Shown: in pieces, positions 1 to 64,000 of the stretch
Position numbering within the stretch: position 1 is the stretch's first letter
Layout: every line of letters starts with the position of its first letter
The notes under the pieces: generated by a model
What the model was told of the DNA's origin: nothing
The model's input: only the letters and a program-made list of their open reading frames with translations
Database searches by the model: none
Program-made: the position numbers and the translations under genes
DNA from: a virus
Direction: 5' to 3' (one strand)
Virus record (IMG/VR): IMGVR_UViG_3300043607_000039
Coordinates: 29,001-93,000 of that record
Length of the DNA stretch: 64,000 nucleotides

Positions 1-684
1 GCCCACGGGCTTGCGGGGCCGGCCTCTGACGTTGACCGGCTGGGCGTATTCGCGGCGCCCACGAAGCAACTACTGGGACTGCACCCGCCGATCGAGAGCA
101 AGCTCTCGATCGTGCGCAAAGACCCAGACGTCACCCTGCACGAGGCCGGGAAGCTGTGCCGCCTGCTCCTGAAATGCAACCCCTCGGTCATGGAGCTGCT
201 GTGGCTCCCGGAGGAGCTGTACGAGATCCGGACTCCGGCCGGCGAGGAGCTGCTGGGGATCCGGGACGCGTTTCTGTCCGCTGACCGCGTCCGGGATGCG
301 TTCTTCAACTACGCCAGGGACCAGTTCACCAAGCTCATCAACGGCGGCCGACTCGGGAGGAAGTTCTCCGACGAGCCACCAGACCCCGATGAAGTTGCCC
401 AGACCATTAAGCGGCGACGGAAGAACGCCCGCCACGTCCTGCGTCTACTCGACCAGGGACTGCATCTGTACCGGACCGGAGAGCTGATCGTCCGGGTGGA
501 CGATCCGCAGCGGTACTTCGAGTTCGGCGACCGGGCTCTGGATGACCCGGACTACGTCAAGGAGCACCTGATCGCGGCCGAGCTGGCATTCGACCGTCAG
601 CCCTCGGTCCTGCCGCCGCGGCCAGAAGAGACCGCGGTCGAGGACTGGTTGCTCGGCATCCGAAATCAGTTCCACGAGGTGTAG
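1..684 (+). CDS. Pol-beta superfamily nucleotidyltransferase (RlaP/Nuc-transf-like), 5' truncated by window
   Basis: Frame 1 is open from base 1: AHGLAGPASDVDRLGVF (NTase motif), then LLLKCNPSVMELLW and KNARHVLRLL. Confidence 0.8.
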   Translation, partial: AHGLAGPASDVDRLGVFAAPTKQLLGLHPPIESKLSIVRKDPDVTLHEAGKLCRLLLKCNPSVMELLWLPEELYEIRTPAGEELLGIRDAFLSADRVRDAFFNYARDQFTKLINGGRLGRKFSDEPPDPDEVAQTIKRRRKNARHVLRLLDQGLHLYRTGELIVRVDDPQRYFEFGDRALDDPDYVKEHLIAAELAFDRQPSVLPPRPEETAVEDWLLGIRNQFHEV

Positions 685-759
685 TCACGCCTGGAAGATC
701 TTCGATCTTACGAATAAGTCTCACCATATTAACGACCACCAAGAAAGAGGGACGGAACT

Positions 760-1584
760 ATGCGAGTGCCGCTGAAGCTCTTCACGTTGATCATGGTCGC
801 GCTACTGGCCATAGGTCTGGCTGGCGCACAGCCGGCCGCCTCGGTTGCCACCTCAGCTGTCGCTCCACCGCCGGCCGCATTGCGCGTCGTAACCCTTGGC
901 GAGTCCACCAACACCGGCCTGGGTGATCCCAAAGGGTGCGGGTATCGCCGCAAGCTCGCTGAACTGATGAAGACGGCTGCCCCAGGCGGCACCAACCTGC
1001 CGGTTACCTTTACGGGGACGCTCAATGGCAGTGCCCCCAACGATTGCAAGATTCCCTACGGCCACTTTGGACAGACGGTTCAGGACCTCCGGGCCAACGT
1101 CTTGAACTGGCTCGATGCCGACCAGCCCGACGTCATTCTCATCATGGTTGGGATCAATAACTCAGCTGGCGCTGGTGTCGGACTCAACAACTGGCAGTAC
1201 GAGGTGACTCAACTACTCAACACGATCGGCATGTGGCACTACCCGAATGCTCACCAGCAGATCTTCATTGCCACGATTCCCTACTCGGTAGCATCCTGGG
1301 CGCAGAACGAGGTCACGGCCAACGAGGGCATCCTCAACGCGATCAACTCGTTCGCCGGCTATCCCGGGGCGTCGATGATCCACCCTGCGCGAGCCGACTA
1401 CATGCCGTGTGTGCACCTGGCCGACGGGATCCACCCCGACGGGGCCGGCTACGACGTGATCGCCTACCAGTTCTACGCGGCCATGGCCCCTGTCTTCGGG
1501 TTGGAGTCACTGCCGCTGAACTCCATCCACTGGGCAGACCAGCATCGGCCCGGATTCGAGCGGTCGGCGACGGCCTGCACGTGA
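760..1584 (+). CDS. Secreted SGNH/GDSL hydrolase
   Basis: Signal peptide, LGESTNTG block I, GINN block III, DGIHP block V. Confidence 0.85.
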   Translation: MRVPLKLFTLIMVALLAIGLAGAQPAASVATSAVAPPPAALRVVTLGESTNTGLGDPKGCGYRRKLAELMKTAAPGGTNLPVTFTGTLNGSAPNDCKIPYGHFGQTVQDLRANVLNWLDADQPDVILIMVGINNSAGAGVGLNNWQYEVTQLLNTIGMWHYPNAHQQIFIATIPYSVASWAQNEVTANEGILNAINSFAGYPGASMIHPARADYMPCVHLADGIHPDGAGYDVIAYQFYAAMAPVFGLESLPLNSIHWADQHRPGFERSATACT

Positions 1585-1633
1585 TCGGCTAGATTCTCAA
1601 GCGCCTGACCTGCGCAAACACTCCTTCGCCCTC

Positions 1634-1649
1634 ACCCGAATGTACGGGT
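1634..1649. promoter_or_regulatory. 16-bp palindromic operator copy
   Basis: ACCCGAATGTACGGGT. Confidence 0.55.
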
Positions 1650-1677
1650 GAGGGCGATGTGTGTTTCGATGGAAGGC

Positions 1678-2973
1678 ATGACCAAGACCCAAACGCAAGA
1701 CGTATGGGCCAAGGCCAAGCCTTGGGTCCTACGCAGCACAGTCGCAGTCATGGTCCTGTTCCTGGCGTTCACCGCGTCCGGGGCATGGGCAACTCCGCCA
1801 CCCCAGCTCGTAGTGAACCCAGGACCCGGAATGTCCTGTGGGCCGCTGACACAGAACGCGAACGGTGACTACGTCGCCACGTGCACGATCACGGGCCTCG
1901 TGACCCCAGGCGCTACGGCATCCCCGTCGCCCAGTGGCTCCCCGAGTCCAAGTCCGACTGGCTCTCCGTCTGCGTCCCCATCGCCGAGCACTAGCTCGCC
2001 AAGTCCGTCACCGAGCAGCAGCAGCTCCCCGAGCCCGAGCCCCACGGTCACGGTGCCGCCTACCTCGCCACCGCCGACTGGACCCACGACCGGCTGCATG
2101 CCAGTGCCTTCACGGTGCGGGTTCCCGGATGCGACCAACACGGGTGTGCCGGCCGGGACCGTCCTGGCCGAACGCATGGGCAAGGTCACGCTGACCACCG
2201 GCCAGAGCCTGATCAACACTCAGGTCATCGGCTGTGTGCAGATCGTCGGGCAGAACGTGACCATCCGCAACGTACGGATCGTCAGCACCTGCTCGTACGC
2301 GGCCATCGACCTGGAGGACAACAACACGACCGGGGCTTTGATCGAGAACGTTGAGATCGACATGCGACTGCTGGCCAACTCGGCCGCATTCACTGGCCGG
2401 CTCAACCAGCGCTCGATCACCGGTGACAACTTCACCGCCCGCAAGGTGTGGTGGCACGGCGGTTCGGACTGCGTGCACTACGGCAGCAACGTTCTCATCG
2501 AGGACAGTTTCTGTGACGTGGCCCTGATTCCGGCCGGCTACCCCGGCGACCCGCACATCGACGGTTTCCAGAGCGCTGGTGGCAACAACGTCACCCTGCG
2601 GCACAACACGATCCGGAACCCGAACAACCAGACGTCGGCCATCATCAACGGCACCACGCCTGGTACGTCTGCACCGCAGACCAACGTGCACATCGTGGGC
2701 AACCTGATGGCGGGCGGCGGTTACACCGTCTACTGCCAGGCCCACCCGGGCCCAGCTCCGGCCACGGTCGAGTTCCGGGACAACCGGATCAGCTTCGACT
2801 ACTACACCTGGCCGATCAACTCCGGCCACCCGTTGACCCGCGGTGGGTTCTGGGGCCCGACCACGGACTGCACCAACGTCCCCGGCTTCTCGACGAACGT
2901 CTGGGACAGCACCGGCCCCCGCAACAACACCAAGCTCCCGTTGGTGGAGAACCCCGGAGTCGGTCAGCTCTAG
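1678..2973 (+). CDS. Secreted protein with Ser/Pro linker and right-handed beta-helix domain
   Basis: Signal peptide, (SP)n linker, NVTIRNVRI/NVLIEDS/HIDGFQS/NVTLRHNTI repeats. Confidence 0.75.
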   Translation: MTKTQTQDVWAKAKPWVLRSTVAVMVLFLAFTASGAWATPPPQLVVNPGPGMSCGPLTQNANGDYVATCTITGLVTPGATASPSPSGSPSPSPTGSPSASPSPSTSSPSPSPSSSSSPSPSPTVTVPPTSPPPTGPTTGCMPVPSRCGFPDATNTGVPAGTVLAERMGKVTLTTGQSLINTQVIGCVQIVGQNVTIRNVRIVSTCSYAAIDLEDNNTTGALIENVEIDMRLLANSAAFTGRLNQRSITGDNFTARKVWWHGGSDCVHYGSNVLIEDSFCDVALIPAGYPGDPHIDGFQSAGGNNVTLRHNTIRNPNNQTSAIINGTTPGTSAPQTNVHIVGNLMAGGGYTVYCQAHPGPAPATVEFRDNRISFDYYTWPINSGHPLTRGGFWGPTTDCTNVPGFSTNVWDSTGPRNNTKLPLVENPGVGQL

Positions 2974-2976
2974 CAG

Positions 2977-3005
2977 TTGACCACACCCCCACCTGGGGGT
3001 AACGT
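2977..3005 (+). promoter_or_regulatory. sigma70-type promoter with operator in spacer
   Basis: TTGACC-17nt-TAACGT; ACCCCCACCTGGGGGT at 2985-3000. Confidence 0.6.
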
Positions 3006-3099
3006 ACGAGACGGTTCTCCTTCGCATCAGGCGGGACCGGAACGAGCAGGCCCCAGCTCCCCATCGCTGGGGCCTGCTCCTCGTTCGAGGGGGTTGGGC

Positions 3100-3483
3100 G
3101 TGGTCTGGTACATCCTCGACGACAACAACAATCCAGTCCCGGTCTCCGACATCCTCGTCTGGGGCCGATGGTTCGAAGAGGCGAGCGTCAGTCGGCGTCG
3201 GATCGTGGCTTCGGACTTCCTTGGTGCCACCCTGGTATCGACTGTCTTCTTGGGCATCGATCACGGTTTCAGCTGGGAAGCAGGGCCACCCCTCCTGTTC
3301 GAGACGATGATCTTCTATGACCAGGACTACGGCGACGAGATGGGAACCTGGAGGTATTCGACCTGGACCCAGGCGGTCGCCGGCCACGACCAGGCGTTGA
3401 TGGTGGCCAGGGAGCAACTGGCCAAGCTGGCGGCCGTGGTCGACCAGCTCATCACAGAGAGCAACAGTCCGGAAGGAGAGTGA
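3100..3483 (+). CDS. Hypothetical phage protein
   Basis: ORF with RBS; VSTVFLGIDH..LFETMIF motif typical of phage hypotheticals. Confidence 0.6.
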   Translation: MVWYILDDNNNPVPVSDILVWGRWFEEASVSRRRIVASDFLGATLVSTVFLGIDHGFSWEAGPPLLFETMIFYDQDYGDEMGTWRYSTWTQAVAGHDQALMVAREQLAKLAAVVDQLITESNSPEGE

Positions 3484-3549
3484 TCGACATGCCTAGCACG
3501 CGTTAGTCCACGGCACCGTGCCGTGGCGGCTTAGGGGCAGGTCGCTTAC

Positions 3550-3912
3550 ATGTCCAGGACAGATGTCCACGCACCATGGCGGGTGAAGCAGCGGGATCCG
3601 CTGTGGCGCCACTACTTCCGTGAGGTGCACCGTCATGATGACGGTGTCTGCACGCTCGACCGTTTCCTGGCCGCCACCAGCCGGGTCAGGACTTCCTGCT
3701 ACATCGACTTTGCCTGGCGCGGCCGGCAGATCCACTGTGGCTGCGGCAGTTGCACGGATCAGGACGGCCGTCGGATGAGGCGTCGTCGGGAACGGCACGA
3801 GGTTCGTCAAGCCCTGCTCCTGGGAGACTGGGACAACCTCGATGTGGAGTTGCATCGGGATGCCTGGTGCACGTACAACGTCCAGCCGCGACCCCAGGAT
3901 AGGGATGTGTGA
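3550..3912 (+). CDS. Basic His/Cys/Arg-rich 'MSRTD' protein
   Basis: MSRTDVHAPWRVK...; similar to 28854-29264. Confidence 0.65.
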   Translation: MSRTDVHAPWRVKQRDPLWRHYFREVHRHDDGVCTLDRFLAATSRVRTSCYIDFAWRGRQIHCGCGSCTDQDGRRMRRRRERHEVRQALLLGDWDNLDVELHRDAWCTYNVQPRPQDRDV

Positions 3913-4019
3913 TGAAACTGAAGTCGTTCCCGGTCATCTTGACCGTGATCGTCGTTGTCGTCCTCTGCCTGTGCGCCGGCTTCGGGTTTCGCGTAGCCAG
4001 CTGGACCCTGCAAGGGTGA
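3912..4019 (+). CDS. Small membrane protein
   Basis: 35 aa hydrophobic ORF overlapping the upstream stop. Confidence 0.45.
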   Translation: MKLKSFPVILTVIVVVVLCLCAGFGFRVASWTLQG

Positions 4020-4061
4020 GACTCACGGCTGCTCGGGGAAAAAGATCTTGAGGATTAACCG

Positions 4062-4090
4062 TTGACGCCACCCGGACGTACGGGTACGGT
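4062..4090 (+). promoter_or_regulatory. Promoter of tRNA array with operator in spacer
   Basis: TTGACG-17nt-TACGGT; ACCCGGACGTACGGGT at 4070-4085. Confidence 0.7.
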
Positions 4091-4185
4091 TCTCGTTGTT
4101 CGGTGGTTCGCAACCAGCTAAGAGTCTTGCCCCTCCGGGGGCAAGGCCCTACGCTCAACATCAACCCGTCAGGAAGCCAGGAGCC

Positions 4186-4326
4186 ATGTACCGGAACGCC
4201 TTGTCGACAACGCAGCAGTCGCTGCGCGGCGAAGCGACCCCGGGCAGCGGACGGCGACTGGTCTCCATGTACAAGGCCAACGATTGGTTCTGCCCCCAGG
4301 AGCACATCCACCGGCGGAGCAGCTAG
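4186..4326 (+). CDS. Attenuator leader peptide (46 aa) containing all 20 amino acids
   Basis: AGGAG RBS; MYRNALSTTQQSLRGEATPGSGRRLVSMYKANDWFCPQEHIHRRSS-TAG; lies between promoter and terminator. Confidence 0.8.
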   Translation: MYRNALSTTQQSLRGEATPGSGRRLVSMYKANDWFCPQEHIHRRSS

Positions 4327-4339
4327 GGTCCAGAAACCC

Positions 4340-4381
4340 GAAGCCGCCCACCCAGTGAACCTGGAAGAGGCGGCTTTCTTC
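4340..4381 (+). terminator. Intrinsic terminator/attenuator upstream of first tRNA
   Basis: GAAGCCGCC/GGCGGCTTT stem followed by CTTC; competing GGCGG (4313-4317) in leader. Confidence 0.75.
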
Positions 4382-4397
4382 ATCTACAAGTCCATAT

Positions 4398-4470
4398 AGG
4401 GGTGTAGCTCAATTGGCTGAGCTGTCGTCTCCAAAGCGACCGGTTGCAGGTTCGAGTCCTGTCACCCCTG
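4398..4470 (+). tRNA. tRNA-Trp(CCA)
   Basis: Cloverleaf; gtcgt-CTCCAAA-gcgac. Confidence 0.9.
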
Positions 4471-4574
4471 CGTGTTACTTCCGGGCAACCGGAGTTACTT
4501 GAGAATTCCACAGTGGACAGCATGTGTAGATAGAGTCCTGGCCTGTGCCATCACGGGTGGGCCAGGACTATCTT

Positions 4575-4648
4575 CGGGACGTAGCGCAGTCAGGTCGCGC
4601 GCCTGCTTTGGGAGCAGGAGGACGTCGGTTCGAATCCGACCGTCCCGA
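4575..4648 (+). tRNA. tRNA-Pro(TGG)
   Basis: cctgc-TTTGGGA-gcagg. Confidence 0.9.
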
Positions 4649-4653
4649 CGCAT

Positions 4654-4730
4654 GGGGGTATGGCGCAGTTGGTAGCGCGTCTGTCTGTATGGCATACAGA
4701 AGGCCCGCGGTTCGAGTCCGCGTATCTCCA
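4654..4730 (+). tRNA. tRNA-Ala(GGC), with 4-nt TCTG duplication before anticodon stem
   Basis: tctgt-ATGGCAT-acaga; G3.U70. Confidence 0.75.
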
Positions 4731-4826
4731 CGGGTCGTAGTTCAGGGTAGAGCGCCGCGTAAAGGTGTTAGCCGCAAGGTGCACGGAATGTAGCGGAGGC
4801 GCAGGAATCGAATCCTGCCGACTCCA
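4731..4826 (+). ncRNA. tRNA-like RNA with anticodon loop replaced by extended hairpin
   Basis: D arm, T arm and acceptor present; ~34-nt insert with GCAA tetraloop in place of anticodon loop. Confidence 0.6.
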
Positions 4827-4830
4827 GTCT

Positions 4831-4903
4831 GGGGATGTAGCTCACTTGGTAGAGCGCTGTCTTCGCAAGGCAGAGGCAAGGAGTTCGAATCTCCTCATCT
4901 CCA
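4831..4903 (+). tRNA. tRNA-Ala(CGC)
   Basis: ctgtc-TTCGCAA-ggcag. Confidence 0.9.
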
Positions 4904-4953
4904 CGTCGGTATGGGAAGCTCCGAGGTGAGCAACCTCGCCTGTGCCGGCTCCA

Positions 4954-5030
4954 TGTTCCCTAGCTCATCGACAGAGCGTCAGTCCTGATACGACTGGAGG
5001 TCCGGGGTTTAATTCCTCGGGGGAGCACCA
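4954..5030 (+). tRNA. tRNA with GAT anticodon (Ile), atypical
   Basis: cagtc-CTGATAC-gactg; T loop TTTAATT; encoded CCA. Confidence 0.65.
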
Positions 5031-5031
5031 A

Positions 5032-5103
5032 GTCCCTGTAGCTGAGATGGTCTAGCGCTTGGTTGAAGCCCAGGAGACCTCGGTTCAAGTCCGGGCGGGG
5101 ACA
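5032..5103 (+). tRNA. tRNA-Phe(GAA)
   Basis: cttgg-TTGAAGC-ccagg. Confidence 0.85.
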
Positions 5104-5109
5104 CGCAAT

Positions 5110-5183
5110 GCGCTGTTGGAGGAATTGGTTAACTCACCGCCCTCTCAAGGCGGAGACTACGGGTTCGAAACCCGTACAGCGTA
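5110..5183 (+). tRNA. tRNA-Glu(CTC)
   Basis: ccgcc-CTCTCAA-ggcgg. Confidence 0.9.
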
Positions 5184-5318
5184 CGAGTAACTGGAGCAGG
5201 ATTTGCCGTAAGGCGATCAATGGAGCGCGCGCAGAAAAAGTGGCCTCTGAAAAAGGGCGTCCTGGTCCGTTGGCCTGCAACAACTAATCCATCCAGGACT
5301 GCTTCAGTTCCTCATCTA

Positions 5319-5389
5319 GCCGGCGAAGTGTTGTGGTGACACCTCTGTCTTCCAAACAGATATGGCGAGTTCGATTCTCGTCGCCGGCT
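5319..5389 (+). tRNA. tRNA-Gly(TCC)
   Basis: tctgt-CTTCCAA-acaga. Confidence 0.9.
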
Positions 5390-5390
5390 C

Positions 5391-5894
5391 GTGTTCCCCA
5401 TTCCCAAGGAAATCGACGAGCTAGACGCTGACAGTCGCATGATGTTTCTGCGTCACGCGGCCATGTATGAGGACATCTCCTGGACCATGATCCGTCATAC
5501 GAACGACCTGCACGCGGTAGTCACCGAGGAGGAAATGAAGGCAGATGCCTTCGCCCACGCAATGTCTAGCGCGGTGAGCGAGGCAGCTCGATGCCTGGAG
5601 CACTCCTTCTACACCCGTCGCCATCGGGAACAGGACGAGGAGGGCCGGTCCGAGAGGATGTCGTGGTTCTCCCGCGGCGAGGCCTGCGGCCAGAACTACG
5701 TGGCCTACCAGGTAATCCGGACCGCTTACGAGATCCTGCGGGCGGAGTACGGCATCCTGGAGAAGCACTCCGAGATCTGGGACAGGATCGAGGCGGACCC
5801 TGAAGTCAAGAAGCGTAACGACTACATGGAAAGCCTGTTCGTGACCCTGCATCCCCCCAGGTCCGTACCTAACTCCTCGGAGGAGAGGGAATGA
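5391..5894 (+). CDS. Hypothetical protein
   Basis: 167 aa ORF starting 2 nt after tRNA-Gly. Confidence 0.65.
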   Translation: MFPIPKEIDELDADSRMMFLRHAAMYEDISWTMIRHTNDLHAVVTEEEMKADAFAHAMSSAVSEAARCLEHSFYTRRHREQDEEGRSERMSWFSRGEACGQNYVAYQVIRTAYEILRAEYGILEKHSEIWDRIEADPEVKKRNDYMESLFVTLHPPRSVPNSSEERE

Positions 5895-6286
5895 CTCGCT
5901 TCAAGCGATGGCTCGCCAGCCTGGCCGTCGGCCTCCTGGTGATCACGGGCGTGCTCGTGGTCACGGAAGCTCCGGCCGCTGCGGCCCCGTACTGTCCCCC
6001 CAACTACGCCTGCCTCTACGAGAACCAGGGAGGCGGCGGCTCCTCGATCTCGTTCTACTACAGCCCCTACTCCTGCATCTACCTCGGCGGCGGCTTCAAC
6101 GACCGGGCCTCGTCGGTTCGGAACGAAACCCCCATCCAGATCAAGTTCCGGGACAACTTCGACTGCACCGGCAGCTATGTGGCCGCGGGTGCCGCCTGTG
6201 GTGGCTGTCTCGGGTCCTACATCAACGACCTGGCCGGCTGGCCCTACTTCTTCAACGACCGGGTCAGTGCGATCCAGTTCTACTAG
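5891..6286 (+). CDS. Secreted peptidase inhibitor I36 / beta-gamma-crystallin-like protein
   Basis: Signal peptide, CPPNYACLYEN..FNDRASSVRN, FNDRVSAI. Confidence 0.75.
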   Translation: MTRFKRWLASLAVGLLVITGVLVVTEAPAAAAPYCPPNYACLYENQGGGGSSISFYYSPYSCIYLGGGFNDRASSVRNETPIQIKFRDNFDCTGSYVAAGAACGGCLGSYINDLAGWPYFFNDRVSAIQFY

Positions 6287-6331
6287 CAAGAGCGTGTGAC
6301 CCGACCATATGACTCATGGTCGGGTCACCAT

Positions 6332-6404
6332 TCCGGGGTACGGCGTTGGTGCCGTGGCCGCGCTTTGGACGCGGAACCCATAGGTTCGATTCCTGTACCC
6401 GGAG
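6332..6404 (+). tRNA. tRNA-Gln(TTG)
   Basis: ccgcg-CTTTGGA-cgcgg. Confidence 0.8.
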
Positions 6405-6407
6405 CTT

Positions 6408-6480
6408 GCCTCGGTGGGCTAATGGAAAAGCCGCGGTACTCAAACTGCCGTGAATGACGGTTCGAATCCGTCCCTTGGCA
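6408..6480 (+). tRNA. tRNA-Leu(CAA), short variable arm, 2 acceptor mismatches
   Basis: cggta-CTCAAAC-tgccg. Confidence 0.7.
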
Positions 6481-6486
6481 CGCAAT

Positions 6487-6560
6487 GCCGGTATAGCTCA
6501 GTAGGTCAGAGCGCTTCCTCGGTAAGGAAGAGGCCTCCGGTTCGATTCCGGATTCCGGCT
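6487..6560 (+). tRNA. tRNA-Thr(GGT)
   Basis: cttcc-TCGGTAA-ggaag. Confidence 0.9.
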
Positions 6561-6678
6561 CGGCAATCCCTGGTCCGGGCGAATGACCCGGTGAAAGAGG
6601 TGCGCTCCTTCTAGAAGCAGCCTTGTTGTGGGCGCAAGTCCAAACAATGAAGTCTGACGCCGGGGAACTGCATATCAA

Positions 6679-6755
6679 GCGGATGAAGCTCAGCCTGGTC
6701 GAGCGCTATCTTGCCAAGGTAGATGTCGCGGGTTCGAATCCCGTCTTCCGCTCCA
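6679..6755 (+). tRNA. tRNA-Gly(GCC)
   Basis: ctatc-TTGCCAA-ggtag; CCA end. Confidence 0.9.
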
Positions 6756-6765
6756 GTAACAACAT

Positions 6766-6837
6766 GCGGGTGTGGCGCAACGGTAGCGAGGCTCCCTCTA
6801 AAGGAGATGGTTGCGGGTTCGAGTCCCGTCGCCCGCA
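6766..6837 (+). tRNA. Amber suppressor tRNA (CTA)
   Basis: ctcc-CTCTAAA-ggag; intact acceptor and T arm. Confidence 0.8.
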
Positions 6838-6886
6838 CGTGACAAACACATAGGTAAGAAACGACAAGGTTCATGGAGGTGAACCA

Positions 6887-7330
6887 GTGCAAGCAGTCCT
6901 CGTTCTCAACGCTGACCTCGGGCCCTTGCACCGGGTCAGCCTCAAGCACGCGATCCGGATGCTCTGCCGTGGTATCGCAGAGGTCCACGAAGCGGAGCCT
7001 GACATACGCTTCGGTCTGTGGCCGTGGCCCACTGCGGTCAGACTCGTCCGGTACATCGTGACGAAGTGGCGCTACACCGCTGGACCCGCGTGGTCCCGGC
7101 AAGGCGTCCTGAACCGAGACAACCGGACCTGCGGCTACTGCGGTAGCCGCGAAGGTCGCACCGTCGACCACATTCTCCCCACCTCCCGGGGCGGGAAGAA
7201 CACCTGGCAGAACACGGTCGCCTCGTGCGATCCCTGCAACCAGATCAAAGGCAACCGGACCCCGCAAGAGGCCGGCATGCGACTCCTGGTGAAGCCAGCC
7301 GCCCCGAGCTGGGCGACGATGAAGCGGTAA
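6887..7330 (+). CDS. HNH endonuclease
   Basis: VLVLNA N-terminus, RD..TCGYCG, TVDHILPTSRGG, CDPCNQIKG. Confidence 0.9.
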   Translation: MQAVLVLNADLGPLHRVSLKHAIRMLCRGIAEVHEAEPDIRFGLWPWPTAVRLVRYIVTKWRYTAGPAWSRQGVLNRDNRTCGYCGSREGRTVDHILPTSRGGKNTWQNTVASCDPCNQIKGNRTPQEAGMRLLVKPAAPSWATMKR

Positions 7331-7439
7331 AGCAAGAGGCTGGTCCCGATCTGTTCGAGATAATCCCATGGTGAAGACGATGGTCAACGGGTCCATGGAC
7401 CCCGGGATCTAGCGCCAGCCTTCCATGAAACACACACAT

Positions 7440-7512
7440 TCCGAGTTGGTGTAAATCGGTAGCATGGCGGTCTCTGAAACCGTCGGTCTAGGTTCGAGCC
7501 CTGGACTCGGAG
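7440..7512 (+). tRNA. tRNA-Gln(CTG)
   Basis: gcggt-CTCTGAA-accgt. Confidence 0.9.
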
Positions 7513-7533
7513 CAGTAACTCTTGGGGGCACAC

Positions 7534-7788
7534 ATGACAAAAGTCATCGTGTTCCACACCGGGTACGGATGCTGGACCGGTTGTTGTGGACATGCCATTG
7601 CCGTGGTCGACGAGAACGGCAACGAGAAGCGGCAGGCGTTCGAATTCGCTCACCCTTACTTCAAGGGCGAGCGGACCGAAGAGGAAGCCAAGAAGTGGGC
7701 CCAGCAGCTGGTCGCCAACGAAATGGGCAGCGCCCATGTCGCCGACCTGGACTGGGAACATTGCATCATCGAAGATGATGTCTACTAG
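7534..7788 (+). CDS. Hypothetical protein
   Basis: ORF with GCWTGCCGH motif, high GC3. Confidence 0.6.
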   Translation: MTKVIVFHTGYGCWTGCCGHAIAVVDENGNEKRQAFEFAHPYFKGERTEEEAKKWAQQLVANEMGSAHVADLDWEHCIIEDDVY

Positions 7789-7882
7789 TCTCCGCTAGCT
7801 GGAGTCACGTCTAGCGCACCACGGCGGTAATGCAGTCCCTGCCTCCCATGGCGTACTGGCGTCGAGGCAGGGACTGCATCCA

Positions 7883-7963
7883 GGGGGTAGTAGGTACGAC
7901 TGGTGTTGAAGGCCGAGGCATCGGAGCGGCATCAGGACTCGGGTTCGAATCCCGATACCTCCA
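7883..7963 (+). ncRNA. Minimal tmRNA (tRNA-like domain only, no tag reading frame)
   Basis: GGGGGTA/TACCTCC-A acceptor with G3.U70; stemless D loop ..GGTACGAC; P2-like CTGGTGTTG/CGGCATCAG; GAC linker; T arm. Confidence 0.75.
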
Positions 7964-7972
7964 CACGGAAAT

Positions 7973-8045
7973 GCTCTGGTAGCCCAAAGGTAGAGGCACT
8001 GTCTTGAGGAGGCAGCCAGTGGGAGTTCGACTCTCCCTCGGAGCA
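7973..8045 (+). tRNA. tRNA-Leu(GAG), short variable arm
   Basis: ctgtc-TTGAGGA-ggcag. Confidence 0.85.
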
Positions 8046-8046
8046 C

Positions 8047-8121
8047 GGTCTGGGCGTAGCCCAAAGGTAGAGGCAGCCCCTCAAAGGTGTAGTTGCGGAT
8101 TCGACCCCCGCCCCCAGGCCA
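8047..8121 (+). pseudogene. Degenerate tRNA (Leu-like D arm; anticodon CAA or TCA ambiguous)
   Basis: D arm identical to preceding Leu tRNA; poor anticodon stem. Confidence 0.5.
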
Positions 8122-8126
8122 CCTTT

Positions 8127-8199
8127 GCCGGCGTAGCTCACCAGGTAGAGCGCGGATCTTGTAAATCCGAGGCAGTCGGTTCGAGTCCGACCGTCGGCT
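8127..8199 (+). tRNA. tRNA-Thr(TGT)
   Basis: cggat-CTTGTAA-atccg. Confidence 0.9.
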
Positions 8200-8200
8200 C

Positions 8201-8605
8201 GTGAATCACAGGCACAGCGAATACGAGGAGATCTCGGGAGTACCGGAGATCACCGACTTCAAGCTCCTCTGGATTAGCGGCTTCTACGACGGCCCCACAT
8301 CCGGACTGGTCCAGGTCGGCGAAAGCCTGTGCTGGGCGCAAATGATCGAAGAGTGCAGTGAGGATCCAGGCTGCGGTTGGTACCGCAAGTACAAGCTCAT
8401 GAAGATGAGCGTCGAGCAGATTCTCGACCAGGTCCAGCAGCACGCACTGTTTGCCAAGTTCGTGTCAGGCCAAAAGGAACTGGGCTGGGACTGGACTCAG
8501 ATTGACACCCAACGGCCCCATTCGGAATGGTCGGGCTACTACGACCAGTACGGAACAGACGCCCAGGATCCGGTCGGAGAAGTTGTGGGGTGGTTCGTTC
8601 GATGA
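8201..8605 (+). CDS. Hypothetical protein
   Basis: 134 aa, FYDGPTSG motif; starts 2 nt after tRNA-Thr. Confidence 0.65.
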   Translation: MNHRHSEYEEISGVPEITDFKLLWISGFYDGPTSGLVQVGESLCWAQMIEECSEDPGCGWYRKYKLMKMSVEQILDQVQQHALFAKFVSGQKELGWDWTQIDTQRPHSEWSGYYDQYGTDAQDPVGEVVGWFVR

Positions 8606-8940
8606 AACACGGATATACACTCGCGACGATCTACTCCAGGACCAGTAAGAGGTACCAGGTCGAGTTCTGGTCCCAACCCTGGCGCCATTGGATCGTGGCC
8701 AACGTCTACCACTGGTACGACATGCACGTCTTCAAGGTGCCTGGGTTCAGACGCCTGGAGAAGTGGCTCCACGACCGGCACGGCAACGATCCACTGGAGT
8801 ACATCCCGCTGGGGTGCCGTCAGGACCTCCGGTGCTGGCACCTCACCAACAAGAGGCGGGTCCAGTTGGTGACCCTCGGGATCACTGCCGAGCAGTACGG
8901 ACGACTAGGAGGCAGGTATGGCTCGGAGGGTGCCCAATAA
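8602..8940 (+). CDS. Hypothetical protein
   Basis: ATGA overlap with upstream gene. Confidence 0.55.
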   Translation: MKHGYTLATIYSRTSKRYQVEFWSQPWRHWIVANVYHWYDMHVFKVPGFRRLEKWLHDRHGNDPLEYIPLGCRQDLRCWHLTNKRRVQLVTLGITAEQYGRLGGRYGSEGAQ

Positions 8941-9121
8941 GTGGCCCGGCCCTCCGCACCTGGAGCCCTACAACGGACTCTGGGTGGGAGTAGTGGGCCG
9001 TCGAGTCGTAGTACACGGAGAAAGCCCCGAGCAGGTCCGAGCCAAGATCAAGCACCTGCGGCGCCAGGTCGACGCCGTGTTCGAGGTCCCTGCGTACAAG
9101 AAATGGGGGAAAGAAGAATGA
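8918..9121 (+). CDS. Hypothetical protein
   Basis: RBS GGAGG; YNGLWVGV..VVVHGES. Confidence 0.55.
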   Translation: MARRVPNKWPGPPHLEPYNGLWVGVVGRRVVVHGESPEQVRAKIKHLRRQVDAVFEVPAYKKWGKEE

Positions 9122-9262
9122 TCCCCTGGTGGATGTGGCTGATCGGACTGCTGGGCCTGGCGACCGCGGTAATTGGCTGGTCAATCACCCAGACTCCTCC
9201 GGGAGACAAGGACGCAGCCCCACGTCAGGATGCACAATGGTGGCGATAGCTCGGGAGGGTCA

Positions 9263-9451
9263 ATGATGCAGTTTGTGAAGAGCACCAAATGCGAAACGGG
9301 TGCCTGTGTCGAGGTAGCCCTTGGTGAGGATCGGGCGCTGGTGCGCAACTCCACACAGCCAGGCACGGTCAACGAGTTCCCCAAGGAGATGTGGGAGGGC
9401 TTCGTGGCCGCAGTTCGACAGGGAACGTTCGACTTTGACTCGCCCGTGTAG
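9263..9451 (+). CDS. DUF397 (BldB-like) protein
   Basis: KST.C..GACVEVA...VRNS....W..FVAAVR.G. Confidence 0.85.
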   Translation: MMQFVKSTKCETGACVEVALGEDRALVRNSTQPGTVNEFPKEMWEGFVAAVRQGTFDFDSPV

Positions 9452-9515
9452 CTCGGACGGTTCGAGCAGCCGCCTCGTAAGCGGAAGGATCCCAGTTCGA
9501 ATCTGGGCTCGGGCT
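9442..9515 (+). tRNA. tRNA-Thr(CGT)
   Basis: ccgc-CTCGTAA-gcgg. Confidence 0.85.
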
Positions 9516-9518
9516 CGG

Positions 9519-9587
9519 GGGTTGAGCACTGGTGTGCAGGTTTGCTTTGCAAGCAGACCCCGCGGAGTTCGACTCTCCGTCAATCCA
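9519..9587 (+). tRNA. tRNA-Ala(TGC), short D arm
   Basis: tttgc-TTTGCAA-gcaga; G3.U70. Confidence 0.75.
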
Positions 9588-9705
9588 CGCCTGCGTCCAC
9601 AGGCCCAGGTGAAGGGTACGGACGGCGAGGTAAGAACCAGGATTAGCGGGTCGGCTGGTTGGGCCTGTTGGTTCTCACATGGTCCTGGTCGCCCTTCATC
9701 ACCAT

Positions 9706-9780
9706 GCCGAGGTAGGCCACGCTGGCGAGCCGCTGCATTTAGGGTGCAGTGTTAGGCGGGTTCGACTCCCGTCCTCGGTA
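9706..9780 (+). tRNA. tRNA-Leu(TAG), short variable arm
   Basis: ctgca-TTTAGGG-tgcag. Confidence 0.8.
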
Positions 9781-9817
9781 CTTGAAATAGCAGACGTGGT
9801 GAGTAAACTGTCATCCC

Positions 9818-10372
9818 ATGCGCCTGCTCGTCAAGACATATGGCCCGTATATCTACAGGTCTGGCAATAGGTTACGTCGGTTCGTGATCCACCTTTACGA
9901 CGACGGCACTCGTCGTACCCAGTCCAATGCCCGATACCTGTTGGAGCAACACCTGGGGCGCCTACTGACAGAAGACGAAGACGCCGATCATATTGACGGA
10001 AACCCTTTGAATGATGACCTATCCAACTTACGTCCGTTGTCGTCTTTCGAAAACCGAAGTCGAGCACATGAGCCTGCGCCTCTCTATGAGTTCAGCTGCC
10101 TCATGTGTGGTAATTCAGCGGTCACGCTGTTGCGTGACTATCGACGTAACCAGGAGGTTCTCGGGAAAGCTGGACCCTTCTGTAGCAAGTCGTGTTCGGG
10201 GACATGGTCCACAACCGTTGACAGGGCGAACCAGGGCAACTCCTGTAAACCCCATAAGACTCACTGCAAGTACGGTCATCTGAAGACAGGCCTGATCAGA
10301 AAGGCAGATGGATCCGTGTACAAGAACTGCAACGAATGTAACCGCTTACGTGCTCAATTACGTCGGAAGTAA
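9818..10372 (+). CDS. HNH homing endonuclease
   Basis: HLGRLL..DADHIDGNPLNDDLSNL; FCSKSC; KTHCKYGH; lower GC. Confidence 0.85.
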   Translation: MRLLVKTYGPYIYRSGNRLRRFVIHLYDDGTRRTQSNARYLLEQHLGRLLTEDEDADHIDGNPLNDDLSNLRPLSSFENRSRAHEPAPLYEFSCLMCGNSAVTLLRDYRRNQEVLGKAGPFCSKSCSGTWSTTVDRANQGNSCKPHKTHCKYGHLKTGLIRKADGSVYKNCNECNRLRAQLRRK

Positions 10373-10382
10373 CGCCGCCTTC

Positions 10383-10455
10383 GGGCGGGTACTCCAACGG
10401 TAGAGAGAGCTGATTTAAAACCAGTCCAGTACGGGTTCGACTCCCGTGCCGCCCA
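10383..10455 (+). tRNA. tRNA-Leu(TAA), short variable arm
   Basis: gctga-TTTAAAA-ccagt. Confidence 0.8.
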
Positions 10456-10499
10456 CAGTTGGTTTTCAGCAGTACCCTCTCCTGGAGAGAGATAGTCAA

Positions 10500-10573
10500 G
10501 GTGTCGTGGCGTAGTTGGTTAGCGCACCTCCCTGTCACGGAGGAGATCGCGGGTTCGAGTCCCGTCGGCGCCG
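10500..10573 (+). tRNA. tRNA-Asp(GTC)
   Basis: cctcc-CTGTCAC-ggagg. Confidence 0.9.
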
Positions 10574-10574
10574 C

Positions 10575-10859
10575 ATGTCAGATGAAACAGAACCATTGCC
10601 CTGTCTTATCTGTGCCAGGAGGCTCAGGGCCGCAATGCCCGATGCCTACAACCAGCCGTGGGGTGCGACCATGTTCCATTCCCACGGCCAGTACGGCAGC
10701 ACCCTGTTCGACCCCATTCACAGCATGGTGCGACTAGAAATCAACATCTGCGACGAGTGCCTCAGGGCGCACAAGGAGCGGGTCATTTACGTTCGGGATC
10801 ATCACGTCGAGCCGACACACGACGTAATGCCGTGGGACCCGAACATGTTCGACGATTAA
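10575..10859 (+). CDS. Hypothetical Zn-binding phage protein
   Basis: CLIC..GQYGST.FD..ICDEC; starts 2 nt after tRNA-Asp. Confidence 0.65.
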   Translation: MSDETEPLPCLICARRLRAAMPDAYNQPWGATMFHSHGQYGSTLFDPIHSMVRLEINICDECLRAHKERVIYVRDHHVEPTHDVMPWDPNMFDD

Positions 10860-10865
10860 TTGAAT

Positions 10866-10955
10866 AGTGAGATGGCCGAGTGGTCGAAGGCGCAGCACTG
10901 CTAATGCTGAGGTCGCCGTTAAGGGGGCCCCCGGGTTCGAATCCCGGTCTCACTG
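10866..10955 (+). tRNA. tRNA-Ser(GCT)
   Basis: cagca-CTGCTAA-tgctg; long V arm. Confidence 0.9.
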
Positions 10956-10960
10956 CACAA

Positions 10961-11035
10961 GGGAGCGTAGCTCAGCCCGGTTTGAGCACCCGTCTGATAA
11001 GCGGGAGGTCGGCGGTTCAAATCCGTCCGCTCCTA
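10961..11035 (+). tRNA. tRNA-Ile(GAT)
   Basis: cccgt-CTGATAA-gcggg. Confidence 0.9.
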
Positions 11036-11045
11036 CGTAACACAT

Positions 11046-11119
11046 GCCCCCTTAGTTCAGAGGATTAGAACATCTGACTACGGATCAGAAGGTCGCGTGT
11101 TCGAATCACGCAGGGGGTG
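11046..11119 (+). tRNA. tRNA-Arg(ACG)
   Basis: tctga-CTACGGA-tcaga. Confidence 0.9.
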
Positions 11120-11716
11120 CTCACTGGATATGGCGGATGTTACGATGTCGTCGTGGAGCGGGACGAGCGACGTGCATGGCGACGCGTTTATGACAAGACC
11201 TGGGTGGCCGGAAAGCGCGATCGATGCTTCAAATACCTAGGTGGCCGTTGTCGGAGATGTGGTACCACAGAACAACTCCAGTTTGATCACATCGATCCGA
11301 AGTCACTGTCTTTTCGGATCTCGGGAAATCTCAACCGACGTTGGGAGGTATTGGTCGTCGAGCTGGATAAATGCCAGCTGCTATGCCTTCCTTGTCATCG
11401 CCGAAAGTCGAAGGAAAACGGTGAAACGGGAGGCGGCCAGAACAAGTTTTTAACATGTCCGCATGGAACCCTGTCTGGTTACGGAGCGCCATGGAAATGT
11501 CGTTGTGACGATTGCCGTCGGGTCAAATCCGACTACGTCAGAAAGTACCGCAAGACAAATGGATTAATGAAGCGCCTAACCAAGCAGACAGTTCTTGAGA
11601 TACGAAGCCTCTTCGCTAGAGGCACCCCTTACTTGGAATTGGCTGAGAAGTTCAACGTTGACAGGACAACGGTGTGGAAGATATGCACCCGAAGGACCTG
11701 GAAGCATCTTGAATAG
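11117..11716 (+). CDS. HNH homing endonuclease with C-terminal HTH
   Basis: LGGRCRRCG..LQFDHIDP..KCQLLCLPCH; LAEKFNV..TWKHL; start uncertain. Confidence 0.85.
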   Translation: MLTGYGGCYDVVVERDERRAWRRVYDKTWVAGKRDRCFKYLGGRCRRCGTTEQLQFDHIDPKSLSFRISGNLNRRWEVLVVELDKCQLLCLPCHRRKSKENGETGGGQNKFLTCPHGTLSGYGAPWKCRCDDCRRVKSDYVRKYRKTNGLMKRLTKQTVLEIRSLFARGTPYLELAEKFNVDRTTVWKICTRRTWKHLE

Positions 11717-11763
11717 TCCGCGAATTCTACTCGGGGGCATTCGTTCGAGATCCTGGAGAGAAC

Positions 11764-11925
11764 ATGGCTTACGACTACGACAAGGCGAAGCAGATTGTCA
11801 TAGACGCCCTGCGCGATGAAGACCAGCGCGGCGGCCCGATGCAGCGCGAGTACCCGCGCGCCATCATCGAATCACTGGCGCACAACATCGCACTGCAAAT
11901 CGAGGAAGAGGCCGTCAGCGAGTAG
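11764..11925 (+). CDS. Small hypothetical protein
   Basis: CCTGGAGAG RBS; MAYDYDKAKQIVIDAL... Confidence 0.55.
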   Translation: MAYDYDKAKQIVIDALRDEDQRGGPMQREYPRAIIESLAHNIALQIEEEAVSE

Positions 11926-11933
11926 GGCTCGGC

Positions 11934-12007
11934 CGGGATGTAGCGCAGCTTGGTAGCGCACCTGACTGGGGGTCAGGAGGGCGCAGGTTCAAATCCTGTC
12001 ATCCCGA
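11934..12007 (+). tRNA. tRNA-Pro(GGG)
   Basis: cctga-CTGGGGG-tcagg. Confidence 0.9.
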
Positions 12008-12215
12008 CGTGAAACAGAAACTGGCTCGATTGTTGTGGTGGTGGCGCAAGGTCAATGACGCTCCCTGCGGCTTGGACACCGATGAGTACGTGAACGGGGT
12101 CCATGTCTGGCGCCACAGTAAATGGTTCTGTCACTGTGATTGACTTCCTCCCCACAGGAGCGGGTGGAAGGGCTCTTCCCGAGTCCTGACTCGTCACCAG
12201 GGGGGAGGGCCTTAT

Positions 12216-12288
12216 CGGGGTGTAGCGCAGTTGGTAGCGCGCCGCGTTCGGGACGCGGAGGCCGTCAGTTCGAATCTGGCCACTCCGA
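12216..12288 (+). tRNA. tRNA-Pro(CGG)
   Basis: ccgcg-TTCGGGA-cgcgg. Confidence 0.9.
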
Positions 12289-12300
12289 CGCAATGCGCAT

Positions 12301-12418
12301 GGAGGGTGGCGCCCAGTGGTGGGCAACCTTGATGGAGAGGGTCCGGCTGGACGAGGAGCCGTATTCGAAGTGCGGTAGTAGCTAATCACTGCTCGGGGTT
12401 CAAGTCCCCGTCTCTCCG
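12301..12418 (+). tRNA. tRNA-Ser(CGA) with ~32-nt insertion between D arm and anticodon stem
   Basis: ccgta-TTCGAAG-tgcgg, long V arm, G73; extra structured segment ~12327-12358. Confidence 0.65.
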
Positions 12419-12426
12419 CTCACAAT

Positions 12427-12514
12427 AGAGGCTGACCGGTTGGTCGAGGGGCACGGTTGGAAGCCGTGTACAACGCTCAGAAACGTTGCAGGAGTTCGAA
12501 TCTCCTAGCCTCTG
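12427..12514 (+). tRNA. tRNA-Ser(GGA)
   Basis: cacgg-TTGGAAG-ccgtg; long V arm. Confidence 0.85.
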
Positions 12515-12520
12515 CGTCAA

Positions 12521-12606
12521 GGAAGAGCCACCCGATTGGAGACGGGCGCAGTTTTGAAAACTGTTAGAGTCGCAAGGCTTTGGGGATTCGACTTCCTCCT
12601 CTTCCG
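12521..12606 (+). tRNA. tRNA-Ser(TGA)
   Basis: gcagt-TTTGAAA-actgt; long V arm. Confidence 0.85.
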
Positions 12607-12621
12607 CTCTACAATGGACAT

Positions 12622-12691
12622 ACCCTGCGTGTTGGATACACAGCCGATGCTTCTAACGTTGGCGTTCCGGGTTCGAGTCCCGGGCAGGGTT
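12622..12691 (+). tRNA. tRNA-Arg(TCT)
   Basis: cgatg-CTTCTAA-cgttg. Confidence 0.8.
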
Positions 12692-12695
12692 CGAC

Positions 12696-12772
12696 GGTCC
12701 GGTGCCAGAGCGGCCAATTGGAACCGCCTTTTAAGCGGTAAAAGTCGTGAGTTCGAATCTCACCCGGTACCA
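12696..12772 (+). tRNA. tRNA-Lys(TTT)
   Basis: accgc-CTTTTAA-gcggt. Confidence 0.85.
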
Positions 12773-12818
12773 CGCGCAAAGGTGTTAGAGTCTAGGCGCA
12801 GCAAGGAAAACTACACAT

Positions 12819-12894
12819 GGATCCGTACCCAAAGCCTGGTTTATGGGCCCGCCTCTTAAGCGGAGTTACGTCGGTTCAAATCCGACCGGATCCA
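12819..12894 (+). tRNA. tRNA-Lys(CTT)
   Basis: ccgc-CTCTTAA-gcgg. Confidence 0.85.
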
Positions 12895-12908
12895 CGTAGT
12901 ACATGCGA

Positions 12909-12982
<74 letters not shown>

Positions 12983-12984
12983 CT

Positions 12985-13056
12985 TGCGGGTTAGTGGAAT
13001 GGAACCATAAGGGCCTCATAAGCCCTAGATGCCGTTCGAGTCGGCACCCGCTCCCA
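12985..13056 (+). tRNA. tRNA-Met(CAT)
   Basis: agggc-CTCATAA-gccct. Confidence 0.75.
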
Positions 13057-13121
13057 CATGATGGTCCTGCCACGGGGAGTGGCAGGCGTAAGCGCGGCAT
13101 ACACTCCGCGGCCCGTTACAG

Positions 13122-13195
13122 CTTCCGGTAGCTCAGCTTGGTAGAGCATCTCTATGACACGGAGAAGGCCTCAGGTTCAAATCCTGGTCGGAAGA
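13122..13195 (+). tRNA. tRNA-Val(GAC)
   Basis: tctct-ATGACAC-ggaga. Confidence 0.85.
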
Positions 13196-13196
13196 C

Positions 13197-13270
13197 GGAA
13201 CCGTAGACTAATTGGTTAGGTCCCCGGACTTTCAATTCGGGTGGTGCCGGTTCGAACCCGGTCGGTTCTA
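13197..13270 (+). tRNA. tRNA-Glu(TTC)
   Basis: ccgga-CTTTCAA-ttcgg. Confidence 0.85.
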
Positions 13271-13284
13271 CGTTTTACGCTCAT

Positions 13285-13358
13285 TCTCCAGTAGCTCAAT
13301 TGGCGGAGCAGCCCGCTGTTAACGGGAAGGTTTCCAGGTTCGACCCCTGGCTGGAGAG
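13285..13358 (+). tRNA. tRNA-Asn(GTT)
   Basis: cccg-CTGTTAA-cggg. Confidence 0.9.
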
Positions 13359-13916
13359 CTAGCGCGAGGACATTCGGCCCTCAAGCCAGTGCAGCACGTT
13401 ATCCGCGGCCTGTCCCCGCCGCTGCCCGAGCCACGGGCGAATCAATTTCACCAAGGGGTAGAGGTGTCGTTGACGGGTCACTACCCAAACCGTCACAGGC
13501 TTGTAATAGTCCTTGGCCTGCGGTCGATATCCGTGAATGTTCCCAACGTTGGTGAGTCTTGGCAGGCGCTCGATAATATCTGGGTCCGTCATGGCGACGG
13601 ACATAGCCGCCTTAGTGTTGAGCGTGAAAGTACCTTCGCCCTCGACTAGGCCCGCTAGCCATGCGACCTCTGCTCGCGTCATCTTCCGCAGGTCCCCTGC
13701 GGCCTCGTCCCTACAGCGCCTGCACTTTTTTGAACTCTCCGACATTGGTCCGCTACACGTTGGACACGGGACCACCGAGGCGTATTTGAACTGATAGCAC
13801 TCGGCACAGTAGTTGGAGCGATTGGACCGAACCCTGACGGGCCCACCGCACATGGGGCACGGGTTCGGCTTGTAGAGGATGAGTATTTGTTCAGGATTGG
13901 TAGTACGTAGCGCCAT
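13359..13916 (-). CDS. LAGLIDADG-family endonuclease with N-terminal Zn fingers
   Basis: AWLAGLVEGEG; four CxxC pairs; antisense within the tRNA array. Confidence 0.8.
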   Translation of the reverse strand: MALRTTNPEQILILYKPNPCPMCGGPVRVRSNRSNYCAECYQFKYASVVPCPTCSGPMSESSKKCRRCRDEAAGDLRKMTRAEVAWLAGLVEGEGTFTLNTKAAMSVAMTDPDIIERLPRLTNVGNIHGYRPQAKDYYKPVTVWVVTRQRHLYPLVKLIRPWLGQRRGQAADNVLHWLEGRMSSR

Positions 13917-14026
13917 CCATCCAAAGTAACATGAGCTTGGCCCGCGGTTTCTAGGCCCGCGGAGCGGGGCGGTCCAGCTGGCCGACCTGGCACTGTTCGC
14001 CGTGGTGCCACTCAGACACGGCCCCT

Positions 14027-14101
14027 TGCGCCGTAGCCCAACCGGTTGAGGGGTCCGGCTTATATCCGGAATTCAGCAGGTTCGATTCCTGCACGGCGTA
14101 C
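14027..14101 (+). tRNA. tRNA-Ile(TAT)
   Basis: tccgg-CTTATAT-ccgga. Confidence 0.7.
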
Positions 14102-14121
14102 TTCCCCCTGGAGGAGGAGCA

Positions 14122-14409
14122 ATGCCCCGTTCGGTAGAGACCTCGACCGAGACCAAGACGTACATGGTCCGTAAGGTCAACATCACCTGCGACAAGTGCG
14201 GCCGACCCGTCGACCAGGAGCCCGAGGACGACGACCTGTACCACCAGGAGCTGGAGATCCATCTGAACCCGGAGCTGTGCGTCCGGTCCAGCTTCCGTCG
14301 GGACTACTGCCGAGCCTGTCTCCTGCCTATCTGGGCACTGATCTGCGAGACTATCGGGGCTGACCCCGATGACATCTCAAACTCTGACTTCCAGGCGGAC
14401 TACTCATGA
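14122..14409 (+). CDS. Hypothetical Zn-finger protein
   Basis: CDKC...CRAC; strong RBS. Confidence 0.65.
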   Translation: MPRSVETSTETKTYMVRKVNITCDKCGRPVDQEPEDDDLYHQELEIHLNPELCVRSSFRRDYCRACLLPIWALICETIGADPDDISNSDFQADYS

Positions 14410-14651
14410 TGGACGACGTGATCTGGACTAAGAGCAGCTACTCCGGCAGTCAGGGCGGCAACTGCGTCGAGGTGGCATGGCGCAAGAGCACGCGCAGCAA
14501 CCCGAGTGGCAACTGTGTCGAATTCGCGGAGCTACCGGGCAAGGTGCTGGTTCGGGACTCCAAGAATCCCGACGGCGGGATCATCGAGTTCGCCCCCGAC
14601 GCATGGCGCAAGTTCATCGCCGCGGTGAAGGAAGGCGAGTTCAACCTGTAG
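14406..14651 (+). CDS. DUF397 (BldB-like) protein, duplicated N-terminal motif
   Basis: WTKSSYS..GNCVEVA WRKSTRS..GNCVE..VRDSK..W.KF. Confidence 0.9.
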   Translation: MMDDVIWTKSSYSGSQGGNCVEVAWRKSTRSNPSGNCVEFAELPGKVLVRDSKNPDGGIIEFAPDAWRKFIAAVKEGEFNL

Positions 14652-14659
14652 TAGGTAAT

Positions 14660-14732
14660 GCCCGTGTAGCTCAGCGGCAAGAGCATCGGTTCCACACACC
14701 GAGGGTCCTAGGTTCGAGTCCTAGTACGGGCA
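14660..14732 (+). tRNA. tRNA-Val(CAC)
   Basis: tcggt-TCCACAC-accga. Confidence 0.9.
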
Positions 14733-14850
14733 CGTGGTGGTAGTTGCGGGTTGAGAAGGGTCTAGTTAAACGGCCGACCTGTATTCCAGTGCAGCTGCTC
14801 ATGACTTACCCGGGGGGCCGGGGTAAGGAAGACACAACAGGCCCGCACAT

Positions 14851-14925
14851 GGTGGCTGTAGCTCATCCTGGTAGAGCGCCGGACTGTGGATCCGGAGGTG
14901 GGGGGATCGTGGCCCCCCAGTCACC
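14851..14925 (+). tRNA. tRNA-His(GTG)
   Basis: ccgga-CTGTGGA-tccgg; G-1; atypical T loop ATCGTGG. Confidence 0.8.
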
Positions 14926-14948
14926 CTCGTTGATCGATCACCCTGTAC

Positions 14949-14964
14949 ACCCCTACGTAGGGGT
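14949..14964. promoter_or_regulatory. 16-bp palindromic operator (perfect copy)
   Basis: ACCCCTACGTAGGGGT. Confidence 0.65.
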
Positions 14965-14970
14965 GGTACC

Positions 14971-15345
14971 GTGGCAGCCATGATGGGATCACCGTTCGAC
15001 AACCCCCCTCCGGCCCTAGTGGCGGCAGCCGACCAGGCCAAACAGCAGGGGCTCGAAGATTCAATGAAGCTCATATGGCTGTACCTGGCGAGTAGTGTCG
15101 CCGACGAGGCCGGGGACGAGGAAACGGCCACTCAGTACCAGCTCGAACGGATGGCCTTGCTACTCAGCTTGGGCCAGATACGGACTCAGGCCGTTGTGTT
15201 GGAGCTGACCAGACTCTTCGCCTCTACCCTGTTTGACCACTGGGGTGGCACCTGGGCCAAGGTAATGGAAGCCCTGGCGGATCCCGCGCTGCCCCTCTTT
15301 CGTGGGGGACCCGTTGCCCAGGACGAGATGCCTCGGATCGACTGA
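14971..15345 (+). CDS. Hypothetical protein
   Basis: 124 aa ORF. Confidence 0.55.
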   Translation: MAAMMGSPFDNPPPALVAAADQAKQQGLEDSMKLIWLYLASSVADEAGDEETATQYQLERMALLLSLGQIRTQAVVLELTRLFASTLFDHWGGTWAKVMEALADPALPLFRGGPVAQDEMPRID

Positions 15346-15362
15346 CCCTGGAGAAGAAGCTG

Positions 15363-15848
15363 ATGCCCGAGTTGCCGAAGTGGTTCCCGAAGACCTTGGA
15401 AGACATGTACCGCCCCGAGGTCCCGGGTCGCACCGTCGACGATGACCGAGTCGCCGAGTCCCATGGCGGCGGTGCCTGCCCCGAGCAGCACTGGGGCGTC
15501 CTGACCGACGGGCGCCGGTTCTACTTCCGGTACCGCAGTGCCTGGGCCTCGGTTCGACTGGCGCCGGCCTGGTATGACGGTGCCGACGTCCACGCCCGGG
15601 ACCTGAGGGTTTCCATGGAGCAGTGGAACGAGGCCTACGAGCGCGGCGACGAGGAGCTACCGAACCTGTACCTCAATCCGGTCGCCGGCTTCCAGGTCCG
15701 GGAGGACGACCCATATCACGGGTGGTTCGACAGTGCAGCCGAGCGGGCGATGGCCTTTGCTGCCTGCCTGGATCAGGTCTGGGATGAGCCCTTCGATGAG
15801 GAGGGCTGGGAATTGCACCGCGGGCGGAAAGAGGAGCCCGACTTCTAG
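15363..15848 (+). CDS. Hypothetical phage protein
   Basis: ACPEQHWG.L.DGRRFYFRYR motif; RBS. Confidence 0.65.
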   Translation: MPELPKWFPKTLEDMYRPEVPGRTVDDDRVAESHGGGACPEQHWGVLTDGRRFYFRYRSAWASVRLAPAWYDGADVHARDLRVSMEQWNEAYERGDEELPNLYLNPVAGFQVREDDPYHGWFDSAAERAMAFAACLDQVWDEPFDEEGWELHRGRKEEPDF

Positions 15849-15919
15849 CCGATGACGGACTGGTTCCGAGCGCTGACTGTAAATCAGTAGCCTTGGGGGT
15901 TCGAATCCCTCCGTCGGCA
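15848..15919 (+). tRNA. tRNA-Tyr(GTA), short variable arm
   Basis: gctga-CTGTAAA-tcagt. Confidence 0.8.
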
Positions 15920-15932
15920 CGCGTCAATTAAC

Positions 15933-16023
15933 GCGGGTATTGAGCACCGGTAAGCTCAGCGGTCCGTTCGACCGTGGGTCGCTGACGAGTGACCAGTCAG
16001 AGTTCGAATCTCTAGTACCCGCA
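15933..16023 (+). ncRNA. Atypical long-V-arm tRNA-like RNA with non-canonical anticodon loop
   Basis: GCGGGTA/TACCCGC-A acceptor, D arm, gcggtc-CGTTC-gaccgt, 7-bp V arm, TTCGAAT. Confidence 0.6.
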
Positions 16024-16054
16024 CGCTCCCCAACGACGTAACGGATGGAGAACG

Positions 16055-17137
16055 ATGCGTTTCCTGAGAATCGCCATGACCGCGGTGCTGGTGAGTGCTT
16101 CTGCACTCCTGGCCTTCGCGGCACCGGCGCAAGCACATGCCGTCGATGACGGCTTCGGCCTCAAGGTGCACTCCTCCCACAAGGGTGTGTGTCTGTCGGC
16201 ACGGCTTCCTGTGGCTGCCGCCCCCGAGCAGCCAAAGGACTGGAGGGTCCAGGTGACCCTGTGCCAGCCGTTCCGTGTGACGCATGAGGTCGACGTCCTG
16301 ACCCACGGCGCCACGTACACCGGGGCATCGTGTCCGGCCCATGAGCCGTGTGCCTCCTACTGGGACTGGCCCCAGCAGCCCGGCAAGTACTCCTACGTCG
16401 GCAAGACGCTCGCTGACGGCCGCGCCACCTTGGCCTACGACCGGATCGGCAACGGGAACAGCAGCCGGCCCTTGAGTTCGGACATCACCATGGCGTCCGA
16501 CGCCTACGTACTGCACCAGCTGGTGGCGATCGTCAAGGCCCTGGGCTACGGGCACGTCAACTCGATCAGCCACTCCTACGGCTCTGGGGTCGCGCTCCAG
16601 GAGGCGGCCACCTACGGCGACGTTGATGCTCTGGTCCTCAGCGGCTACCTGCACCGGCCCAGCAACCCGGCCGTGACCGCCGGCAACTACCCGGCCAACA
16701 TGGACCCCAAGTTCCTGACGTCCGGTCTGGACAACGGGTACCTGACGTCCCGACCGGGTGTCCGTGGTACTTCGTTCCACTCCCCGACTTCGGACCCGGC
16801 CGTGGTGGCCTATGACGAGACGCAGAAGGACCTGGTCTCGCTGACCGGCCTGCTCGGGTTCCTCGGGGCTCGTGCAGTCCCGGCCGCCACGAACATCTCG
16901 AACACCATCACGGTGCCGGTGCTGGTCGTCAACGGCCAGCAGGACGCGATCTTCTGCTACCTCCCGGCGACGTTCAACTGCGCCGACGCGGCAGTGGTGA
17001 CCGCGAACGAGGCTCCGTTCTACGCCAACGCGGCCAGCTTCTCGGTGGTGACGATTGTGGACAGTGGTCATGACCTGACTCTGCACCCGACCGGCGCGGA
17101 GGACTCCTACCAGGTGATCAACGACTGGCTGGACTGA
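16055..17137 (+). CDS. Secreted alpha/beta hydrolase
   Basis: Signal peptide; HGATY, DRIGNGNS, SHSYG, PVLVVNGQQD, SGHDLTLH. Confidence 0.85.
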   Translation: MRFLRIAMTAVLVSASALLAFAAPAQAHAVDDGFGLKVHSSHKGVCLSARLPVAAAPEQPKDWRVQVTLCQPFRVTHEVDVLTHGATYTGASCPAHEPCASYWDWPQQPGKYSYVGKTLADGRATLAYDRIGNGNSSRPLSSDITMASDAYVLHQLVAIVKALGYGHVNSISHSYGSGVALQEAATYGDVDALVLSGYLHRPSNPAVTAGNYPANMDPKFLTSGLDNGYLTSRPGVRGTSFHSPTSDPAVVAYDETQKDLVSLTGLLGFLGARAVPAATNISNTITVPVLVVNGQQDAIFCYLPATFNCADAAVVTANEAPFYANAASFSVVTIVDSGHDLTLHPTGAEDSYQVINDWLD

Positions 17138-17697
17138 TGCCGAAACTCCTGGAGAGAGTGGCGGCAGTTGTTGCGATCACCCTTCTGCTCACCGGCTGCG
17201 TGCCGGCTGGCGGGAACGGCAACGGAGGTGGGGGCTTCACGGTCCCACCGTCGCCGGTACCACAGAGTCTGACGCCAGCCGTCGTTGGTCCCTCGGGCCA
17301 GGTTGACGTGGTCTTCATGGTGGAGACCTTCGACCAGCACGTCCTACCAACCGTCCGGGACAACGTGCTCATGATCGTGAGCGCCTTCTCGGCTGATGGC
17401 AGGATGGCCAGGTACATCGACAAGGTTACTGGCGAGTCGCTGCCGGGACCGCAAAGCTACTACCGCACAACGCCTTGGCCCTACTCGGCCACACTGGGCG
17501 TCGGCGTGGTCGCAGCGCATGTCTCCGGTGTCTTGAGCCCTGCGACCAGGGGTGAAGGAATCCGGTGCACGGTTGAAGTGGGTGGCACGCCGTTCCCACA
17601 GCTGACCGTCGAGAAGGTCGTGGAAGTGGACTACGGCGCGGCTCAAGTGACGTGCCTGTACTCACTTCCGGCTGGAGGCTTCAAGCCCCCGATGTAA
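17137..17697 (+). CDS. Lipoprotein
   Basis: LLTGC lipobox; paralog of 18809-19315. Confidence 0.75.
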   Translation: MPKLLERVAAVVAITLLLTGCVPAGGNGNGGGGFTVPPSPVPQSLTPAVVGPSGQVDVVFMVETFDQHVLPTVRDNVLMIVSAFSADGRMARYIDKVTGESLPGPQSYYRTTPWPYSATLGVGVVAAHVSGVLSPATRGEGIRCTVEVGGTPFPQLTVEKVVEVDYGAAQVTCLYSLPAGGFKPPM

Positions 17698-17736
17698 CGG
17701 CACGAACCGCTGGCGGGGTACCTACCGCTGGCGTCT

Positions 17737-17809
17737 GTCCTCGTAGCTCAACGGATAGAGCGCTGCCCTCCGAAGGCAGAGGTTGCTGGTTCGAATCCAG
17801 TCGAGGACG
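17737..17809 (+). tRNA. tRNA-Arg(CCG)
   Basis: ctgcc-CTCCGAA-ggcag. Confidence 0.92.
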
Positions 17810-17887
17810 CGGTGAGCGGGCCACGGTATACGGGGCCTGTGGAAGAGCTGGTCGAAGGGTCGATCAACCACCTACTTTCTGGAGAGA

Positions 17888-18415
17888 GTGATGGCTGAAG
17901 GAATCGCACCGGCCGTCGCGCTGATCAACCCCAAGCACCCACGCAACGTGGGTGCGGTGGTCAGGGCGGCCAGCTGCTACCAGATCAAGCAGGTGTGGTT
18001 CAGCGGCCACCGCGTGGCCCTGGAACCGCACCCCGGGTACCGCCTTCCACGTGAAGAGCGGATGCGGGGCTACAAGGACGTGGCCCTGCGCAACAGTGAC
18101 CGGATCTTCGATCAGTTCACCCCCGACGTCGTACCGGTGGCCGTCGAGCTGGTGCCCGGCTCTGAGTCGCTCATCTGGTTCGAGCATCCCGACAACGCCC
18201 TCTACGTCTTCGGGCCGGAGGACGGCTCCCTGAACCGCAGCGTCCTGGGGCAGTGTCACCGGTTCGTGCAGATTCCTACCCAGCACTGCACCAACCTGGG
18301 GGCCGCGGTCTACACGGTCCTGTATGACCGTCACGCCAAGCGCGTCCGTGCCGGCCTGGACCAGCTCCACGAGCCTGGCCGCCTGACCTACGCTGATGAT
18401 GACGGGGAGGGCTGA
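17888..18415 (+). CDS. SpoU/TrmH-family RNA 2'-O-methyltransferase
   Basis: NPKHPRNVGAVVRAA, YVFGPEDG, IP..CTNLGAAV. Confidence 0.85.
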   Translation: MMAEGIAPAVALINPKHPRNVGAVVRAASCYQIKQVWFSGHRVALEPHPGYRLPREERMRGYKDVALRNSDRIFDQFTPDVVPVAVELVPGSESLIWFEHPDNALYVFGPEDGSLNRSVLGQCHRFVQIPTQHCTNLGAAVYTVLYDRHAKRVRAGLDQLHEPGRLTYADDDGEG

Positions 18416-18645
18416 TGGCTCGGCTACCAAGCCAGGGATGGTTGATTCAGCAAATTGGCGCCCAGGTCATTCTCTTCCGCGAGCACACGGAGGAGGAGAT
18501 CGTGAGATTCGACCCGAGCGACATGAACTCGACCGCTACGGCCCAGTTCACCATCTTCAGCAGCGAGCTGAGCGACGAGGATAAGTGCTTCGCCCACTTC
18601 TGGTCGGGGTACTTTTATGCGCACGCAACAGGGAATGTCCTGTGA
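18415..18645 (+). CDS. Hypothetical protein
   Basis: Coupled ORF, 76 aa. Confidence 0.55.
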   Translation: MARLPSQGWLIQQIGAQVILFREHTEEEIVRFDPSDMNSTATAQFTIFSSELSDEDKCFAHFWSGYFYAHATGNVL

Positions 18646-18691
18646 ACAGTCGTATCAAGGAAGCCGTTGCCCAGGTCGTGGTAACAAACAA

Positions 18692-18763
18692 GCGCATGTG
18701 GCTGAATGGTAAAGCGCACGCCTGCAAAGCGTGCTTTCGCCGGTTCGAATCCGGCCTTGCGCT
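18692..18763 (+). tRNA. tRNA-Cys(GCA)
   Basis: cacgc-CTGCAAA-gcgtg; U73. Confidence 0.9.
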
Positions 18764-18770
18764 CGATGCA

Positions 18771-18800
18771 GTCCCCCCACCCTTGATCAGGTGGGGGGCT
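18771..18800. terminator. Hairpin between convergent units
   Basis: CCCCCCACC/GGTGGGGGG inverted repeat. Confidence 0.6.
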
Positions 18801-18808
18801 CGCACCAA

Positions 18809-19315
18809 CTACTTCGGGGCAGGAATGAAGGTCTGCGTGCAGACCGCAGTGACCGGCTCGCCGGGGAATGCCACGACCGCCACGTTCTCTGGTCGTATGG
18901 GCAACTCCTTGCCATTCACGGCGACTCGACAGACGAGCTGGTCGCCGGTCGCAGCATGAAGAACCGTCGCCGTAATGGTCACGGTAACAACCCGTGGGCC
19001 GAGGGTGGCGGTGTACTCCCAGGGTGCAAGTCGGTTCATGATCTGTGGTCCGGGTCGCGTTTCCCCGTTCTCCTCGTCGATGTAGTTGGCCATCCGGCCT
19101 TCCACGTCGTAGGAGCTGATGGAGACGTTGATCTCGCCGTTGATTTCCCGGCTTGAACGGTCAAGGACGTTGACTTCAAAGTCAACGTTCTGGGAGGAGA
19201 TCTGGAACGGCCCGGCCGGTGCGGATTCGATGGGATCGGGCAACGGGTTGATGTTGCAGGCCGCCAGGGCCACGACCACCGTGGCTGCCACCATGATGCA
19301 TTTAAGTGTCCTCAT
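18809..19315 (-). CDS. Lipoprotein
   Basis: LAAC lipobox; paralog of 17137-17697. Confidence 0.75.
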   Translation of the reverse strand: MRTLKCIMVAATVVVALAACNINPLPDPIESAPAGPFQISSQNVDFEVNVLDRSSREINGEINVSISSYDVEGRMANYIDEENGETRPGPQIMNRLAPWEYTATLGPRVVTVTITATVLHAATGDQLVCRVAVNGKELPIRPENVAVVAFPGEPVTAVCTQTFIPAPK

Positions 19316-19328
19316 GCCCTAGAGTCTG

Positions 19329-19344
19329 ACGGGTACGTAGGGGT
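19329..19344. promoter_or_regulatory. Operator copy within leftward promoter
   Basis: ACGGGTACGTAGGGGT; TTGACT adjacent on minus strand. Confidence 0.55.
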
Positions 19345-19379
19345 GTAGTCAAGCTATGCTGTCCACTGTGGAGATTCAC

Positions 19380-19449
19380 GCCGAGTGGTCTCGGGAACCA
19401 GCTGCCTTTCATACGGGCGGCCTGCCCAGTTCGAATCTGGGACTCGGTA
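19380..19449 (+). tRNA. tRNA with CAT anticodon (Met/Ile2), atypical
   Basis: ctgcct-TTCATAC-gggcgg; short D arm. Confidence 0.65.
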
Positions 19450-19564
19450 CATGGCGACATTGGAAGAGGAGTACGGGTACGTAGAGCAGACCATGGTCCC
19501 TGACTCTGACACCGCGTGGTTCGATGGTCCCCATGACGTGTTCCTGAGCCTTGGGCTTCGATGA

Positions 19565-19937
19565 CATGCCGACATCAACAATGTGTGCCTCCTGCGGTCA
19601 GATGCAGAAGATGGCTGACGATGTACTGGCGAACAACCTCTTTGATCCTCACGTCAATCTCCAGACACAGCAGCTCTGTGAAGGTGTACCTGTGAGTGAG
19701 GGGTCGTTGGCCATCATTGCTGAGGCAATCGCCGCCGAGGTACTTGCGAAGAAGCACCGCGCCCGGGTCATCGAACTCGGCGAACAGATCGCTGAGCAGC
19801 ACGCCGAACTCCTAGCCCGGCTCGCGGCCGGACCGACCGACGAGATGGACGCCACCGAGGACCAGATCGACCAGATGATGGCCGATGGCGAGCCGGTCAT
19901 CGTTCACGGCACCGGCTGGTGCGCCCCCAGCCCGTAG
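19565..19937 (+). CDS. Hypothetical protein
   Basis: ORF with CASC; start uncertain. Confidence 0.5.
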
Positions 19938-20026
19938 CTAAAAAATCTTACCCGTACCCCTTGACTCGGGTCCCTCTGTGTCTGTAACTTTGTCCGTAGA
20001 AGCCAGATGAAGTAACCCAGAGGGAG

Positions 20027-21100
20027 ATGGCAATGTCTGCAAACGTTGACTCGATGTTCTCGGTTCGCGAGGTTCCGTGGCACCGCGAGGGCACCATCCT
20101 CGCCGAGTACCCGGGCTCGTGGGCCGAGGCCAGGAAGCAGGCCGGTCTGGAGTGGGAGCCGATCGAGGCCGACGTCTACCGGCAGATCGGCACCGAGCAG
20201 ATCGAGCGGCCGAAGTACGAGTTCTACGCCATGGACGGCGAGACGGTGCTCTTCAAGCAGAACGGCACCGAGGTCGTCGGCGAGGAGCCGGTGTACGAGC
20301 TGAACCCCGACCACAAGCACATCGTGCGCAGCGACACGGGCGCCGTGCTCTCGGTCAACGGCAAGGGCTACACCCTCATCAACCACGACGCGATGGGCGA
20401 GATCATCGAGGCCGTCCTGGAGCAGCCGAACGTGAAGTGGGAGACGGCCGGTTCGCTCGACGGCGGGCGCAAGGTCTGGGCCCTGGCCATGTTGGACGAA
20501 CCGATCGTGCTGCCGGGCGACGACACCGCCGCCTACCCCTACCTCGCATTCACCAACTGCCACGACGGCACCGGCGCCTGCGCCCTGCGGGCCACGGCCA
20601 TCCGGGTCGTCTGCCAGAACACCTACCGCGCGGCCGAGATGGAGGGCAAGCGCACCAAGGCCACCTTCTCCTTCCGGCACTCCACCGGGTGGCGAGACCG
20701 GATCCAGCAGGCCCGTGACGCCGTTCACGGCGTGCGCCAGGAGATGGTCGAGTACCGCGAGCTGATGACCGACCTGCTGGGCGTCCCGGTCACCGCCGGC
20801 CAGCGCAAGCTGTTCATCACCGAGTTCATCCCGATGCCGCCGGCCGGGATGGTCACCGAGCGAGTCATGGGCAACGTGGAAGGCGCCCGTACCAAGCTCC
20901 GCGAGATCTTCAACTCCCCCACCACCGTCAACGTCCAGGACACCATGTACGGCGTCATCCAGGCGAGCGGGGAGTACCTGGACCACGTCCGGACCGCCCG
21001 CACCTGGGAGACCCGGCTCAACCGCAACATCATGAAGCCCGAGCCGCTGAAGGCCAAGGCTCTCAACCTGATCCGCGAGATCGTGGCCGCGGGGGTCTGA
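20027..21100 (+). CDS. DUF932 phage/plasmid-like protein
   Basis: VREVPWH..G, ETAGSL.GGRKVW, HDG.GA, RVVCQNT, FRH. Confidence 0.85.
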   Translation: MAMSANVDSMFSVREVPWHREGTILAEYPGSWAEARKQAGLEWEPIEADVYRQIGTEQIERPKYEFYAMDGETVLFKQNGTEVVGEEPVYELNPDHKHIVRSDTGAVLSVNGKGYTLINHDAMGEIIEAVLEQPNVKWETAGSLDGGRKVWALAMLDEPIVLPGDDTAAYPYLAFTNCHDGTGACALRATAIRVVCQNTYRAAEMEGKRTKATFSFRHSTGWRDRIQQARDAVHGVRQEMVEYRELMTDLLGVPVTAGQRKLFITEFIPMPPAGMVTERVMGNVEGARTKLREIFNSPTTVNVQDTMYGVIQASGEYLDHVRTARTWETRLNRNIMKPEPLKAKALNLIREIVAAGV

Positions 21101-21110
21101 CCCACAAGGC

Positions 21111-21143
21111 AGGGAGCCCTCCTCGGTCGGAGGAGGGCTCCCC
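21111..21143 (+). terminator. Inverted repeat after DUF932
   Basis: GGGAGCCCTCCTC/GAGGAGGGCTCCC. Confidence 0.65.
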
Positions 21144-21164
21144 TTCCACAGAAGGAGCAAGGCA

Positions 21165-21605
21165 ATGCAGATCAACGAAGAGGCTCTGACTGTCGCGCAC
21201 GTGGCCGTCGAGGACCTGCTCGTCGACATGCGGGACAGCCACATGTTCACGTTGGCGGCCAACGGGCTCGTCGTGAACAACAAGGATGGATCGCTGTCCG
21301 ACATCAAGCGCCTGGGCACGCGGCAGGGACTCCAGCTCGGCGTCGAGACCTACCTCAAGAACGTGAAGCTGTACGTGGTCATGGTCCATGACCGTCACCT
21401 CGACCCCGAGGCCCGCATCTACACCTCGGCCGACGAGGCCATCACCGTTGCCCGGGGACTTGCCCACGACATGGGCCTGGTCGACAGCGGCGATGAGGAC
21501 TTCAACGACGACGGCTTGGCTCAAGCTGGCTGGCTGTATTACGCCAACCACCCCCGTGAGAGCGACATTGTCTGGGTCGTGGAGAAGGGGATCAACGAGT
21601 CCTGA
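21165..21605 (+). CDS. Hypothetical protein
   Basis: RBS AAGGAG; high GC3. Confidence 0.65.
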   Translation: MQINEEALTVAHVAVEDLLVDMRDSHMFTLAANGLVVNNKDGSLSDIKRLGTRQGLQLGVETYLKNVKLYVVMVHDRHLDPEARIYTSADEAITVARGLAHDMGLVDSGDEDFNDDGLAQAGWLYYANHPRESDIVWVVEKGINES

Positions 21606-21666
21606 CCAAGAACCCAAGCCCCGTGGATCCATGGGAACTGTTCGCCTAACCGAGAAAGGAACGCTC

Positions 21667-22137
21667 ATGAAGAACAAGCTCATCGCCGGGCTCACCGCCC
21701 TGGTTGCCCTGGTCACCGCGACCGCCTGCACCCAGCCGCTTCCGGCCAACGACACCGACCGCATCACCTTCGCCATCGAGGCCTACTACCAAGCCGATGG
21801 CGTGGAACGGTCGGTCCTGTCGCAGACCAACGTGGTCGCGAGCATCACCAACCTCACCACCAACGACATCCACATCCGGGACGGCCGCAGCGGAGCCTGG
21901 CTCGTCCTCCCCTGGGAGATGAACGAGGACTTCGATCTCCCGATCCGTTACCAGTTCACCTACGACCGTCGCGACACCAAGCTTGAGGACTTCCGCCTCG
22001 TGGTCAAGGCCCTGGTCAATGCCGACCGCGACATGCACCTGCGGTGCACCCTGTTCGACACCAACGAGCGCGTGATCACCCGCAATGAGGTCGTCATCGA
22101 CGGCTCGCTCACCGGCACCGTCAGCTGTGCCAACTGA
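21667..22137 (+). CDS. Lipoprotein
   Basis: MKNK..ATAC lipobox; two C-terminal Cys. Confidence 0.7.
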   Translation: MKNKLIAGLTALVALVTATACTQPLPANDTDRITFAIEAYYQADGVERSVLSQTNVVASITNLTTNDIHIRDGRSGAWLVLPWEMNEDFDLPIRYQFTYDRRDTKLEDFRLVVKALVNADRDMHLRCTLFDTNERVITRNEVVIDGSLTGTVSCAN

Positions 22138-22204
22138 AGTGACCGAGGTATGGCCCCCCGCTGACAGGGTGGGGGCCATACCCTTATCCGGGGAAGGAGG
22201 ACAG

Positions 22205-22666
22205 GTGCCCACGACCAGACGTAGGAAGCCCGACCCGTTCATTGCCCTACTGGAAACGTACCGGGTCGCCCAAGGGATCACAGTCGCCAAGATGTGTCAA
22301 GACGCCGGCCTGAGGTCTCACATGTGGCATACGTACAAGATCGGAAATCAACAGCCTTCAGTGATATCGCTGCGGGCACTGACCCAGGCGCTGGGCCTGG
22401 AGCTGACGGTGGTTGAGACGGCAAGGTATCGGCCGAGCGCCGTGCCAGTGGTTGACGTCAAGAGGCTACAGCGCGAGTTCGGGGCGGCCATTGAGTCCGT
22501 GCAGCGCATCGGGGTCCTCCTGGAAGAGGTCGGCGACAGGTTGCTGTCACACACACAGAATGGAGCGCGCCATGTCCCAGCACATCCTGAGCCTGTCGGA
22601 GGTGGGGAAGATCCTGGGCCTGACCCCGGACACAGTGACTCGGTATATGCGCGAGTCCCTGCCTGA
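22205..22666 (+). CDS. XRE-type HTH protein
   Basis: RVAQGIT..MCQDAGL...G..QPS..SLRALTQALG. Confidence 0.65.
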   Translation: MPTTRRRKPDPFIALLETYRVAQGITVAKMCQDAGLRSHMWHTYKIGNQQPSVISLRALTQALGLELTVVETARYRPSAVPVVDVKRLQREFGAAIESVQRIGVLLEEVGDRLLSHTQNGARHVPAHPEPVGGGEDPGPDPGHSDSVYARVPA

Positions 22667-22817
22667 TGGTCGGTACGCCAGCCACCCGTTCCCGGACCCC
22701 GACGGCCGACTGGGGAACTCTCCGTACTGGCTGCCGGATCGGACTGCGGAGATCTACAACTGGGGAGTAACCCGGATCGGCCGTGGTGTAGGCGGCGGAC
22801 CTAAGACAAGGCGATAG
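22572..22817 (+). CDS. HTH DNA-binding protein
   Basis: LSLSEVGKILGLTPDTVTRY..FPDPDGRLG.SPYW. Confidence 0.75.
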   Translation: MSQHILSLSEVGKILGLTPDTVTRYMRESLPDGRYASHPFPDPDGRLGNSPYWLPDRTAEIYNWGVTRIGRGVGGGPKTRR

Positions 22818-22819
22818 AC

Positions 22820-22851
22820 GAAGGCCCCGGGCTAGGGAACCCGGGGCCTTC
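22820..22851. terminator. Bidirectional terminator
   Basis: GAAGGCCCCGG/CCGGGGCCTTC between convergent genes. Confidence 0.7.
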
Positions 22852-22865
22852 GCTGTGGGATGCGA

Positions 22866-23003
22866 TTACGTTGTGATCACTGCGAGGGCAACGAACACGA
22901 ACCCAAGCCAGCCGATGTGCACGCGACCGTATTCACCGAATCCCAGAGCCGCGACCAAGAAACAGATCCCGGCGATGATCCACAGCAGCAAGTCGATGCT
23001 CAT
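22866..23003 (-). CDS. Small two-TM membrane protein
   Basis: MSIDLLLWIIAGICFLVAALGFG..IGWLGFVFVALAVITT; RBS AAGG. Confidence 0.55.
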   Translation of the reverse strand: MSIDLLLWIIAGICFLVAALGFGEYGRVHIGWLGFVFVALAVITT

Positions 23004-23015
23004 GGCTGACCTTCC

Positions 23016-23534
23016 TTACGGGGTGGGCTCGGGCTCCGGCTCCGGGGCGGGCTCATCGGGGGTGACCTCGGTGACCTCGCCGGCCACGACCTCAAGCCGC
23101 TCGGCGTCGCCGGCCACGACAACCAGAAGCAGGTCGCCAGAAGCGGTCAGCGGGCCGGTGCCCTCGACGTGGACGGTGGCCGAACCGAGCACGCCCACGG
23201 CCGCCGCCGAAGCGGTGCCATCGCCGTTGTCGGTCAGGTTGATGATCGACGGGTCGTCGACCGTGTAGACCACAACCTCACCCGCAGGCAGCGGGACCGG
23301 GTTGCCTACCTCATCTGCGGCCGCGACTGATAACGCGACCTTCTTGTCTGCCTGGAGGTCCACGAGGACATCCGCCTTTCTTGGTGGTTTGTGAGCTGGG
23401 GCTGGTCCCGCAACTCGGTCTGACTCATCCGTGTCGAGCGCCGGGCCAATATGCCAAAGCAAACGGCGCGACTCTGGGCATGGTTTGGGACAACAGCAAC
23501 CGTCAACGGTTACCTGAACGGTAATGCTCAACAA
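23016..23534 (-). CDS. Hypothetical beta-rich protein
   Basis: DEVGNPV..YTVDDPSI..DNGDGTA; start uncertain. Confidence 0.6.
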   Translation of the reverse strand: MLSITVQVTVDGCCCPKPCPESRRLLWHIGPALDTDESDRVAGPAPAHKPPRKADVLVDLQADKKVALSVAAADEVGNPVPLPAGEVVVYTVDDPSIINLTDNGDGTASAAAVGVLGSATVHVEGTGPLTASGDLLLVVVAGDAERLEVVAGEVTEVTPDEPAPEPEPEPTP

Positions 23535-23588
23535 AGCCTCCTAGAAAGAGGCGGACGATCCTATGTTCTCATACCCGACTGCCTGGAT

Positions 23589-26500
23589 CTAGAAACCATA
23601 GTTGTACGATCCGGCGTCCTGCCATAGAGACTGAAGCGTAGAAGAAAGGGCATCCCGCGGCGACGAAATGCGAACCTCTTTCTTTTCACCATCCATCAGG
23701 AAGCGGCAGGCGTGAACTAAGGCGTCAAGTCTGTCTGGTGAATCCCTGGTGCCCCAGCCAACGAACGTGGACATCTGGTCTTCCAGCTCCTGTTGATGAC
23801 CCAGGATGTGAAGTCGGCCCTGTTCACAGCGCATGGCAACAGGCTCACCGCGGGTGCGCTTTCCGATTTTGGTATCGATGCCCACGATGGGCGGCTTGGT
23901 ATGTGCGGGGAATAGGCCCTGCCCGACCAGTTCGAAGTAAGCGTCGTGGAAGACCTGAGACATCCACTTTTTACCGAGGTTGACTTCGCAGACGAGCTTG
24001 TCGGCCCCGAACTCGGCCACCACCCGCCAGGCCTCCAGCGCGGCGGCCCGACCCACGGACATGATCGAGCGGTCGGCTAGGACGTACATGTGCTTCTGGC
24101 GGTCCCGGCCGACAACGACAATGCCCATCTCGTCGTCCTCGCCGGTGAGCGAGGGGTCGACCCCCACGACCGTGGCCACCAGATCGTCGGGGACGTCCAG
24201 GATCCGGTTGTTCTCGATGTCCAGACGGGAGAACAGGGCGCCCTCGAACGCCTCGATGATCTCGCCGTACAGCTCCTGGCGGCCGACCATCGTGCCTTCG
24301 TACCGTCGTCGAAGCTCTTCGATCACCAGGGACGAGAGGTTCGAGGCGTTCTCGAACGTGGAGCCCCGCATCAGGTGGACGGTGCCGTCGCCACGGCGCA
24401 CCCATTCCTGGAGAATGTCCACCGGCTTCGGCGTGGTGGTCACGAACGCCCGGGGGTGGTCGCCGGCCAGGTCGGCCCGGAGGGAGGGCATGATGCCTTC
24501 CTCCCACGACTTCTTCGGGAACTTCCATTTGCAGTTGTGGACCAGGATGCGACCGCTGCCGGCAAAAAACTCCGGATCATCGCCTTCGACGGTGATGTCG
24601 TAGACGTTGATTGTCTCTGGCATCCGCCGGATGCCAGAGATCCGCACCGGGTGATGTGGCGCTAGCCCACGGCCCAACATGTCTTCGGGTGCTCCGTACT
24701 TCGCGGTCCAAACGACGTCGTTGACGTGAAGCTCGGACACCTTCCGCCAGCCTTCGTCGGTCCACACCCGGTGGTCCGGCGTCAGCCTCACGGTTGCGGT
24801 GCCGCCAGTAGAGATTTCCCAGACCTCAGCGTCTGGCTGCGTGAGGCGAGACATGATGACCCTGGCGTAGCCGTTACGTGTCAGTACCTCGTCTCCGACT
24901 CGTACGTCTTGAACCGGTGTCCCCAAACGGGGACCACTCCGCGTGAGAATCGGCTCGTTCTTGGCGATACAGATCTCATCGAGCCACGCGCCCGATGAGT
25001 TATAACCACGACCAACGTCCGGGTCATCCGCACCTTCGGTATAGATCTTCGTGCCCGAAGGGAACAGCACCATGGGGCGTGGGCTCATCTTGTAGCGGTG
25101 TCGAATCTTGCGACGGTTCAGTACCTGGAGAATCCCAGCCGGCCCCTCCATGCAAATCGTCCGGCCGTCGGAAAGCGTCTCCGCGATAACCAGCCACTCG
25201 GTCGGGACACCGCGACTGTCGTAGGGGTGCTTAATCGTCTGGGAGACGATCCATTCGCTGCCACTGCGGGAGTTGTGGGTTGGGATCAGGCCCTCGCCGA
25301 CGAGGTACATGGAGTTCGGGGAGTCCACCGTGATGCAGCGCATCGGGGTCGGGTCAATTCGCTCGGCCCCGATGATCATGCGGTGCTGGGTCCGAAGCCC
25401 CTGGCCATCCGGGGGTACGTAGGTGGCCATCTTGCGGGGGGATGTGAACGGGTTGAACGTGGGGCGCCAGGAGACTCGGTACTTGGCCCCCTTGTCGACG
25501 CCGTAGAGCTGGGCCCGTCCCACATGCATGTAGGGGCGCTGGCCAAGCGAGCGGGCCAGGTGCATGACACCGTCGGCCAGCTCTTTGGTGATCGAGCAGA
25601 ACTCCACCTTGGATGCTTCGCCGTAACCGTCGGAGTCCATGAGGCCAGCGAGAAGCGCCCTGCGCTGTTCCACCGACGCCCAGAGGTACTTCTGGGGAAC
25701 ATGCTTGTTGTCCAGAACGTCGATGTGACGCAACTGACTAACCAGGCCGCCGGGCGTTCCCGTGAACCACTGCCCGTCCCTAGGCCTGAGTAGGCAATCG
25801 AAGCCTGCATCAATGACGCACTCCACGACGTGGTCGATGTCGGCTAGGTGACCGGAAATAGTCCCGGCAGAAGTTGAGCCGTTGCCCAGCCAGTAGCCAA
25901 GTAGCCACGGATCCACCGTCAGGCGCACCTCCGGCAACTCAAGAGCGCCGGTCAGGGGAATCGAATGGTTCAGGTCACCACGGGCGTTGTATGTCAGCGT
26001 GTCTACGAGGTCCTGTGTGGTTCTGATTCGGGGGCCAGGGCCTTCTTGATCCCGGTACGGTGGGTTGCTCTTGTGCCGCTTCATGGGGCGCCATGTTGGC
26101 CAGTCCAGCGGGAACCTGGTCGTGTCGGATTCGTACTGGGAGCGGAGGTACGCCTTCCGATCTCTGTGTTCCCACGTCACCCATTGGTGCTCTGAGCATG
26201 TATCGATGTACAGGCCGTCGTTAAAGGTCAACCGGTAGGCGACCTCTGGGTCTTGGTCAAACGTCGCGGTGACCCGGCACGGCTTACCGGCTTCGTCGAA
26301 AACCCAGTCCCCGACCTCCAGATCACCGAGCTTCTTGAATCCGCCCCGGCCTGGCACGGGTCGACGGCGTTCATCGGTGCTACAGTTCGCAACTGGAATA
26401 GATGTAGATACGTCGATCGCCTTTCCCCAACCGCGGCCAGCCAATGCCAGGCACACGAACCAGTTACCGGGCGGCGGAATCTGCTCGGGACGGGCTACCC

Positions 26501-26615
26501 ACCACCAGTCGCCACGCATAATCTCGTCAATAACCCAGTCAGGTTGCTCGGCTAGCCACGCTCTCCTGTCAATTTCAGGAAGCGCAGCGACTCGGTCCTG
26601 GAGAGATAACGCCAT
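23589..26615 (-). CDS. terL: Terminase large subunit with two inteins
   Basis: Walker A AGRGWGK|S, Walker B WLDE, TTTP motif, VGVDP nuclease domain, SPDRLDAL. Confidence 0.92.
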   Translation of the reverse strand: MALSLQDRVAALPEIDRRAWLAEQPDWVIDEIMRGDWWWVARPEQIPPPGNWFVCLALAGRGWGKAIDVSTSIPVANCSTDERRRPVPGRGGFKKLGDLEVGDWVFDEAGKPCRVTATFDQDPEVAYRLTFNDGLYIDTCSEHQWVTWEHRDRKAYLRSQYESDTTRFPLDWPTWRPMKRHKSNPPYRDQEGPGPRIRTTQDLVDTLTYNARGDLNHSIPLTGALELPEVRLTVDPWLLGYWLGNGSTSAGTISGHLADIDHVVECVIDAGFDCLLRPRDGQWFTGTPGGLVSQLRHIDVLDNKHVPQKYLWASVEQRRALLAGLMDSDGYGEASKVEFCSITKELADGVMHLARSLGQRPYMHVGRAQLYGVDKGAKYRVSWRPTFNPFTSPRKMATYVPPDGQGLRTQHRMIIGAERIDPTPMRCITVDSPNSMYLVGEGLIPTHNSRSGSEWIVSQTIKHPYDSRGVPTEWLVIAETLSDGRTICMEGPAGILQVLNRRKIRHRYKMSPRPMVLFPSGTKIYTEGADDPDVGRGYNSSGAWLDEICIAKNEPILTRSGPRLGTPVQDVRVGDEVLTRNGYARVIMSRLTQPDAEVWEISTGGTATVRLTPDHRVWTDEGWRKVSELHVNDVVWTAKYGAPEDMLGRGLAPHHPVRISGIRRMPETINVYDITVEGDDPEFFAGSGRILVHNCKWKFPKKSWEEGIMPSLRADLAGDHPRAFVTTTPKPVDILQEWVRRGDGTVHLMRGSTFENASNLSSLVIEELRRRYEGTMVGRQELYGEIIEAFEGALFSRLDIENNRILDVPDDLVATVVGVDPSLTGEDDEMGIVVVGRDRQKHMYVLADRSIMSVGRAAALEAWRVVAEFGADKLVCEVNLGKKWMSQVFHDAYFELVGQGLFPAHTKPPIVGIDTKIGKRTRGEPVAMRCEQGRLHILGHQQELEDQMSTFVGWGTRDSPDRLDALVHACRFLMDGEKKEVRISSPRDALSSTLQSLWQDAGSYNYGF
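24534..24971 (-). mobile_element. Mini-intein (class 1), 146 aa
   Basis: CIAKNEP...LTPDHRV...VYDITV...LVHN|C. Confidence 0.85.
25272..26420 (-). mobile_element. Class 3 intein (Ala1) with LAGLIDADG endonuclease, 383 aa
   Basis: AIDVST...HQW...LAGLMDSDG...MRCITVD...PTHN|S. Confidence 0.85.
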
Positions 26616-26803
26616 AGCAATGAATGCTAGATCAAACGCATGGGAAAATAGGGGTGTGGAACGTATTCCGGTCGACGAAATCCTGGCCTATTTGGAGGCC
26701 ACCCAGCCCGACCTGATGGACCCGGGTGAGGACCGGTGGGGTGGGGCCAACCTCTACGACCCCCGCCTGCTTCAAGATCCAGAAGTTGCTGGTCCCGAAA
26801 CTC

Positions 26804-26834
26804 TTGACACCCCCACGTAGGGGTCAGGTACAGT
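26804..26834 (+). promoter_or_regulatory. Promoter with operator
   Basis: TTGACA..TACAGT (long spacer); ACCCCCACGTAGGGGT at 26809-26824. Confidence 0.6.
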
Positions 26835-26839
26835 TGGTC

Positions 26840-27405
26840 TACGCCCGGAGGAACGGTCAAGGCCGGGACGAGGAACTTGACAACTGAAGATGGCGACAGT
26901 GCTCTGAGGTGGCCCGCAGCAACGTGTCTGCTGGCCGAGAGGCCACTACACTGTCGTCTACGGACGGAGCAGCCACAAGGCCCCTCCCCAGGATCGCCAC
27001 TGAGGCGCCCGTCCTAGCCCACGTCGCCACGGGTTTTTCCTTTCTCCCCGTGACCGGCAGACCGACCGGACGGCTCCTCCTCCGGTGGGCGATGGAGGAG
27101 CAAGCTTCCCTCGGGGGGATGCGAAACAGGGCCACGGTGGAGAAACCCACCGGGGCCCTGCTTCGTGAAACGGTGCGTCGCAAGCATGGGGCGCTTCAAG
27201 CTCCCGATCACGGGAGAAAGGCGGGGACCTTGCCCGGGGTTAAGGCCCCCGCCTTCCTTGGGGGGTTGTTACTCTGCATGGACCACGGGCCGTTGGGGAC
27301 AGCGGCCTGTCGCGGAGGAACGGCCGTTCCTGCCTGGAAAAAGCGAATAAGGGTCCAAGGACCGCGCACTGGGATCCCCGGAGCACCGGAACCACTGTCC
27401 CCACC
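26840..27405 (+). ncRNA. Candidate large structured ncRNA
   Basis: No credible ORF; nested long-range helices. Confidence 0.5.
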
Positions 27406-27439
27406 TCAACTACCTGGAGAGAGTCGAGGGTTCACCATC

Positions 27440-27886
27440 GTGAGCATGTACAACATGGTTTTCGGCTCAGAAGGGCCTGCCAAGCGCGGACAAGTCCTCT
27501 TGGCCATGCTGGGTTTCACGAGCTTCACCAACGTCGGCCGGTACCGCGACGCCTGGGTGGAGACCTCGGAGGACGGCCCGATCATCGCCATCTACACCCG
27601 CAACGGCGGAGGCAACCGCGAGAGCTGCTGGCAGCCTGACGGCGCCTTCCAGAACTCGGTCGAATGTGACTGCCCGGCCTGTGTGGCCAACTACCGCATG
27701 CCCGCCCACCCGGGGTGGGCGATGGGCCGTGACGACGAGTTCGACTCCACGTATCGGACCGAGTACTTCCAGGCGCCCGCCGAGTACCTGGACCTGTTGG
27801 AGCCCGTGGCTGGCGATCCCGTCGACACTTCCCAGAGGTGGCACGAGGCCATCGCGAACCTGGACCCGGCCAATGCTAACCATTGA
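27440..27886 (+). CDS. Hypothetical phage protein
   Basis: SMYNMVFG..GRYRDAW..IYTRNGGGNRE..DDEFDSTY. Confidence 0.65.
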   Translation: MSMYNMVFGSEGPAKRGQVLLAMLGFTSFTNVGRYRDAWVETSEDGPIIAIYTRNGGGNRESCWQPDGAFQNSVECDCPACVANYRMPAHPGWAMGRDDEFDSTYRTEYFQAPAEYLDLLEPVAGDPVDTSQRWHEAIANLDPANANH

Positions 27887-28487
27887 GGACAAGGCCTGGA
27901 TGGCAGGGGTCATTGACCTCAAGGGCCGAATGATCCGGAAGCGAAACCAAGATCGGCGCACCACGCAGACCCTGGTCTACGTGGAGAGCAAGCAGCACGA
28001 GGTCATCCGGGCGCTCAGCAAGCTCACAGGCACCAAGCCCGAGGCCAAGAAGCAGTCGACCCTGAGCGAGTTCATCAGGGTGCAGTGCAAGGAACACTGT
28101 CCCGACGCCCACATTCACGTCCGAGACGGCTGGTCCATGCCCACCACCACGCGGTGGACGATCACCGGCGGCCCGATGGTGGTCGTCATGCTCAGCTTGC
28201 TGCCTTACCTGCGGGTTGACCGCGGGTACCAGGAGGCGATCGACGCGATCATGGAGACTCAGTCGCTCGCCGGCCAGGGTGCGCATGCAATCTGGGCCAA
28301 CATCAAACGGCTCATGGATCTCGGGTGGACGCTGCCGGAGGTCTACCAGGAGCCGATGAAGGCCTGGACCGGGCTGGCTCAGGTTGGCGGCCGGCCGATG
28401 GTGGTGGCATCGGAGCCAGAACGGTTGCGTGACATCACGTTCCTGGATGACGATGAGATGATGGTCGTTGCTGCAAGGCCCCGGTAG
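27873..28487 (+). CDS. LAGLIDADG-like DNA-binding protein
   Basis: KAWMAGVIDLKG..LLPYL. Confidence 0.55.
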   Translation: MLTIEDKAWMAGVIDLKGRMIRKRNQDRRTTQTLVYVESKQHEVIRALSKLTGTKPEAKKQSTLSEFIRVQCKEHCPDAHIHVRDGWSMPTTTRWTITGGPMVVVMLSLLPYLRVDRGYQEAIDAIMETQSLAGQGAHAIWANIKRLMDLGWTLPEVYQEPMKAWTGLAQVGGRPMVVASEPERLRDITFLDDDEMMVVAARPR

Positions 28488-28550
28488 CTCAGTGGATAGA
28501 GCGCCGTCCTCCTAAGACGGAAGTCACTGGTTCAAGTCCAGTTCGGGGCA
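28478..28550 (+). tRNA. tRNA-Arg(CCT)
   Basis: ccgtc-CTCCTAA-gacgg. Confidence 0.9.
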
Positions 28551-28853
28551 CGGTTGGACAAGCCGAAAAGCCTTCGGGCCGATCCCTTCGCGCCAGCCAC
28601 GTAGGTCGACGCTTCAAGGTTCTGACGACCTACGTTTCATAACTAAAACAAGAACCCCGGGCGTTTTAGCTGGTGGAGTTTCGGCCCTTAACTAAAGCTC
28701 CCCCCCACCCGGGAGCTACCCGTGGAGCGAGGCGACGGTATACGGACGCTGAGCGGTGATACGGGGCCCGGGTGGTTACAACAATCCACATTGGACGAAG
28801 GAGGTGCGTCATGACCTAGGTAGCCAGAAGTTCTGGCCTTCAGAGAGGTCGCC

Positions 28854-29264
28854 ATGTCCCGCACCGACAAGGACCGCCCGTGGTGGATCCGGTCCGAGTG
28901 GTATGAACCCGTTCACTACAACTGCATGTACTACCAGGGCTACCAGACATGTGACCGCAGCCGAGTGTGCGACCTGCCGCCCGAACCCGTGCGGGGGAAC
29001 TTTTCGTACCCTTCTGCCGGCCACCGGTACGGCCCACGCGCACAATGCATCTGGTACCCCATGTGGCCCCGCCGCGTTCGGTACAACTACACCCGTCCCC
29101 CAACCCGAGTGGATAAGCACCTCGGCTGGTGGGGACCGGATCGACGAGACGTCCGAGACCTGATGATCAAGGCTCGGAAGCAGTACCGCGGGTATCGAGA
29201 GGTGGAGATCCTTGAGCCCGTGAGGCATCACCGTCACGCCGGCAAAGCAGGCTGGTGGGACTGA
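28854..29264 (+). CDS. Basic 'MSRTD' protein
   Basis: MSRTDKDRPWWIR...CDLP...RHHRH. Confidence 0.7.
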   Translation: MSRTDKDRPWWIRSEWYEPVHYNCMYYQGYQTCDRSRVCDLPPEPVRGNFSYPSAGHRYGPRAQCIWYPMWPRRVRYNYTRPPTRVDKHLGWWGPDRRDVRDLMIKARKQYRGYREVEILEPVRHHRHAGKAGWWD

Positions 29265-29297
29265 ACCAATCACCTGGAGAGAGTGAGAACGACCGTA

Positions 29298-30878
29298 ATG
29301 GCAAAGTTGGTCCCCGGAAATGGCCTCGTGATGGCCGACCCGGTACTCACCGGAGAACTACTGAACGACTTCATGGAGAGCGTGCAGGACCGCGCTCGCA
29401 AGGCGAAGGAGCCGACCCAGGAGGAGAAGCTCCGCGACGCGGTGACGGCCCTGCTGCACGCGCTCGGCGAGATGCGGGTCCAGGAGGACGCGCTCACGTT
29501 CGAGGGGGACAAGTTCATCTTCCCCGGCTCGTACGAGGGCAAGATCCCGGCCGTCATCGACTTCCTGCGCAACTACATGAAGCAGGAGGAGATGCGTTTC
29601 GACTTCAACAAGACGCTCCCCTACCGCCCGTACGACGGCGCCTACGCCTTCATGACCGTGATGCGCCAGCTGACCGGCACCACCGGCTTCGGCGTGAACC
29701 GGATGACCTTCTTCGGCCCCGAGCCGCCGGAGTTCATCTCCATCCCGATCAACGCGAAGGGCGACACGGCCCAGATCCCCTGGGGTCTGGTCGAGTTCCC
29801 GGCCTACGGCGCCAAGTTCGACGTCGGCGCGGTGCGGACTGACAGCGGCTACACGTTCCACCTGACGGTGAACGCGCCCCGCAAGCACCGCAAGGAGATC
29901 GAGGCGATCTTCAGCCTGATCGAGAAGCACCTCAAGGACAACTCGATCTACCGCGGTCAGGCCATCAACGGCCACGACATGCAGCCCGAGTTCATCGACC
30001 TGTCCCGGGTCGACCCGGAGAAGGTGGTCTACAGCCAGTCGGTCATGGACGACCTGCTGACCCACGTGTGGGCGCCGATCCGGTTCACGGAGCGGTACCG
30101 CAACCAGGGCATGCCGCTCAAGCGCGCGGTGCTGTTCGCTGGCCCCTTCGGTACCGGCAAGACCCTGGGCTGCTTGCTCACCGCGAAGGAGGCGGTCGAG
30201 CAGGGCTGGACCTTCATCATGTGCCGGACCGGCCAGGACAAGCCGGCCGACGTCATCAAGACGGCCGAGCTGTACGCCCCCGCGGTCGTGGTCATCGAGG
30301 ACCTCGACGTGCACGCGGGCTCGTCCACCAAGGTCGAGATTTCGCAGCTGCTGGAGATGCTCGACGGTGCGGTGAACAAGGGCAACGAGATCATCGGCCT
30401 GTTCACCACGAACCACATCGAGGACATCCAGAAGGGCGCGCTGCGTCCTGGCCGCATCGACGCGGTCATCGAGATCACCGACCTCGATGAGCCGGCTTTC
30501 CGTCGGCTGATCATCAACAACATCGGTGCGGACTGGTTGGCTGACGACGTGGACTACACGGCCGTCGCTGAGGCCATGCACGGGTTCCTGCCGGCCTTCG
30601 TGGCCCAGGCCGCTCAGCGGTCCCTGGGGTACATCATGGCCCGCAACAACGGCCAGCCCGGCGTGGTCGACACCGAGGCACTGGTGGGTGCGGCCCGTAC
30701 TCTGCGGCCTCAGCTGGAGCTGATGGACGGGGCGAAGGAGGGCGTCCGTCCGAACCTACTGGAGGACGCGATCCGTGACGTCGTGGACGGGTCGCTCAAG
30801 CGGACCCGACTCAACACCCACGACGACTACCGACTCCAGGTCGAGCCGCCCACGGTGCTCAACGGAGGCAAGAGCTAA
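29298..30878 (+). CDS. AAA+ ATPase
   Basis: GPFGTGKT, VVIEDLD, TTNH, ALRPGRID. Confidence 0.9.
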   Translation: MAKLVPGNGLVMADPVLTGELLNDFMESVQDRARKAKEPTQEEKLRDAVTALLHALGEMRVQEDALTFEGDKFIFPGSYEGKIPAVIDFLRNYMKQEEMRFDFNKTLPYRPYDGAYAFMTVMRQLTGTTGFGVNRMTFFGPEPPEFISIPINAKGDTAQIPWGLVEFPAYGAKFDVGAVRTDSGYTFHLTVNAPRKHRKEIEAIFSLIEKHLKDNSIYRGQAINGHDMQPEFIDLSRVDPEKVVYSQSVMDDLLTHVWAPIRFTERYRNQGMPLKRAVLFAGPFGTGKTLGCLLTAKEAVEQGWTFIMCRTGQDKPADVIKTAELYAPAVVVIEDLDVHAGSSTKVEISQLLEMLDGAVNKGNEIIGLFTTNHIEDIQKGALRPGRIDAVIEITDLDEPAFRRLIINNIGADWLADDVDYTAVAEAMHGFLPAFVAQAAQRSLGYIMARNNGQPGVVDTEALVGAARTLRPQLELMDGAKEGVRPNLLEDAIRDVVDGSLKRTRLNTHDDYRLQVEPPTVLNGGKS

Positions 30879-30980
30879 GCCTTACTCTCTCCACCCCGCC
30901 CCGGGGGTTCAGGTCTCTGCCATCGACCTGGGCCCCCGGGGCTTTTTTGTGTCCAAAACGGACGACTTCACAGAAGAGCC

Positions 30981-31010
30981 TTGACTCACCCGTACGTCCC
31001 CCTGTAACTT
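30981..31010 (+). promoter_or_regulatory. Promoter with degenerate operator
   Basis: TTGACT-18nt-TAACTT; ACCCGTACGTCCCCCT. Confidence 0.55.
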
Positions 31011-31079
31011 CGGTGACGACGGAAATCTACGAAGTTGAGGTGGCCGATGGGGAACGATGGCACGGGTGTCACTCGACCG

Positions 31080-32024
31080 ATGAGGTACATCCTGAACGGA
31101 AACGCAGCCTCGATCCGAGTCGACGATCGAGGCATCAAGGATCTGGCTGACGACATCGAGGATCGCGGCCTCATCCTTCCCGTCCTGGTGGCGCCAGACA
31201 ACCTGATCCTCAGCGGCTGCCGCCGGGTCGCGGCGATGGACCTACTGGGCTGGACCCGGGTGCCGGTCGTCGTCACGGACGACTGGGAGCGAGTCGTCGA
31301 GCACTTCAAGAACGAGGTCAAGGTGGCCGCAGATTTGGGCCTGCCATCTGAGCCTCTTTACCTCCGAGAGTTCGACGAACTGGTAGACCGTCGACTGCGC
31401 CAAATCTTTGAGCCCGAGCGCCGTCGGCGGTTGGGTGTGGCCATCAGTCTCGCCCGGGCATCCAGGGGGAATGGCTTGAAGGCCGCGGATCGCAAGCACC
31501 CCAATCATCACCGAAACAGTTTCACGGACTCGGTGATAGAGATGCTGAACATGCCGGCGACTCAGGTCACGACCTCGCGAGAGATCATGGCCAAGGTCAA
31601 GCTGTGCAAGGAACGCAGTGCAGATTTGGGCCTGCGGGCCGAGGAAGCGTTGGACAAGGTTCAAAGGTACGGCGGCCGTCTCCACTCCCTCAAGCGAATG
31701 CTCGGCGACATGCTTGAGGGCCGAGAAAACGTCCAGTACCGGCTCTTGATCGATGGGCCTGCTGTCGTCCAGCCAGCACCCCAAAAGTCTCGGGAGCCAG
31801 ACCGACGTTTGGCCGAGGAGCAAGTGGCAGCGATAAACCGACTCCTCGACATGTACGAGGCTCTCGGGGACATGGTCCGCGAGATCGGAGACCTCAACGT
31901 AGCTGTTGATCCCGAGACGGTTGCCGCGCTCCAGAAGAGGTACGGCAACGCACAACGAAAGGTCGGAGTCCTTCGCTCCTACCTGAACAACGTCAACTCC
32001 AGGAGAGAGAGTAACGACGCATGA
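31080..32024 (+). CDS. ParB-like N-terminal domain protein
   Basis: LADDIEDRGLILPVLV..ILSGCRRVAA..LGW. Confidence 0.75.
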   Translation: MRYILNGNAASIRVDDRGIKDLADDIEDRGLILPVLVAPDNLILSGCRRVAAMDLLGWTRVPVVVTDDWERVVEHFKNEVKVAADLGLPSEPLYLREFDELVDRRLRQIFEPERRRRLGVAISLARASRGNGLKAADRKHPNHHRNSFTDSVIEMLNMPATQVTTSREIMAKVKLCKERSADLGLRAEEALDKVQRYGGRLHSLKRMLGDMLEGRENVQYRLLIDGPAVVQPAPQKSREPDRRLAEEQVAAINRLLDMYEALGDMVREIGDLNVAVDPETVAALQKRYGNAQRKVGVLRSYLNNVNSRRESNDA

Positions 32025-32926
32025 ACGCAAAGTTCAGTTCGGCAGACACTGCGGATGCGACGGACGTGGCTGACGTGGCGACGGACGCCCCCGAAGCAAC
32101 GTTCGTGGCGGAGAACTCGCCCCGACACAAGGTCCGGCGGGGCACGATCAGCTGGGACGAGATCGTCGTGGATCCACGGGTCCAGCGGCCCCAGAACCGC
32201 CCCTTGATCAACAAGATCAAGCGGGAGTTCAACAAGGACGCCCTCAACACCATCGTGATCAGCGTCCGTCAGCCCGACCTCGACGACCGGGACCAGGACG
32301 AGCATGTGATCCTGGACGGTCAGCAGCGGACCACCGGCGCACACGAAGTGGGCTACGACGGCCCGTTCCACGCCGTCTTCCACTACGGCCTGAGTCTCCA
32401 GGACGAGGCGAAGCTGTTCCGCCTTCTCCAGGTCCGGGTGTCCGTCCCGGTCAAGGAGCAGTTCCGGGTCGCCCTCTACGAGGGCCGTCCCGACGCGACC
32501 GGCATCATGCAGGTCCTCAACGCCCTGGGCATCAAGCTCGACCCCAACGGTGGCTTCATCGCCGTGGGCGTGGCCCTGCGGATCGCGGCCCGGCCCGACG
32601 GCCTGACCAACTTCCACTGGGCGCTCAAGATCATCCAGGATGTGTACTCCGCGGACGACCCGTCGCCCTACGACGGCCGCCTCGTGGAGGCGCTGGCTCA
32701 GCTGCGGGCGCGGCACGGCAACGCCTTCAGCACCGAGCGGATCATGAAGAAGCTGCGGTCCTCCGGCAAGACGGTCGACGGCCTCATCGGTGACGCGAAG
32801 GTGCGTCGCTCGGTGAACAAGGGCACCTCGACCCAGAGCCTGGCCGACACCCTCGTCAAGGTCTTCAACGACGGGCTCCAGAAGAACGGGCCGAACACCC
32901 TGCCCTTCTGGAACGAGAAGCCGTAA
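32021..32926 (+). CDS. ParB/Srx-like (DGQQR) protein
   Basis: VDPRVQR..ILDGQQR..EAKLF. Confidence 0.75.
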   Translation: MNAKFSSADTADATDVADVATDAPEATFVAENSPRHKVRRGTISWDEIVVDPRVQRPQNRPLINKIKREFNKDALNTIVISVRQPDLDDRDQDEHVILDGQQRTTGAHEVGYDGPFHAVFHYGLSLQDEAKLFRLLQVRVSVPVKEQFRVALYEGRPDATGIMQVLNALGIKLDPNGGFIAVGVALRIAARPDGLTNFHWALKIIQDVYSADDPSPYDGRLVEALAQLRARHGNAFSTERIMKKLRSSGKTVDGLIGDAKVRRSVNKGTSTQSLADTLVKVFNDGLQKNGPNTLPFWNEKP

Positions 32927-33019
32927 GCTCAAGAGCACGTTGTACCGTCCTCTGGGGCAAGCCCTCGGTTGCGTAGCCCCGCAGCCGAGGGCTTGTTCTG
33001 TGTGTGGCAGAGTGTCCGG

Positions 33020-33208
33020 GTGATTACCGAAGCCTGGAGCAAGAGCAGTTACAGCAACAACAACGGGGCGTGCGTCGAGGTCCGTCGGGACGGGGCATCG
33101 GTCCTCGTCCGGGACACCAAGGACCGCGAGGGGGGCACCCTCACCTTCAACCGGCGCGAGTGGCTGGCCTTCGTCGCTGGCGCTAAGCAGGGTGACTTCG
33201 ACCTTTAA
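33020..33208 (+). CDS. DUF397 (BldB-like) protein
   Basis: WSKSSYS..GACVEV..VRDTK..W.AFV...K.G.FD. Confidence 0.9.
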   Translation: MITEAWSKSSYSNNNGACVEVRRDGASVLVRDTKDREGGTLTFNRREWLAFVAGAKQGDFDL

Positions 33209-33320
33209 CGATCTCCCCCGAACCTCCTGCAAAAAACCCAGAACTTCTTCCCAGAAGTTCTGGGTTTTTTGTCGGTGATCAGGTGTACGTTCCATTGCAC
33301 CTGGAGGAGGGGGTCAGTAG

Positions 33321-34100
33321 ATGGTCGACGATGACGGCTTCGCCCGGTTACCTGGGCCCAACCCGGCCGCCCTCGCGCTCAAGCAGGAGCTGAGCGAGAT
33401 CATCCTGTGGACCGAGCAGAACTCCCCGCGGTCCAAGCAGGTGGCCATCGGCCCATCCGAGCTGGGCGACCCGTGTGACCGCCGGCTGGCCTACCGCATC
33501 GCTGGCGTACCGCCCGTGAACATCTGGTCCGACCCATGGCCGGCCATCGTGGGCACCGCGGTCCACTCCTGGCTCGACAAGGCCATCAACGGGTACCAGG
33601 GGATCAACGGGGACCGGGGCTGGCTAACCGAACTGCGGGTCTCGCCCGACGAGATGGTGCAAGGCTCCAGCGACGTGTTCAACGTCCGGACCGGGACGGT
33701 GGTCGACCACAAGACGTGTGGGGTCGACACGATCCGCAAGCTCCACAAGGGAGGGTCACCCTCCCCGGGCTACATCACGCAGATCCAGCTGTACGGGCTC
33801 GGACATAAGCGAGCCGGCCGCGAGGTCAAGAACGTAGCGTTGATCTTCTACCCCCGCTCGGGCTGGCTCGACGATGCCTTCGTCTGGATCACTCCCTACG
33901 ACGAGTCCGTCGCCACCCGCGCCCTGGACCGGATGTATCAGATCGGCGGCCGGCTGATCGAGCTTGACATCGAATCGAACCCACACCGATTTCAATTAAT
34001 CGATGCCACGCCTGGCGACAGCTGTGTGTGGTGCTCGCACTTCTGCAAGGACAAGGACCCCGACATAGCAGCCGACGAGAAGGGATGCCCAGGACGATGA
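33321..34100 (+). CDS. PD-(D/E)XK exonuclease (Cas4/RecB-like)
   Basis: GPSELG.PC.R, GTAVH, G..D..VVDHKT, QIQLYG, C.WC. Confidence 0.85.
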   Translation: MVDDDGFARLPGPNPAALALKQELSEIILWTEQNSPRSKQVAIGPSELGDPCDRRLAYRIAGVPPVNIWSDPWPAIVGTAVHSWLDKAINGYQGINGDRGWLTELRVSPDEMVQGSSDVFNVRTGTVVDHKTCGVDTIRKLHKGGSPSPGYITQIQLYGLGHKRAGREVKNVALIFYPRSGWLDDAFVWITPYDESVATRALDRMYQIGGRLIELDIESNPHRFQLIDATPGDSCVWCSHFCKDKDPDIAADEKGCPGR

Positions 34101-34687
34101 GGCCACCATGCAGTGTTGGCGGGTGCAACGGAGCCCACAAGGGGCTCGGTTACTGCATCAAGCACTATTACTGCTTTAAGCGGAATGGGACTGCCGTTCC
34201 GAAGGAACGGCATTGGCGCAAGGCTGCGATTCCCCTCGAAGTATTGGTCCGTACTGGCCTATGTGAGTGTGGATGTGGGCTTCGAACAAAAATAGCAACT
34301 CGTACGCACACAGGGCACGGGATATATGCAGGATTTCCTAATAGGTTCTTAGTCGGTCACGGTAACGCTAAAGGGCGAAGTCATATCGACCAACATGGAT
34401 ATCGGCTCATTCGGAACGAGGATCACAGCGCATCCGGAAGCAGGGGATACGTTGCTGAACACCGAGTTGTAATGGCCCAGATAATAGGTCGTAAATTATG
34501 GAACTTTGAAACCGCTCACCATCTCAATGGAATTCGCTCCGATAACCGGCCTGAGAATCTTGAACTTTGGGCCAAGCCGCAGGTTCCGGGCCAACGCGTC
34601 CAGGACCTTGTGAACTGGGTCATTGAGAACTACCTCACCGAAATCGAAGTTGCCCTGAAAGAAAGAGAGGCTCATGGCCATCGATAA
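34097..34687 (+). CDS. HNH homing endonuclease
   Basis: CSVGGC..GYC.KHY; EHRVVM..HHLNGIRSDNRPENLEL; low GC. Confidence 0.9.
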   Translation: MRPPCSVGGCNGAHKGLGYCIKHYYCFKRNGTAVPKERHWRKAAIPLEVLVRTGLCECGCGLRTKIATRTHTGHGIYAGFPNRFLVGHGNAKGRSHIDQHGYRLIRNEDHSASGSRGYVAEHRVVMAQIIGRKLWNFETAHHLNGIRSDNRPENLELWAKPQVPGQRVQDLVNWVIENYLTEIEVALKEREAHGHR

Positions 34688-34937
34688 CAAGTACGGCCAA
34701 GTGACACTGGAGCGCGGCACCATCGGTGAAGACGAGCCGGTCGTCGTCTTCCGAGCGCAGGACAAGCTCCTAATGGAAGTGTTGGCAAAGTACTACGTCT
34801 TTTGTGAAGAGGCCGGATCGCCACGCAATCACCTTGACCTCATCCTCGACACCATGAACAAAGTGGCTGAATGGCGAGGAAGTCATCCGACCAAAGTCCC
34901 AAGCAGCGATGGGTTTGAAGTCGAGGAGCAAAAATGA
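34674..34937 (+). CDS. Hypothetical phage protein
   Basis: DEPVVVFRAQD motif. Confidence 0.65.
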   Translation: MAIDNKYGQVTLERGTIGEDEPVVVFRAQDKLLMEVLAKYYVFCEEAGSPRNHLDLILDTMNKVAEWRGSHPTKVPSSDGFEVEEQK

Positions 34938-35146
34938 TCACCGCACTACCTGGAACAACCGTCTGGATCGAGAGCCCCGACGGCAGAACGAGCGCTCTTG
35001 CCATTCAGGCCTGGGATGGCGAGGGGTTTGCGCTGGTTTATGACGCAGCCGCTGGGCGACTCGTGCGTCCCTCGGAGATCGAGACGCTGACCCCGGCCAC
35101 GTACGTAGGAGAAGCCGAGCCCACCCGGGACACGGACACATTGTGA
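34934..35146 (+). CDS. Hypothetical protein
   Basis: Coupled ORF with RBS. Confidence 0.5.
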   Translation: MITALPGTTVWIESPDGRTSALAIQAWDGEGFALVYDAAAGRLVRPSEIETLTPATYVGEAEPTRDTDTL

Positions 35147-35165
35147 GTTCAAAAGGAGGAAGCAG

Positions 35166-35381
35166 TTGAGCACGTGGTACGACGAGATGACCGCGGCCAT
35201 GCGTCGCCGCGAGGTGGCCGTGAACGGTCGCGAACGGTGGCAGGCAAAGGTCGATGAGGCCGAGGCCGAGATCGCGACCCTAACCCGCGATCAGAGCAAG
35301 GTCGCAACCGAAGCACCATCAGCTGAACCTAAGGCTGGCTCCGAGCTATTCGTGAGTCCCCCGGAATTAGCGGCCGAGTAA
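35166..35381 (+). CDS. Hypothetical coiled-coil protein
   Basis: RBS AGGAGG. Confidence 0.5.
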   Translation: MSTWYDEMTAAMRRREVAVNGRERWQAKVDEAEAEIATLTRDQSKVATEAPSAEPKAGSELFVSPPELAAE

Positions 35382-35409
35382 AAAGCAATTTTCCTGAGGA
35401 GAGAACAAG

Positions 35410-36096
35410 ATGTCATTCGACGACGATGACGACTGGGGGCGCCCAGTTGAAGGTGGCGAGTTCGCTCGCCCGGAGAACTTAAACGGCCACTTACTGATCG
35501 TGTTTCCGCTGGGTTATGTCGCACACATCCAGACCAAGTTCACGGTCCCTGGAAAGAAGTCCGATGCGGTCTGCTGTGACATCATCGACCTTGACGACAA
35601 GGACGAATCCGGCCAGCCCGGCAAGGTGTACCGGAATTCGAACCTGATGCAGGGCCAGCTCATCGCGACGCTGCGTCCCTGGATCGGCAAGAAGGTCCTG
35701 GGCCGCATGGGCAAGGGCGTCAGCAAGAACGGCATGAACGCGCCCTGGGTCATTACCGACATGCTTGATGACGCGTCCTGTGTTGAGCGCGCCAGGGCCT
35801 GGAGCACGGCACACCCGAACTTCCGCAAGAGCCCGTTCGTTGATCGCCAGGAGGAGGTTGCTGCCCACGCTGCCGCCGTGTCAGCTCTTCCCGACGACCT
35901 GCGGCAGTATGCACAGCAGCCGCCACAGCAGGCGGCCCCTCAGTACGGATCCTCTTATGCAGCACCGGCCCAGCAACAGCAGCAGGCAGCCCCGGTTGCT
36001 GGCTCGGTAGTGCTGTCAGCCGAAGAGCAGAGCGTGTTGGCTCGCCTGCGCCAGCGCCAGGCAGCCGCTGCACAGCAGGAAGAGCCACCGTTCTAG
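35410..36096 (+). CDS. Probable ssDNA-binding protein
   Basis: Beta-rich core, Q/A/P-rich tail ending EEPPF; upstream of primase. Confidence 0.5.
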   Translation: MSFDDDDDWGRPVEGGEFARPENLNGHLLIVFPLGYVAHIQTKFTVPGKKSDAVCCDIIDLDDKDESGQPGKVYRNSNLMQGQLIATLRPWIGKKVLGRMGKGVSKNGMNAPWVITDMLDDASCVERARAWSTAHPNFRKSPFVDRQEEVAAHAAAVSALPDDLRQYAQQPPQQAAPQYGSSYAAPAQQQQQAAPVAGSVVLSAEEQSVLARLRQRQAAAAQQEEPPF

Positions 36097-36317
36097 ATCG
36101 CTGAGGGTGCTGACGGCAGGGCCCCGCGTGACCGAGCAACGGTGGCGCGGGGCCCTGTCGTCTCCTGGAGAGAGTCTCCGCAAAATGTACCCCAGATGAC
36201 CTCTGGCGTGCCCTCGTTGACCAGGTCTACAGTCGTGTCACCGCCCAGATGGAAGGGGCCCTTCTCCGTGTGGAAGAAGGACCCCTCGGCAACTTTTACC
36301 CAACCCGAGGAGCAACA

Positions 36318-38801
36318 ATGCCAGACGGCACGGTGTCGGGGCAAGGAGCGCTGGCAGAAAACATTGCGCTCCCCTGGTTTGAGGCCGGCTGTAGCGTCGT
36401 GCCCATCCAGGCGAACGGCACTAAGAGGCCGACTCGGGATTGGTCGGTGCTGCAAGAAACTCCCATGACTCGGGCCGACGTAGACTGGTACTGGCGCCCT
36501 GGTGAGTCGTCCGGAGTAGCGCTTATCTGTGGCAACGTTTCGGGCAACCTTGAACTGACAGAACTAGAAAGCGACGCTAGTTCAGAAGAGGCCCTAGCAA
36601 AGGTCGCACATGAATGCGAGCAGCGCGGCGTTCTATCGCTCTGGGACTCACTTCTTCACGAGGGCTACGCCGAGGACACTCCGTCCGGCGGCATTCACCT
36701 GATCTATCGGGTGGGCGACCACGACATCCCTGGCAACACGAAGCTTGCCTCCACTCCTACCGGCAAGACTCTGGCTGAGACCCGCGGTGAGGGTGGCTAC
36801 GTGATTGTGGCCCCGACCAACGGTGCCTGTCACGCCTCGGGCAAGCCCTGGGAGACGGTCGGTGGTCGCCAGGGCGTGATCCCGGTGATCAGCTGGTTAC
36901 AGCGGACGACCATTCACGAGGCGATCACCGCCGCCCTGGACGAGAGCCCGCCGCCACCTCCCATTACCGCCCGCCGTGAGATCGCGGTCCGGACCAATGA
37001 CGACGAGCTGCGTCCTGGTGACGACTTCGATCTCCGAGCGTCATGGCACGACTCCTGGTTCACTAACACGGGCTGGACGGTGAGCCACCAAGCCGGCGGC
37101 GAGATCTTCTGGGTACGTCCCGGTAAGGAAGCACGAGACGGTCACTCCGCCTCGACTGGATACAACGGGCAGGCCGACCGGCTCTACATCTGGTCCACGT
37201 CAACCGGCCTGCCGTCCGAGCAGCCGTTGACCAAGTTCTTCGTTTACGCCCACTACCACCACAACAGCGACCTTTCGGCCGCCGCCGCCGCCCTGCGTCG
37301 ACAGGGATACGGAGGGGGTGGCAACGCTGTCTCCACACTGTCCCCGTTACGCGAACTCGTCCTCGACTCCGACCACGGCATCGACGGAGAGGTATCGTTA
37401 CCCGAACATGGGGGTTCAGACCTCACCGACACGGGTAATGGACGACGGATGAAGGAACTCTTCGGCAACCAGTTCCGGTTCAGTACCAAGGAAAAGAAGT
37501 GGTACCTGTGGACCGGCAGTGCCTGGGAGGTGGACGACCTCCAGGCGATTCAGCGTGCGGCCGAGTACGCGGCCGAACTGGTTCTGAAGCTGGCGCAGAA
37601 TGAGTTGAACGCCAGCCTGGGCACGGACTTCGAGAAGGATGCTCGCAAGAAGGTCGCCACCGCGACGGCCGGCAAGAACCACGGCAAGCTCCTGGCCGCC
37701 ATCGCCCGGTTCTCGGCCCAGGACGGTATCTCGATCAAGGCCGAGGACTTCGACCGCGATCCCGAGCTACTGAACCTTCCCAACGGGACACTCAACCTGC
37801 ACACGCATGAGCTGCTGCCCCACGACCAGGGCGACCTGATCACGTTGACGTTCGGCGCCGAGCTGGACAAGGACGCGGAGTGCCCGTTGTTCGAGGCATT
37901 CATGGCTGACTCTATTCCGGACCTGTCGGTCCGGGAGTACGTCCAACGCTGCCTGGGCTACAGCATGTTGGGTAAGCCGGTGGAGCGCACCATGTTCCTT
38001 CTTCACGGCCCATCAGGCACCGGCAAGTCGGTCCTGACCAACGTGATGACGGGCGTGTTCGGTGGCTACGGAACCACGGCCCCGGCCAGCACGTTCCGGC
38101 TCAAGAGCAATGAATCCTCGATCGACTTGCACAAGCTGCGTGGGCGACGGTTCGTGGCCACCTCCGAGATGCCCGAAGGCGCACAGCTGGACGAGGAGCT
38201 GGTCAAGCGGATCACCGGTGGCGACATGATGACCTCGCGCAGCCTCTATGAGGAGTTCCAGGACTGGCGGGCCCAGTGCGTGGTCTGGATCGCGACCAAC
38301 TTCCTACCGAAGGTCAACAGCGACGACAACGCCATCTGGCGTCGGGCCAAGACGATCCGCATGGACACCGAGTACGGCTCCGACGGGCGACCCGAGACGA
38401 AGGGCTACGCCGACGTCCTCCTACTGGAGCGCAGCGGCATCCTGAACTGGCTGCTGGCTGGCCTCACCGCTTACCAGCAACGTGGCCTGGACGAGCCGTC
38501 CGCGGTCACCCAGGACATCCAGAACTACCGGATCGAGGTCGACACGGTTGCCTCATTCATTCGGGACCTGACCGACGACGGCCACCTGATCAATGACACC
38601 GAGGGTGAGATCAAGTTCTCCGACCTGTTCCGGATGTACAGCGAGTACAGCGCGGCCAACAACATCCGGCTGTTGGGTTCACGCCGGTTCGCCAACCGGC
38701 TCAAGGCGTTGGGCTTCAGTACCACGAAGCTGGGGGGCCAGGCCGTCTGGCGGGGCCTGAGCCGTAACCTCGAACACGGAGTACTGGGGACGATCTTCTG
38801 A
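36318..38801 (+). CDS. Bifunctional primase-polymerase / SF3 (D5/P4) helicase
   Basis: TPSGGIHL, ETRGEGGYVIVAP, GPSGTGKS, VKRITGGD, AIWRR. Confidence 0.92.
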   Translation: MPDGTVSGQGALAENIALPWFEAGCSVVPIQANGTKRPTRDWSVLQETPMTRADVDWYWRPGESSGVALICGNVSGNLELTELESDASSEEALAKVAHECEQRGVLSLWDSLLHEGYAEDTPSGGIHLIYRVGDHDIPGNTKLASTPTGKTLAETRGEGGYVIVAPTNGACHASGKPWETVGGRQGVIPVISWLQRTTIHEAITAALDESPPPPPITARREIAVRTNDDELRPGDDFDLRASWHDSWFTNTGWTVSHQAGGEIFWVRPGKEARDGHSASTGYNGQADRLYIWSTSTGLPSEQPLTKFFVYAHYHHNSDLSAAAAALRRQGYGGGGNAVSTLSPLRELVLDSDHGIDGEVSLPEHGGSDLTDTGNGRRMKELFGNQFRFSTKEKKWYLWTGSAWEVDDLQAIQRAAEYAAELVLKLAQNELNASLGTDFEKDARKKVATATAGKNHGKLLAAIARFSAQDGISIKAEDFDRDPELLNLPNGTLNLHTHELLPHDQGDLITLTFGAELDKDAECPLFEAFMADSIPDLSVREYVQRCLGYSMLGKPVERTMFLLHGPSGTGKSVLTNVMTGVFGGYGTTAPASTFRLKSNESSIDLHKLRGRRFVATSEMPEGAQLDEELVKRITGGDMMTSRSLYEEFQDWRAQCVVWIATNFLPKVNSDDNAIWRRAKTIRMDTEYGSDGRPETKGYADVLLLERSGILNWLLAGLTAYQQRGLDEPSAVTQDIQNYRIEVDTVASFIRDLTDDGHLINDTEGEIKFSDLFRMYSEYSAANNIRLLGSRRFANRLKALGFSTTKLGGQAVWRGLSRNLEHGVLGTIF

Positions 38802-39031
38802 TGGCAGTCGGAGACACGTACCGTTACGCCAACGGGAACAGTTATGTTCAGACCGACTCCGGGCCCATGGTTATGTTCACCTGCGATGACTGCGGACGGC
38901 CGGCTGCCGCGAGCCTGGACTACGTGGGGCGGGTCCGGTGCTCGGCCTGCTGGCCCATCTTCCACGGCCTGGTCAAGATCAAGAAAACTGACCCGGATAT
39001 ACCCGTTGCGCTCCCGGGAGCCAGTCGCTAA
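38801..39031 (+). CDS. Small Zn-finger protein
   Basis: CDDC..CSAC; coupled to primase. Confidence 0.5.
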   Translation: MAVGDTYRYANGNSYVQTDSGPMVMFTCDDCGRPAAASLDYVGRVRCSACWPIFHGLVKIKKTDPDIPVALPGASR

Positions 39032-39045
39032 AGTCTCCCTTGCAA

Positions 39046-39126
39046 GTCAGGTGCGAAGTCGCCGTCCCGTTCTTCACTCACATTTGGCGAAAAAAAGCCG
39101 GGACACAGACACCTTTGATCTCTGAC
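39046..39126 (+). ncRNA. Y RNA (short)
   Basis: GTCAGGTGCGA...TTGATCTCTGAC terminal Ro-binding helix; pyrimidine-rich TTCTTCAC. Confidence 0.75.
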
Positions 39127-39150
39127 GAGCACACAACTACAGACTTTGCA

Positions 39151-39228
39151 CCTTCCCGGTGCGCCAGGACCCGGCTACTTCTTCTTCCAAAAGGCAAATG
39201 CCGAGTCCGTCTATTGATCTCGGGAGGG
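39151..39228 (+). ncRNA. Y RNA (short)
   Basis: CCCGGTGCG...TTGATCTCGGG; CTTCTTC tract. Confidence 0.75.
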
Positions 39229-39240
39229 CTATAACTACAC

Positions 39241-39383
39241 ATGGTGCCTGGTGCGATGGTGTGGAATCCTTCACCTGTTAAGTGAGAGGCACGGGTGCAA
39301 GTCCCGTTGCCGCAGGAAACTGCGGTATAGCTCAGTAGTAGAGCGCTAACGATCGCCACGCCGACCTTGATCTCAGGCCCCAT
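39241..39383 (+). ncRNA. yrlA: YrlA-like Y RNA with permuted tRNA-like domain
   Basis: CCTGGTGCGA...TTGATCTCAGG; T arm (ACGGGTGCAAGTCCCGT), closed acceptor, D arm (TAGCTCAGTAGTAGAGC). Confidence 0.85.
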
Positions 39384-39432
39384 CATGTGACGTTGCAGCT
39401 CCTCCCCGTTCCCTGGAGAGGAGTTGTTTTTC

Positions 39433-41058
39433 ATGAGCAAGTTCAATCGAGCAGCAAGCAACGCGGCAGCGCGGCCCGAGGTCGATGAGGCCACCAACGT
39501 GGTCGTGACGGCGGTCGGCACGGCGAAGAGCCCGATCAAGACCCGCAAGACGGTCACGGGTGTCACGGGCCAGGGAGCCCCAGGCTACGAGCACGGCGAC
39601 AAGTCGGCGCTCTTCCTCCTCGCGGTCACCAACATGGTCAGCGAGGACACCTTCTACGAGAAGGCCGGCGACCGGGACGAGCGGTTCGAGAACCTGGTCA
39701 CTCGGGTCGCGATCAAGGACCCGGAGTGGATCATCGGCTTCTTCGGCTGGCTCCGGAGCGAGGCCAACATGCGCTCGGCATCCCTCGTGGGTGCGCTGGT
39801 GGCCGCCCAGGCGATGGTCATGGTCGGTGTGCCTGGTGCTCGTCAGATGGTGACATCGGTGCTCCAGCGGGCCGACGAGCCGGGCGAGGCCCTGGCCTAC
39901 TGGATCAAGATGTTCGGCCGCAACATCCCGAAGCCGGTGAAGCGTGGCATCGCCGACGCAGCCACCCGGCTGTACAACGAGTACACGACCCTGAAGTACG
40001 ACACCGCGAGCCACGCGGTCCGCTTCGGTGACGTGCTCGACCTGACCCACCCGAAGGCCACCGCCCAGTGGCAGGCCAACCTGTACCGCTACGTGCTGGC
40101 CATGCGCCACAACCGGGACGAGATCCCGGAGGTCGGCCCTGGCCTGCCGATGATCCTCGCCAACCACGCCCTGCGTTCGGCTGGCGCGGAGCTACCGGAG
40201 CTGTTGCTCAACTCGGAGCACCTGCGCCGGGCCGGCATGACGTGGGAGGACGCACTGTCCCTGGTCGGCTCCAAGGTCGACAAGGGCAAGCTGTGGGAGG
40301 CCATGATCCCGAGCATGGGCTACATGGCGCTGTTGCGGAACCTGCGCAACTTCGACAAGGCCAACGTCTCGGACGAGGTTGCCCAGCAGGTGATCGAGCG
40401 GCTCTCGGACCCGGCCCAGGTGGCTCGGTCCCGGCAGTTCCCGTTCCGGTTCCTGGCCGCCTACCGGGCGACCGCCGGCACGTCAGTGCGCTGGGCGGCT
40501 GCCCTGGAGAAGGCCCTGTCGGCTTCGGTCAGCAACATCCCGGAGCTGCCAGGTCGGACCCTGGTCCTGGTCGACCGGTCGGGCTCGATGTTCATGCCCA
40601 TGAGCGGTCGCACGGAGCTGGACCGTTCGGACGCAGCTGCGGTATTCGGTGGGGCCGTCGCCCTGCGCAACGCTGGCCGGGTGACGCTGGTCCAGTTCGA
40701 CGACAGCTCGCGGGAGATCCCGGTACCCACCGGCCGCGGGTCACTGCTCAAGCTCGTGGAGAAGTTCACGGGCGGAGGCGGAACGAGTACGGCCGCCGCG
40801 GTGCGTAAGCACTTCAACGGCCACGACCGGGTCATCATCGTCACCGACGAACAGTCCAACGGTGGCGACCCCAGTGGGGTTATCCCGAAGAACGTGCCGC
40901 TGTACACCTGGAACTTGGCCGGCTACCAGTTCACTGGTACGTCGGGTGGGAGCAAGCGGCACACGTTCGGCGGCCTGACCGACAGCGCCTTCAAGCTGAT
41001 CCCGATGCTAGAGGCCGGTGTCGACCAGGGCTGGCCATGGGAGGTTGACGCCGGCTAA
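39433..41058 (+). CDS. rsr: Ro60/TROVE-vWA RNA-binding protein
   Basis: MSKFN, EDTFYE, RADEP, MGYMALLRNLRN, SRQFPFRF, VDRSGSM, TDEQ. Confidence 0.92.
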   Translation: MSKFNRAASNAAARPEVDEATNVVVTAVGTAKSPIKTRKTVTGVTGQGAPGYEHGDKSALFLLAVTNMVSEDTFYEKAGDRDERFENLVTRVAIKDPEWIIGFFGWLRSEANMRSASLVGALVAAQAMVMVGVPGARQMVTSVLQRADEPGEALAYWIKMFGRNIPKPVKRGIADAATRLYNEYTTLKYDTASHAVRFGDVLDLTHPKATAQWQANLYRYVLAMRHNRDEIPEVGPGLPMILANHALRSAGAELPELLLNSEHLRRAGMTWEDALSLVGSKVDKGKLWEAMIPSMGYMALLRNLRNFDKANVSDEVAQQVIERLSDPAQVARSRQFPFRFLAAYRATAGTSVRWAAALEKALSASVSNIPELPGRTLVLVDRSGSMFMPMSGRTELDRSDAAAVFGGAVALRNAGRVTLVQFDDSSREIPVPTGRGSLLKLVEKFTGGGGTSTAAAVRKHFNGHDRVIIVTDEQSNGGDPSGVIPKNVPLYTWNLAGYQFTGTSGGSKRHTFGGLTDSAFKLIPMLEAGVDQGWPWEVDAG

Positions 41059-41097
41059 GCTGGCCCGGTCACGTAGGAGTTTGCACGCCCACAAGGA

Positions 41098-41132
41098 GAA
41101 GCCCCACTCACGGAGATGGTGAGTGGGGCTTC
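41098..41132. terminator. Bidirectional terminator at strand switch
   Basis: GAAGCCCCACTCAC/GTGAGTGGGGCTTC. Confidence 0.8.
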
Positions 41133-41151
41133 TTCGATGTCCTCATCGTCT

Positions 41152-41514
41152 TCAGGCACTCAGGCTCGCCTCATCTACCTCGGTCCAACGTCCCTGTCGA
41201 CGGACCTCGATCTTTACGTCCTGGGGCTCAACGTCGTACCTGGTCGTCTCGGCCTCGATCGCGGCCTCCTGGCCCAGGGTCCTGCGCAACCACACCTGGA
41301 ACTTGGGGTCCTCGGTCAGACGCTTCCAGGCGCGCTTCTTGTTGGCTAGCTGGGACCGCTCTTCACGGCATTCACCGCGGCCACCTGAGGCTCGATGAAT
41401 GATTCGGACTCCGGTCTGGCTGCGGTTCTGATGTTGGCCGCCCGGCCCTCCGCTGGTGAAAGTTTGTAAATCGCAGTCCGCCATCGTGACGGACAAGACC
41501 CTGGTCCTAGACAT
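41152..41514 (-). CDS. GGQ peptide-chain-release-factor-like protein (RF-1 domain only)
   Basis: SGGPGGQHQNRSQTGVRIIH..ERSQLANKKRA. Confidence 0.88.
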   Translation of the reverse strand: MSRTRVLSVTMADCDLQTFTSGGPGGQHQNRSQTGVRIIHRASGGRGECREERSQLANKKRAWKRLTEDPKFQVWLRRTLGQEAAIEAETTRYDVEPQDVKIEVRRQGRWTEVDEASLSA

Positions 41515-42072
41515 GTTTCCAAAATCTCCCATTGACGATGTCGCGAATCTGCTCTCGGGAGACACCAAACTTGACCCCAAGGGCCGACAAAGTAACCAGG
41601 ATGCCCGTCAACGGGCTGCACCCTGCACCCACCAAAAGTCAGCTTGCCTCAACGCAATGGCGTGCTTCTTCCACGCCGTGAGTTCGGACTGGCTCAACCG
41701 GAGCACGTCCTTGGACTTCCAACTTGCGAAGAAGTCCAGCAGCTCTTGTCTGATCTGGTCGTCTGGGTAGTCAGCCAGCTCGATCACGGTTCACAGCCAC
41801 AAGTCAATGTGTGTCGCTCACCGTGCTCACCGTCCACACCAAGGGGCCGGTGCCGGTCACACTGATCAATGAGCCTTTGCAGGCGCTCCACATGCTCACG
41901 AGCGCGACTGTCCCCTGAGAGCCCTACATGGGTCTGGGCCACGCACAGGGTTTCGCGGAGCATCTTTGGGCCATCGCCCGCAATGTCTAACAAGACTCGG
42001 TTCATTGGGCCAACAACTCCAGTGTCTCGGCCGCCAGCTCTCGCTTCAGTGCTCGCCGTACCTGGCGTGGAC

Positions 42073-42315
42073 TCAGGTATCGCTCTGGGCAGTCTGGTCC
42101 GGGAGGTCCGTTGCAATAGGGACACCAGGGTCCACTGACTCTGCCTGGCATTCTTGCCATGACTTCGGCTCCTTCTTCGGAAGCCTCTTCAGCACGTCTC
42201 GAACCGTTTCACGAGACAGACCCACACGCCGGCCGATTTCAGCCTTCGATAGGTCGGGGTTTGTGCTCAAGGTGAGGATGGCGTCGAGCTGTTCATCGTT
42301 GAGTTTGGTGCTCAT
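42073..42315 (-). CDS. Small HTH protein
   Basis: LSKAEIGRRVGLSRETVRDVL. Confidence 0.55.
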   Translation of the reverse strand: MSTKLNDEQLDAILTLSTNPDLSKAEIGRRVGLSRETVRDVLKRLPKKEPKSWQECQAESVDPGVPIATDLPDQTAQSDT

Positions 42316-42340
42316 CGGTTGCGAGATTCGCTTTCGCTCG

Positions 42341-42643
42341 TCAACTGGGAATGCCAGCTTTCCCGTGCTCAGTCGGCCATTCACCAGTGGCTTTGTGATG
42401 GAGATTTGCGCAGAGTCCCTTGGGATTCTTCGGGAAGTACTTCCGGAGCAGGGCTACACAACGACGGAATGATCCGTCGGTCCCCCAGCCAATTTTGGCT
42501 GCCCCCGCCCCGTGGGTCCAGTAGGCCATGAGCCGACGGGTCGCCTCCGGGTTCTTGATCTCTCCTGGGGACACGAACTCGTCACAGTCGAGGCAGCCGG
42601 CGCCTTGGCGCCTGGCTAAGTCAACGGATAGCTTCCCGGCCAT
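42341..42643 (-). CDS. Conserved actinophage protein
   Basis: YWTHGAGAAKIGWG..F.RC..GLCANLH..ATG.WP. Confidence 0.6.
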   Translation of the reverse strand: MAGKLSVDLARRQGAGCLDCDEFVSPGEIKNPEATRRLMAYWTHGAGAAKIGWGTDGSFRRCVALLRKYFPKNPKGLCANLHHKATGEWPTEHGKAGIPS

Positions 42644-42682
42644 ATCGACACGATACAGCGGTGACGCCGCCGGTGGGAGGCT

Positions 42683-43390
42683 TCACTCGCAGAAGCGGTC
42701 GACGTACACGTAGGCCTCGCTCGGAGCCCACCCGTCGGGCGCCTCGGCCTGGATCAGGTACAGCCCCGGCCGTTCGTAGGTGTGCTTACGGAGCTTGTCC
42801 TCGGTGCCGTCGCCCCACTTGATGAGCACGTTGTCTGGGTCGTCCACCAGGAGGATGTCCACCGTGAATCCATCGCCACCGAACTCGATGTCCTCCAAGG
42901 TGGGCTGGAGGTCGGGTTCGGTCACGCTGGTCACCTCGCCACTGCCTGCCTGCCAGGTCTTGTTCTGACCGCTGACGAACTGCTCCAGGATGTCTGGGCC
43001 GTCCTCAATGAACCGCAGCGGTCCCTTGCCGGCCATGATGGACTCCGGGATCAGGAAGGCGATGTTCGGGCCCAGAGTCGTGGTGCGGACCTGGTCTCCG
43101 TCGAGACCGGCCCAGTCCATGAGTCGGGCCGCCACGTGCGGGGCCTGCTTCACGTACGCCACGTCGATCCTCAACTGACCGCAACCCATGTCCTCTTCTT
43201 CCCCTGGTTCGGGTTCAGCCAAACGATGTCGACCCGGGGGAACGGGCAGGGGAGTCGGCGCCACCACGGTCTTCTCTGAAGTACTGAGCCAGAAGTTCTT
43301 CGCCCAGGCGTACCCAACCGCGAAGAACAGCGCGCAGAGCAGGCCGTAGGCCCACAGCGGGATCGTGATGATAATGGACAGGAACTTCAT
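42683..43390 (-). CDS. Membrane-anchored protein with PKD-like C-terminus
   Basis: N-terminal TM; IKWGDGT..HTYERPG.Y. Confidence 0.6.
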   Translation of the reverse strand: MKFLSIIITIPLWAYGLLCALFFAVGYAWAKNFWLSTSEKTVVAPTPLPVPPGRHRLAEPEPGEEEDMGCGQLRIDVAYVKQAPHVAARLMDWAGLDGDQVRTTTLGPNIAFLIPESIMAGKGPLRFIEDGPDILEQFVSGQNKTWQAGSGEVTSVTEPDLQPTLEDIEFGGDGFTVDILLVDDPDNVLIKWGDGTEDKLRKHTYERPGLYLIQAEAPDGWAPSEAYVYVDRFCE

Positions 43391-43728
43391 TTACTCTCCT
43401 CTTCCTCCCGAAGGAACTGGAGGGTTTCCAGTCGGTCATCGATACAGTGACCGCAGTAACAGGTCCAGTGGGCCCAGACTACGAAGCCGACCAGGGGCAC
43501 GTGGACCACGAGCGTGTGTCGGCCGAACTCGTCCCCGCCGTGGAGCCACTGCGGAACCACCCACCCCCACCAGAGGGGAGTCCATCGCGTGTACCCGTAT
43601 CGCCAGAAACGTCGTTGTTTCATGGAAACCCCATTTTGAAAAATTCTGCGGAGGTACTTTTCAAAGGTTATATCGATGATCTCAAGTGGTTCGATATCTC
43701 TCTGGATAGAGAGCCGGGCCCACACCAC
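43387..43728 (-). CDS. Hypothetical protein
   Basis: GGDEFGRHT motif; start uncertain. Confidence 0.5.
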   Translation of the reverse strand: MVWARLSIQRDIEPLEIIDITFEKYLRRIFQNGVSMKQRRFWRYGYTRWTPLWWGWVVPQWLHGGDEFGRHTLVVHVPLVGFVVWAHWTCYCGHCIDDRLETLQFLREEEESK

Positions 43729-44515
43729 GCTCCCGGGTGTTCACGACGTCGGTGTCGAATACGGACCAGGACCGGTCCTTCTTACCCGCGTTGCCATCAC
43801 AGTCCAGACCCACGACCGTGGTGATGTGCATATCCCGGGTAATGCCGTGATGGCTGTGCCACATCTGGTAGACGTAGGGATAGTGCAGGTGGCCGTGGAT
43901 GAAGTACTTCGGATCCAGGGTCTCCACTGCCCGTTGGAGCCGATCCTGGTTGGGTAGGCAGAAGTCGTAATCCTTGCGGTTCCACCCGGGCTCGGAACCA
44001 CGTGGCTTGTCGTGGGCGAGGATTACGTCGACCAGTGACGTGTCCTGGAGGATCTGCTTCATGTCCTCGTCGGACATCTCCTCCTCCGGGAACCATTCCG
44101 ATTGATGCCGGCCGCTACGGACTTCCCGCTCCAGCCGTTCCTTCTTGTCAACGCTGCGAGCGCCTCCAAGCGCAATGAACCGGCAGTCGTCCCAGGTCCA
44201 CCGGTGTCCGCGGCGGGCGTAACGCACCTGGGGTCGCACCAGGAGAAAGCCCTCGGGATCGGTGTACTCGGGGGTGTCGTACTTCTCCAGAAGTAAAGAC
44301 GTCTTGTCGTGGTTGCCGTCAAGAAAGTAGACGGTGATTTCTCTTGCCGCGTCGCTGACGGTGTCCATGAACTCGATGCCGAACAGGGTGTGTTCCCAGT
44401 AGCCGAAGTCGCCCACGACGAAGACGCGGTCACAGCCCATTATCCTGGCCCTGCGGATCAGGTACAGGACATGGCGGGTGTTGCCGTGGGTATCACCAGC
44501 CAAAAGAACCTTCAT
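43682..44515 (-). CDS. Calcineurin-like metallophosphoesterase
   Basis: GDTHG, GDFG, DGNHD, GGA.SVD, HGHLH. Confidence 0.9.
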   Translation of the reverse strand: MKVLLAGDTHGNTRHVLYLIRRARIMGCDRVFVVGDFGYWEHTLFGIEFMDTVSDAAREITVYFLDGNHDKTSLLLEKYDTPEYTDPEGFLLVRPQVRYARRGHRWTWDDCRFIALGGARSVDKKERLEREVRSGRHQSEWFPEEEMSDEDMKQILQDTSLVDVILAHDKPRGSEPGWNRKDYDFCLPNQDRLQRAVETLDPKYFIHGHLHYPYVYQMWHSHHGITRDMHITTVVGLDCDGNAGKKDRSWSVFDTDVVNTRERGVGPALYPERYRTT

Positions 44516-45263
44516 CGAATTCACATCCTGGAGTGGTGAGCGCCTGGCGATAGAGTTCTTGCCACTGATCATTTGATCCTATGTAAAGCCTTTCGATGTC
44601 GGTTCGAGTGACGTCCTTCCGGGTTACGCGGACCTTTCCGTGGAAACAGATGATCGACATTCCATCCATGTAGTTGGTGATGATCAGACTTCTTCCGTCT
44701 GTCGGAAGATTGCGAAGTAGCAGGATCGGTGGCAGCGGTGGCGGCAGTGTGATCAGGTTCGAGATGTCATGCGGAGGGAACTCTCTCAGCAACTCTTCAC
44801 GACTCCCGAACAATGGCACCCCGTAATACTCCTCGACCCCTTTGTGAGTGTGGCCGGCAAAGCCCAGACCCAGACCCAGACCCGTCCATTTCCCAATGCA
44901 CAAAGCCTCAACTGTTGCGTATTGGGCCCGGAAGCCGACCTCCCCGAGAATGATTCGACCCTCGGCCTTGATGGAGCCTTCCAAGGCGCCGGCGTAGTTG
45001 GCAGGGAAGCCCTGGTGTGTCGCATAGAAGCCGCACGAGCAATCACGAAGAGGAACCTGCGGCCGTTCATCGGAGACGGTAAGAGTTTGCCGGGAATGAT
45101 GGACACCGCCGATGCACTGCGCTTGATTGCGTCCAGAATGCCAGTCGAACATCCGCACCTTGCCGCGGAGCACAGGTGGGCGCCAGTCCCAAGCTCGGTA
45201 ACCGCGCAAGAACCCTGGGATTAACTCATGCTCCTGCTTGCTGTAGGCGTCGTCGTGGCTCAT
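44493..45263 (-). CDS. Conserved phage hypothetical protein
   Basis: GYRAW..CSCGFYA..GFRAQYA. Confidence 0.65.
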   Translation of the reverse strand: MSHDDAYSKQEHELIPGFLRGYRAWDWRPPVLRGKVRMFDWHSGRNQAQCIGGVHHSRQTLTVSDERPQVPLRDCSCGFYATHQGFPANYAGALEGSIKAEGRIILGEVGFRAQYATVEALCIGKWTGLGLGLGFAGHTHKGVEEYYGVPLFGSREELLREFPPHDISNLITLPPPLPPILLLRNLPTDGRSLIITNYMDGMSIICFHGKVRVTRKDVTRTDIERLYIGSNDQWQELYRQALTTPGCEFDEGSFGW

Positions 45264-45449
45264 TTACCCTCTCCAGGTCAATCCGGAGGGTCCCCGTTAA
45301 CAAGGACCCTCCGTGGGAATCGGATCAAACGCCGACCGGCTCCTCTTGAGGAACCGGCTCCACGGCCGGCGCCGTCGGCTCGACCGGTACACCGACGCCC
45401 GGCTCAATGGGCTCGAATTCGACTTCCCTGACTTCCTTACCGATGTCCA

Positions 45450-45740
45450 TTACTCCTCTTTTCCTTTCGTGAGTTGCCGCCAGAAGTCGACAGCCTGATG
45501 AGGGGTTAATGACTCCATGACTGAGACCCTGATGGTTCGGATCTCGTCATCCCGGTTGACTGTCTCGATCTGCTCCTCGGTCAGGTGAACCAGGTTGAGG
45601 TCCTCGTCGTAGGCGCTGACCGAGGCGCACACCCAACAGATGCTGAAGTCACCCGGGGTCGGGAACAGTCCGTCTTTGTTGGAAACAAGCGCATGTTCTT
45701 CGAAGCAGTACGGGCAGGTCGCCAATAACTCATGGGTCAT
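45450..45740 (-). CDS. Hypothetical Zn-binding protein
   Basis: CPYC..PGDFSICWVC. Confidence 0.6.
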   Translation of the reverse strand: MTHELLATCPYCFEEHALVSNKDGLFPTPGDFSICWVCASVSAYDEDLNLVHLTEEQIETVNRDDEIRTIRVSVMESLTPHQAVDFWRQLTKGKEE

Positions 45741-46141
45741 GACTGCTCTCCGAGCTGCGCCTCCATGGCGGTGAGCAGCTCCGCCTCACCATTGGTGGAT
45801 CGGCCTCCAAAAAGTGTTCCCCTCTTGGCGGCCTCGATGATGCCGTCCCAGCCACCGTGCAGGTCGGTGACCATGACGCTCATCCAGTCGCACAAGGTCA
45901 CCAGGGACAGGAACGCGGTCTCCCGACTCATGTCCTTGAAGATGGCACCAAACTGATCGTGGTAACCGGTGGCCACCTCCAACTGCCCCTTATCCATGGC
46001 GGCATGGAACGTCATGTAGGCGCTCAGCAGGCCGGAGGCGGCAGTGCGCGCGGCTGACATCGCCTGGTCGTGTTCAGCGATGTCTTGCGCTGTGAACTGG
46101 TGTTGCACCAGGTGCGAGAGCTGGTCGTCCGCCTCGCTCAT
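45737..46141 (-). CDS. Hypothetical protein
   Basis: Coupled ORF. Confidence 0.55.
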   Translation of the reverse strand: MSEADDQLSHLVQHQFTAQDIAEHDQAMSAARTAASGLLSAYMTFHAAMDKGQLEVATGYHDQFGAIFKDMSRETAFLSLVTLCDWMSVMVTDLHGGWDGIIEAAKRGTLFGGRSTNGEAELLTAMEAQLGEQS

Positions 46142-46341
46142 TTGCCATCACTCTCCATATAGGACGGTAGGTTGGATACGCAGGACCGGCACTTGCGACG
46201 AGTGCCGTCGCTGTCGAGCCAGGTGCCGAGAACGAAGCGCACCTCACGGCCACAGAGGGCCTGGGGATCGTCTCGGTGTCGGAAAGCGTGGTCGACCGCG
46301 CCATTGGAGGCAAAGCGCCAAATCAGTAAGGGTCTGCTCAT
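46138..46341 (-). CDS. Small Zn-finger protein
   Basis: H..ALCG..CRSC. Confidence 0.55.
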   Translation of the reverse strand: MSRPLLIWRFASNGAVDHAFRHRDDPQALCGREVRFVLGTWLDSDGTRRKCRSCVSNLPSYMESDGK

Positions 46342-46601
46342 AGCTCAGCCTCCGGGTCGTTGGTGGGGACTTCCTCCCATGGTCCGTATGTGACGGTCCG
46401 TCGGAGCAATTTGGCGGGTACGTCGGGCCGGTCCTCTAGCCACGTCTTGACCCGGACTTGGGCCAGGGCGAGATCGCGGCCGGTGGGCATCAGGAACTCG
46501 CCCTCGATGACCCGGTCGCTGCCGGGGAACAGCGTCGTGGGTCCATGCAGAGAGGCCCACTCGAAATGGTCCTCCTGCTGGAACCCGAAGACAGTCGTCA
46601 C
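46338..46601 (-). CDS. Hypothetical protein (RTV..GPW family)
   Basis: RRTVTYGPWEEV. Confidence 0.55.
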   Translation of the reverse strand: MTTVFGFQQEDHFEWASLHGPTTLFPGSDRVIEGEFLMPTGRDLALAQVRVKTWLEDRPDVPAKLLRRTVTYGPWEEVPTNDPEAEL

Positions 46602-46942
46602 GGCAGTGTCGGGTTGTCGAGAGTGAATTCGTACGGCTCATCCGGATCGTTCACGGCCCAGAGGTCGGTCACACCGTCCGGGAACTCGACCAGGTAGCAG
46701 CTGCGCCCCTCGCCCAGAACGAAGTCCTTTAGCTCGGCCCATTCGCCGGAGCGGAAGCCATTCGGATGGGTGTGCCGGACCCAAACCTCTTCGTTCCATG
46801 CCGACACCTTGGACAAGATCCAGTCGAGGCCGGCGTACACAAGCCGAATTGGGCCCAGGATCACGATACTGAGGGCATAGGCCAAGATTTCAATGGACCG
46901 AGACCCCCAGCCCCAACCCTCGTGGAGCGGTGTCAGCCTCAT
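46598..46942 (-). CDS. Hypothetical protein
   Basis: FRSGEWA..CYLVEFPDG. Confidence 0.55.
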   Translation of the reverse strand: MRLTPLHEGWGWGSRSIEILAYALSIVILGPIRLVYAGLDWILSKVSAWNEEVWVRHTHPNGFRSGEWAELKDFVLGEGRSCYLVEFPDGVTDLWAVNDPDEPYEFTLDNPTLP

Positions 46943-47199
46943 CAGCGGATCCCCTGCTTCTCCCAGTACTCCCAGACCGCGGTCGTTACCGCGATGACGT
47001 GATCGTGCTCGTCTTCCACGGCCATGGCTAGAGCCTCAGCCGTCCAGATCATCGGACCGAAGATGGAGGCCAGGGCGGCGGCCACCTTGTTGACCGACGT
47101 CATGGGGTCGTTCGCATCCGGGTCGGTAGGCGGCACTGGTGGGACCGCCAAAATCATCTCGGCGATGATGTCTCGGAGTTCAGCGCTCGGGTAGTTCAT
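46942..47199 (-). CDS. Hypothetical protein
   Basis: Coupled ORF. Confidence 0.5.
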   Translation of the reverse strand: MNYPSAELRDIIAEMILAVPPVPPTDPDANDPMTSVNKVAAALASIFGPMIWTAEALAMAVEDEHDHVIAVTTAVWEYWEKQGIR

Positions 47200-47666
47200 C
47201 GTGGAGCGGGGGCGCTGAGCACGTTGTCCGGGTGACCGCCTCGGCGGTAGACCTCAGACCAGTGGATGGGGGCCTGGGTGGCGACATCGAGCCAGCCGCC
47301 GGACTCGCTGGAGAGGTGAGCGAAGACGTTGATCTCGCCGTTCTCCTCCATGGCCGCGATCCAGGTGCCCACGGAGGGCTCGGCCGGCACCTCGGGCGCG
47401 AGGATGACCCGCACCACGTGATCGGGGCGAATGAAGCACTCGTACTGGTCGGTCTTGCTGAACAAGACGATCCGGTAGCCCAGCTCGCCCGGGTAGACCT
47501 CCAGAATCTTCGCCTGGAGCAGTACAACGTCTCCGGGCTTTCCGGCGGTGATCACTCCATGACGCGTGGGGGGGTGGTCGCTGTGGAACCAATCGCTATC
47601 GGCGGTCGGTGACTTCCGCGCGATCTCGGAGTTCTTGCTCCACGCATCCTTAAGGGTGAATTCCAC
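47196..47666 (-). CDS. Hypothetical protein
   Basis: High GC3 ORF with RBS. Confidence 0.55.
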   Translation of the reverse strand: MEFTLKDAWSKNSEIARKSPTADSDWFHSDHPPTRHGVITAGKPGDVVLLQAKILEVYPGELGYRIVLFSKTDQYECFIRPDHVVRVILAPEVPAEPSVGTWIAAMEENGEINVFAHLSSESGGWLDVATQAPIHWSEVYRRGGHPDNVLSAPAPR

Positions 47667-47828
47667 GGAGGGTCGCCTTTCTCAGGTCCGGTGCAGGGGG
47701 CGCCCCCGCTGATGCCGTCGAGGTGGATGCCGCAGGTCTGACATGTCGCAAAGTCGTTGTCAAAGCGGCAAAGTGGGAGGTGGGAGCTGTCGTAGCCATC
47801 CTCCGTCATCATGTTCCCACGATGCCAC

Positions 47829-47848
47829 ACCCGGATGTAGGGGTCAAG
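47829..47848 (-). promoter_or_regulatory. Leftward promoter -35 with operator
   Basis: ACCCGGATGTAGGGGT followed by CAAG (TTGACC on minus strand). Confidence 0.6.
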
Positions 47849-47943
47849 ACCCCAACTGTCCAATATGGACAAAATGGACAAGCGCCAGGGACCTTGGCAA
47901 GAAGGTCCCTGGCGCTTGAGTGATGACTCCAGGAGATGCTAGA

Positions 47944-48711
47944 TCAGCAGAACGAGACGCCCCGGTCGGCCATGAAGGACACCGGGTTCACCCGAGTGTT
48001 CCAGAGCCCGTTGGGGTGCACCTCGAAGTGCAGGTGAGGACCCTGGGCATCGCCAGTCTGGCCGACGTAGCCGATCACCTGGCCCGCGTTGACCCAGCCG
48101 CTGGTGACCGCGTAGCTCGACTGGTGCATGTACACCGTGAACAAGCCGTTGCCGTGGTTGATGGTGGTGTAGTTGCCGGCGCCCCCGGCCTCGTAGGCCA
48201 CAGACACCGTGCCACCGGTGACCGCATGGATCGGGGTGCCGTAGCCAGCGTTCAAGTCGATGCCCTGGTGCATCCGGCCCCAGCGCATGCCGAAACCGGA
48301 GATATTGCAGGCGCCAGGGGTCGGGTTGTACCAGCCACTGCTTGCTGCCGCCGGCTGTGGCGCCGGGGCGGGAGCACTCGGCGCGGGCGCGGAGCCCGCG
48401 GCCGGAATGGCCAGCTTCTGGCCCGGGAAGATGAGGTTGGCGTCGGCGATGAAGGTGTTGACCTTCCAGACCGCCTGCCAGTTCGTGCCGTACCTTCCGG
48501 CGATGCCGGACAGAGTGTCGCCTGAAACCACCACATAGGACTGATCCAGAGCGGTGGACTTCGCGGGTACCCCAGTCACCTCGTTGGTGACGGCCACACT
48601 CGCAGCGCGAGGTGCGGCCGGGGCGGCCATGACAGGAGCGGGAAGGGCGACAACCACACCGGTTGCCACCATGGCCGCTAGCGCCATGGCCAGGCGTCTA
48701 CTGCTGGACAT
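47944..48711 (-). CDS. Secreted LysM + M23 peptidase
   Basis: Signal peptide; YVVVSGDTLSGIA LysM; HQGID, YMH, PHLHFEV. Confidence 0.92.
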   Translation of the reverse strand: MSSSRRLAMALAAMVATGVVVALPAPVMAAPAAPRAASVAVTNEVTGVPAKSTALDQSYVVVSGDTLSGIAGRYGTNWQAVWKVNTFIADANLIFPGQKLAIPAAGSAPAPSAPAPAPQPAAASSGWYNPTPGACNISGFGMRWGRMHQGIDLNAGYGTPIHAVTGGTVSVAYEAGGAGNYTTINHGNGLFTVYMHQSSYAVTSGWVNAGQVIGYVGQTGDAQGPHLHFEVHPNGLWNTRVNPVSFMADRGVSFC

Positions 48712-48796
48712 GCTTTCTCCTTGTTCAAGGAACACCGAACTGCCGAATGGCAGGGTGCCTTCCGCCCAAAGCGGGGGCGGGAAGTCGTGGTCGGAC

Positions 48797-49153
48797 TCAG
48801 CGGCTACGCCAGTCGCCGTCCCCGCCGTCCTCACGGATGGCGGCCTGGATCATCTCGATGGCCTTGACGCAGTCCTCATCGGAGATGGAGTCGTTGCCTT
48901 TGTTGTGGGAGATGTGGTCGAAGATGCGACCGGCCTCCTCGGTCCAGGGCAGGTTCGTGTTCCAGTCATCCTCGATCGCGAAGCCGATGCCGATGGTCAT
49001 GAACTTGGGGAACGCGATGATCGCCTGCCCGTCATCGACCCGGACCCGGTAGGCCCAGTAGTCCTCAGAGATCGGCGGCGTAAGCATGGCAACGCCGAAC
49101 TCGGGAGTGAGGTTCTCTTGGTCGCGTCGCTCCAGAACAAGGTCAGTCGCCAC
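48797..49153 (-). CDS. Hypothetical phage protein
   Basis: EDYWAYRV..FPKF.TIGIGFA.E.DWNTNLP. Confidence 0.6.
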   Translation of the reverse strand: MATDLVLERRDQENLTPEFGVAMLTPPISEDYWAYRVRVDDGQAIIAFPKFMTIGIGFAIEDDWNTNLPWTEEAGRIFDHISHNKGNDSISDEDCVKAIEMIQAAIREDGGDGDWRSR

Positions 49154-49523
49154 TGATCTCTCCCTCGGTTGATACCACGTACGCGTTCGCGGCTTCAATG
49201 AGGCCACGGACCGCGTCAAAGCGCCGGCTCACGTCGTTGGTGACGTTCACCAGACCGGCGTAGTCCCGCTTCGCCTGGGCCAGCTCCCCCTCAAGTCCGT
49301 GAGCCCGTTCATTGGCTGCCGAGGCCGCCGCGCGCCACATGTCTCTGTCGTGCTGGGCTTGGTCGAGCTGGGCGATGGTGTCCCGTAGCGCACTTTGGGA
49401 AGAGGCCAGAAGCTCCTTGAGATTCCTCGTCTCGTGGTCCAGGCCCAGCTCGTTGGAGACCATGCTCCGTAGGCGCTCGTACTTCTCCGTCCACGCCCTG
49501 ATCTCGTTGTCAAGAAGACTCAT
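49143..49523 (-). CDS. Coiled-coil hypothetical protein
   Basis: Heptad pattern; coupled. Confidence 0.55.
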   Translation of the reverse strand: MSLLDNEIRAWTEKYERLRSMVSNELGLDHETRNLKELLASSQSALRDTIAQLDQAQHDRDMWRAAASAANERAHGLEGELAQAKRDYAGLVNVTNDVSRRFDAVRGLIEAANAYVVSTEGEISGD

Positions 49524-50017
49524 GATCTCTCCTCAGTGATCCATGGTCCATGATGGACAGTGCGATGCAGGACCTCGGCCTCAGCTCCCTGAAGCACGAC
49601 GGACTCGACCAGCCCCCGGGCCTCTTCCTCGTCGATGCAGGGGACGGTGCGGGTCCACTCCTTATTGGGCGCCCGGTACCGGTAGGCCCACTCCAGGGTC
49701 GGCTCGCCCAGGTCGACCTTGTTCAGCGCCTGCCGCAAAGCCTCATTGCGGAACTGTTCACGATTGCGTTCAGCAACGGCCAGCTTCCGGAACACGACCT
49801 CGATCTCCAGCTCCTTGTGCAGCTTCTCCAGTTCCTCAGTCAGGCGCAGGACCTCGACGGCGACGATCTCGTCGGGGGTTGGCATCGGACCGGGGACTCG
49901 ACCGTAGGCTGGATCACGCATGATTTCGTGATGGAGGTGGCGCAACTGCTGATACAGCAGGTCTGCCGGCTCGGCCACGTCACCGTCTCGCCATCCCCAC
50001 CAACGTGCCCTGCTCAC
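49520..50017 (-). CDS. Hypothetical protein (RTV..GPW family)
   Basis: HRTVHHGPW C-terminus. Confidence 0.55.
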   Translation of the reverse strand: MSRARWWGWRDGDVAEPADLLYQQLRHLHHEIMRDPAYGRVPGPMPTPDEIVAVEVLRLTEELEKLHKELEIEVVFRKLAVAERNREQFRNEALRQALNKVDLGEPTLEWAYRYRAPNKEWTRTVPCIDEEEARGLVESVVLQGAEAEVLHRTVHHGPWITEERS

Positions 50018-50589
50018 TGGTCGTCCTCTTTGGACAATGGCGTCCAGGGGCCCTGGTACCGCGGCCAGTCGTCGTTAACACCGTCACCGGGCCACGAGGT
50101 GACCACACGGGTGTGGGTCACGTTGGGCGCGGGGGGAGAGGAGTGGAAGCCGAGACTCAGGATCATGGCCAACTGGTTTCGACCGGCCACGATGAGCCGG
50201 CCGTACTCAACCTGCTCCACGCCGCCGGACGGCAGGAGGAGGTCCAACTTGGCCGCCCCAGCCAAAGCCAGCTTGGCCAACTGGTTCAGGTCGTACGCGG
50301 AGATCTCGTTGCACGTCCACCGTGAGGCGTGAGTGCGCAGATATTCGCCGAGCGCATCCCCAGGATCGGTCATCGGTCCCCATTCGCCGTAGGAGATGGT
50401 GATGGTGCGGTGCTCGATCCGGCCGCCTGGGTGATGCTTCAGGGCCTGGCCATCCTTCACCCAGCCCTGGTCGCCGTACACATGGCGCGTTCCATCTGGA
50501 TCCACGACGCAGTACTGGTCCGCGGTCTCGGGGCTGTCATCTGGATGCTGTTCGGCCAGAGCATCGAGCGCGAGCCGGTGCTGAATCAC
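50014..50589 (-). CDS. Hypothetical protein
   Basis: Coupled ORF. Confidence 0.5.
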   Translation of the reverse strand: MIQHRLALDALAEQHPDDSPETADQYCVVDPDGTRHVYGDQGWVKDGQALKHHPGGRIEHRTITISYGEWGPMTDPGDALGEYLRTHASRWTCNEISAYDLNQLAKLALAGAAKLDLLLPSGGVEQVEYGRLIVAGRNQLAMILSLGFHSSPPAPNVTHTRVVTSWPGDGVNDDWPRYQGPWTPLSKEDDQ

Positions 50590-50939
50590 TGGGGTACCTC
50601 TTCCTCGGCGAGGGTGACACTGTATGCGCGAGCCAGGGCCAGAACGTCACGGCAGGGCCACGGGGCATTGTCTCGACACCGCCCACACCACAGCTGCGAG
50701 CCGAAGTTCTCGGCATCCCAGCCGGTGAACCGCTGCGGTCGATGTAGGCGCAGGATCTCGAAGTCCCGGTCCGTTTGACGCATGACGAACTCCGGAACCT
50801 CATGCACCGTAAAGTCGTTGGCGTCAGCTGCTGGCGTCCATTCCTCGTCCACCATGTGCGCGGCCCGTATGCTCCGAGCCTCGATGGTGTCCCACAACCG
50901 CTGGAATGCCGGTGTCTCAGGAACGGCTTCAGCTCCCAT
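50586..50939 (-). CDS. Hypothetical protein
   Basis: ILRLH..C..C...WPC..VLALA.Y motif; start uncertain. Confidence 0.55.
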   Translation of the reverse strand: MGAEAVPETPAFQRLWDTIEARSIRAAHMVDEEWTPAADANDFTVHEVPEFVMRQTDRDFEILRLHRPQRFTGWDAENFGSQLWCGRCRDNAPWPCRDVLALARAYSVTLAEEEVPQ

Positions 50940-51291
50940 GGTGCACTTCCCTCCAGGGGCCTTCGTGAATGGTGCGGACGACGATGCGGCTGGCTTCGTA
51001 GTCGCGTCTGGTGGTGACCACGGCCCGTTCGGCCATCTCTGCACTCCGACCAACGTTGTACGCCCCAGACCAGTGACCTGCGCCCCGTCGGAGCTGGAAG
51101 CCGTACTCCTCGGTCGTGATGCCGCACATTCCAGAGACCAGCAGTTCCCGTTGGGACAGGTGTGACAGGACTTTCCTGGCATCCTCCCGACAAACGTCGT
51201 CCGGTCGTTGAGGGTTGAATGTCGCCAGAAGCCGGGCGAGGTCTTCCACCGTCTCGACCGTCCATGTCGGCATGCTGCTGACGCTCCCCAT
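50929..51291 (-). CDS. Hypothetical protein (RTV..GPW family)
   Basis: RTIHEGPWREV. Confidence 0.5.
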   Translation of the reverse strand: MGSVSSMPTWTVETVEDLARLLATFNPQRPDDVCREDARKVLSHLSQRELLVSGMCGITTEEYGFQLRRGAGHWSGAYNVGRSAEMAERAVVTTRRDYEASRIVVRTIHEGPWREVHHGS

Positions 51292-51315
51292 CTCGTAGTC
51301 AGGTGACTGGATATT

Positions 51316-51331
51316 ACCCCTACGTACCCAT
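51316..51331. promoter_or_regulatory. Degenerate operator copy in intergenic gap
   Basis: ACCCCTACGTACCCAT. Confidence 0.5.
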
Positions 51332-51336
51332 GAGGC

Positions 51337-51645
51337 TCAAGAGGCTGACGGATCTCCGTCGTCCAAGAGGTAGCCCGGCTCGGGTACGCCCGCGGCCCAT
51401 AGCCTGTCGGCCAGGTCGGCGATGTCTCGCATCGAGCCCATGATCAGACTCAGTGGCATGTTGAAAGTGAGCAGGTCGTGCCGCTTGACGCCGTCCTCCA
51501 GCTGCCCGCCCATCTCCCTGACCCTGATCCCGAGCCCGGCGATGGCGCGCACCAGGTCATCGGGCAGGTCCGGATAGCGAGGGGCCGCGGAGAAGATCTC
51601 CTCCCAGGCGTCGGCCGGGAAAACCGTGTCCTCGAACTCAGGCAT
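51337..51645 (-). CDS. Hypothetical protein
   Basis: 102 aa ORF. Confidence 0.55.
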   Translation of the reverse strand: MPEFEDTVFPADAWEEIFSAAPRYPDLPDDLVRAIAGLGIRVREMGGQLEDGVKRHDLLTFNMPLSLIMGSMRDIADLADRLWAAGVPEPGYLLDDGDPSAS

Positions 51646-51989
51646 CAGTCCTCTTCCGGGTAGCCGGCGGCCCGAAGGGCGCTTTCGATTGTCACCAGGT
51701 CCTCGTCGGTGGTGCTCATCTCCGGGTGCTCCAGTAGGTCCGGGTAGCAGATGGCCACCTCGACCATGTACCGGATCGGGTTGATGGCCGACCGGGTCAG
51801 GTCACCGCGCTCCAGGAGACTGGCCTTCGACAGCACGTCGGTCACATGCTTGTCCCAGATGCTGTAGGCCTCGTGCGCCGTCACGAGACCGAACTTCCTG
51901 AGGTCGTCCGGACCCGCCTCCCACGAGTCTCCGTTGGTCAGGACGACGTGCAACGTCCCCTCGATGGGACGGTCAAAGTTGGCCTTCAT
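51645..51989 (-). CDS. Hypothetical protein
   Basis: MKANFDRP...; coupled. Confidence 0.55.
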   Translation of the reverse strand: MKANFDRPIEGTLHVVLTNGDSWEAGPDDLRKFGLVTAHEAYSIWDKHVTDVLSKASLLERGDLTRSAINPIRYMVEVAICYPDLLEHPEMSTTDEDLVTIESALRAAGYPEED

Positions 51990-52411
51990 TGGAACTCCCT
52001 TGGGAACTGGTCGTTGTAGCCATGGCCCCATTCCGGGCTGGAGTCCACTAGACCGAAGTACTCCTTCATCCACCTCAAGAGGCGATCGGCTCCCTCCCCG
52101 CTCCAGCCGTCTTCGTCGTAGCGCAACGACTCAGCCTCCAAGGCCACCCAGGCAATGATCCGGCGACGTTCGTCAGCCCTGATCAGTTCGTCATGGCCCC
52201 TCTCGATGGAGACCATAGGAGTCTTCCCTGGCGCCTGGAGTTGTTCCACCAACAGCTGCGGGCTCCCGTGTGGCGGGCGCCCAGAACCGGCGCAGAACTT
52301 GCCCTTGGTCTTGTCTCGAAGCTCGAACGGAACCCAGTGGTTGCGAACGGTGCCAAAAGTAAACACCTCGTACTTGCGGAAGCAGACGCTACAGAGCCCG
52401 CGCTGTCGCAT
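51986..52411 (-). CDS. Hypothetical protein
   Basis: CSVC..H..CAGSG. Confidence 0.5.
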   Translation of the reverse strand: MRQRGLCSVCFRKYEVFTFGTVRNHWVPFELRDKTKGKFCAGSGRPPHGSPQLLVEQLQAPGKTPMVSIERGHDELIRADERRRIIAWVALEAESLRYDEDGWSGEGADRLLRWMKEYFGLVDSSPEWGHGYNDQFPREFQ

Positions 52412-52413
52412 TC

Positions 52414-52965
52414 CTACTCAACCTCCTCCCGGAACAGGTCAATGAACTCCTGGATCTTGGTCAGGTGCTTTTTGACCAGACCCTCTCTGCTGGCCGGCGA
52501 GATCAGCAGCACCTTACCGACCTCCCGCAGCCGCGTGCCTTGGCCGGGCTCCAGTCCGTAGCTAAGGTCATCATCGGTCCAAACCAGGGGGCGCCCCTCT
52601 TCGCTGACCACTCGCCAGCCGGCCGGCCACTTCCACCAATTGTCACCGAAGCGGTTCCCAAACTCGGGAGCATCCTGCACCTCAAAGGTAGGCAGCCCAA
52701 GCGCGGTAGCCAGGTTCTGAGCGGCTTCCTGCCATGTGGTATGCCACCGGATTTCCACCAGGCCACTGGCGTGCACCTCGTTGATGAAGTCCACCACCGG
52801 CTGGGCAGCCAGAATCGGCCACGTTCGGCTATAGCCAAGGGCCTCAGTCTGAACCCAGGCTTCATGGGGCCAGATGTTGGTTTGCGGCTCTTTGCTAACC
52901 GCGTTGAGTACGCCGTCGATGTCCAGCAACCACACCGGCTTATTGGGATTCGTCAAGCTCGTCAA
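52414..52965 (-). CDS. HAD-domain phosphatase (RNA-repair 'Swiss army knife' type)
   Basis: LLDIDGVLN, W.TTW, WK, LVWTDDD, GL. Confidence 0.8.
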   Translation of the reverse strand: MTSLTNPNKPVWLLDIDGVLNAVSKEPQTNIWPHEAWVQTEALGYSRTWPILAAQPVVDFINEVHASGLVEIRWHTTWQEAAQNLATALGLPTFEVQDAPEFGNRFGDNWWKWPAGWRVVSEEGRPLVWTDDDLSYGLEPGQGTRLREVGKVLLISPASREGLVKKHLTKIQEFIDLFREEVE

Positions 52966-53347
52966 TCCTTCCGCCCCGACGCAGCAGCGCCACGGCCTCG
53001 TCATCCGGACCACGTCCGATCGCCTGGCAGTAGGCACTCAGGTTCGCTCGCGGCAGCTCGTAGAGGTAACCATCATCGGGGGCACCGTGCCTGAGGGCGA
53101 ATGCCTCCTCTTCCCAGCCGTAGTCCCCATCGATGTCCGACGTACCGAGGATGTCGGTCCGCTCCAATCGGGCATCGGGGCCAGTTCCTGGGAACGGCTG
53201 ACAGGTTGGATGCTCCCGTCGGTACTCGGTCCACAAGTACTCGTAGAGCAGTGCCCGGGTGCCATGCCAGATGGGTGCGTCCACATTGGAGGACCAGATC
53301 ACGTACGCGTCCTGGTCCTGATCGACCTTGAGGAGAATATGACCCAC
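52940..53347 (-). CDS. Hypothetical protein
   Basis: YVIWSSNVDAP..RLER..GTS. Confidence 0.6.
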   Translation of the reverse strand: MGHILLKVDQDQDAYVIWSSNVDAPIWHGTRALLYEYLWTEYRREHPTCQPFPGTGPDARLERTDILGTSDIDGDYGWEEEAFALRHGAPDDGYLYELPRANLSAYCQAIGRGPDDEAVALLRRGGRIDELDESQ

Positions 53348-53793
53348 TAGAGCTTGACCGGCTTCACGATGAGCAGACTCTCGTAGACCCGGCCGTTGCC
53401 GTCGTGGCGCCTCTCCTCGTGGTCAGACCACAGGTGAACGAGAATGTCGTGGTCCTCGGCCGTGGGGCCGCGGTGCTGGATTCGGCCGCACTCGCTGCAC
53501 GTGAGCTGCCAGGAGCCGCCGTGGCGTCGGTCGTAGTTGAGCCAGCCCTCGATGCCGGTCTGCGCGTTCATGATGCTGTTTATCTCGTCTGCGCCTTCGG
53601 GAGCCGGCGTGTCCACCTCCACTCCGCAGACGATGAGGCCATGGGCCACGAACTCGACAATCCGAGCCCACTCGTCATCAGGCAGGGCGGAGATCTGCTT
53701 GTGGATCGCGACCGCCTCGGTGCTGTCGGCTGCCTTCCGGAACGCGGTGTGGAACCCCTCACTCAACAGCGAGGCCAACTCGTCCTTCGTCAT
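53347..53793 (-). CDS. Hypothetical protein
   Basis: MTKDELAS...CSECG. Confidence 0.55.
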   Translation of the reverse strand: MTKDELASLLSEGFHTAFRKAADSTEAVAIHKQISALPDDEWARIVEFVAHGLIVCGVEVDTPAPEGADEINSIMNAQTGIEGWLNYDRRHGGSWQLTCSECGRIQHRGPTAEDHDILVHLWSDHEERRHDGNGRVYESLLIVKPVKL

Positions 53794-53858
53794 TGCTTCA
53801 CCTCTTCTTGAATGCCTGAGTGGATCGCTTGGTCGCAGACATTCACCCACGGTGTCAC

Positions 53859-53878
53859 ACCCGGACGTAGGGGTCAAG
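53859..53878 (-). promoter_or_regulatory. Leftward promoter -35 with operator
   Basis: ACCCGGACGTAGGGGT-CAAG. Confidence 0.6.
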
Positions 53879-54116
53879 GTCTAAGCTGGCTGACTGCCGA
53901 GCACGGTCCGACCAGCGTCAGTAATCACTACCGGTCCGGTGCGGCTACCAGGCGCACGTGGCCCGATCTCCACCCAGCCAGCCTCCTCTAGCTCCGAGAT
54001 TGCAGCAGTCACCAGGAGACCGTGATGGTAAATGAATCGCTCGTTAGGGAGATGGTCACAGCGCACCTGCCCGTCAACCACCATCCGAAGTAGAGCGATG
54101 TGGGTCCTTGTTGGCG

Positions 54117-55328
54117 TCACGCGGCCACCGTACGACGGTGCCGGATGCTGGACCAAACAGCTGGGATGATGAACGCCAGACCCGTGAGTCCAATGATCCA
54201 TTCAGGCAGGTGCACGTGGTACAGCTTCGTGATCATGATGGCGCCGAGCACGCCGATGGCCCAGTGGGCCCCGTGTTCCAGGTACAGGAACTTCTCCAGG
54301 GTCCGCTGCCGCACGAGGTACACGGTCAACGAACGCACCCACAAGGCGCCAGCCCCCAGGCCGGCCATAATGACCACGACGCTGGAGCTAATGGCAAAGG
54401 CGCCGATGACACCGTCGAACGAGAAGCTGGCGTCCAGGATCTCCAGGCGCACGAACATGACCGCGGCGGCCGTCCCCACCAGAACTTTGATCTGGGGGGC
54501 CTTGGTGAGGTGCTTGGGGCTGCGTTCGAAGGCTTCCTTAACCTCTTTGACTGACTCGTTGGGGACAACGACATAGCCATCGCGGGTCGGGTCGTACCAG
54601 GCATCGTGTCGCTGTCGAATGTTGGGAGCCACTGGCACCCAAGCCTCGATCCACTTCTCTGGCCCCGGCTCGGCCTCAGGCTCATCACCCTCGCCATCCA
54701 CGATCTTGCCGAAGACGTCGAGCCCCACGTGCAGGGCGATCCCAGCCACCCCAGCGATCAAGATGGTCAGACGCTCCTCTGTGGACTCAGGCACGGTCAT
54801 GGCAACGACGAGTACGCCCAGCACGAGGGCCAGGATGCCGGTGTTGTCGTAGCGGCCCAGGAACGTCAGCCGGGACTCGATGGCGTGTAGCCAGTGGTGC
54901 CGCTTGGCGGCGTCGAGGAAGAAACTCATGGCGATCATCAGCAGGAAGATGCCACCGAACGAGTCGATGGCCGGGGCCGCCTTCTCCAGCTCGTGGCCAT
55001 AGACGTCGGGCTGCTCGAACGCGAGGCGTAGCACGGCCCACGGGTTCAGGCCCGAGGTGAGCGAGACGATGAACACGGGCAACGCGAACCGGACCACGAA
55101 CACGGCCACGAAGATGCCGACGGTCATGAAGAACCGTTGCCACCACGGGGACATGTGGGACAGGAGCTTGGCGTTGACGACCGCGTTGTCGAAGCTGAAC
55201 GTGATCTCCAGGACCGTCAGGGTGACCACAATGAGCAGCTGCGTGAAACCAAGGCCAGTGGCCACGGCCGCCCAGATGGCGACCGTGGCCACAGCTGAGA
55301 ACGCGAAGGTCCTCATGGTTTGGTTCAT
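54117..55328 (-). CDS. TerC-like DUF475 membrane protein
   Basis: LEITFSFDNAVVNA, LDASFSFDGVIGAFA, YLEHGAHWAI. Confidence 0.9.
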   Translation of the reverse strand: MNQTMRTFAFSAVATVAIWAAVATGLGFTQLLIVVTLTVLEITFSFDNAVVNAKLLSHMSPWWQRFFMTVGIFVAVFVVRFALPVFIVSLTSGLNPWAVLRLAFEQPDVYGHELEKAAPAIDSFGGIFLLMIAMSFFLDAAKRHHWLHAIESRLTFLGRYDNTGILALVLGVLVVAMTVPESTEERLTILIAGVAGIALHVGLDVFGKIVDGEGDEPEAEPGPEKWIEAWVPVAPNIRQRHDAWYDPTRDGYVVVPNESVKEVKEAFERSPKHLTKAPQIKVLVGTAAAVMFVRLEILDASFSFDGVIGAFAISSSVVVIMAGLGAGALWVRSLTVYLVRQRTLEKFLYLEHGAHWAIGVLGAIMITKLYHVHLPEWIIGLTGLAFIIPAVWSSIRHRRTVAA

Positions 55329-55336
55329 GGGGCGGG

Positions 55337-56101
55337 CTAGACCTTCAGCACGCCGGCCGCGGTGGCTGCCGCGACCCAGGTGTCCAGCTCGTCCACGACA
55401 GCCTCGGCGAACTCCATGTCGGAGCAGGTGAGCAGGTTCAGGCCACTGCCCTTCTCCGGCTTGGCGTCCACGTTGTCCAGGAGCCGCTTGCTGTCGTCGA
55501 GGTCGTCCAGTTCGGACAGGTAGTCCACCTCGCGCAGGGCCAGGAACTTGATGAACACCGGGTAGCCGGCCAGCTCGCACACGAGCTTGGTGGTGGCCTT
55601 CTTGTCGTTCGGGTTCCCGTCAGTGAAGACGAGCAGGATGATTGGCTCATCAGTGTCCTCGGCCATCGCCTTGACCACCCGGAGCGCGGCAGCCAGGTCG
55701 GTGCTGCCCATGTCGTTGCGGTTGTACAGCTGCGTCGACACGACGTTGGAGAAGTTGCTCTGGTCGACGTCCACGGCCGGCCAGATCTTGTCGTCGAACC
55801 GGATGACGGGCACGGAGCCGTCGGAGTCGAACTGGAACGAGACGCCCAGCGCCCGCTCCATGAGCTTCTGTACGGCGCCGGAGTTGAAGTCGCCAGCCAT
55901 GGAGAGGGAGTGGTCGAGCAAGACGAGAACCTTGCCGCGGATGCCGGACAGGTCACGCTTGCTTAGCGCCATGCCCGCCTTCTCGGCGTACTTAGCCAGC
56001 GACTCGTAGCCGTCCGCGCGAACCTTGGTCAGGTCGACGGCAGGAGCACCGCTGGCGTCCTTGGTTAAGGTGACCGTCCTCTGTGGAGCGGAGGTACCCA
56101 T
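55337..56101 (-). CDS. vWA domain protein (TerF C-terminal type)
   Basis: LLDHSLSM, FDSDG, FTDG.P, YL..LDD..R.LDN. Confidence 0.85.
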   Translation of the reverse strand: MGTSAPQRTVTLTKDASGAPAVDLTKVRADGYESLAKYAEKAGMALSKRDLSGIRGKVLVLLDHSLSMAGDFNSGAVQKLMERALGVSFQFDSDGSVPVIRFDDKIWPAVDVDQSNFSNVVSTQLYNRNDMGSTDLAAALRVVKAMAEDTDEPIILLVFTDGNPNDKKATTKLVCELAGYPVFIKFLALREVDYLSELDDLDDSKRLLDNVDAKPEKGSGLNLLTCSDMEFAEAVVDELDTWVAAATAAGVLKV

Positions 56102-56150
56102 GGAAGGGTTCCCCTTTCTGTGTTGGGTGGGTGGTTCGTTGCGGGTGGGA

Positions 56151-57182
56151 CTAGTGGGCGGCGAACACGCCGTCCAGCTCGTAGGTCTGGCCGTTGGCCA
56201 GGGCCTTGAACGCCCAGCTGCCGTCGGCCTGACGGTAGATCTTGGCGAACTCGATGGACTGGACCGGGCCAGCGTCCTCGCTGAGGTCGAAACGCAGGAC
56301 CTCGGTCTCGGTGGCCTCGTCCACGAGGCGCACGAAGGCGTTCTCGACCAGGCCGAAGTTCAGGTTGCCCCGGTCCTTGGCCTCGTAGATGGTGACGTAG
56401 ATGCGCAGGTCCACCACCTCGGCCGGAAGCGCAGAAAGGACGACAGAGACCTGCTCGTCGTCTCCGTCGCCCTCGCCTGTGAGGTTGTCGCCGTGGTGGG
56501 TGATGGCACCGGCCGGGCTGGTCTTCCGGTTGAAGAAGATGCGCCAGTCCTCGGAGACAGCTTTGCCGTTGGCATCGCATCCGATGACAACGGCATCCAG
56601 GTCGAACTCAGTGCCGGCGGCAGCACCCTTGCGGGTGTCCCAACCGAGACCAATGGTGATCTTGTCTAAGCCACTGCTGCCAGCGTCGGCAGCAGCCTTG
56701 CCTAAGTCGACCTTCTGGCCCTTGACGGTGCTGATGCTCATGGGAGATCCCTTCTTTGGCTTACTCGTGATGAGGTAGCCACTCGGTGCGGTGGACAGCT
56801 CCTGGCCGATGCCGAGGAGCCAGAGGTAGACCCCAGTGCCTTGCAGGGGGGTCAGCTCGCAACGTTCGTCGACTGACGAAACGTCGCGAGCGTTGATGAG
56901 GCCGGACGGTACCACGGTGCGTCCATTGAACTGCTCGACGAGGTACCAGTCGCCGACGGCCGTGCTCTCGATGCACCGTCCCCATTGGACAATGGTGCGG
57001 GTGGGCACGAACGAGTCGCCGGGGCCGGCCATGAGATGGATGGTGCTGGCCGCGCCGCTGTTGAACAGGAACTTACGGAGGAGGTGCCAGCCCTTGTTCG
57101 AGATCGAGAACGGCCGACTCCAGCTCGCCTCGATGTGAGCGCCGAGGTCAGCGCGAGGCGCAAGGCTCCACCAGGTGGACAC
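56151..57182 (-). CDS. terD: TerD family protein with in-frame ~147-aa N-terminal extension (internal start at 56741)
   Basis: KGQKVDL..GLGWD..FDLDA..H.GDNLTGEGDGDDEQ..NFG.V.NA. Confidence 0.88.
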   Translation of the reverse strand: MSTWWSLAPRADLGAHIEASWSRPFSISNKGWHLLRKFLFNSGAASTIHLMAGPGDSFVPTRTIVQWGRCIESTAVGDWYLVEQFNGRTVVPSGLINARDVSSVDERCELTPLQGTGVYLWLLGIGQELSTAPSGYLITSKPKKGSPMSISTVKGQKVDLGKAAADAGSSGLDKITIGLGWDTRKGAAAGTEFDLDAVVIGCDANGKAVSEDWRIFFNRKTSPAGAITHHGDNLTGEGDGDDEQVSVVLSALPAEVVDLRIYVTIYEAKDRGNLNFGLVENAFVRLVDEATETEVLRFDLSEDAGPVQSIEFAKIYRQADGSWAFKALANGQTYELDGVFAAH

Positions 57183-57228
57183 GTAAGCTCTCTCCAGGGC
57201 TTGTGTGGGGTACGGGTACGAGTATGCC

Positions 57229-57435
57229 TCAGGGCGTCAAGGTGATGGGCAGATTGGGTCCACATTCGGGTGGCTCCTGGCCCATCTTCTTGTAGAAGCG
57301 CTGTTGCTCCGCGGCCATGACCCTGTCGTACTCCGGGGTGTGGACGAGGCCGCGGGCGACCTCACCGTTGTACACGGCCAACGCCTCGAACTCGTAGATC
57401 ACTTTTCCGCGCCTGTTCAGGTTGAGCCACGGCAT
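57229..57435 (-). CDS. Hypothetical protein
   Basis: YNGEVARGLVHTPEY. Confidence 0.5.
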   Translation of the reverse strand: MPWLNLNRRGKVIYEFEALAVYNGEVARGLVHTPEYDRVMAAEQQRFYKKMGQEPPECGPNLPITLTP

Positions 57436-57842
57436 CAGTTTGCCTCCTCCGAGATGAAATCGATCATCAGGGACAACACCCGATCCTCGGTGAGGGTGTA
57501 CTTCCAGGCTGCGGTGAGGACGTCGTAGTCCACGCCCTCCAGGTCCACGATCTTTCCGACGTTGCAGCCGCAGCCGCAGATCGCCACGAACCCATGCTCC
57601 AAGGCCCACTCCTTCCAGCCCGGCTGGTTCTCCCCCTTCACTACCCAGCCAGCCCTGTTCATGGCGAGCGGGAAGTGGCCAAAGCCCGAGGCCTGAGAAA
57701 GGGTGCAGGCATAAGGACTAGCCATGTCCAATGTGGACATCTGGATACGGTTGACGTCGAACCCCAGCTCAGTCCCGGGTCCCTTGAGCCAGGCCAATCC
57801 TCGTAGCGCCCGCTCGTGGGCGACCTGCTTAACCGACGTCAT
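57435..57842 (-). CDS. Paralog family protein 1
   Basis: RG.AWL..G..L.M.S..C.L.Q..GF. Confidence 0.65.
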   Translation of the reverse strand: MTSVKQVAHERALRGLAWLKGPGTELGFDVNRIQMSTLDMASPYACTLSQASGFGHFPLAMNRAGWVVKGENQPGWKEWALEHGFVAICGCGCNVGKIVDLEGVDYDVLTAAWKYTLTEDRVLSLMIDFISEEAN

Positions 57843-58237
57843 GGTGTCTTGGCCTGGAGGGCGGTCCGCTCTTCCTTGACCAGCTCACGCCAGACCTGAT
57901 TCAGGTGGTCTATGCCGATGCCCTCGTCCGGGTCGCTGGTGAAGCCGCGGTCGGCGGCCCACTCCCACCCTTCCATCTGCGCCCTAAATCCGGAACCAAC
58001 GGGGCCCAGGACGGCGCCGAGGGTGGCGTTATACCCATCCATTTCAACACCACTGAGCTGACCCAGCACACACCTGGCGCAACTGTTGATGTTCAGCTGG
58101 GCCAAGTTGACTTTGGCCAGCGGCCGGAGACCGTAGATCGGCCCCGACTCCTGGAGCCAGGCGCGGCCCTTCTCGGCCGCGGTACGGGCCAGGGCCAGTG
58201 ACTCCTCGTTAGTGAAGCCTCGAATCGGACGCATCAC
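57839..58237 (-). CDS. Paralog family protein 2
   Basis: KGRAWL..GP..CVLGQ..RGF. Confidence 0.65.
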   Translation of the reverse strand: MMRPIRGFTNEESLALARTAAEKGRAWLQESGPIYGLRPLAKVNLAQLNINSCARCVLGQLSGVEMDGYNATLGAVLGPVGSGFRAQMEGWEWAADRGFTSDPDEGIGIDHLNQVWRELVKEERTALQAKTP

Positions 58238-58641
58238 AACTCACCTCGTTCCTTGAGAATGGCCTCGCGCCAGGCGTGGTCGAGCAGTTCATAGGTCACG
58301 CCCGCGAGGCAGTTGTCGACGAACCCGTGCTCCGCCGCCCAGTTCATGCGCTGCTCATGGGTGGTCGTGTCCAAGCGGCCCTGAAAGATCTTCCTGATAG
58401 CGCTGCCGAACTCATCAAAACCAGTCCCGAGTCCGGCCAGTTGACCCAGGACGCATCTGGTGCAACTGCCCAGTCGCAGTGACTCAATGTCCACTTCAGA
58501 CAGTGGCCGTAGACCGACGGCCGGGCCGGACTCCAGGAGCCACGCAAGCCCCTTCTCGGCGAGCACTCGGGCGGCGTCGAGTCCCTCTCGGTGTCGCTCG
58601 GCCCAGTCAAGTCGCTCTGGGGTGAGGTAGGTATCAGTCAT
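58234..58641 (-). CDS. Paralog family protein 3
   Basis: KGLAWL..GP..CVLGQ..HGF. Confidence 0.65.
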   Translation of the reverse strand: MTDTYLTPERLDWAERHREGLDAARVLAEKGLAWLLESGPAVGLRPLSEVDIESLRLGSCTRCVLGQLAGLGTGFDEFGSAIRKIFQGRLDTTTHEQRMNWAAEHGFVDNCLAGVTYELLDHAWREAILKERGEL

Positions 58642-59027
58642 CAGTGCACCTCGTACTGACTGTTGGCAAACTTACGGTTGGCGATGGAGCTGCCGTAGAC
58701 GTTGCTGAGGAACTGTCCCTGCCAGCCCCAGTCGTCCATGACGTATTGGGCGAAGTCTTCCTCCCGGAGGACGATCGTTTCGCCCAAGGCCATTTCGATC
58801 ATTGCGATGGCCCGGTCGTAGTCGGAGGTGTGGTCGCGGGGGACTGGCTTCACGATCCGGATGTCGCGCCGCTTGCCGGCGCGCAGGAGATCGATCTGTG
58901 ACTGAAGTTCCTGCTCCGCTTCAGTCTGGAAGCCGGCGAGCGCCTCTTCGAAGATGGCCCGGTGGTCCTCGCGATTGGCCTGAAGCTTGGTCAGCAGGTC
59001 AGCCTTCAGGACCTCGATCTTTTCCAT
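58641..59027 (-). CDS. Conserved phage hypothetical protein
   Basis: NREDH..P.DH..DYDRAI.M..F.QYVMDDW.W. Confidence 0.65.
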   Translation of the reverse strand: MEKIEVLKADLLTKLQANREDHRAIFEEALAGFQTEAEQELQSQIDLLRAGKRRDIRIVKPVPRDHTSDYDRAIAMIEMALGETIVLREEDFAQYVMDDWGWQGQFLSNVYGSSIANRKFANSQYEVH

Positions 59028-59092
59028 GCCGCTCTCCTCCAGGAGATCTTGTACAGGACTCTTGCGCAGGAACCGTTCCACCGGACCCACGG

Positions 59093-59647
59093 TCACGAGG
59101 TCCGGATGTCTCGAACCGTGTTCTGGAACCTCCCAATGGCGTCCATGAGGTTCTTCCTGTGGCACAGGAGAGCGTTTGCCTCCTCCAGGGCCGCATCCCG
59201 CTGGGCCTTCAGTTCCGCGACCTGGGCCCTCAGTTGCTCGTTCTCGACGACCATCGTGGTGGCCGGCAAGAAGCCCTTGGCCTTGCGTAGTTCGTCCATG
59301 GCCCGGTGCAGGTCATCCCTCAGCTCCTGGTTACGCTCCCGGGCGGCGGTCAACGCCTTGGCGTACCTGATCCGCTCCTGGTTCCGGTCGCGGACGGTCT
59401 GCGCCATGACGGTGATCCGGTCCCGTAGGAACTGAGTCTTTGTCGAGTCGTGTTGCTGCTCGGCCTGGTTGTTGTGAAGCAGCTGCCGGAACAGCTTCCA
59501 CGCCAAGTCCTCCCAGGCGTCCCGCTTGCGGGCGAAGTTGGCCGAGGCCATGTACGCGACCTGTGCGCCGGAAACCTGTGCTGTAGCAACGTATCCGTTG
59601 CCCACGTTCTTGAGCTTCAGGATGCGCATGGGCTCCTCAGGCAGCAT
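59093..59647 (-). CDS. Coiled-coil hypothetical protein
   Basis: Coupled ORF. Confidence 0.55.
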   Translation of the reverse strand: MLPEEPMRILKLKNVGNGYVATAQVSGAQVAYMASANFARKRDAWEDLAWKLFRQLLHNNQAEQQHDSTKTQFLRDRITVMAQTVRDRNQERIRYAKALTAARERNQELRDDLHRAMDELRKAKGFLPATTMVVENEQLRAQVAELKAQRDAALEEANALLCHRKNLMDAIGRFQNTVRDIRTS

Positions 59648-60014
59648 CGACGGCCTCCTTCTTAGCCTGGTGCTTGGTCAGGACTTCGACCCACTCGGCG
59701 GACAGGTCGTGGAGACTGACGCCCCGTCGGTCAGTCGAGTGGAACACGCTACGGGGACAGACGTTGAACCCGCGCCGAGTGACCCACCAACACTGCATCC
59801 AGTCCGGCCACATACCCACGACGGAGATCAGCGCGAGCTTGAAGTGACCCGCAGGACTGGCCTGACCCAGCACACACATGCTGGAGGAGTTCATGCTCAG
59901 CCGGTTCACGTTGACCCGACTGATGTCGAGACCGTACTTCGGGCCCTTGGCCACCAGCCACTGGTAGCCGCGCTCAACGCGCTTACGGGCAACCTCTTGC
60001 GGATCCTTCATCAC
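59637..60014 (-). CDS. Paralog family protein 4
   Basis: RGYQWL..GP..CVLGQ..RGF. Confidence 0.65.
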   Translation of the reverse strand: MMKDPQEVARKRVERGYQWLVAKGPKYGLDISRVNVNRLSMNSSSMCVLGQASPAGHFKLALISVVGMWPDWMQCWWVTRRGFNVCPRSVFHSTDRRGVSLHDLSAEWVEVLTKHQAKKEAVDAA

Positions 60015-60049
60015 TGTCTCCAGATGTTGTTGTTGCTACGGCAGGGGAA

Positions 60050-60385
60050 TTATGAAACCAGCAACGCTTCGGCCAGGTCCTGTTGGTCGCGGGCCGCGGT
60101 CAGAACGCGGCGCCACTCATTCGTCAGTGCGGTATCACCACTCGGCCACGAGAAGCCGTGCGAGTCAGCCCAAGCCAGATTCTCGCCAATGACGTTGCGC
60201 ACGATGCGATGGAAGCTGGCGTTCTCGTCGAGGCTGGACAAGGCCAGGACGCAGTCGTAGCTACTGGCCATGTTGAGGGTCTTAGGGTTGACCCGCTCCC
60301 ATTCCAGTCCGAGCGCGGGCCCTTCGGTTTTGAGCCAGGTGAATCCACGTTGGACACATTCCTGGATTGTTGCTTCAGCAATCAT
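60050..60385 (-). CDS. Paralog family protein 5
   Basis: RGFTWL..GP..CVL..HGF. Confidence 0.65.
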   Translation of the reverse strand: MIAEATIQECVQRGFTWLKTEGPALGLEWERVNPKTLNMASSYDCVLALSSLDENASFHRIVRNVIGENLAWADSHGFSWPSGDTALTNEWRRVLTAARDQQDLAEALLVS

Positions 60386-60412
60386 GATGTTGCTCCTTCA
60401 CTCCTCGCACAG

Positions 60413-60985
60413 TCAGTACCTTTCCGGAAGAGGCCCGGTCCAACCCGGCGGAACGTAGAACTCCTTACAGTCGACCTGAAGGGGTTCAGAGCCGGGGATC
60501 AGGTCAACCACCTCGACGGTGGCCTGCTGCTGATCGACCTGCTGCCCCAAGCCGGCCGGGGAGCCATCCTCCAGTTCGCAGTAGATCGTGTCGCCGGCCT
60601 GGAGACGTTCGTTGGAGTCAACGAACAACGTGACCCGGAACAGTAGTGCGACCGGGTACTGGGCGTCCCAGCACAGCGACGGGAAAACGGGCGTCGTCCT
60701 CTCCCGAATCACAGGGTTGATCCCGGAGATTCCGACCCCGAAGCCGGATGCGTCGACTCCGCCGAAGTTCTCTTGACTGGAGCGCGCCGCCAACGTGATG
60801 ACCACGTTCAGGTGCGCGTCCACCTCCTGGCCGAGTCGTTTGCCTACTGCGTCAGCAAGCAAGAAGCGTTCATCGGGCTCACAGGCCACGCCGGCCGGGT
60901 CGTCCTGGACTCGGACCGGAGAGCAGCCTGTGAGCGCGAGCAGTAGCGCGGCCAGCGCCACACCAAGGCGCTTAGTCGAACTCAC
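60413..60985 (-). CDS. Lipoprotein
   Basis: LTGC lipobox; RTTP, GD.I.C. Confidence 0.7.
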   Translation of the reverse strand: MSSTKRLGVALAALLLALTGCSPVRVQDDPAGVACEPDERFLLADAVGKRLGQEVDAHLNVVITLAARSSQENFGGVDASGFGVGISGINPVIRERTTPVFPSLCWDAQYPVALLFRVTLFVDSNERLQAGDTIYCELEDGSPAGLGQQVDQQQATVEVVDLIPGSEPLQVDCKEFYVPPGWTGPLPERY

Positions 60986-61379
60986 TGGAGATCAGTCCCT
61001 TCAGGTGGTTGCGTTCGGCCAGCAGCATCATGAGGTAGCCGGCGGCCTCGCCGACGTCCTCTGGCGTCGGCGGCCAGGACAGGACGAGTCGCTCCATGAG
61101 CGCGGCCACGTCCGCGGTGGGTGGCGAATGGGGCTCGCCGCGGTCAACCGCGACCTGGACGTCGCTCAGCGTCTCCTGGAGCAGGGCCCAGGTCTGGCTG
61201 AACGAAACCAGTTGCACCAGCTTCTCGGGCATCGGGATCAGCTCGATAACCTTCCCCGGCGGTAGCCCGAAGCCGACCCAGGAAGATGCGCCGCGAGGGG
61301 GATGATTGAACCAGTCCTCCTCGGTGACCTCGACCCAGGTTTCGCCGTCCCGACTGAGGAAGTAGCGGCGCTCATTCAT
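60972..61379 (-). CDS. Hypothetical protein
   Basis: RYFLSRDGETWVEV. Confidence 0.55.
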   Translation of the reverse strand: MNERRYFLSRDGETWVEVTEEDWFNHPPRGASSWVGFGLPPGKVIELIPMPEKLVQLVSFSQTWALLQETLSDVQVAVDRGEPHSPPTADVAALMERLVLSWPPTPEDVGEAAGYLMMLLAERNHLKGLISSEFD

Positions 61380-62226
61380 CGGAATCCTCCTCGGACAGTC
61401 GGAGGAGGGCACCCTCTGGCTCAGATCCGTCAAACGTCATCCGGCCCTTGATGACTCCGTTACCGAAGCCAGCCGTTGCTAGCTCACCGATCGGGCCATT
61501 GAACCCAGACTGACGTTCGGCACGGATCCACCGGTCCCGGCTGACCTCCACCCACGTCTTGTCGAGGACGGAGAGGAAGAAGCGAGGCCCAGTCCGAACC
61601 GGAGGCTCCTCGACGGAGTCACAGCGGGGCTGGGACTGGAGGGTGTTGTCGTACGCCTCGTTCAGGGCGCGGACCAGCTCGGCCGCCATGCACCGGCACA
61701 GGTGCAGGTCCGAGTCGGTGACGTGTGGGTGCACCATGCCACCGGGTGTCGGGCGGTCGACCCGGTACTCCTCGGCCGGCTCAATGAGGACGCGGCAGCA
61801 CTCGCGCATGGCCGAACTGGACAGGATTACGCGCAACCGGGACCGGCCGATGTCATGGAACTCGGTGAACGTGCGCCCGCGGCCTAGGGGAATGGCATCG
61901 TGAGCCTGGGGGTCGAAGTTGTCACAGGCTCGCTCCACGCCATCGCGCCAGTCGGTGATGACGGGCTGCGCCTTCATCCGGACGTCCACTTGGTTGGCAA
62001 CGTACTCCGAGGGAAACAGCTCCCGGTCCAGGCTGGCCGTCATCATCAGAATGGGCTGGGCGGCATCGTGCTCATGGTTACGCAGACCACCGGGACCAGT
62101 GTGCTCGTGGAAGTGTGCGTCCCAGGCCTGCGGCCCATCGAGTTCGGGTGCGGCCTGGTTCCGGTGCACTTTCAACAAGTGCTGCCGGAGCATGAACAGG
62201 TTGTAAATGTCCTCGGCGTTGCTCAT
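61372..62226 (-). CDS. Hypothetical protein
   Basis: Long ORF; C-terminal RFFLS..TWVEV motif shared with downstream gene. Confidence 0.55.
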   Translation of the reverse strand: MSNAEDIYNLFMLRQHLLKVHRNQAAPELDGPQAWDAHFHEHTGPGGLRNHEHDAAQPILMMTASLDRELFPSEYVANQVDVRMKAQPVITDWRDGVERACDNFDPQAHDAIPLGRGRTFTEFHDIGRSRLRVILSSSAMRECCRVLIEPAEEYRVDRPTPGGMVHPHVTDSDLHLCRCMAAELVRALNEAYDNTLQSQPRCDSVEEPPVRTGPRFFLSVLDKTWVEVSRDRWIRAERQSGFNGPIGELATAGFGNGVIKGRMTFDGSEPEGALLRLSEEDSDE

Positions 62227-62374
62227 GACATGCTCCTCTGAGACAGCAGCACAAGCAGCTGAGTGAACTTGTGGAAGAGGGTGGAGAGAATATGGAACAG
62301 GGTTAGCTGGGCGAAGGCGAGCAGGAACAACAGGTTCGCCGCCATGAGCATGGTCGGGATGGTGGGCTTGACTC

Positions 62375-62737
62375 TCACGACGGCTCCCCATCCAGTCGCA
62401 GGGCGACCACGACCTTGGCCAACCACGTCAGCTCCTGGGTTCCCCAGCGCTTGCTGTGTTCGACCGTCACCCCGTTGTCCCGGAGGGTTTCGCGGGCCGC
62501 CGTGTTCGCCTTGCGGTCAGCGTGCTGGGGGAGCGTCTCCATCGAGCCCGGCGCCCCGTCGGAGCGCTCACGGGTGTCCCGCAGGAACCGGCTGATCCGT
62601 CCATTGGTTTCCACGACGGTGATGTGCTTTGGACCAATCACCTTGACCGTGCCAGCGGATGCCCGCTGCCTCATGCCGTACCCGTACAGCACCACGACCT
62701 CGTCACCAACGACAACAGGCCATTCGTCTTCGCTCAT
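62375..62737 (-). CDS. Hypothetical protein
   Basis: VVGDEVVV..GTVKVIG.K.ITV. Confidence 0.55.
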   Translation of the reverse strand: MSEDEWPVVVGDEVVVLYGYGMRQRASAGTVKVIGPKHITVVETNGRISRFLRDTRERSDGAPGSMETLPQHADRKANTAARETLRDNGVTVEHSKRWGTQELTWLAKVVVALRLDGEPS

Positions 62738-62967
62738 GCTTCCTCCTCGTTCTCTGTTGGGTAGATCTCTTCTCGGCTCAGGTGTCCCCGTCGAACGACG
62801 TCGGGCAGGTGTCCTATGTGCCAGAGCCCCGAGAGTTTGCACTTGTACGCGTGTAGGGACCGGTCGATACGTCTGGCTGCCTTTTTAGCGTTGGCCCGGT
62901 TCATGTAGGAGCGTTTGCCGCATTCACAGGTGACGAAGTACCAGGTTCGGTCTTTTCCTCCCGCCAC
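62734..62967 (-). CDS. Small Zn-finger protein
   Basis: CGKRSY..A...AYKC...WHIGH. Confidence 0.6.
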   Translation of the reverse strand: MAGGKDRTWYFVTCECGKRSYMNRANAKKAARRIDRSLHAYKCKLSGLWHIGHLPDVVRRGHLSREEIYPTENEEEA

Positions 62968-62971
62968 GGCA

Positions 62972-63370
62972 TCAGTTTCCGGTCTTTGTGTTGAGTGCCA
63001 GGAAGCCGATGATGACGGCCCAAAGGAGTCCGATCAGCACAAGGGAGGTGATGCCCATGGCGCGGTGCGGGTCCATCGGCTCTCTCGGCTCAATGTCCAC
63101 GGCACGTCCTACTGCCCTCGGCTCTTGGTTCGCGGTCAGGTAGTACGCCCGGCGGGGGAGTCGAGGAGTGCCTTCCTCGACCGCGAACACTTCGCCGGCC
63201 CGCTCCAGTTGCACCAGGGCCACATAGATGCGGCCCGAGTTGCCGCCGATGCTGGCCTGGATCTCGGTGCAGTGGCGGTCCCCGCCAGCAACGGCACCCA
63301 GTACGGCCAGGAACCAGCGACGTTCCCGCTGCCCCCGGCGAACCTTGAACCAGCTCACTGGACGCTCCAT
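62972..63370 (-). CDS. PadR-like wHTH with C-terminal TM
   Basis: SGRIYVALVQLERAG..RR.YYLT. Confidence 0.55.
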   Translation of the reverse strand: MERPVSWFKVRRGQRERRWFLAVLGAVAGGDRHCTEIQASIGGNSGRIYVALVQLERAGEVFAVEEGTPRLPRRAYYLTANQEPRAVGRAVDIEPREPMDPHRAMGITSLVLIGLLWAVIIGFLALNTKTGN

Positions 63371-63594
63371 ATCTCCCCGTTGGGACCGAGGCAGTAGTAG
63401 GTCCGGCCGCTGTAGGTGACGAACACATTCACGTGGGCATCAGGGTGGTTGCTGAGGCAGTCCTCAGAGAAGCTGTTCCTCACCGCGGCGTTGCGGGAGT
63501 TCGGGCCCAAGGTCAGCGCAACAACGACCACGATCACGGCCACAATGGCGACCAGTGTGATGATCGGGACTGCGTCCCTCAGCCCGTACCTCAT
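63355..63594 (-). CDS. Small membrane protein
   Basis: N-terminal TM helix. Confidence 0.5.
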   Translation of the reverse strand: MRYGLRDAVPIITLVAIVAVIVVVVALTLGPNSRNAAVRNSFSEDCLSNHPDAHVNVFVTYSGRTYYCLGPNGEIWSVQ

Positions 63595-63800
63595 GGGCGT
63601 TGTCCGATGAAGCCAGCGATCCAGAACCACACCCGCAGGACCAGTGAGGACTCCGGTGCGTAAGACCGGTGCCGCCCGACGTAGTTCTCCTCCGGTGCGG
63701 TCGGAAACGCCGGCCGGACCAGGCTTACAAGATTCCCCATCTCAACCTCACCCCACAGAACCACCAACAAGAACCTCAACCAACCACCCCACGATCCCAC

Positions 63801-63820
63801 ACCCCTACATCCGGGTCAAG
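63801..63820 (-). promoter_or_regulatory. Leftward promoter -35 with operator
   Basis: ACCCCTACATCCGGGT-CAAG. Confidence 0.6.
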
Positions 63821-64000
63821 AACCTACCGAAGGCTGGGTTACACCCCTAGATGCCAGGGGAAAAGGATCATGGGGGAAGGAGCGGGTGCAAGACCCTACG
63901 TGAAACCAGGGGTCAGGCACCCAGATGCCAGGGGAAGAAGATCAAGCACCCAGGCCACAGATCAGCCACCCAGCAACAACGTCCGCAGAACACAGACTCA

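Follow-up and report, generated by a model that had tools for sequence, protein, structure and literature searches.

The translation-related genes of an uncultured soil phage probably make up a mosaic repertoire for translation autonomy, which replaces tRNAs instead of repairing them and whose parts recur in tRNA-rich actinophages without forming one operon, regulon or co-inherited system. The window (the whole 64,000-nt stretch analyzed, IMGVR_UViG_3300043607_000039:29001-93000) is the non-structural part of an actinophage genome, of which the record spans 93 kb and has open ends. Because of the sources of the closest homologs, we infer a Micromonosporaceae-like host. HMM or covariance-model searches confirmed the parts (table 1), which fall into three transcription blocks and occupy both strands; functional roles were predicted from family membership.

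Table 1. Positions of the translation-related features in the window
Feature	Position	Strand	Basis or description
RlaP-family Pol-beta nucleotidyltransferase	1..684	+	PF10127
Leader small ORF and hairpin	4186..4377	+	just 5' of the first tRNA
tRNA array	4398..19450	+	co-oriented; 42 ARAGORN tRNAs and 2 Rfam-only
tmRNA reduced to tRNA-like domain, 84 nt	7883..7966	+	RF00023
SpoU-class (small SPOUT) RNA 2'-O-methyltransferase, TrmL-like	17888..18415	+	PF00588 SpoU_methylase, 50.3 bits
Isolated tRNA-Arg(CCU)	28478..28551	+	ARAGORN
Y RNA 1, short form	about 39046..39126	+	basal stem, 5' GGUGCG / 3' UUGAUCUC
Y RNA 2, short form	about 39151..39228	+	closing stem, 5' GGUGCG / 3' UUGAUCUC
Y RNA 3, YrlA-like long form	about 39243..39381	+	closing stem, 5' GGUGCG / 3' UUGAUCUC; tRNA-like T and D arms
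Ro60 RNA-binding protein (TROVE and vWA)	39424..41058	+	PF05731, VWA_2, phrog_850
GGQ-only RF-1-domain protein	41152..41580	-	PF00472, 59.1 bits; phrog_3122, 122 bits
Calcineurin-like metallophosphoesterase	43682..44572	-	PF00149 Metallophos, 47.8 bits; phrog_1649
Small HAD-superfamily protein, HAD_SAK_2-like	52414..53037	-	PF18143, 19.6 bits; DxDG motif

The main strategy would be the phage's own supply of tRNAs, which would keep translation running without an RNA ligase or a polynucleotide kinase. ARAGORN found 43 tRNAs, including the isolated one, and two more were recognized by Rfam only (12819-12894 and a long-arm tRNA at 12521-12605), giving a total of 45. The set serves all 20 amino acids, one of its tRNAs having a CUA (amber) anticodon; HNH endonuclease genes and small ORFs are scattered between the tRNAs of the array. 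An earlier note on this DNA, drawn from the sequence, had counted about 45 tRNAs mostly lacking an encoded CCA, which agrees with our data: C is encoded at position 74 in all 43 ARAGORN tRNAs and the full CCA in two of them. The presumed "leader attenuator" of that note consists of a 46-codon small ORF (4186-4326) and, at 4340-4377, a GC hairpin with a T-rich tail; a terminator scan did not detect the hairpin. The ORF encodes 18 consecutive, all-different amino acids, the longest such run in the six frames of the genome (maximum of 17 in 30 Markov shuffles).

Inside the array, flanked by tRNA-Arg(CCG) and tRNA-Cys, lies the methylase gene. Its SpoU domain upholds the earlier assignment to the methylases; its homologs (65-88% identity) carry the JGI name TrmL, a COG-type name, not TrmH. 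No NCBIfam equivalog model fired, the sole NCBIfam match (TrmJ/YjtD) being far under its cut-off, and the sequence matched no solved structure. The gene is rare among GenBank phages (two records). Judging from its family, such a TrmL-like SPOUT enzyme would 2'-O-methylate tRNA.

RlaP opens the rightward block leading into the array, and its homolog in a complete relative of 118 kb (G022) lies 2 kb 5' of the tRNA array of that genome. Its identification as an RlaP-like nucleotidyltransferase is sound (PF10127 with 60.9 bits on the part inside the window and 77.9 bits on the full ORF, which begins 53 nt before it, for a cut-off of 23), and it also matches the nucleotidyltransferase family phrog_388. 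Its immediate neighbors are not RNA genes; they encode a GDSL esterase and a beta-helix-like protein. The RlaP family is named for its genomic association with RNA ligase; here, as in G022, RlaP is present and a ligase match is absent. The earlier note saw no RtcB or RNA ligase in the window, and this extends to the whole 93-kb record, in which no RtcB, Rnl-type ligase or CCA-adding enzyme was recovered (RtcB, PF09414, PF09511 and PF01743 gave no match); the PF09511 search matched no control genome either, hence its negative shows little. RtcB and PF09414 are also absent from G022, no homolog of the RNA ligase of phage LuckySocke was found in the 93-kb record, and the ORFs scanned yielded neither a Pfam kinase match nor a polynucleotide kinase. 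A complete healing-and-sealing pathway, of either the T4 Pnkp/Rnl or the RtcB type, was not found in the record, and because both a sealing enzyme and a 5'-kinase are missing, cleaved anticodon loops would not be rejoinable by phage proteins. A divergent ligase could escape HMM searches among the many unassigned ORFs, and a ligase could also sit on missing DNA because the record is open-ended and 25 kb shorter than G022. RlaP extends RNA 3'-OH ends by one or two nucleotides, with a preference for damaged RNA (bioRxiv 10.64898/2025.12.29.696909). In this phage, it would do the same to damaged or incomplete RNA 3' ends, its most plausible targets being the tRNAs of the phage, in which C74 is usually the one encoded nucleotide of the CCA.

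Two parts of the repertoire concern ribosome rescue. The mini-tmRNA reported in the earlier note was recovered with 45.4 bits against RF00023, for a gathering score of 47 (E-value about 1e-15, or 1e-16 on an 801-nt stretch). It aligns to positions 1-29 and 334-374 of the model, the 304 central positions being replaced by 16 nt. The tRNA-like domain is recognizable by a G3:U70 acceptor stem, a P2-like helix and a T arm; pseudoknots and tag ORF have given way to a short hairpin, and there is no mRNA-like domain (resume codon, tag reading frame). A homolog in G022 (48.4 bits) covaries with it and keeps G3:U70 with compensatory changes. A pattern scan found 49 similar elements, limited to the tRNA-like domain, in IMG/VR contigs; blastn found no sequence match in GenBank phages. 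Expressed in E. coli, a tmRNA-like molecule with only the tRNA-like domain is reported to inhibit tmRNA, perhaps via SmpB titration (PMC4131195, PMC11915505). By analogy with this inhibition, the mini-tmRNA may block ribosome rescue rather than perform it; its domain would compete for SmpB, as expected from the family, and thereby damp host trans-translation tagging.

The other part is the GGQ protein, whose RF-1 domain and GGQ motif bear out its earlier description as RF-like. The codon-reading domain is absent, and the alignment to solved RF1, RF2, and PrfH is confined to RF domain 3. The protein, whose true start is probably an internal Met, is conserved in G022 (63% identity) and in another relative, G021 (69%). 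It is a candidate codon-independent peptidyl-tRNA hydrolase that, by its family, would release peptides from stalled ribosomes tag-free. Classification as an ArfB hydrolase was rejected: GGQ is present but NF006718 scores 24.5 bits for a cut-off of 100.

The gene shares one leftward operon with the metallophosphoesterase, correctly recognized in the earlier note, which is conserved in G022 and has no match in G021. For the HAD phosphatase of that note, the DxDG motif was found, but the score against PF18143, the profile of Swiss-Army-Knife RNA-repair HADs, is below the cut-off of 27.5. About a fifth of the 120 HAD homologs listed carry PF18143, which indirectly supports a HAD_SAK_2-like assignment. 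The gene is called as 180 aa in the public collection, and a search without a positive control gave no match in G021 or G022. Neither the metallophosphoesterase nor the HAD protein would be assignable to an RNA role in this phage.

Ro60 and its three Y RNAs, also proposed in the earlier note, are well supported. The protein has a TROVE domain (PF05731, 73.5 bits) followed by a vWA domain (VWA_2, 26.6 bits, just short of the 27-bit cut-off) and shares 51% identity with its Ro-like counterparts in Streptomyces phages BRock and LuckySocke. It is not a strict Rsr ortholog because the NCBIfam Rsr equivalog scores far under its cut-off. The motif pair that closes the Y RNAs (table 1) precedes Ro60, with covarying flanks, in 13 of 20 related loci, and an alignment of 14 long-type copies shows compensatory changes in 16 of 26 pairs. 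In addition to its conserved basal stem and tRNA-like module, Y RNA 3 has a fold z-score of -2.3 and a weak match to YrlA (RF02553, 22.4 bits, gathering score 69). Over 250 bacteria and phages encode Y RNAs adjacent to Ro60 (PMC4201824). As in bacteria, Ro60 and its Y RNAs would triage misfolded or misprocessed structured RNA, probably with a host exonuclease. In 17 of 20 related viral loci, and likewise in phages LuckySocke and Atuin, Ro60 is located beside or inside tRNA arrays. The cassette can be read as an insertion because two relatives (L075 and L076) have neither a Ro60 homolog nor any other counterpart of it at this position, between their primase and GGQ genes.

The distribution of the parts was compared in a lineage of three members, this phage (G000), G021, and G022. 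All three have 36-45 tRNAs and the GGQ gene, which are the only parts common to the two closest relatives. RlaP 5' of the tRNA array and the mini-tmRNA are found in G000 and G022, Ro60 in G000 and G021 at different locations, and SpoU and HAD only in G000. G022 lacks Ro60, SpoU, and HAD; in G021, no RlaP, SpoU, phosphoesterase, or HAD was seen. Among 20 Ro60-bearing viral records, none has an RF-1 domain gene and three have RlaP, and six near-complete Ro60-bearing IMG/VR phages gave no ligase match. Several parts (Ro60, RlaP, the methylase, the phosphoesterase, and the HAD) thus come and go, and the unlinked phylogenetic distribution that the earlier note had named as evidence against its proposal applies to several parts. 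Some of the co-occurrence that is seen could be due to large genome size alone. On the other hand, the families are real RNA-repair and rescue families, as the note held. Provirus L012 has SpoU, RlaP, Ro60, phosphoesterase, Rnl-type ligase, and PNK-HAD genes within 13 kb, and provirus L021 contains the contiguous genes Ro60-RtcB-RlaP-Metallophos_2. Because of these tight ligase clusters, a functional connection between Ro60, RlaP, phosphoesterase, and SpoU must exist somewhere, and it may persist in this phage in trans, for example with host RtcB. Elsewhere, ScottMcG, of the Bxz1 species, has RlaP, Ro60, and an RF-1 GGQ protein without PF09414 or RtcB, and Atuin has RlaP, Ro60, and a tRNA array without a ligase match.

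In the scenario of the earlier note, all these genes form one coordinated counter-defence, which repairs tRNAs cleaved by anticodon nucleases and rescues jammed ribosomes, while the leader peptide, with its many different amino acids, senses tRNA depletion. All the families do come from published phage toolkits for RNA repair and rescue (PMC7824862, section 3.4.9; PMC6514570), they are compactly linked in L012 and L021, RlaP heads the array that houses SpoU, and the amino acid run of the small ORF, unmatched in genome and shuffles, precedes a hairpin and then the first tRNA. What was found linked elsewhere is, however, not a single co-inherited unit here: sealing enzyme and 5'-kinase are lacking in this record and in complete G022, the parts are dispersed over separate transcription blocks, and they are not co-inherited in the lineage or among Ro60 phages. 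Moreover, a tmRNA reduced in this way is a reported inhibitor of tmRNA (PMC4131195), and the sensor draws on one small ORF and a composition statistic, with a hairpin that the terminator scan missed. We consider this scenario unlikely. An opposite explanation is that large actinophages collect unrelated accessory genes, whose co-presence reflects genome size and the selection made by a reader, with no shared purpose. The phosphoesterase and HAD families are indeed generic and their nearest phage homologs have no RNA context, RlaP has the neighbors described above, and part content varies among close relatives. Yet the adjacency of Ro60 to tRNAs in most related loci, the leading position of RlaP before the array in two members of the lineage, and SpoU and the mini-tmRNA inside the array are unlike what random gene collection would produce, and RlaP, Ro60, RF-1, and a tRNA/tmRNA set come together again in distant phages such as ScottMcG. 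A purely fortuitous assortment therefore appears quite improbable to us.

A more specific proposal, put forward tentatively and with little confidence, is that RlaP without a ligase is a tRNA 3'-end finishing or repair enzyme of tRNA-rich actinophages which, together with a tmRNA domain that shuts off host tagging and tag-free release by the GGQ-only protein, makes a phage-run translation programme, not an RNA-repair kit. This proposal draws on the fact that N73-C74 is always encoded and C75-A76 is not, and on an enzyme that adds 1-2 nt and heads the array. The mosaic repertoire remains the interpretation that we favor, with genes servicing tRNAs and ribosomes that would have been gathered piecemeal around the tRNA supply. 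Because tRNA-rich actinophages carry the accessory families and lack the sealing enzyme, they probably replace rather than repair tRNAs, and the textbook phage tRNA-repair kit is not automatically transferable to them. Three testable leads emerge: RlaP without a ligase, heading tRNA arrays whose genes end at C74; Ro60/Y RNA cassettes inside phage tRNA arrays; and tRNA-like-domain-only tmRNAs far more widespread in viruses than the literature lists. On present evidence, these leads alter no major concept.

Most parts have counterparts in known systems. Ro60/Rsr-YrlA systems (Chen et al. 2014, PMC4201824; RF02553) share the TROVE and vWA domains, the Y RNAs immediately upstream, a conserved basal stem of the predicted Ro-binding type, and a Y RNA whose T and D arms resemble those of tRNA; here there are two extra short Y RNAs, and the context is that of phages, in which Ro60 is usually embedded in tRNA arrays. 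The stand-alone rescue factors ArfB/ICT1 and PrfH also carry a GGQ peptidyl-hydrolase domain but lack the N-terminal and stop-codon-reading domains of RF1/RF2. The phage protein scores nearer RF1, RF2, and PrfH than ArfB and its C-terminal part is not throughout an ArfB-type basic tail, while PrfH has an RtcB partner that is lacking here. The tRNA-like-domain-only tmRNA of mycobacteriophage DS6A and CDS-less organellar tmRNAs (PMC4131195, PMC11915505) likewise have little beyond the tRNA-like domain and no tag reading frame, but the mini-tmRNA differs from them in sitting within a 45-tRNA array; the database cited lists only nine "standard, no CDS" forms, against the 49 such elements found here in IMG/VR contigs.

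Bxz1-like mycobacteriophages (cluster C1, Bixzunavirus), such as ScottMcG and ET08, also combine a large tRNA set with dispersed genes for RlaP, Ro60, and an RF-1-domain GGQ protein, while RtcB and PF09414 ligases are absent. The literature lists a tmRNA gene for ScottMcG (PMC4131195) and reports YrlA-type Y RNAs for ET08 (PMC4201824). The genome backbone is unrelated, however, and tblastn with the Ro60 described here did not retrieve Bxz1-type Ro60 genes. This phage also differs in its 45 tRNAs, compared with 31 reported for cluster C1 phage McGee (PMC9583779), in a tmRNA without the message part, and in the added TrmL-like methylase. Phage RNA-repair and ribosome-rescue toolkits (Burroughs & Aravind 2016; Iyer et al. 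2021, PMC7824862) share with it tRNAs, RlaP, ROT/TROVE with a tRNA-like partner, and phosphoesterases, and the same purpose has been proposed for them, to counter host attack on the translation apparatus. RlaP is said to follow the distribution of RNA ligases among jumbo phages (PMC7824862), whereas it occurs without a detected ligase here and in G022, ScottMcG, and Atuin. The counter-defence idea is already published for jumbo phages, and the same mix of parts is already known from large actinobacterial phages.

The window, bases 29001-93000 of a 93,000-bp IMG/VR virus record whose ends are open, has a G+C content of ~62% and no close GenBank phage at the DNA level: megablast of 38000-44000 against GenBank phages gave no match. 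Protein matches, at 30-55% identity, were to phages of Streptomyces, Gordonia, Arthrobacter, and Mycobacterium, and both the methylase and the HAD protein have Micromonosporaceae proteins among their homologues. From these sources of homologues, we infer that the host is an actinomycete. A search with the GGQ protein, which has an RF-1 domain and lacks a codon-reading domain, identified G021, 56 kb long, and the 118-kb G022, rated complete and bearing terminal repeats, as two true relatives. They share with the window a gene order of ATPase or ParB-like genes, primase, and then the GGQ gene, and all three genomes combine the GGQ gene with 36-45 tRNAs. The layout of the genome was derived from ORF calls, with coding frames backed by third-position G+C.

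Layout of the genome around the tRNA array (window positions unless stated)
Feature	Position	Orientation
Head-assembly genes, including a MuF-like gene and a 5,885-aa ORF	upstream of window	leftward
5,885-aa ORF (stretches L004/L005)	genome 4955-22612	minus strand
RlaP through tRNA array	about -53 to 23,000	rightward block
441-aa ORF beside RlaP	1648-2973	
Leader ORF and hairpin region	4186-4377	
GC hairpin with T-rich tail	4340-4377	
CUA-anticodon tRNA	6766-6838	
HNH endonuclease genes	6887-7330, 9818-10372, 11117-11716, 34028-34687	
Mini-tmRNA	7883-7966	
Large terminase, intein-containing	23589-26615	leftward
Replication block: AAA ATPase, ParB-like genes, primase-polymerase, Ro60	26.9-41.1 kb	rightward
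Primase-GGQ slot	38801-41152	
Three Y RNA stem-loops	39046-39381	
GGQ protein, phosphoesterase, M23/LysM peptidase, HAD protein, TerC/TerF-vWA/TerD	41.1 kb to window end	leftward
256-aa protein	44493-45263	
Tellurite-resistance-type set: TerC/DUF475, vWA-TerF-like gene, TerD	54117-57182	minus strand

The 5,885-aa ORF was confirmed as an open frame with high third-position G+C. The terminase (1,008 aa), which lies leftward between two rightward blocks, is split by an intein that carries a LAGLIDADG homing endonuclease. The HNH endonuclease genes, some within the tRNA array and one in the replication block, would fit a tRNA array that has been shaped by the traffic of mobile elements. A TerD-family gene is present in LuckySocke too, adjoining the tRNA array of that phage.

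Protein families recognized in the earlier note were confirmed by HMM: RlaP (77.9 bits over the full ORF), Ro60 (TROVE and vWA domains), the GGQ protein (RF-1 domain, 59.1 bits, with the GGQ motif visible in the translation), and the metallophosphoesterase (Metallophos, 47.8 bits). The methylase that had been called TrmH does bear a SpoU domain (50.3 bits), but it is better described as TrmL-like, because TrmL, rather than TrmH, is the source name of many of its homologues (65-88% identity); none of the NCBIfam equivalogs fired, and a pattern scan of IMG/VR gave no SpoU relatives. The supposed HAD phosphatase retains a DxDG motif, and PF18143 occurs in about a fifth of the homologues listed for it, but its own HAD_SAK_2 score of 19.6 bits is under the 27.5 cut-off. 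A sequence search of solved structures gave no match for the methylase or the HAD protein and a single marginal match for the phosphoesterase, to an RNA lariat debranching enzyme (E 0.056), which we did not use as evidence. Neither the phosphoesterase nor the HAD protein could be linked to RNA in this genome. Adjoining the phosphoesterase is a 256-aa protein of no assigned family; G022 carries four paralogues of it in tandem (stretch L076, 83-2413), and its LuckySocke homologue is gp6.

ARAGORN identified 43 tRNAs and Rfam two more, covering all 20 amino acids plus a CUA anticodon, which agrees with the ~45 first counted. Most indeed lack an encoded CCA: it is complete in 2 of 43, position 74 (after the discriminator) is C in all 43, and position 75 is usually G. 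Relatives and distant actinophages (L080, L081, L082, L001, and L002) have C74 in 40/42, 30/30, 9/9, 30/30, and 26/27 tRNAs, respectively, and C74 without full CCA is common to the relatives, LuckySocke, and Atuin. This pattern points to a specific 3'-processing rule. The CUA-anticodon tRNA (amber suppressor) scores 58 bits, and the long ORFs of the genome are intact under the standard code. Just 5' of the first tRNA, a 46-codon ORF is followed on its 3' side by a GC hairpin whose tail is T-rich; the putative leader peptide stands out by its composition, with 18 consecutive residues that are all different. No frame of the genome has a longer run of this kind, and the maximum in 30 shuffles was 17.

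The mini-tmRNA, a tmRNA cut down to its tRNA-like domain, was recognized correctly: it aligns to the two ends of the tmRNA model, 16 nt standing in for 304 central positions, and has G3:U70. By blastn, it had no match in GenBank phages. G022 has its own copy (48.4 bits, covarying acceptor stem), and a pattern made from the mini-tmRNA retrieved 49 viral IMG/VR contigs (L026-L074) ranging from 35% to 70% G+C. Their elements, 74-86 nt long, comprise the tRNA-like domain only; they contain an internal hairpin and a P2-like helix that covaries, and many encode CCA. Because the tmRNA database paper has only 9 "standard, no CDS" forms, tRNA-like-domain-only tmRNAs look far more widespread in viruses than reported. 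One is known from phage DS6A, and a similar molecule strongly inhibited tmRNA, perhaps via SmpB titration (PMC4131195, PMC11915505). The right half of DS6A had no homologue of the proteins considered here and no match to a tRNA-like-domain regex, the latter meaning little because this regex also missed the known G022 copy.

Upstream of Ro60, each of three stem-loops is closed by 5' GGUGCG and 3' UUGAUCUC, an octamer with 7 copies in the window versus 1.6 expected, three of them at this site. The motif pair, with covarying flanks, precedes Ro60 in 13 of 20 related loci from Ro60-bearing IMG/VR viral records. An alignment of 14 long-form copies resolves into a basal stem, a T arm, another stem, and a D arm; 16 of the 26 pairs carry compensatory changes. 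The case for three Y RNAs before Ro60, as first proposed, is therefore convincing, and Y RNAs beside phage Ro60 genes have already been reported (PMC4201824). In 17 of the 20 loci, tRNA genes lie within 10 kb of Ro60, mostly flanking it directly, and in LuckySocke and Atuin Ro60 is within the tRNA array. Ro60 and the Y RNAs fill the slot between primase and GGQ gene, which in stretches of the two closest relatives, L075 (3349-4136) and L076 (10345-12100), holds unrelated sequence with no Ro60 homologue; we therefore infer that the cassette was inserted in this genome. Ro60 of G021 instead adjoins the tRNA array, with YrlA-type matches nearby, and the cassette looks mobile.

RNA-repair families do work together somewhere, as they are clustered in two proviruses: L012 packs SpoU, RlaP, Ro60, and a phosphoesterase into 13 kb together with a PF09414 RNA ligase and a PNK-HAD gene, and L021 has Ro60, RtcB, RlaP, and a Metallophos_2 gene in succession. 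The idea of a phage arsenal of tRNAs, RNA ligases, RlaP, TROVE proteins, and end-healing enzymes against host attack on translation has been put forward (PMC7824862, section 3.4.9, citing Burroughs & Aravind 2016), and release-factor-like proteins coupled to RNA repair have been discussed (PMC6514570). In mycobacteriophage ScottMcG (Bxz1 species), for which a tmRNA is listed (PMC4131195), HMM searches detected RlaP, Ro60, and an RF-1-domain gene and gave no RtcB or PF09414 match; a lack of linkage between Ro60 and the GGQ protein in GenBank phages, based on tblastn hosts, was dropped because HMM found both in this phage. In phage WXIN, genes for RlaP and an RNA ligase are dispersed around the genome along with those for PNK, a peptidyl-tRNA hydrolase, a TrmH-family methylase, an RF-1-domain protein, and the phosphoesterase. 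The proviral clusters, the proximity of Ro60 to tRNAs, and, in the window, the methylase and mini-tmRNA inside the tRNA array with RlaP at its head speak for a linkage of the parts, which the earlier note read as a coordinated kit against host tRNA cleavage and translation shut-off with a leader attenuator as sensor. However, the parts come and go among this genome, G021, and G022, which speaks against a single co-inherited unit. In G022, RlaP lies 2 kb upstream of the tRNA array and the phosphoesterase is present, whereas TROVE, SpoU, HAD, RtcB, and PF09414 gave no match; the 56 kb of G021 show no RlaP, SpoU, phosphoesterase, or HAD. Among the 20 Ro60-bearing records, RlaP occurs in three, RtcB in one, PF09414 in two, and an RF-1-domain gene in none, although absences from IMG/VR records, which are fragments, are weak evidence. 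Since a ligase or kinase for resealing was also not detected, we consider a coordinated kit unlikely; that the parts are unrelated accessory genes seems slightly less likely still.

We rather favor, as the probable reading, that the parts, real in themselves, form a mosaic repertoire that sustains phage translation and not one coordinated repair pathway. Because no ligase or kinase was found, cleaved tRNAs would not be resealable by phage enzymes, and the full tRNA set would fit replacement of tRNAs rather than repair. Judging from their families, RlaP may finish or repair 3' ends, the methylase may modify tRNA ribose, Ro60 and its Y RNAs may triage misfolded RNA, the mini-tmRNA may compete with host tmRNA, and the GGQ protein may release peptides without a tag.

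The lack of RtcB or RNA ligase noted for the window extends to the whole 93-kb record, in which HMM searches gave no match to RtcB, an Rnl-type ligase, or a CCA-adding enzyme, with the provisos that such searches can miss divergent enzymes, that the record may be incomplete, and that no positive control backed the search with PF09511. Six near-complete records among the 20 with Ro60 likewise gave no ligase match. The 441-aa ORF, considered as a hidden ligase, had no Pfam, PHROG, or NCBIfam match and no similarity to the L012 ligase; it is probably no RNA enzyme, because some homologues bear beta-helix or PKD domains. RlaP extends RNA 3' ends by one or two nucleotides, with a preference for damaged RNA (bioRxiv 10.64898/2025.12.29.696909). 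That all 43 tRNAs encode C74, mostly without the full CCA, and that RlaP heads their array suggests, speculatively, that RlaP may act on tRNA 3' ends independently of a ligase. This genome, G022, ScottMcG, and Atuin, in all of which RlaP occurs without a detected ligase, differ in this respect from jumbo phages, where RlaP is said to follow RNA ligases.

Follow-up and report, generated by a model that had tools for sequence, protein, structure and literature searches.

A leader ORF without codon runs at the head of a phage tRNA array: a candidate ribosome-mediated attenuator

The tRNA array of a virus genome from IMG/VR is headed by a small cassette that could be a ribosome-mediated leader-peptide transcription attenuator, in which case transcription of the array would be tied to the smoothness of decoding. 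On the evidence of sequences and their comparison, we rate this as the best explanation, at about even odds. One point can nevertheless be stated plainly: in classical attenuators the regulatory codon is repeated in runs, whereas the leader described here lacks codon runs and contains 18-20 amino-acid types in 36-53 codons, in five lineages. The absence of codon runs sets the cassette apart from the classical leader-peptide attenuators.

The cassette and the array that it precedes

The stretch of DNA that we analysed (the window, 64,000 nucleotides) corresponds to positions 29001-93000 of an IMG/VR virus record of 93 kb, whose GC content is about 62%. Its 43 tRNA genes lie between 4398 and 28551, without exception on the + strand, and are interspersed with homing-endonuclease-like genes and small genes. 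Other genes of the window encode a primase-helicase, a Ro60/TROVE protein and a terminase split by an intein. At the DNA level, none of the cultured phages is close to the window. Searches of cultured phages with the cassette and with a neighbouring 120-aa protein (near and distant DNA searches, a protein search) returned tRNA matches or nothing, and the primase/helicase, used as a query, found no relative in IMG/VR. The elements with which we are concerned here are the following, with the basis of each assignment in brackets.

4062-4090, + strand: promoter P1, with -35 TTGACG at 4062-4067, a 17-nt spacer and -10 TACGGT at 4085-4090 (sequence)
4124-4147, + strand: GC-rich 10-bp hairpin in the 5' UTR (RNA folds)
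4171-4183, + strand: purine-rich ribosome-binding tract, GGAAG..AGGAG (alignment to the relative L004)
4186-4326, + strand: leader ORF, 46 codons plus TAG, all 20 amino acids (ORF call, codon signature)
4231-4308, + strand: 26 consecutive different codons, codons 16-41, covering all 20 amino acids (translation)
4255-4308, + strand: 18 consecutive different residues, residues 24-41 (translation)
4290-4322, + strand: hairpin inside the ORF, towards its 3' end, perhaps a '1:2' element (RNA folding)
4316-4349, + strand: predicted antiterminator, 4316-4324 with 4342-4349, enclosing a mini-hairpin at 4326-4339 (RNA folding)
4340-4385, + strand: intrinsic terminator, arms 4340-4349 and 4369-4378 plus an inner 4-bp helix, U-rich tail 4375-4385 (folding, conservation)
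4398-4471, + strand: tRNA-Trp(CCA), the first gene of the array (tRNA prediction, Rfam tRNA models)

A preliminary description of this DNA had listed the promoter, the AGGAG motif, the 46-codon ORF, the terminator and the first tRNA, and all of them are indeed present at the positions that it gave. The gap of 20 nt between the terminator and tRNA-Trp is too short to hold a promoter, so that the sole Trp tRNA of the array needs read-through. We rejected a candidate second promoter located 3' of tRNA-Trp (TTGAGA...TAGATA), its hexamers being 22 nt apart. Between 3500 and 5000, an Rfam scan at E<=1 gave tRNA models only, besides weak matches at chance level, and no match to a T-box or to any other Rfam leader family.

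Upstream of the ORF, P1 is a candidate promoter of the sigma-70 type: its hexamers are 17 nt apart, within the expected 16-18 nt, but its -10 box is poor and it is absent from the list produced by a consensus scanner. The hairpin at 4124-4147, unchanged in the close relative L002 and without a recognisable counterpart in L004, might serve to pause RNA polymerase. The AGGAG at 4179-4183 ends merely 2 nt 5' of the ATG, within the longer purine tract 4171-4183; this tract aligns with GGAAGGGAGGG directly 5' of the leader ATG of L004, and comparable purine tracts precede the leader ATGs of three further relatives presented below (G001, G003 and L106).

The composition of the leader is unusual. All 20 amino acids are found in its 46 codons, for which p=0.016 under the phage's own protein composition. 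The runs of 18 different residues and of 26 different codons, to which the preliminary description had drawn attention, are both confirmed. The first is the longest all-different run in the six frames of the window (the runner-up has 16 residues), with p of about 1e-5 per 46-aa ORF under the same composition; as for the second, the maximum among some 12,000 windows of 46 codons from the phage's real genes is 24 consecutive different codons, and none reaches 26. The run-length statistic was picked after the data had been seen, and the weight of the argument therefore rests on replication in four other lineages.

The leader also resembles a gene. Its GC content at codon positions 1, 2 and 3 (0.54, 0.54 and 0.89) is like that of the phage's known genes, and its codon-usage log-odds are +0.27 when read in frame, compared to -0.45 and -0.74 for the two other frames; on this scale, the real genes have values of 0.49+/-0.29 and windows taken off frame -0.76+/-0.24. 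A further argument comes from L002, another IMG/VR contig, which is 97-99% identical to the window from 4044 to about 4570, with strongly diverged coding sequence on both sides. Within the leader, the two sequences differ by four synonymous substitutions, two non-synonymous ones (L6S and V26A) and one in-frame deletion of 3 nt; within the 5' UTR, by one substitution and two single-nucleotide indels. The latter break a longer frame started by TTG, which places the start at ATG 4186. Taken together, the codon signature and the comparison with L002 make the leader ORF look translated.

Recurrence of the cassette in diverged phage lineages

The preliminary description had suggested searching upstream of related tRNA arrays for short ORFs of diverse codons in variable order, followed by a terminator. 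The outcome is positive in four other lineages: the same cassette heads arrays beginning with tRNA-Trp in four more diverged high-GC phage lineages (L004/G004, G001, G003 and L106). These relatives were found through the neighbouring 120-aa protein, through the tRNA-Trp sequence and through a pattern combining a terminator arm with the tRNA start; in its loose form the pattern mostly gave chance matches and one useful locus, L106. The leaders are located as follows.

L004:301-462: leader of L004, the same as that of G004, 53 codons; array of 42 tRNAs; GC 62%
L103:1299-1415: leader of G001, 38 codons; array of 39 tRNAs; GC 65%
L104:6804-6935, minus strand: leader of G003, 43 codons; array of 27-29 tRNAs; GC 62%
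L106, minus strand: leader of 36 codons; at least 15 tRNAs of the array on the contig; GC 70%

In each lineage the parts come in the same order, namely a promoter-like site, a 5' UTR of about 30-150 nt, a purine tract and an ORF of 36-53 codons, followed by a spacer of 13-22 nt, a strong hairpin with a U-rich tail and, after 12-27 nt, tRNA-Trp; the stop codon always lies within or adjoins a small hairpin. The five leaders have a GC3 of 0.74-0.89 (0.74-0.83 for the four outside the window) and GC1 and GC2 values of 0.47-0.65, and the leaders of the window and of L004 score as gene-like, by codon usage, solely in the ORF's own frame.

The number of amino-acid types is 20 in 46 codons in the window, 20 in 53 in L004, 19 in 38 in G001, 20 in 43 in G003 and 18 in 36 in L106. 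Compared to length-matched draws from the protein composition of the phage of the window (mean 15.7-17.5 types), the one-sided p values are 0.016, 0.042, 0.033, 0.0095 and 0.104, respectively, and Fisher's combination of the four replicate lineages, leaving aside the discovery case, gives p=7e-4, under a null that is conservative for the two lineages of higher GC. The idea of a leader with all 20 amino acids thus stands in part. It is correct for the window, L004 and G003, whereas the leader of L002 has lost its only Val through V26A, that of G001 is without Ile and that of L106 without Val and Tyr, so that in three of the six versions of the leader the set falls narrowly short of 20. Inspection of the translations by eye shows a single Cys in each leader, together with one or more Trp.

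We also considered more specific relationships between leader and array, and abandoned them. The leader is no exact mirror of the amino-acid set of its array, since G001 has a tRNA-Ile and an Ile-free leader; G003 contradicts such a mirror too, its leader containing Phe, Tyr and His, for which ARAGORN finds no tRNAs in the array. A link between the TAG stop of the leader and an amber-suppressor tRNA in the array is likewise unsupported: no such tRNA is seen in L004 and G004, the stop of two leaders is TAA, and 29% of the stops in the phage of the window are TAG.

Composition is retained in the absence of sequence conservation. Between the leader peptides of the window and of L004, BLASTP finds no match and a global alignment is marginal (p of about 0.016), and searches for homologues of these two leaders among 1.84 and 5.8 billion proteins returned the queries' own records only. 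The flanks do align though the peptides do not (promoter, ribosome-binding tract, stop region, terminator core and tRNA), and the neighbouring 120-aa protein is 48% identical between lineages whose leaders are unalignable. That composition should outlast sequence in this way would be expected under selection for 'one of each'. Relatives of intermediate divergence exist (P0003-P0008), and they are absent from the metagenome and viral scans. As controls, the ORFs in the long internal spacers of the G001 array show no codon periodicity and at most 16 amino-acid types, with two exceptions, an ordinary gene of 134 aa and an ORF of 49 aa with a GC3 of 0.86 and 13 types.

The preliminary description had regarded homologous arrays without a diverse leader as evidence against its model, and here the result cuts both ways. 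Five lineages do have a diverse leader; on the other hand, a more distant, cultured group, the Atuin-like Arthrobacter phages, and contig L012 have a promoter, a terminator-like hairpin and tRNA-Trp, and no leader ORF.

The main rival explanation, which we consider unlikely without dismissing it, is that of an ordinary small early gene followed by a leaky terminator. The leader would then encode a fast-evolving protein of 46 aa (for instance a host-takeover or anti-defence factor), read-through into the array would be constitutive and partial, and the diversity of the ORF would have no sensing role. A promoter, a ribosome-binding site, an ORF and a terminator are, after all, the standard anatomy of a monocistronic gene, and the ORF carries a coding signature. 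The differences between the window and L002 (four synonymous against two non-synonymous, the sole indel being in frame) fit selection on a protein, and further small genes are present between the tRNAs, such as that at 11764-11925. One would expect such a protein, however, to be alignable between lineages in which the non-coding flanks and the 120-aa neighbour still are, and to have homologues in large protein collections. Moreover, the gene at 11764-11925, another ORF of the array with a gene-like coding score, has 16 amino-acid types. Above all, the ordinary-gene explanation leaves unexplained the diversity replicated in four independent lineages.

Terminator, alternative pairing and control of read-through

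The terminator hairpin of the window has a predicted energy of -21 kcal/mol and is followed by the tail TTTCTTCATCT. Across the five lineages the corresponding energies are -21 to -31 kcal/mol and the tails are U-rich, that of G001 being weak. When the hairpins are aligned, a GCCGCC/GGCGGC core is invariant, and 6 of the 14 consensus pairs keep pairing despite changes on both sides, with compensatory changes at the base of the hairpin.

An antiterminator had been proposed in the preliminary description, in which the 3' end of the leader pairs with the 5' arm of the terminator. The general idea gains some support, inasmuch as the 5' arm has a predicted partner that a ribosome could cover in all five lineages; the register that was put forward is not conserved. 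The pairing of GGCGG 4313-4317 with CCGCC 4344-4348 is broken in L002 by C4315A, and the accompanying GGGT/ACCC pairing by T4329C, in both cases without compensation. C4315A falls on a bulged base of the hairpin 4290-4322 and leaves untouched another register, 4316-4324 with 4342-4349, the former segment corresponding to the last three codons and the first base of the stop codon. That a pairing partner for the 5' arm is present nearby is partly a geometric given.

As long as the 3' arm has not been made, the pairs of this predicted antiterminator have probabilities of 0.89-0.96 in the window; the energy of the element is -14.4 kcal/mol. In folds truncated before the 3' arm, the 5' arm pairs with the last codons of the ORF in five out of five lineages, with a probability of 0.68-0.87, the alternative elements ranging from -14 to -30 kcal/mol. 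A ribosome placed at the stop codon brings this probability down to 0.02-0.25 in the five lineages, and the pairing is lost when the ribosome A site is in the last six codons or so, in folds that count only the RNA ahead of the ribosome. Controls with shuffled upstream sequence give p values of 0.18, 0.06, 0.04, 0.25 and 0.065, which combine by Fisher's method (calculated by hand) to about 0.008. The alternative pairing predicted by these folds is thus consistently placed, and modestly beyond what chance would produce in GC-rich RNA.

The preliminary description had also called for folds with and without a ribosome footprint. At equilibrium and at full length, these reveal no switch, the terminator forming with a probability of 0.84-0.96 at every ribosome placement. 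A switch, if there is one, must therefore be kinetic and, attenuation being a kinetic process, we take the folds truncated before the 3' arm as the relevant ones. In the E. coli trp leader, too, the terminator is more stable than the antiterminator, and the ratio of the two energies here resembles that of the trp leader.

The sequence of events that we envisage would be the following. Transcription would start from P1, at about 4097, and a ribosome would load on the leader ORF (4186-4326) and trail the polymerase. Before the 3' arm has been made, the 5' arm at 4342-4349 would be able to pair with 4316-4324. If the ribosome is by then on the last codons or on the stop, this pairing would be blocked, the terminator would fold and the transcript would end some 15 nt short of tRNA-Trp. 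Should the ribosome arrive late, having waited anywhere in the ORF for a tRNA that is scarce or cleaved or being slowed by a general impairment of translation, the alternative helix would be the first to form and the polymerase would continue into the tRNA genes. Since the antiterminator would be the default state, blocked only if a ribosome gets to the end of the ORF in time, a delay at any codon should have the same outcome. This answers the objection that stalls distributed over 78 nt could not all trigger one structure. With (nearly) every amino acid in the ORF, typically once to a few times, the slowest-decoded one would set the delay, and the entire decoding capacity of the infected cell would feed back negatively on the array. 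Termination at the hairpin, the dependence of read-through on the position of the ribosome and a shortage of tRNA as the signal are points that we infer.

An alternative, which we judge improbable, would have the array controlled by a protein, either a regulator, of the phage or of its host, bound to a palindrome in the promoter spacer or a processive antiterminator of the lambda Q / PR'-tR' type, or both, translation of the ORF being incidental. The spacer of P1 does hold a near-palindrome of 16 bp (4070-4085), within a block that L002 shares without change and that L004 conserves as well, and the same layout (-35, palindrome, -10) occurs elsewhere in the window on both strands, with 15 matches against 6.0 expected. 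Atuin and L012, which have no leader ORF, keep both a palindromic spacer and the terminator-like hairpin before tRNA-Trp, and the invariance of the terminator core in the five lineages could also be the mark of a protein. To our knowledge, hardly any control of a phage tRNA array has been described, and a single long bacterial array has been studied, which is controlled by a repressor. This is the trn operon of Anabaena sp. PCC 7120, a horizontally mobile supernumerary tRNA array that is silent by default and turned on when translation is impaired (PMC8421152); the direct repeats on which its repressor TrcR acts extend over the -10 box and the transcription start site (PMC8421152, PMC10272220). 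Control by a protein leaves unexplained, however, why an unusually diverse ORF, to all appearances translated and conserved in position and length, should be present in five lineages, and the promoters of G001, G003 and L106 are different and do not have this palindrome, yet the ORF and the terminator are kept. Besides, regulation at the promoter is compatible with attenuation, the two coexisting in trp, and the recurring family of promoters with a spacer palindrome suggests that regulation at initiation probably exists here as well.

Finally, a non-coding RNA of about 290 nt that ends at the terminator, be it a structured leader or a small RNA, with the ORF as a chance frame of GC-rich DNA, seems to us very improbable: open frames are common locally (a second + frame, 4103-4399, is open across the region), the leader folds better than shuffled sequences (z=-2.5) and identity to L002 is about 97-99% in 4044-4570 while the flanks diverge, but codon-position GC and codon-usage scores single out one frame per lineage, the substitutions in L002 are concentrated in the ORF and mostly synonymous, with the deletion in frame, no Rfam family other than tRNA was matched and L004 has not kept the hairpin of the 5' UTR.

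Known systems and implications

If the cassette is a leader-peptide attenuator, the class of mechanism to which it belongs is a known one; what sets it apart from the classical members is the tRNA target, the near-complete coverage without runs and the long ORF. In the trpL, hisL, leuL and pheL leaders and the multivalent thrL and ilvGMEDA leaders of E. coli and Salmonella, as is predicted for the cassette, a translated short ORF is situated between a promoter and an intrinsic terminator, the 5' arm has a partner that the ribosome can cover, the antiterminator is the weaker structure and the choice is kinetic. These attenuators control biosynthetic genes, whereas our cassette precedes tRNA genes, and its ORFs, with 36-53 codons, are two to three times longer than the leaders of amino-acid operons. 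The latter contain runs for one to three amino acids; here nearly all 20 are present in few copies each and, unlike in amino-acid operon leaders, a delay anywhere in the ORF would act alike. Nor is there a clear conserved 1:2 element of the 'superattenuation' type.

T-box riboswitches also convert the status of tRNA into a choice between terminator and antiterminator for genes of the translation apparatus, but they bind one specific uncharged tRNA directly and without translation, on which the cassette would rely. In the translation-sensing attenuators of resistance and catabolic genes (ermC, cat, tnaC) and in pyrBI, as is proposed here, downstream genes respond to how a ribosome advances along a short ORF in the leader. 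The first three depend on a drug or ligand that arrests the ribosome at a specific peptide, in contrast to the leaders described here, which conserve composition and not peptide sequence; pyrBI depends on the speed of a polymerase limited by nucleotides. As for tRNA arrays themselves, the papers on the Anabaena array mention no leader ORF, terminator or attenuation (PMC8421152, PMC10272220), and our full-text literature searches found no publication on the control of tRNA arrays by leader peptides.

We would go one step further, more tentatively, and suggest as a possibility that the leader is a sensor of the limiting factor, the single worst-supplied tRNA setting the transcription of the complete array of 43 tRNAs. 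Such a tRNA could be scarce because of a mismatch in codon usage, because of starvation or because it has been cleaved by a host anticodon nuclease. The response to a partial shortage is expected to be weak, each amino acid being present once or a few times; a near-total loss of a tRNA, as after attack by an anticodon nuclease, would be answered well. If this is correct, L002 would be blind to the tRNA for Val, G001 to that for Ile and L106 to those for Val and Tyr, so that leaders naturally lacking a single amino acid would constitute built-in negative controls.

The tRNA arrays of phages are seen both as counter-measures to tRNA-cleaving defences and as devices for codon supply. A cassette working as proposed would combine homeostatic control of the tRNA pool with an alarm that answers tRNA-targeting defences by providing replacement tRNAs, and it would explain how a phage is spared the cost of some 40 tRNAs unless decoding becomes limiting. 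An ORF selected for its composition more than for its sequence would also represent a new design principle for attenuators, in which the thing sensed is not 'this amino acid' but 'any amino acid'.

Promoters with a palindromic spacer

The window holds a family of promoter-like sequences in which TTGAC is followed by a near-palindromic spacer, ACCCnnACGTnnGGGT, and then by a -10 element resembling TACnGT, and it is to this family that the tRNA array's own promoter belongs. The pattern has 15 matches where 6.0 would be expected.

Window 2985, 4070, 26809, 30988 (+): palindrome-spacer promoter-like sites
Window 19329, 47829, 53859, 63801 (-): palindrome-spacer promoter-like sites

In the Atuin-like phages tRNA-Trp likewise comes first in the tRNA region, and ahead of it stand a promoter close to consensus, whose spacer is palindromic, and then a hairpin that resembles a terminator and carries a T-run.

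L224 (Arthrobacter phage Atuin) 2395-2502: head region with tRNA-Trp
L012 (Atuin-like contig) 9490-9598: head region with tRNA-Trp

There is no leader ORF before tRNA-Trp in these two sequences; the sole ORF there is a two-codon ATG-CGC-TGA, which lies a few bases 3' of the likely start site and whose stop codon adjoins the terminator-like hairpin.

The leader's stop codon

The 46-codon leader of the window ends in TAG, and if this codon were read through, the frame would run on without a stop across the entire terminator, as far as another TAG, at 4405-4407 (window 4324-4407). TGA ends none of the five leaders (that of the window and those of four diverged lineages with the same cassette), as against 59% of the stops of the window phage. 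The array includes a tRNA that could read amber.

Window 6766-6838: tRNA with the amber-reading anticodon CUA

We do not rely on a connection between this tRNA and the leader's TAG, because no tRNA with this anticodon is present in L004/G004, one of the diverged lineages.

Genes of the window and layout of the arrays

Window 3550-3912; L004 4001-4333: 120-aa Cys/His-rich protein
Window 4731-4826: tRNA-like element (Rfam tRNA model, 31.7 bits, slightly over threshold)
Window 23589-26615 (-): large terminase, split by an intein that carries a LAGLIDADG homing endonuclease
Window 39424-41058: Ro60/TROVE plus vWA protein

In the window and in its close relative L002 the 120-aa protein is encoded directly before the array, whereas in L004/G004 it lies mid-array, and the array has therefore been rearranged around its gene. 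The tRNA-like element sits between tRNA-Tyr and tRNA-Ala, and ARAGORN calls no tRNA at this position. In another diverged lineage, G001, the first tRNAs of the array (L103 1571-4211) are separated by GC-rich spacers of 250-670 nt, mostly without coding periodicity, which are possibly structured RNAs; one of them contains a 134-aa gene.

Hairpins and a palindromic motif beside tRNA-Trp

Window 4534-4573; L004 about 679-721: strong hairpin directly 5' of tRNA-Pro, and a smaller one directly 3' of tRNA-Trp
Window 4507-4523 (+) and 19356-19372 (-): 17-nt motif TCCACAGTGGACAGCAT, which includes the palindrome CCAC-A-GTGG

Both hairpins keep their position in L004 but not their sequence, and tRNA-Trp is thus flanked by hairpins on both sides. 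The two copies of the motif in the window are mutually inverted and lie close to both ends of the main tRNA array. The motif also occurs directly 3' of tRNA-Trp in L002 and L004, being conserved there in the latter, and the copy at 19356 adjoins, on the upstream side, the -35 element of a palindrome-class promoter on the minus strand. The motif may serve as a regulator-binding site.

Follow-up and report, generated by a model that had tools for sequence, protein, structure and literature searches.

Bacteria rescue ribosomes and control protein quality mainly by trans-translation, which is also a drug target. In tmRNA the tRNA-like domain (TLD) carries G3·U70 and A73, the identity set of alanyl-tRNA synthetase (AlaRS), and its elbow is bound by SmpB (PMC3968760). 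SmpB takes the place of the anticodon arm and helix 2 plays the part of a long variable arm, and ribosomes whose mRNA channel is empty receive the alanyl-TLD·SmpB complex from EF-Tu (PMC3968760, PMC3929946). As summarized in PMC3929946, which cites Shimizu and Ueda 2006, a TLD fragment together with SmpB enters ribosomes in vitro and makes polyalanine without any mRNA. A phage tmRNA consisting of this domain alone has already been published, namely the "TLD only" tmRNA of phage DS6A (tmRNA Website tmID 11587, Phage__Mycobacterium.9; Mao et al. 2009, as summarized in PMC4131195 and PMC11915505), which we located at JN698994.1:28478-28557 and which is the only published case in the literature that we searched. 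According to the same two summaries, both citing Mao et al. 2009, this form inhibits the endogenous tmRNA in E. coli; in the account given in PMC4131195 the inhibition is strong, perhaps acts via titration of SmpB, and does not require that the molecule be chargeable.

Tag-less tmRNAs are also known from organelles, in the mitochondria of jakobids and oomycetes and, as forms of ~65 bp, in plastids (PMC11915505). Like the RNA described here, they consist of the TLD only and, if they work at all, would do so with an SmpB that is encoded elsewhere. In contrast, the organellar molecules descend vertically from an endosymbiont ssrA and are paired with imported SmpB, whereas the present RNA is viral and would use the SmpB of the host against, or in place of, the host's own tmRNA.

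This viral RNA is an 81-base mini-tmRNA, which spans exactly 7883-7963 (+) of the window, i.e. of the whole 64,000-nt stretch of DNA that was analysed, bases 29001-93000 of an IMG/VR virus record of 93 kb. An earlier note on this DNA had read its anatomy as an alanine-type acceptor stem, a stemless D loop, a P2-like helix closed by a short hairpin, a GAC linker and a T arm, and this reading is borne out in all its parts, since the sequence itself and both the minimum free energy (MFE) and the centroid folds of the 81 bases agree with the structure that had been proposed (Table 1). A GG doublet is found in the D loop GUAGGUACGA, whose last bases are CGA, the C that follows being the first base of the P2 helix; this helix (CUGGUGUUG/CGGCAUCAG) has 9 bp, three G·U pairs among them. 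After A73 the sequence continues with CAC, so that CCA is not encoded. The fold energy (-33.7 kcal/mol, z -2.16, with 6 of 200 shuffled sequences equally stable) is by itself only modest evidence, and the strong evidence comes from the models.

Table 1. Parts of the mini-tmRNA and the hairpin that precedes it (window coordinates)
Feature	Position	Strand	Basis and remarks
Perfect 16-bp hairpin, arm ATGCAGTCCCTGCCTC, 18-nt loop	7830..7879	+	Unique in the window, without U tract; ends 3 bases before the RNA 5' end
Acceptor stem, 5' strand GGGGGUA, 7 bp with UACCUCC	7883..7889	+	Fold; RF00023 and R1 acceptor columns; G3 of G3·U70 at 7885
Stemless D loop GUAGGUACGA, 10 unpaired bases	7890..7899	+	Fold, R1, RF00023
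P2-like helix, 5' strand CUGGUGUUG	7900..7908	+	Fold; helix covaries family-wide
Closing module: 5' internal loop AAGG, 4-bp hairpin CCGA-GGCA-UCGG, 3' bulge AG	7909..7926	+	Fold, R1, RF00023
P2-like helix, 3' strand CGGCAUCAG	7927..7935	+	Fold, family alignment
GAC linker, tmRNA-typical, joins P2 to T arm	7936..7938	+	Fold, RF00023
T arm UCGGG-UUCGAAU-CCCGA	7939..7955	+	Fold, R1, RF00023
Acceptor 3' strand UACCUCC and discriminator A73	7956..7963	+	Fold; U70 at 7960, A73 at 7963

With full-length tmRNAs (RF00023, and those of Gordonia phage Boopy, Mycobacterium phage Kumao and Streptomyces phage Sushi23) the element shares the acceptor, the D loop, P2a, the GAC linker and the T arm. Full-length tmRNAs have, in addition, pseudoknots, a resume codon, a tag frame and a stop codon, whereas within the 81 nt the mRNA-like domain is absent altogether and no sequence is left that could form PK1 to PK4. 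Nor does the 81-nt fold offer a 7-nt anticodon loop, the sole hairpin loop available for one being the GGCA tetraloop. A canonical tRNA-Ala was ruled out, as the element lacks a D stem as well as the 7-nt anticodon loop and is called neither by ARAGORN nor by the Rfam tRNA model.

That the element is a tmRNA with only its tRNA-like domain, as the earlier note had claimed, is supported by its global alignment to the Rfam tmRNA model RF00023, by a covarying family that includes the DS6A RNA, and by an alanine identity set found throughout that family. RF00023 aligns the element from end to end but at 45.4 bits (E 2.8e-18, genome search) and 36.9 bits (E 4.9e-14, second run), below its cut-off of 47, and ARAGORN, run with tmRNA detection on, neither called the element nor reported a tag peptide. 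In the RF00023 alignment the acceptor, the D loop, P2a, GGAC, the T arm and the 3' strand all match, while 16 bases replace 304 model positions; the closing module thus stands where the model has the pseudoknots and the tag frame, and it resembles the A-rich loop and CCG...CGG hairpin of the related phage RNAs. No match to the element came from the Rfam tRNA model at the gathering threshold, and the best model of the tRNA/tmRNA clan was RF00023; for this clan only the best model is listed, lower-scoring matches, such as any with the mt-tmRNA model, being suppressed. We also built a covariance model, R1, from 23 similar phage RNAs. It gives the window element 56 bits (E 7e-11) and the DS6A RNA 62 bits, as compared with 25 bits for the best-scoring tRNA of the window, a tRNA-Ala; this score is partly circular, as R1 and most family members were gathered by a pattern that the window element satisfies, whereas that pattern had no part in the RF00023 result. 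These results support a tmRNA that is reduced to its tRNA-like domain, without coding sequence and of the DS6A type, and the window copy is an additional and somewhat divergent case: its D loop has ACGAC, with A at the usual U of the family (UCGAC; consensus GG(U)UUCGA), its R1 score is in the lower part of the family range and its tmRNA-model score falls slightly under the Rfam cut-off.

A pattern of tmRNA-type features matched at least 119 viral contigs, which yielded at least 86 distinct sequences, nearly all of 74-81 nt and with seven of seven acceptor pairs; the window element fits the DS6A-type size class, about 63-100 nt, with the TLD alone in a phage genome. The earlier note had suggested that homologs be examined for covariation, and they do covary: compensatory changes were found at 16 of 23 pairs among the 86 distinct members, including seven of the eight P2 pairs, which are changed on both sides. 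Standard pairs fill 97.1% of the paired cells in the R1-guided alignment, versus 41-54% when the partners are slid by one to three columns; the alignment was fitted to R1 and the pattern fixed some of its columns, but not the covarying ones (acceptor 5-7, P2 and T stem 1-2). Where they could be scored, the CC/GG pairs of the closing module are retained in 74 of 79 and 74 of 78 sequences. With RF00023 in global mode, the mini-tmRNAs of 38 of the 39 other long carrier records score 53-81 bits, i.e. above the cut-off, leaving DS6A (43.2) and the window copy (45.4) as the two divergent ones.

Since the first pattern had imposed G1-G4 and CUCCA, the scan was rerun with the acceptor left free, which gave 111 distinct matches with at least six acceptor pairs. 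In this set 3:70 is G·U in 109 sequences, whereas the neighbouring pair 4:69 varies among G:C, C:G, A:U and U:A; the discriminator is A and 1:72 is G:C in all 111. Selection for recognition by AlaRS would be expected to keep a wobble while the adjacent pair covaries, and the alanine identity of the family is, judging from these positions, under selection. Of the 111, only 27 encode CCA. The loci among the matches listed span 33% to 71% G+C, which points to diverse hosts. ARAGORN misses the element at 85 of 87 family loci, and well over a hundred viral contigs were matched; the family is common in phages but mostly unannotated.

Family loci vary in their surroundings. Other tRNAs are present in only 21 of 87 loci, within 500 nt in 15. 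The head module houses the RNA, on the coding strand and beside terminase, portal, prohead protease or capsid genes, at no fewer than 15 of the 88 distinct loci; apart from these head-module genes (the largest clusters, 15 of 88) we found no family of neighbouring proteins that is conserved from locus to locus. None of the 40 other carrier records encodes SmpB, and a full-length tmRNA co-occurs in only one of them. On a single carrier contig (G032, the contig of L102) the pattern match falls within a full-length tmRNA (25892-26257, 366 nt, 153 bits), and 14 tRNAs lie in that region. When bacterial genomes were scanned with the acceptor-anchored pattern, two of 120 matches were true mini-tmRNAs (L210 and L211), most of the matches being the 3' third of ordinary tmRNAs. 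A pattern for the ACGAC variant had no match in the viral contigs, DNA searches for near and distant relatives in the phage collection, made with the window region or the element, found none and matched full-length tmRNAs annotated in actinophages only in the T arm and 3' end, and a search for syntenic loci by means of the two flanking ORFs gave nothing useful.

The phage to which the window belongs is a distant, uncultured actinophage, since its primase/helicase is ~30% identical to the enzymes of Arthrobacter and other actinophages and most of the matches of this protein are in actinophage records (Mycobacterium, Microbacterium, Gordonia, Arthrobacter and Streptomyces). ARAGORN finds 43 tRNA genes in the window, all but one of them in a + strand array (4398-19450) that is interspersed with small ORFs. 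The mini-tmRNA lies in this array and is preceded by an 88-codon ORF (7522-7788) and then by the hairpin of Table 1, while a tRNA-Leu(GAG) starts 9 nt past its end on the strand of the array. The hairpin may be an element of precursor processing or stability, although whether it is part of the RNA gene is uncertain; no terminator-like site was found on the + strand between 4000 and 9500. Nearly all tRNAs of the array end in the discriminator and a C, with CCA not encoded, so that a CCA-adding enzyme is needed for the whole set, and the mini-tmRNA, with CAC after A73, would need the same end maturation as its neighbours. Neither SmpB nor RtcB is encoded by this phage; since SmpB is lacking here as in the 40 other carriers, any SmpB that the RNA meets must be the host's.

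Several other features of the window were recorded on the way. Between the tRNA-Leu(GAG) and a tRNA-Thr lies a tRNA-like element (8048-8119) with the D arm of the neighbouring tRNA-Leu, a poor anticodon stem and a CUCAAAG-type loop, which ARAGORN does not call and whose sole match is a weak tRNA-Sec (18 bits). A 69-nt tRNA-like gene at 9519-9587 (R1 23 bits), for which neither ARAGORN nor the Rfam gathering list has an entry, reads by eye as a tRNA-Ala(UGC) with G3·U70 and a short variable region. Another at 12819-12894 scores 46.6 bits with the Rfam tRNA model, has no ARAGORN call, is by eye probably a tRNA-Lys(CUU), and matches the tmRNA model weakly in global mode (20.1 bits). The tRNA at 6766-6838 has a CUA anticodon (an amber suppressor, tRNA-Pyl according to ARAGORN) in a genome that otherwise uses the standard code, and the gene for the terminase large subunit (23589-26615, -) is split by an intein with a LAGLIDADG homing endonuclease. 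The window also encodes a Ro60/TROVE-vWA protein (39424-41058, +) and an RlaP-family RNA-repair nucleotidyltransferase (1-684, +), which together with the tRNA set and a GGQ protein (see below) suggest a broader set of genes for RNA maintenance.

Compared with the DS6A molecule, the window RNA is likewise phage-borne, ~80 nt long and provided with G3·U70, A73 and a T arm but no tag frame. Both have a stemless D loop ending in CGAC and a P2 helix capped by an A-rich loop and a CCG...CGG hairpin, both match R1 yet fall below the Rfam tmRNA cut-off, and both are found in phages without an SmpB gene. They differ in detail, DS6A having UCGAC, GCAC and CCG-CACG-CGG where the window copy has ACGAC, GGAC and a 4-bp hairpin capped by GGCA. 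The DS6A copy, moreover, stands alone between two protein genes (gp33 and gp34), whereas the window copy is embedded in an array of tRNAs; DS6A encodes RtcB, which the window phage does not, and the two phages are unrelated. The window copy shares its setting with two mini-tmRNAs that we found in cultured phages, one unannotated in Streptomyces phage LuckySocke (OR725497.1:17977-18054, R1 83.8 bits) and one in GiJojo (PP725410.1, around 17035-17092), at a spot that is annotated within a hypothetical protein. These too are actinophages (~115 kb) with the RNA inside a tRNA array with small ORFs, here between tRNA-Val and tRNA-Ser, and with G3·U70 and A73. The LuckySocke RNA is much nearer to the family consensus than the window copy, and in the LuckySocke genome we found no RF-1 domain protein and could detect no homology to the primase of the window phage.

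With respect to function, the earlier note had offered two possible roles, an SmpB decoy or a donor of alanine without a tag, and these are the same two that the literature raises for DS6A. On balance we lean towards the view that the element is the gene of a TLD-only tmRNA whose alanine-charged form, together with host SmpB and EF-Tu, competes with host tmRNA at stalled ribosomes. From its position and conserved features we infer that the mini-tmRNA would be transcribed along with the phage tRNA array and excised by host RNase P and 3' processing enzymes like the neighbouring tRNAs, and that host enzymes would then add CCA and host AlaRS would charge it with alanine by way of G3·U70 and A73. 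Host SmpB would bind the elbow formed by the D and T loops, standing in for the missing anticodon arm, and EF-Tu would bring the alanyl-RNA·SmpB complex into stalled ribosomes with an empty A site. Since there is neither a resume codon nor a tag frame, the RNA would vie with the tmRNA of the host for both SmpB and stalled ribosomes, and nascent chains, phage proteins included, would escape the full ssrA degradation tag and gain alanine at most. A pure SmpB sponge would have no use for a conserved alanine set, which makes the ribosome the probable site of action, and the conservation of that set suggests that the charged form may act there and not only on free SmpB. However, the dispensability of charging for inhibition, as the account in PMC4131195 has it, fits a simple sponge better than action on the ribosome. 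Competition with host tmRNA is the best-supported reading because it joins the conserved TLD features, the known biochemistry of the TLD and the reports of inhibition by DS6A.

One may also consider that the RNA is not an inhibitor at all but a productive rescue molecule, tag-free or adding an alanine tail. The alanyl-RNA·SmpB complex would take over the stalled peptide and displace the broken mRNA, a codon-independent hydrolase would free the peptidyl-RNA, and ribosomes would be recycled without a degradation tag or after the addition of a few alanines. We regard this as possible but rather unlikely. It agrees with the strict conservation of the alanine identity set in the family, with the repeated addition of alanine by TLD and SmpB in vitro (as summarized in PMC3929946), and with the view that tag-less mitochondrial tmRNAs co-occurring with SmpB aid in dealing with incomplete mRNAs (PMC11915505); against it, the sole reported experiment on a TLD-only RNA, as PMC11915505 summarizes it, shows inhibition of tmRNA. 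Much depends here on the hydrolase, which elsewhere could be host ArfB or Pth and in the window phage may be the 142-aa protein encoded at 41152-41580 (-), a stand-alone RF-1 domain with the GGQ motif. The earlier note had already named this factor as a partner of the RNA, and comparison lent that idea no support. An RF-1 domain protein is present in only one of the 40 other carriers, so the two are not co-inherited, and its gene in the window lies 33 kb from the mini-tmRNA on the opposite strand. As an ArfB the protein was rejected (24.5 bits against the NCBIfam ArfB equivalog cut-off of 100), its best matches being domain 3 of RF1, RF2 and PrfH. It is therefore improbable, to our minds, that the two form a phage-encoded, SmpB-dependent pathway that replaces host ssrA tagging during infection, in which the RNA would take on the peptide, add one alanine or a few and expel the broken mRNA, release of the chain would fall to the GGQ protein, and defences that cleave mRNA or tRNA would perhaps be countered, even though such a tag-free pathway would fit a phage with 43 tRNAs, a Ro60/Y-RNA module and an RlaP-type RNA-repair gene.

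Competition with host tmRNA also has to be set against two readings in which the element takes no part in trans-translation. The location of the element in a tRNA array among small ORFs, right after a strong hairpin, and that of other family members within head-gene modules on the coding strand, would suit an uncharged tRNA-like signal that recruits RNase P and 3' enzymes to cut a polycistronic transcript or that stabilizes its ends. An acceptor/T-arm minihelix would suffice for cutting, and such a signal has no need of G3·U70 and A73, a tmRNA-type D loop, a GAC linker, a covarying P2 or a conserved closing module, which makes this role quite unlikely. Alternatively, the element might be what a recent internal deletion left of a full-length phage tmRNA of the kind seen in Gordonia, Mycobacterium and Streptomyces phages, and either without function or in the course of being lost. 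Over its 3' 30 bases it shares 84-90% identity with the ends of full-length tmRNAs annotated in actinophages, and when its TLD halves were compared at 65 positions with 108 full-length tmRNAs and 87 mini-tmRNAs they were equally like both (best matches 51 and 52 of 65, means 45.9 and 45.3). Nevertheless, all helices of the element are intact, its closing module follows the family design (A-rich loop, CCG...CGG hairpin, short 3' bulge) that is absent in the full-length phage tmRNAs compared, and the same architecture recurs in the at least 86 distinct sequences, across the whole range of G+C given above. We thus consider a deletion remnant very improbable.

What the window copy adds to the published DS6A case is a large-genome actinophage that carries a mini-tmRNA inside a full set of tRNAs, with a hairpin upstream of it, and the analysis adds negative results on linkage to genes for SmpB and for GGQ proteins that resemble release factors. 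It also points out Streptomyces phage LuckySocke, which grows on S. lividans, as a cultivable carrier. The mini-tmRNA probably interferes with the tagging of stalled proteins by the host, and a phage RNA that retains only that part of tmRNA which SmpB and AlaRS recognize would be a ready-made competitor of trans-translation.
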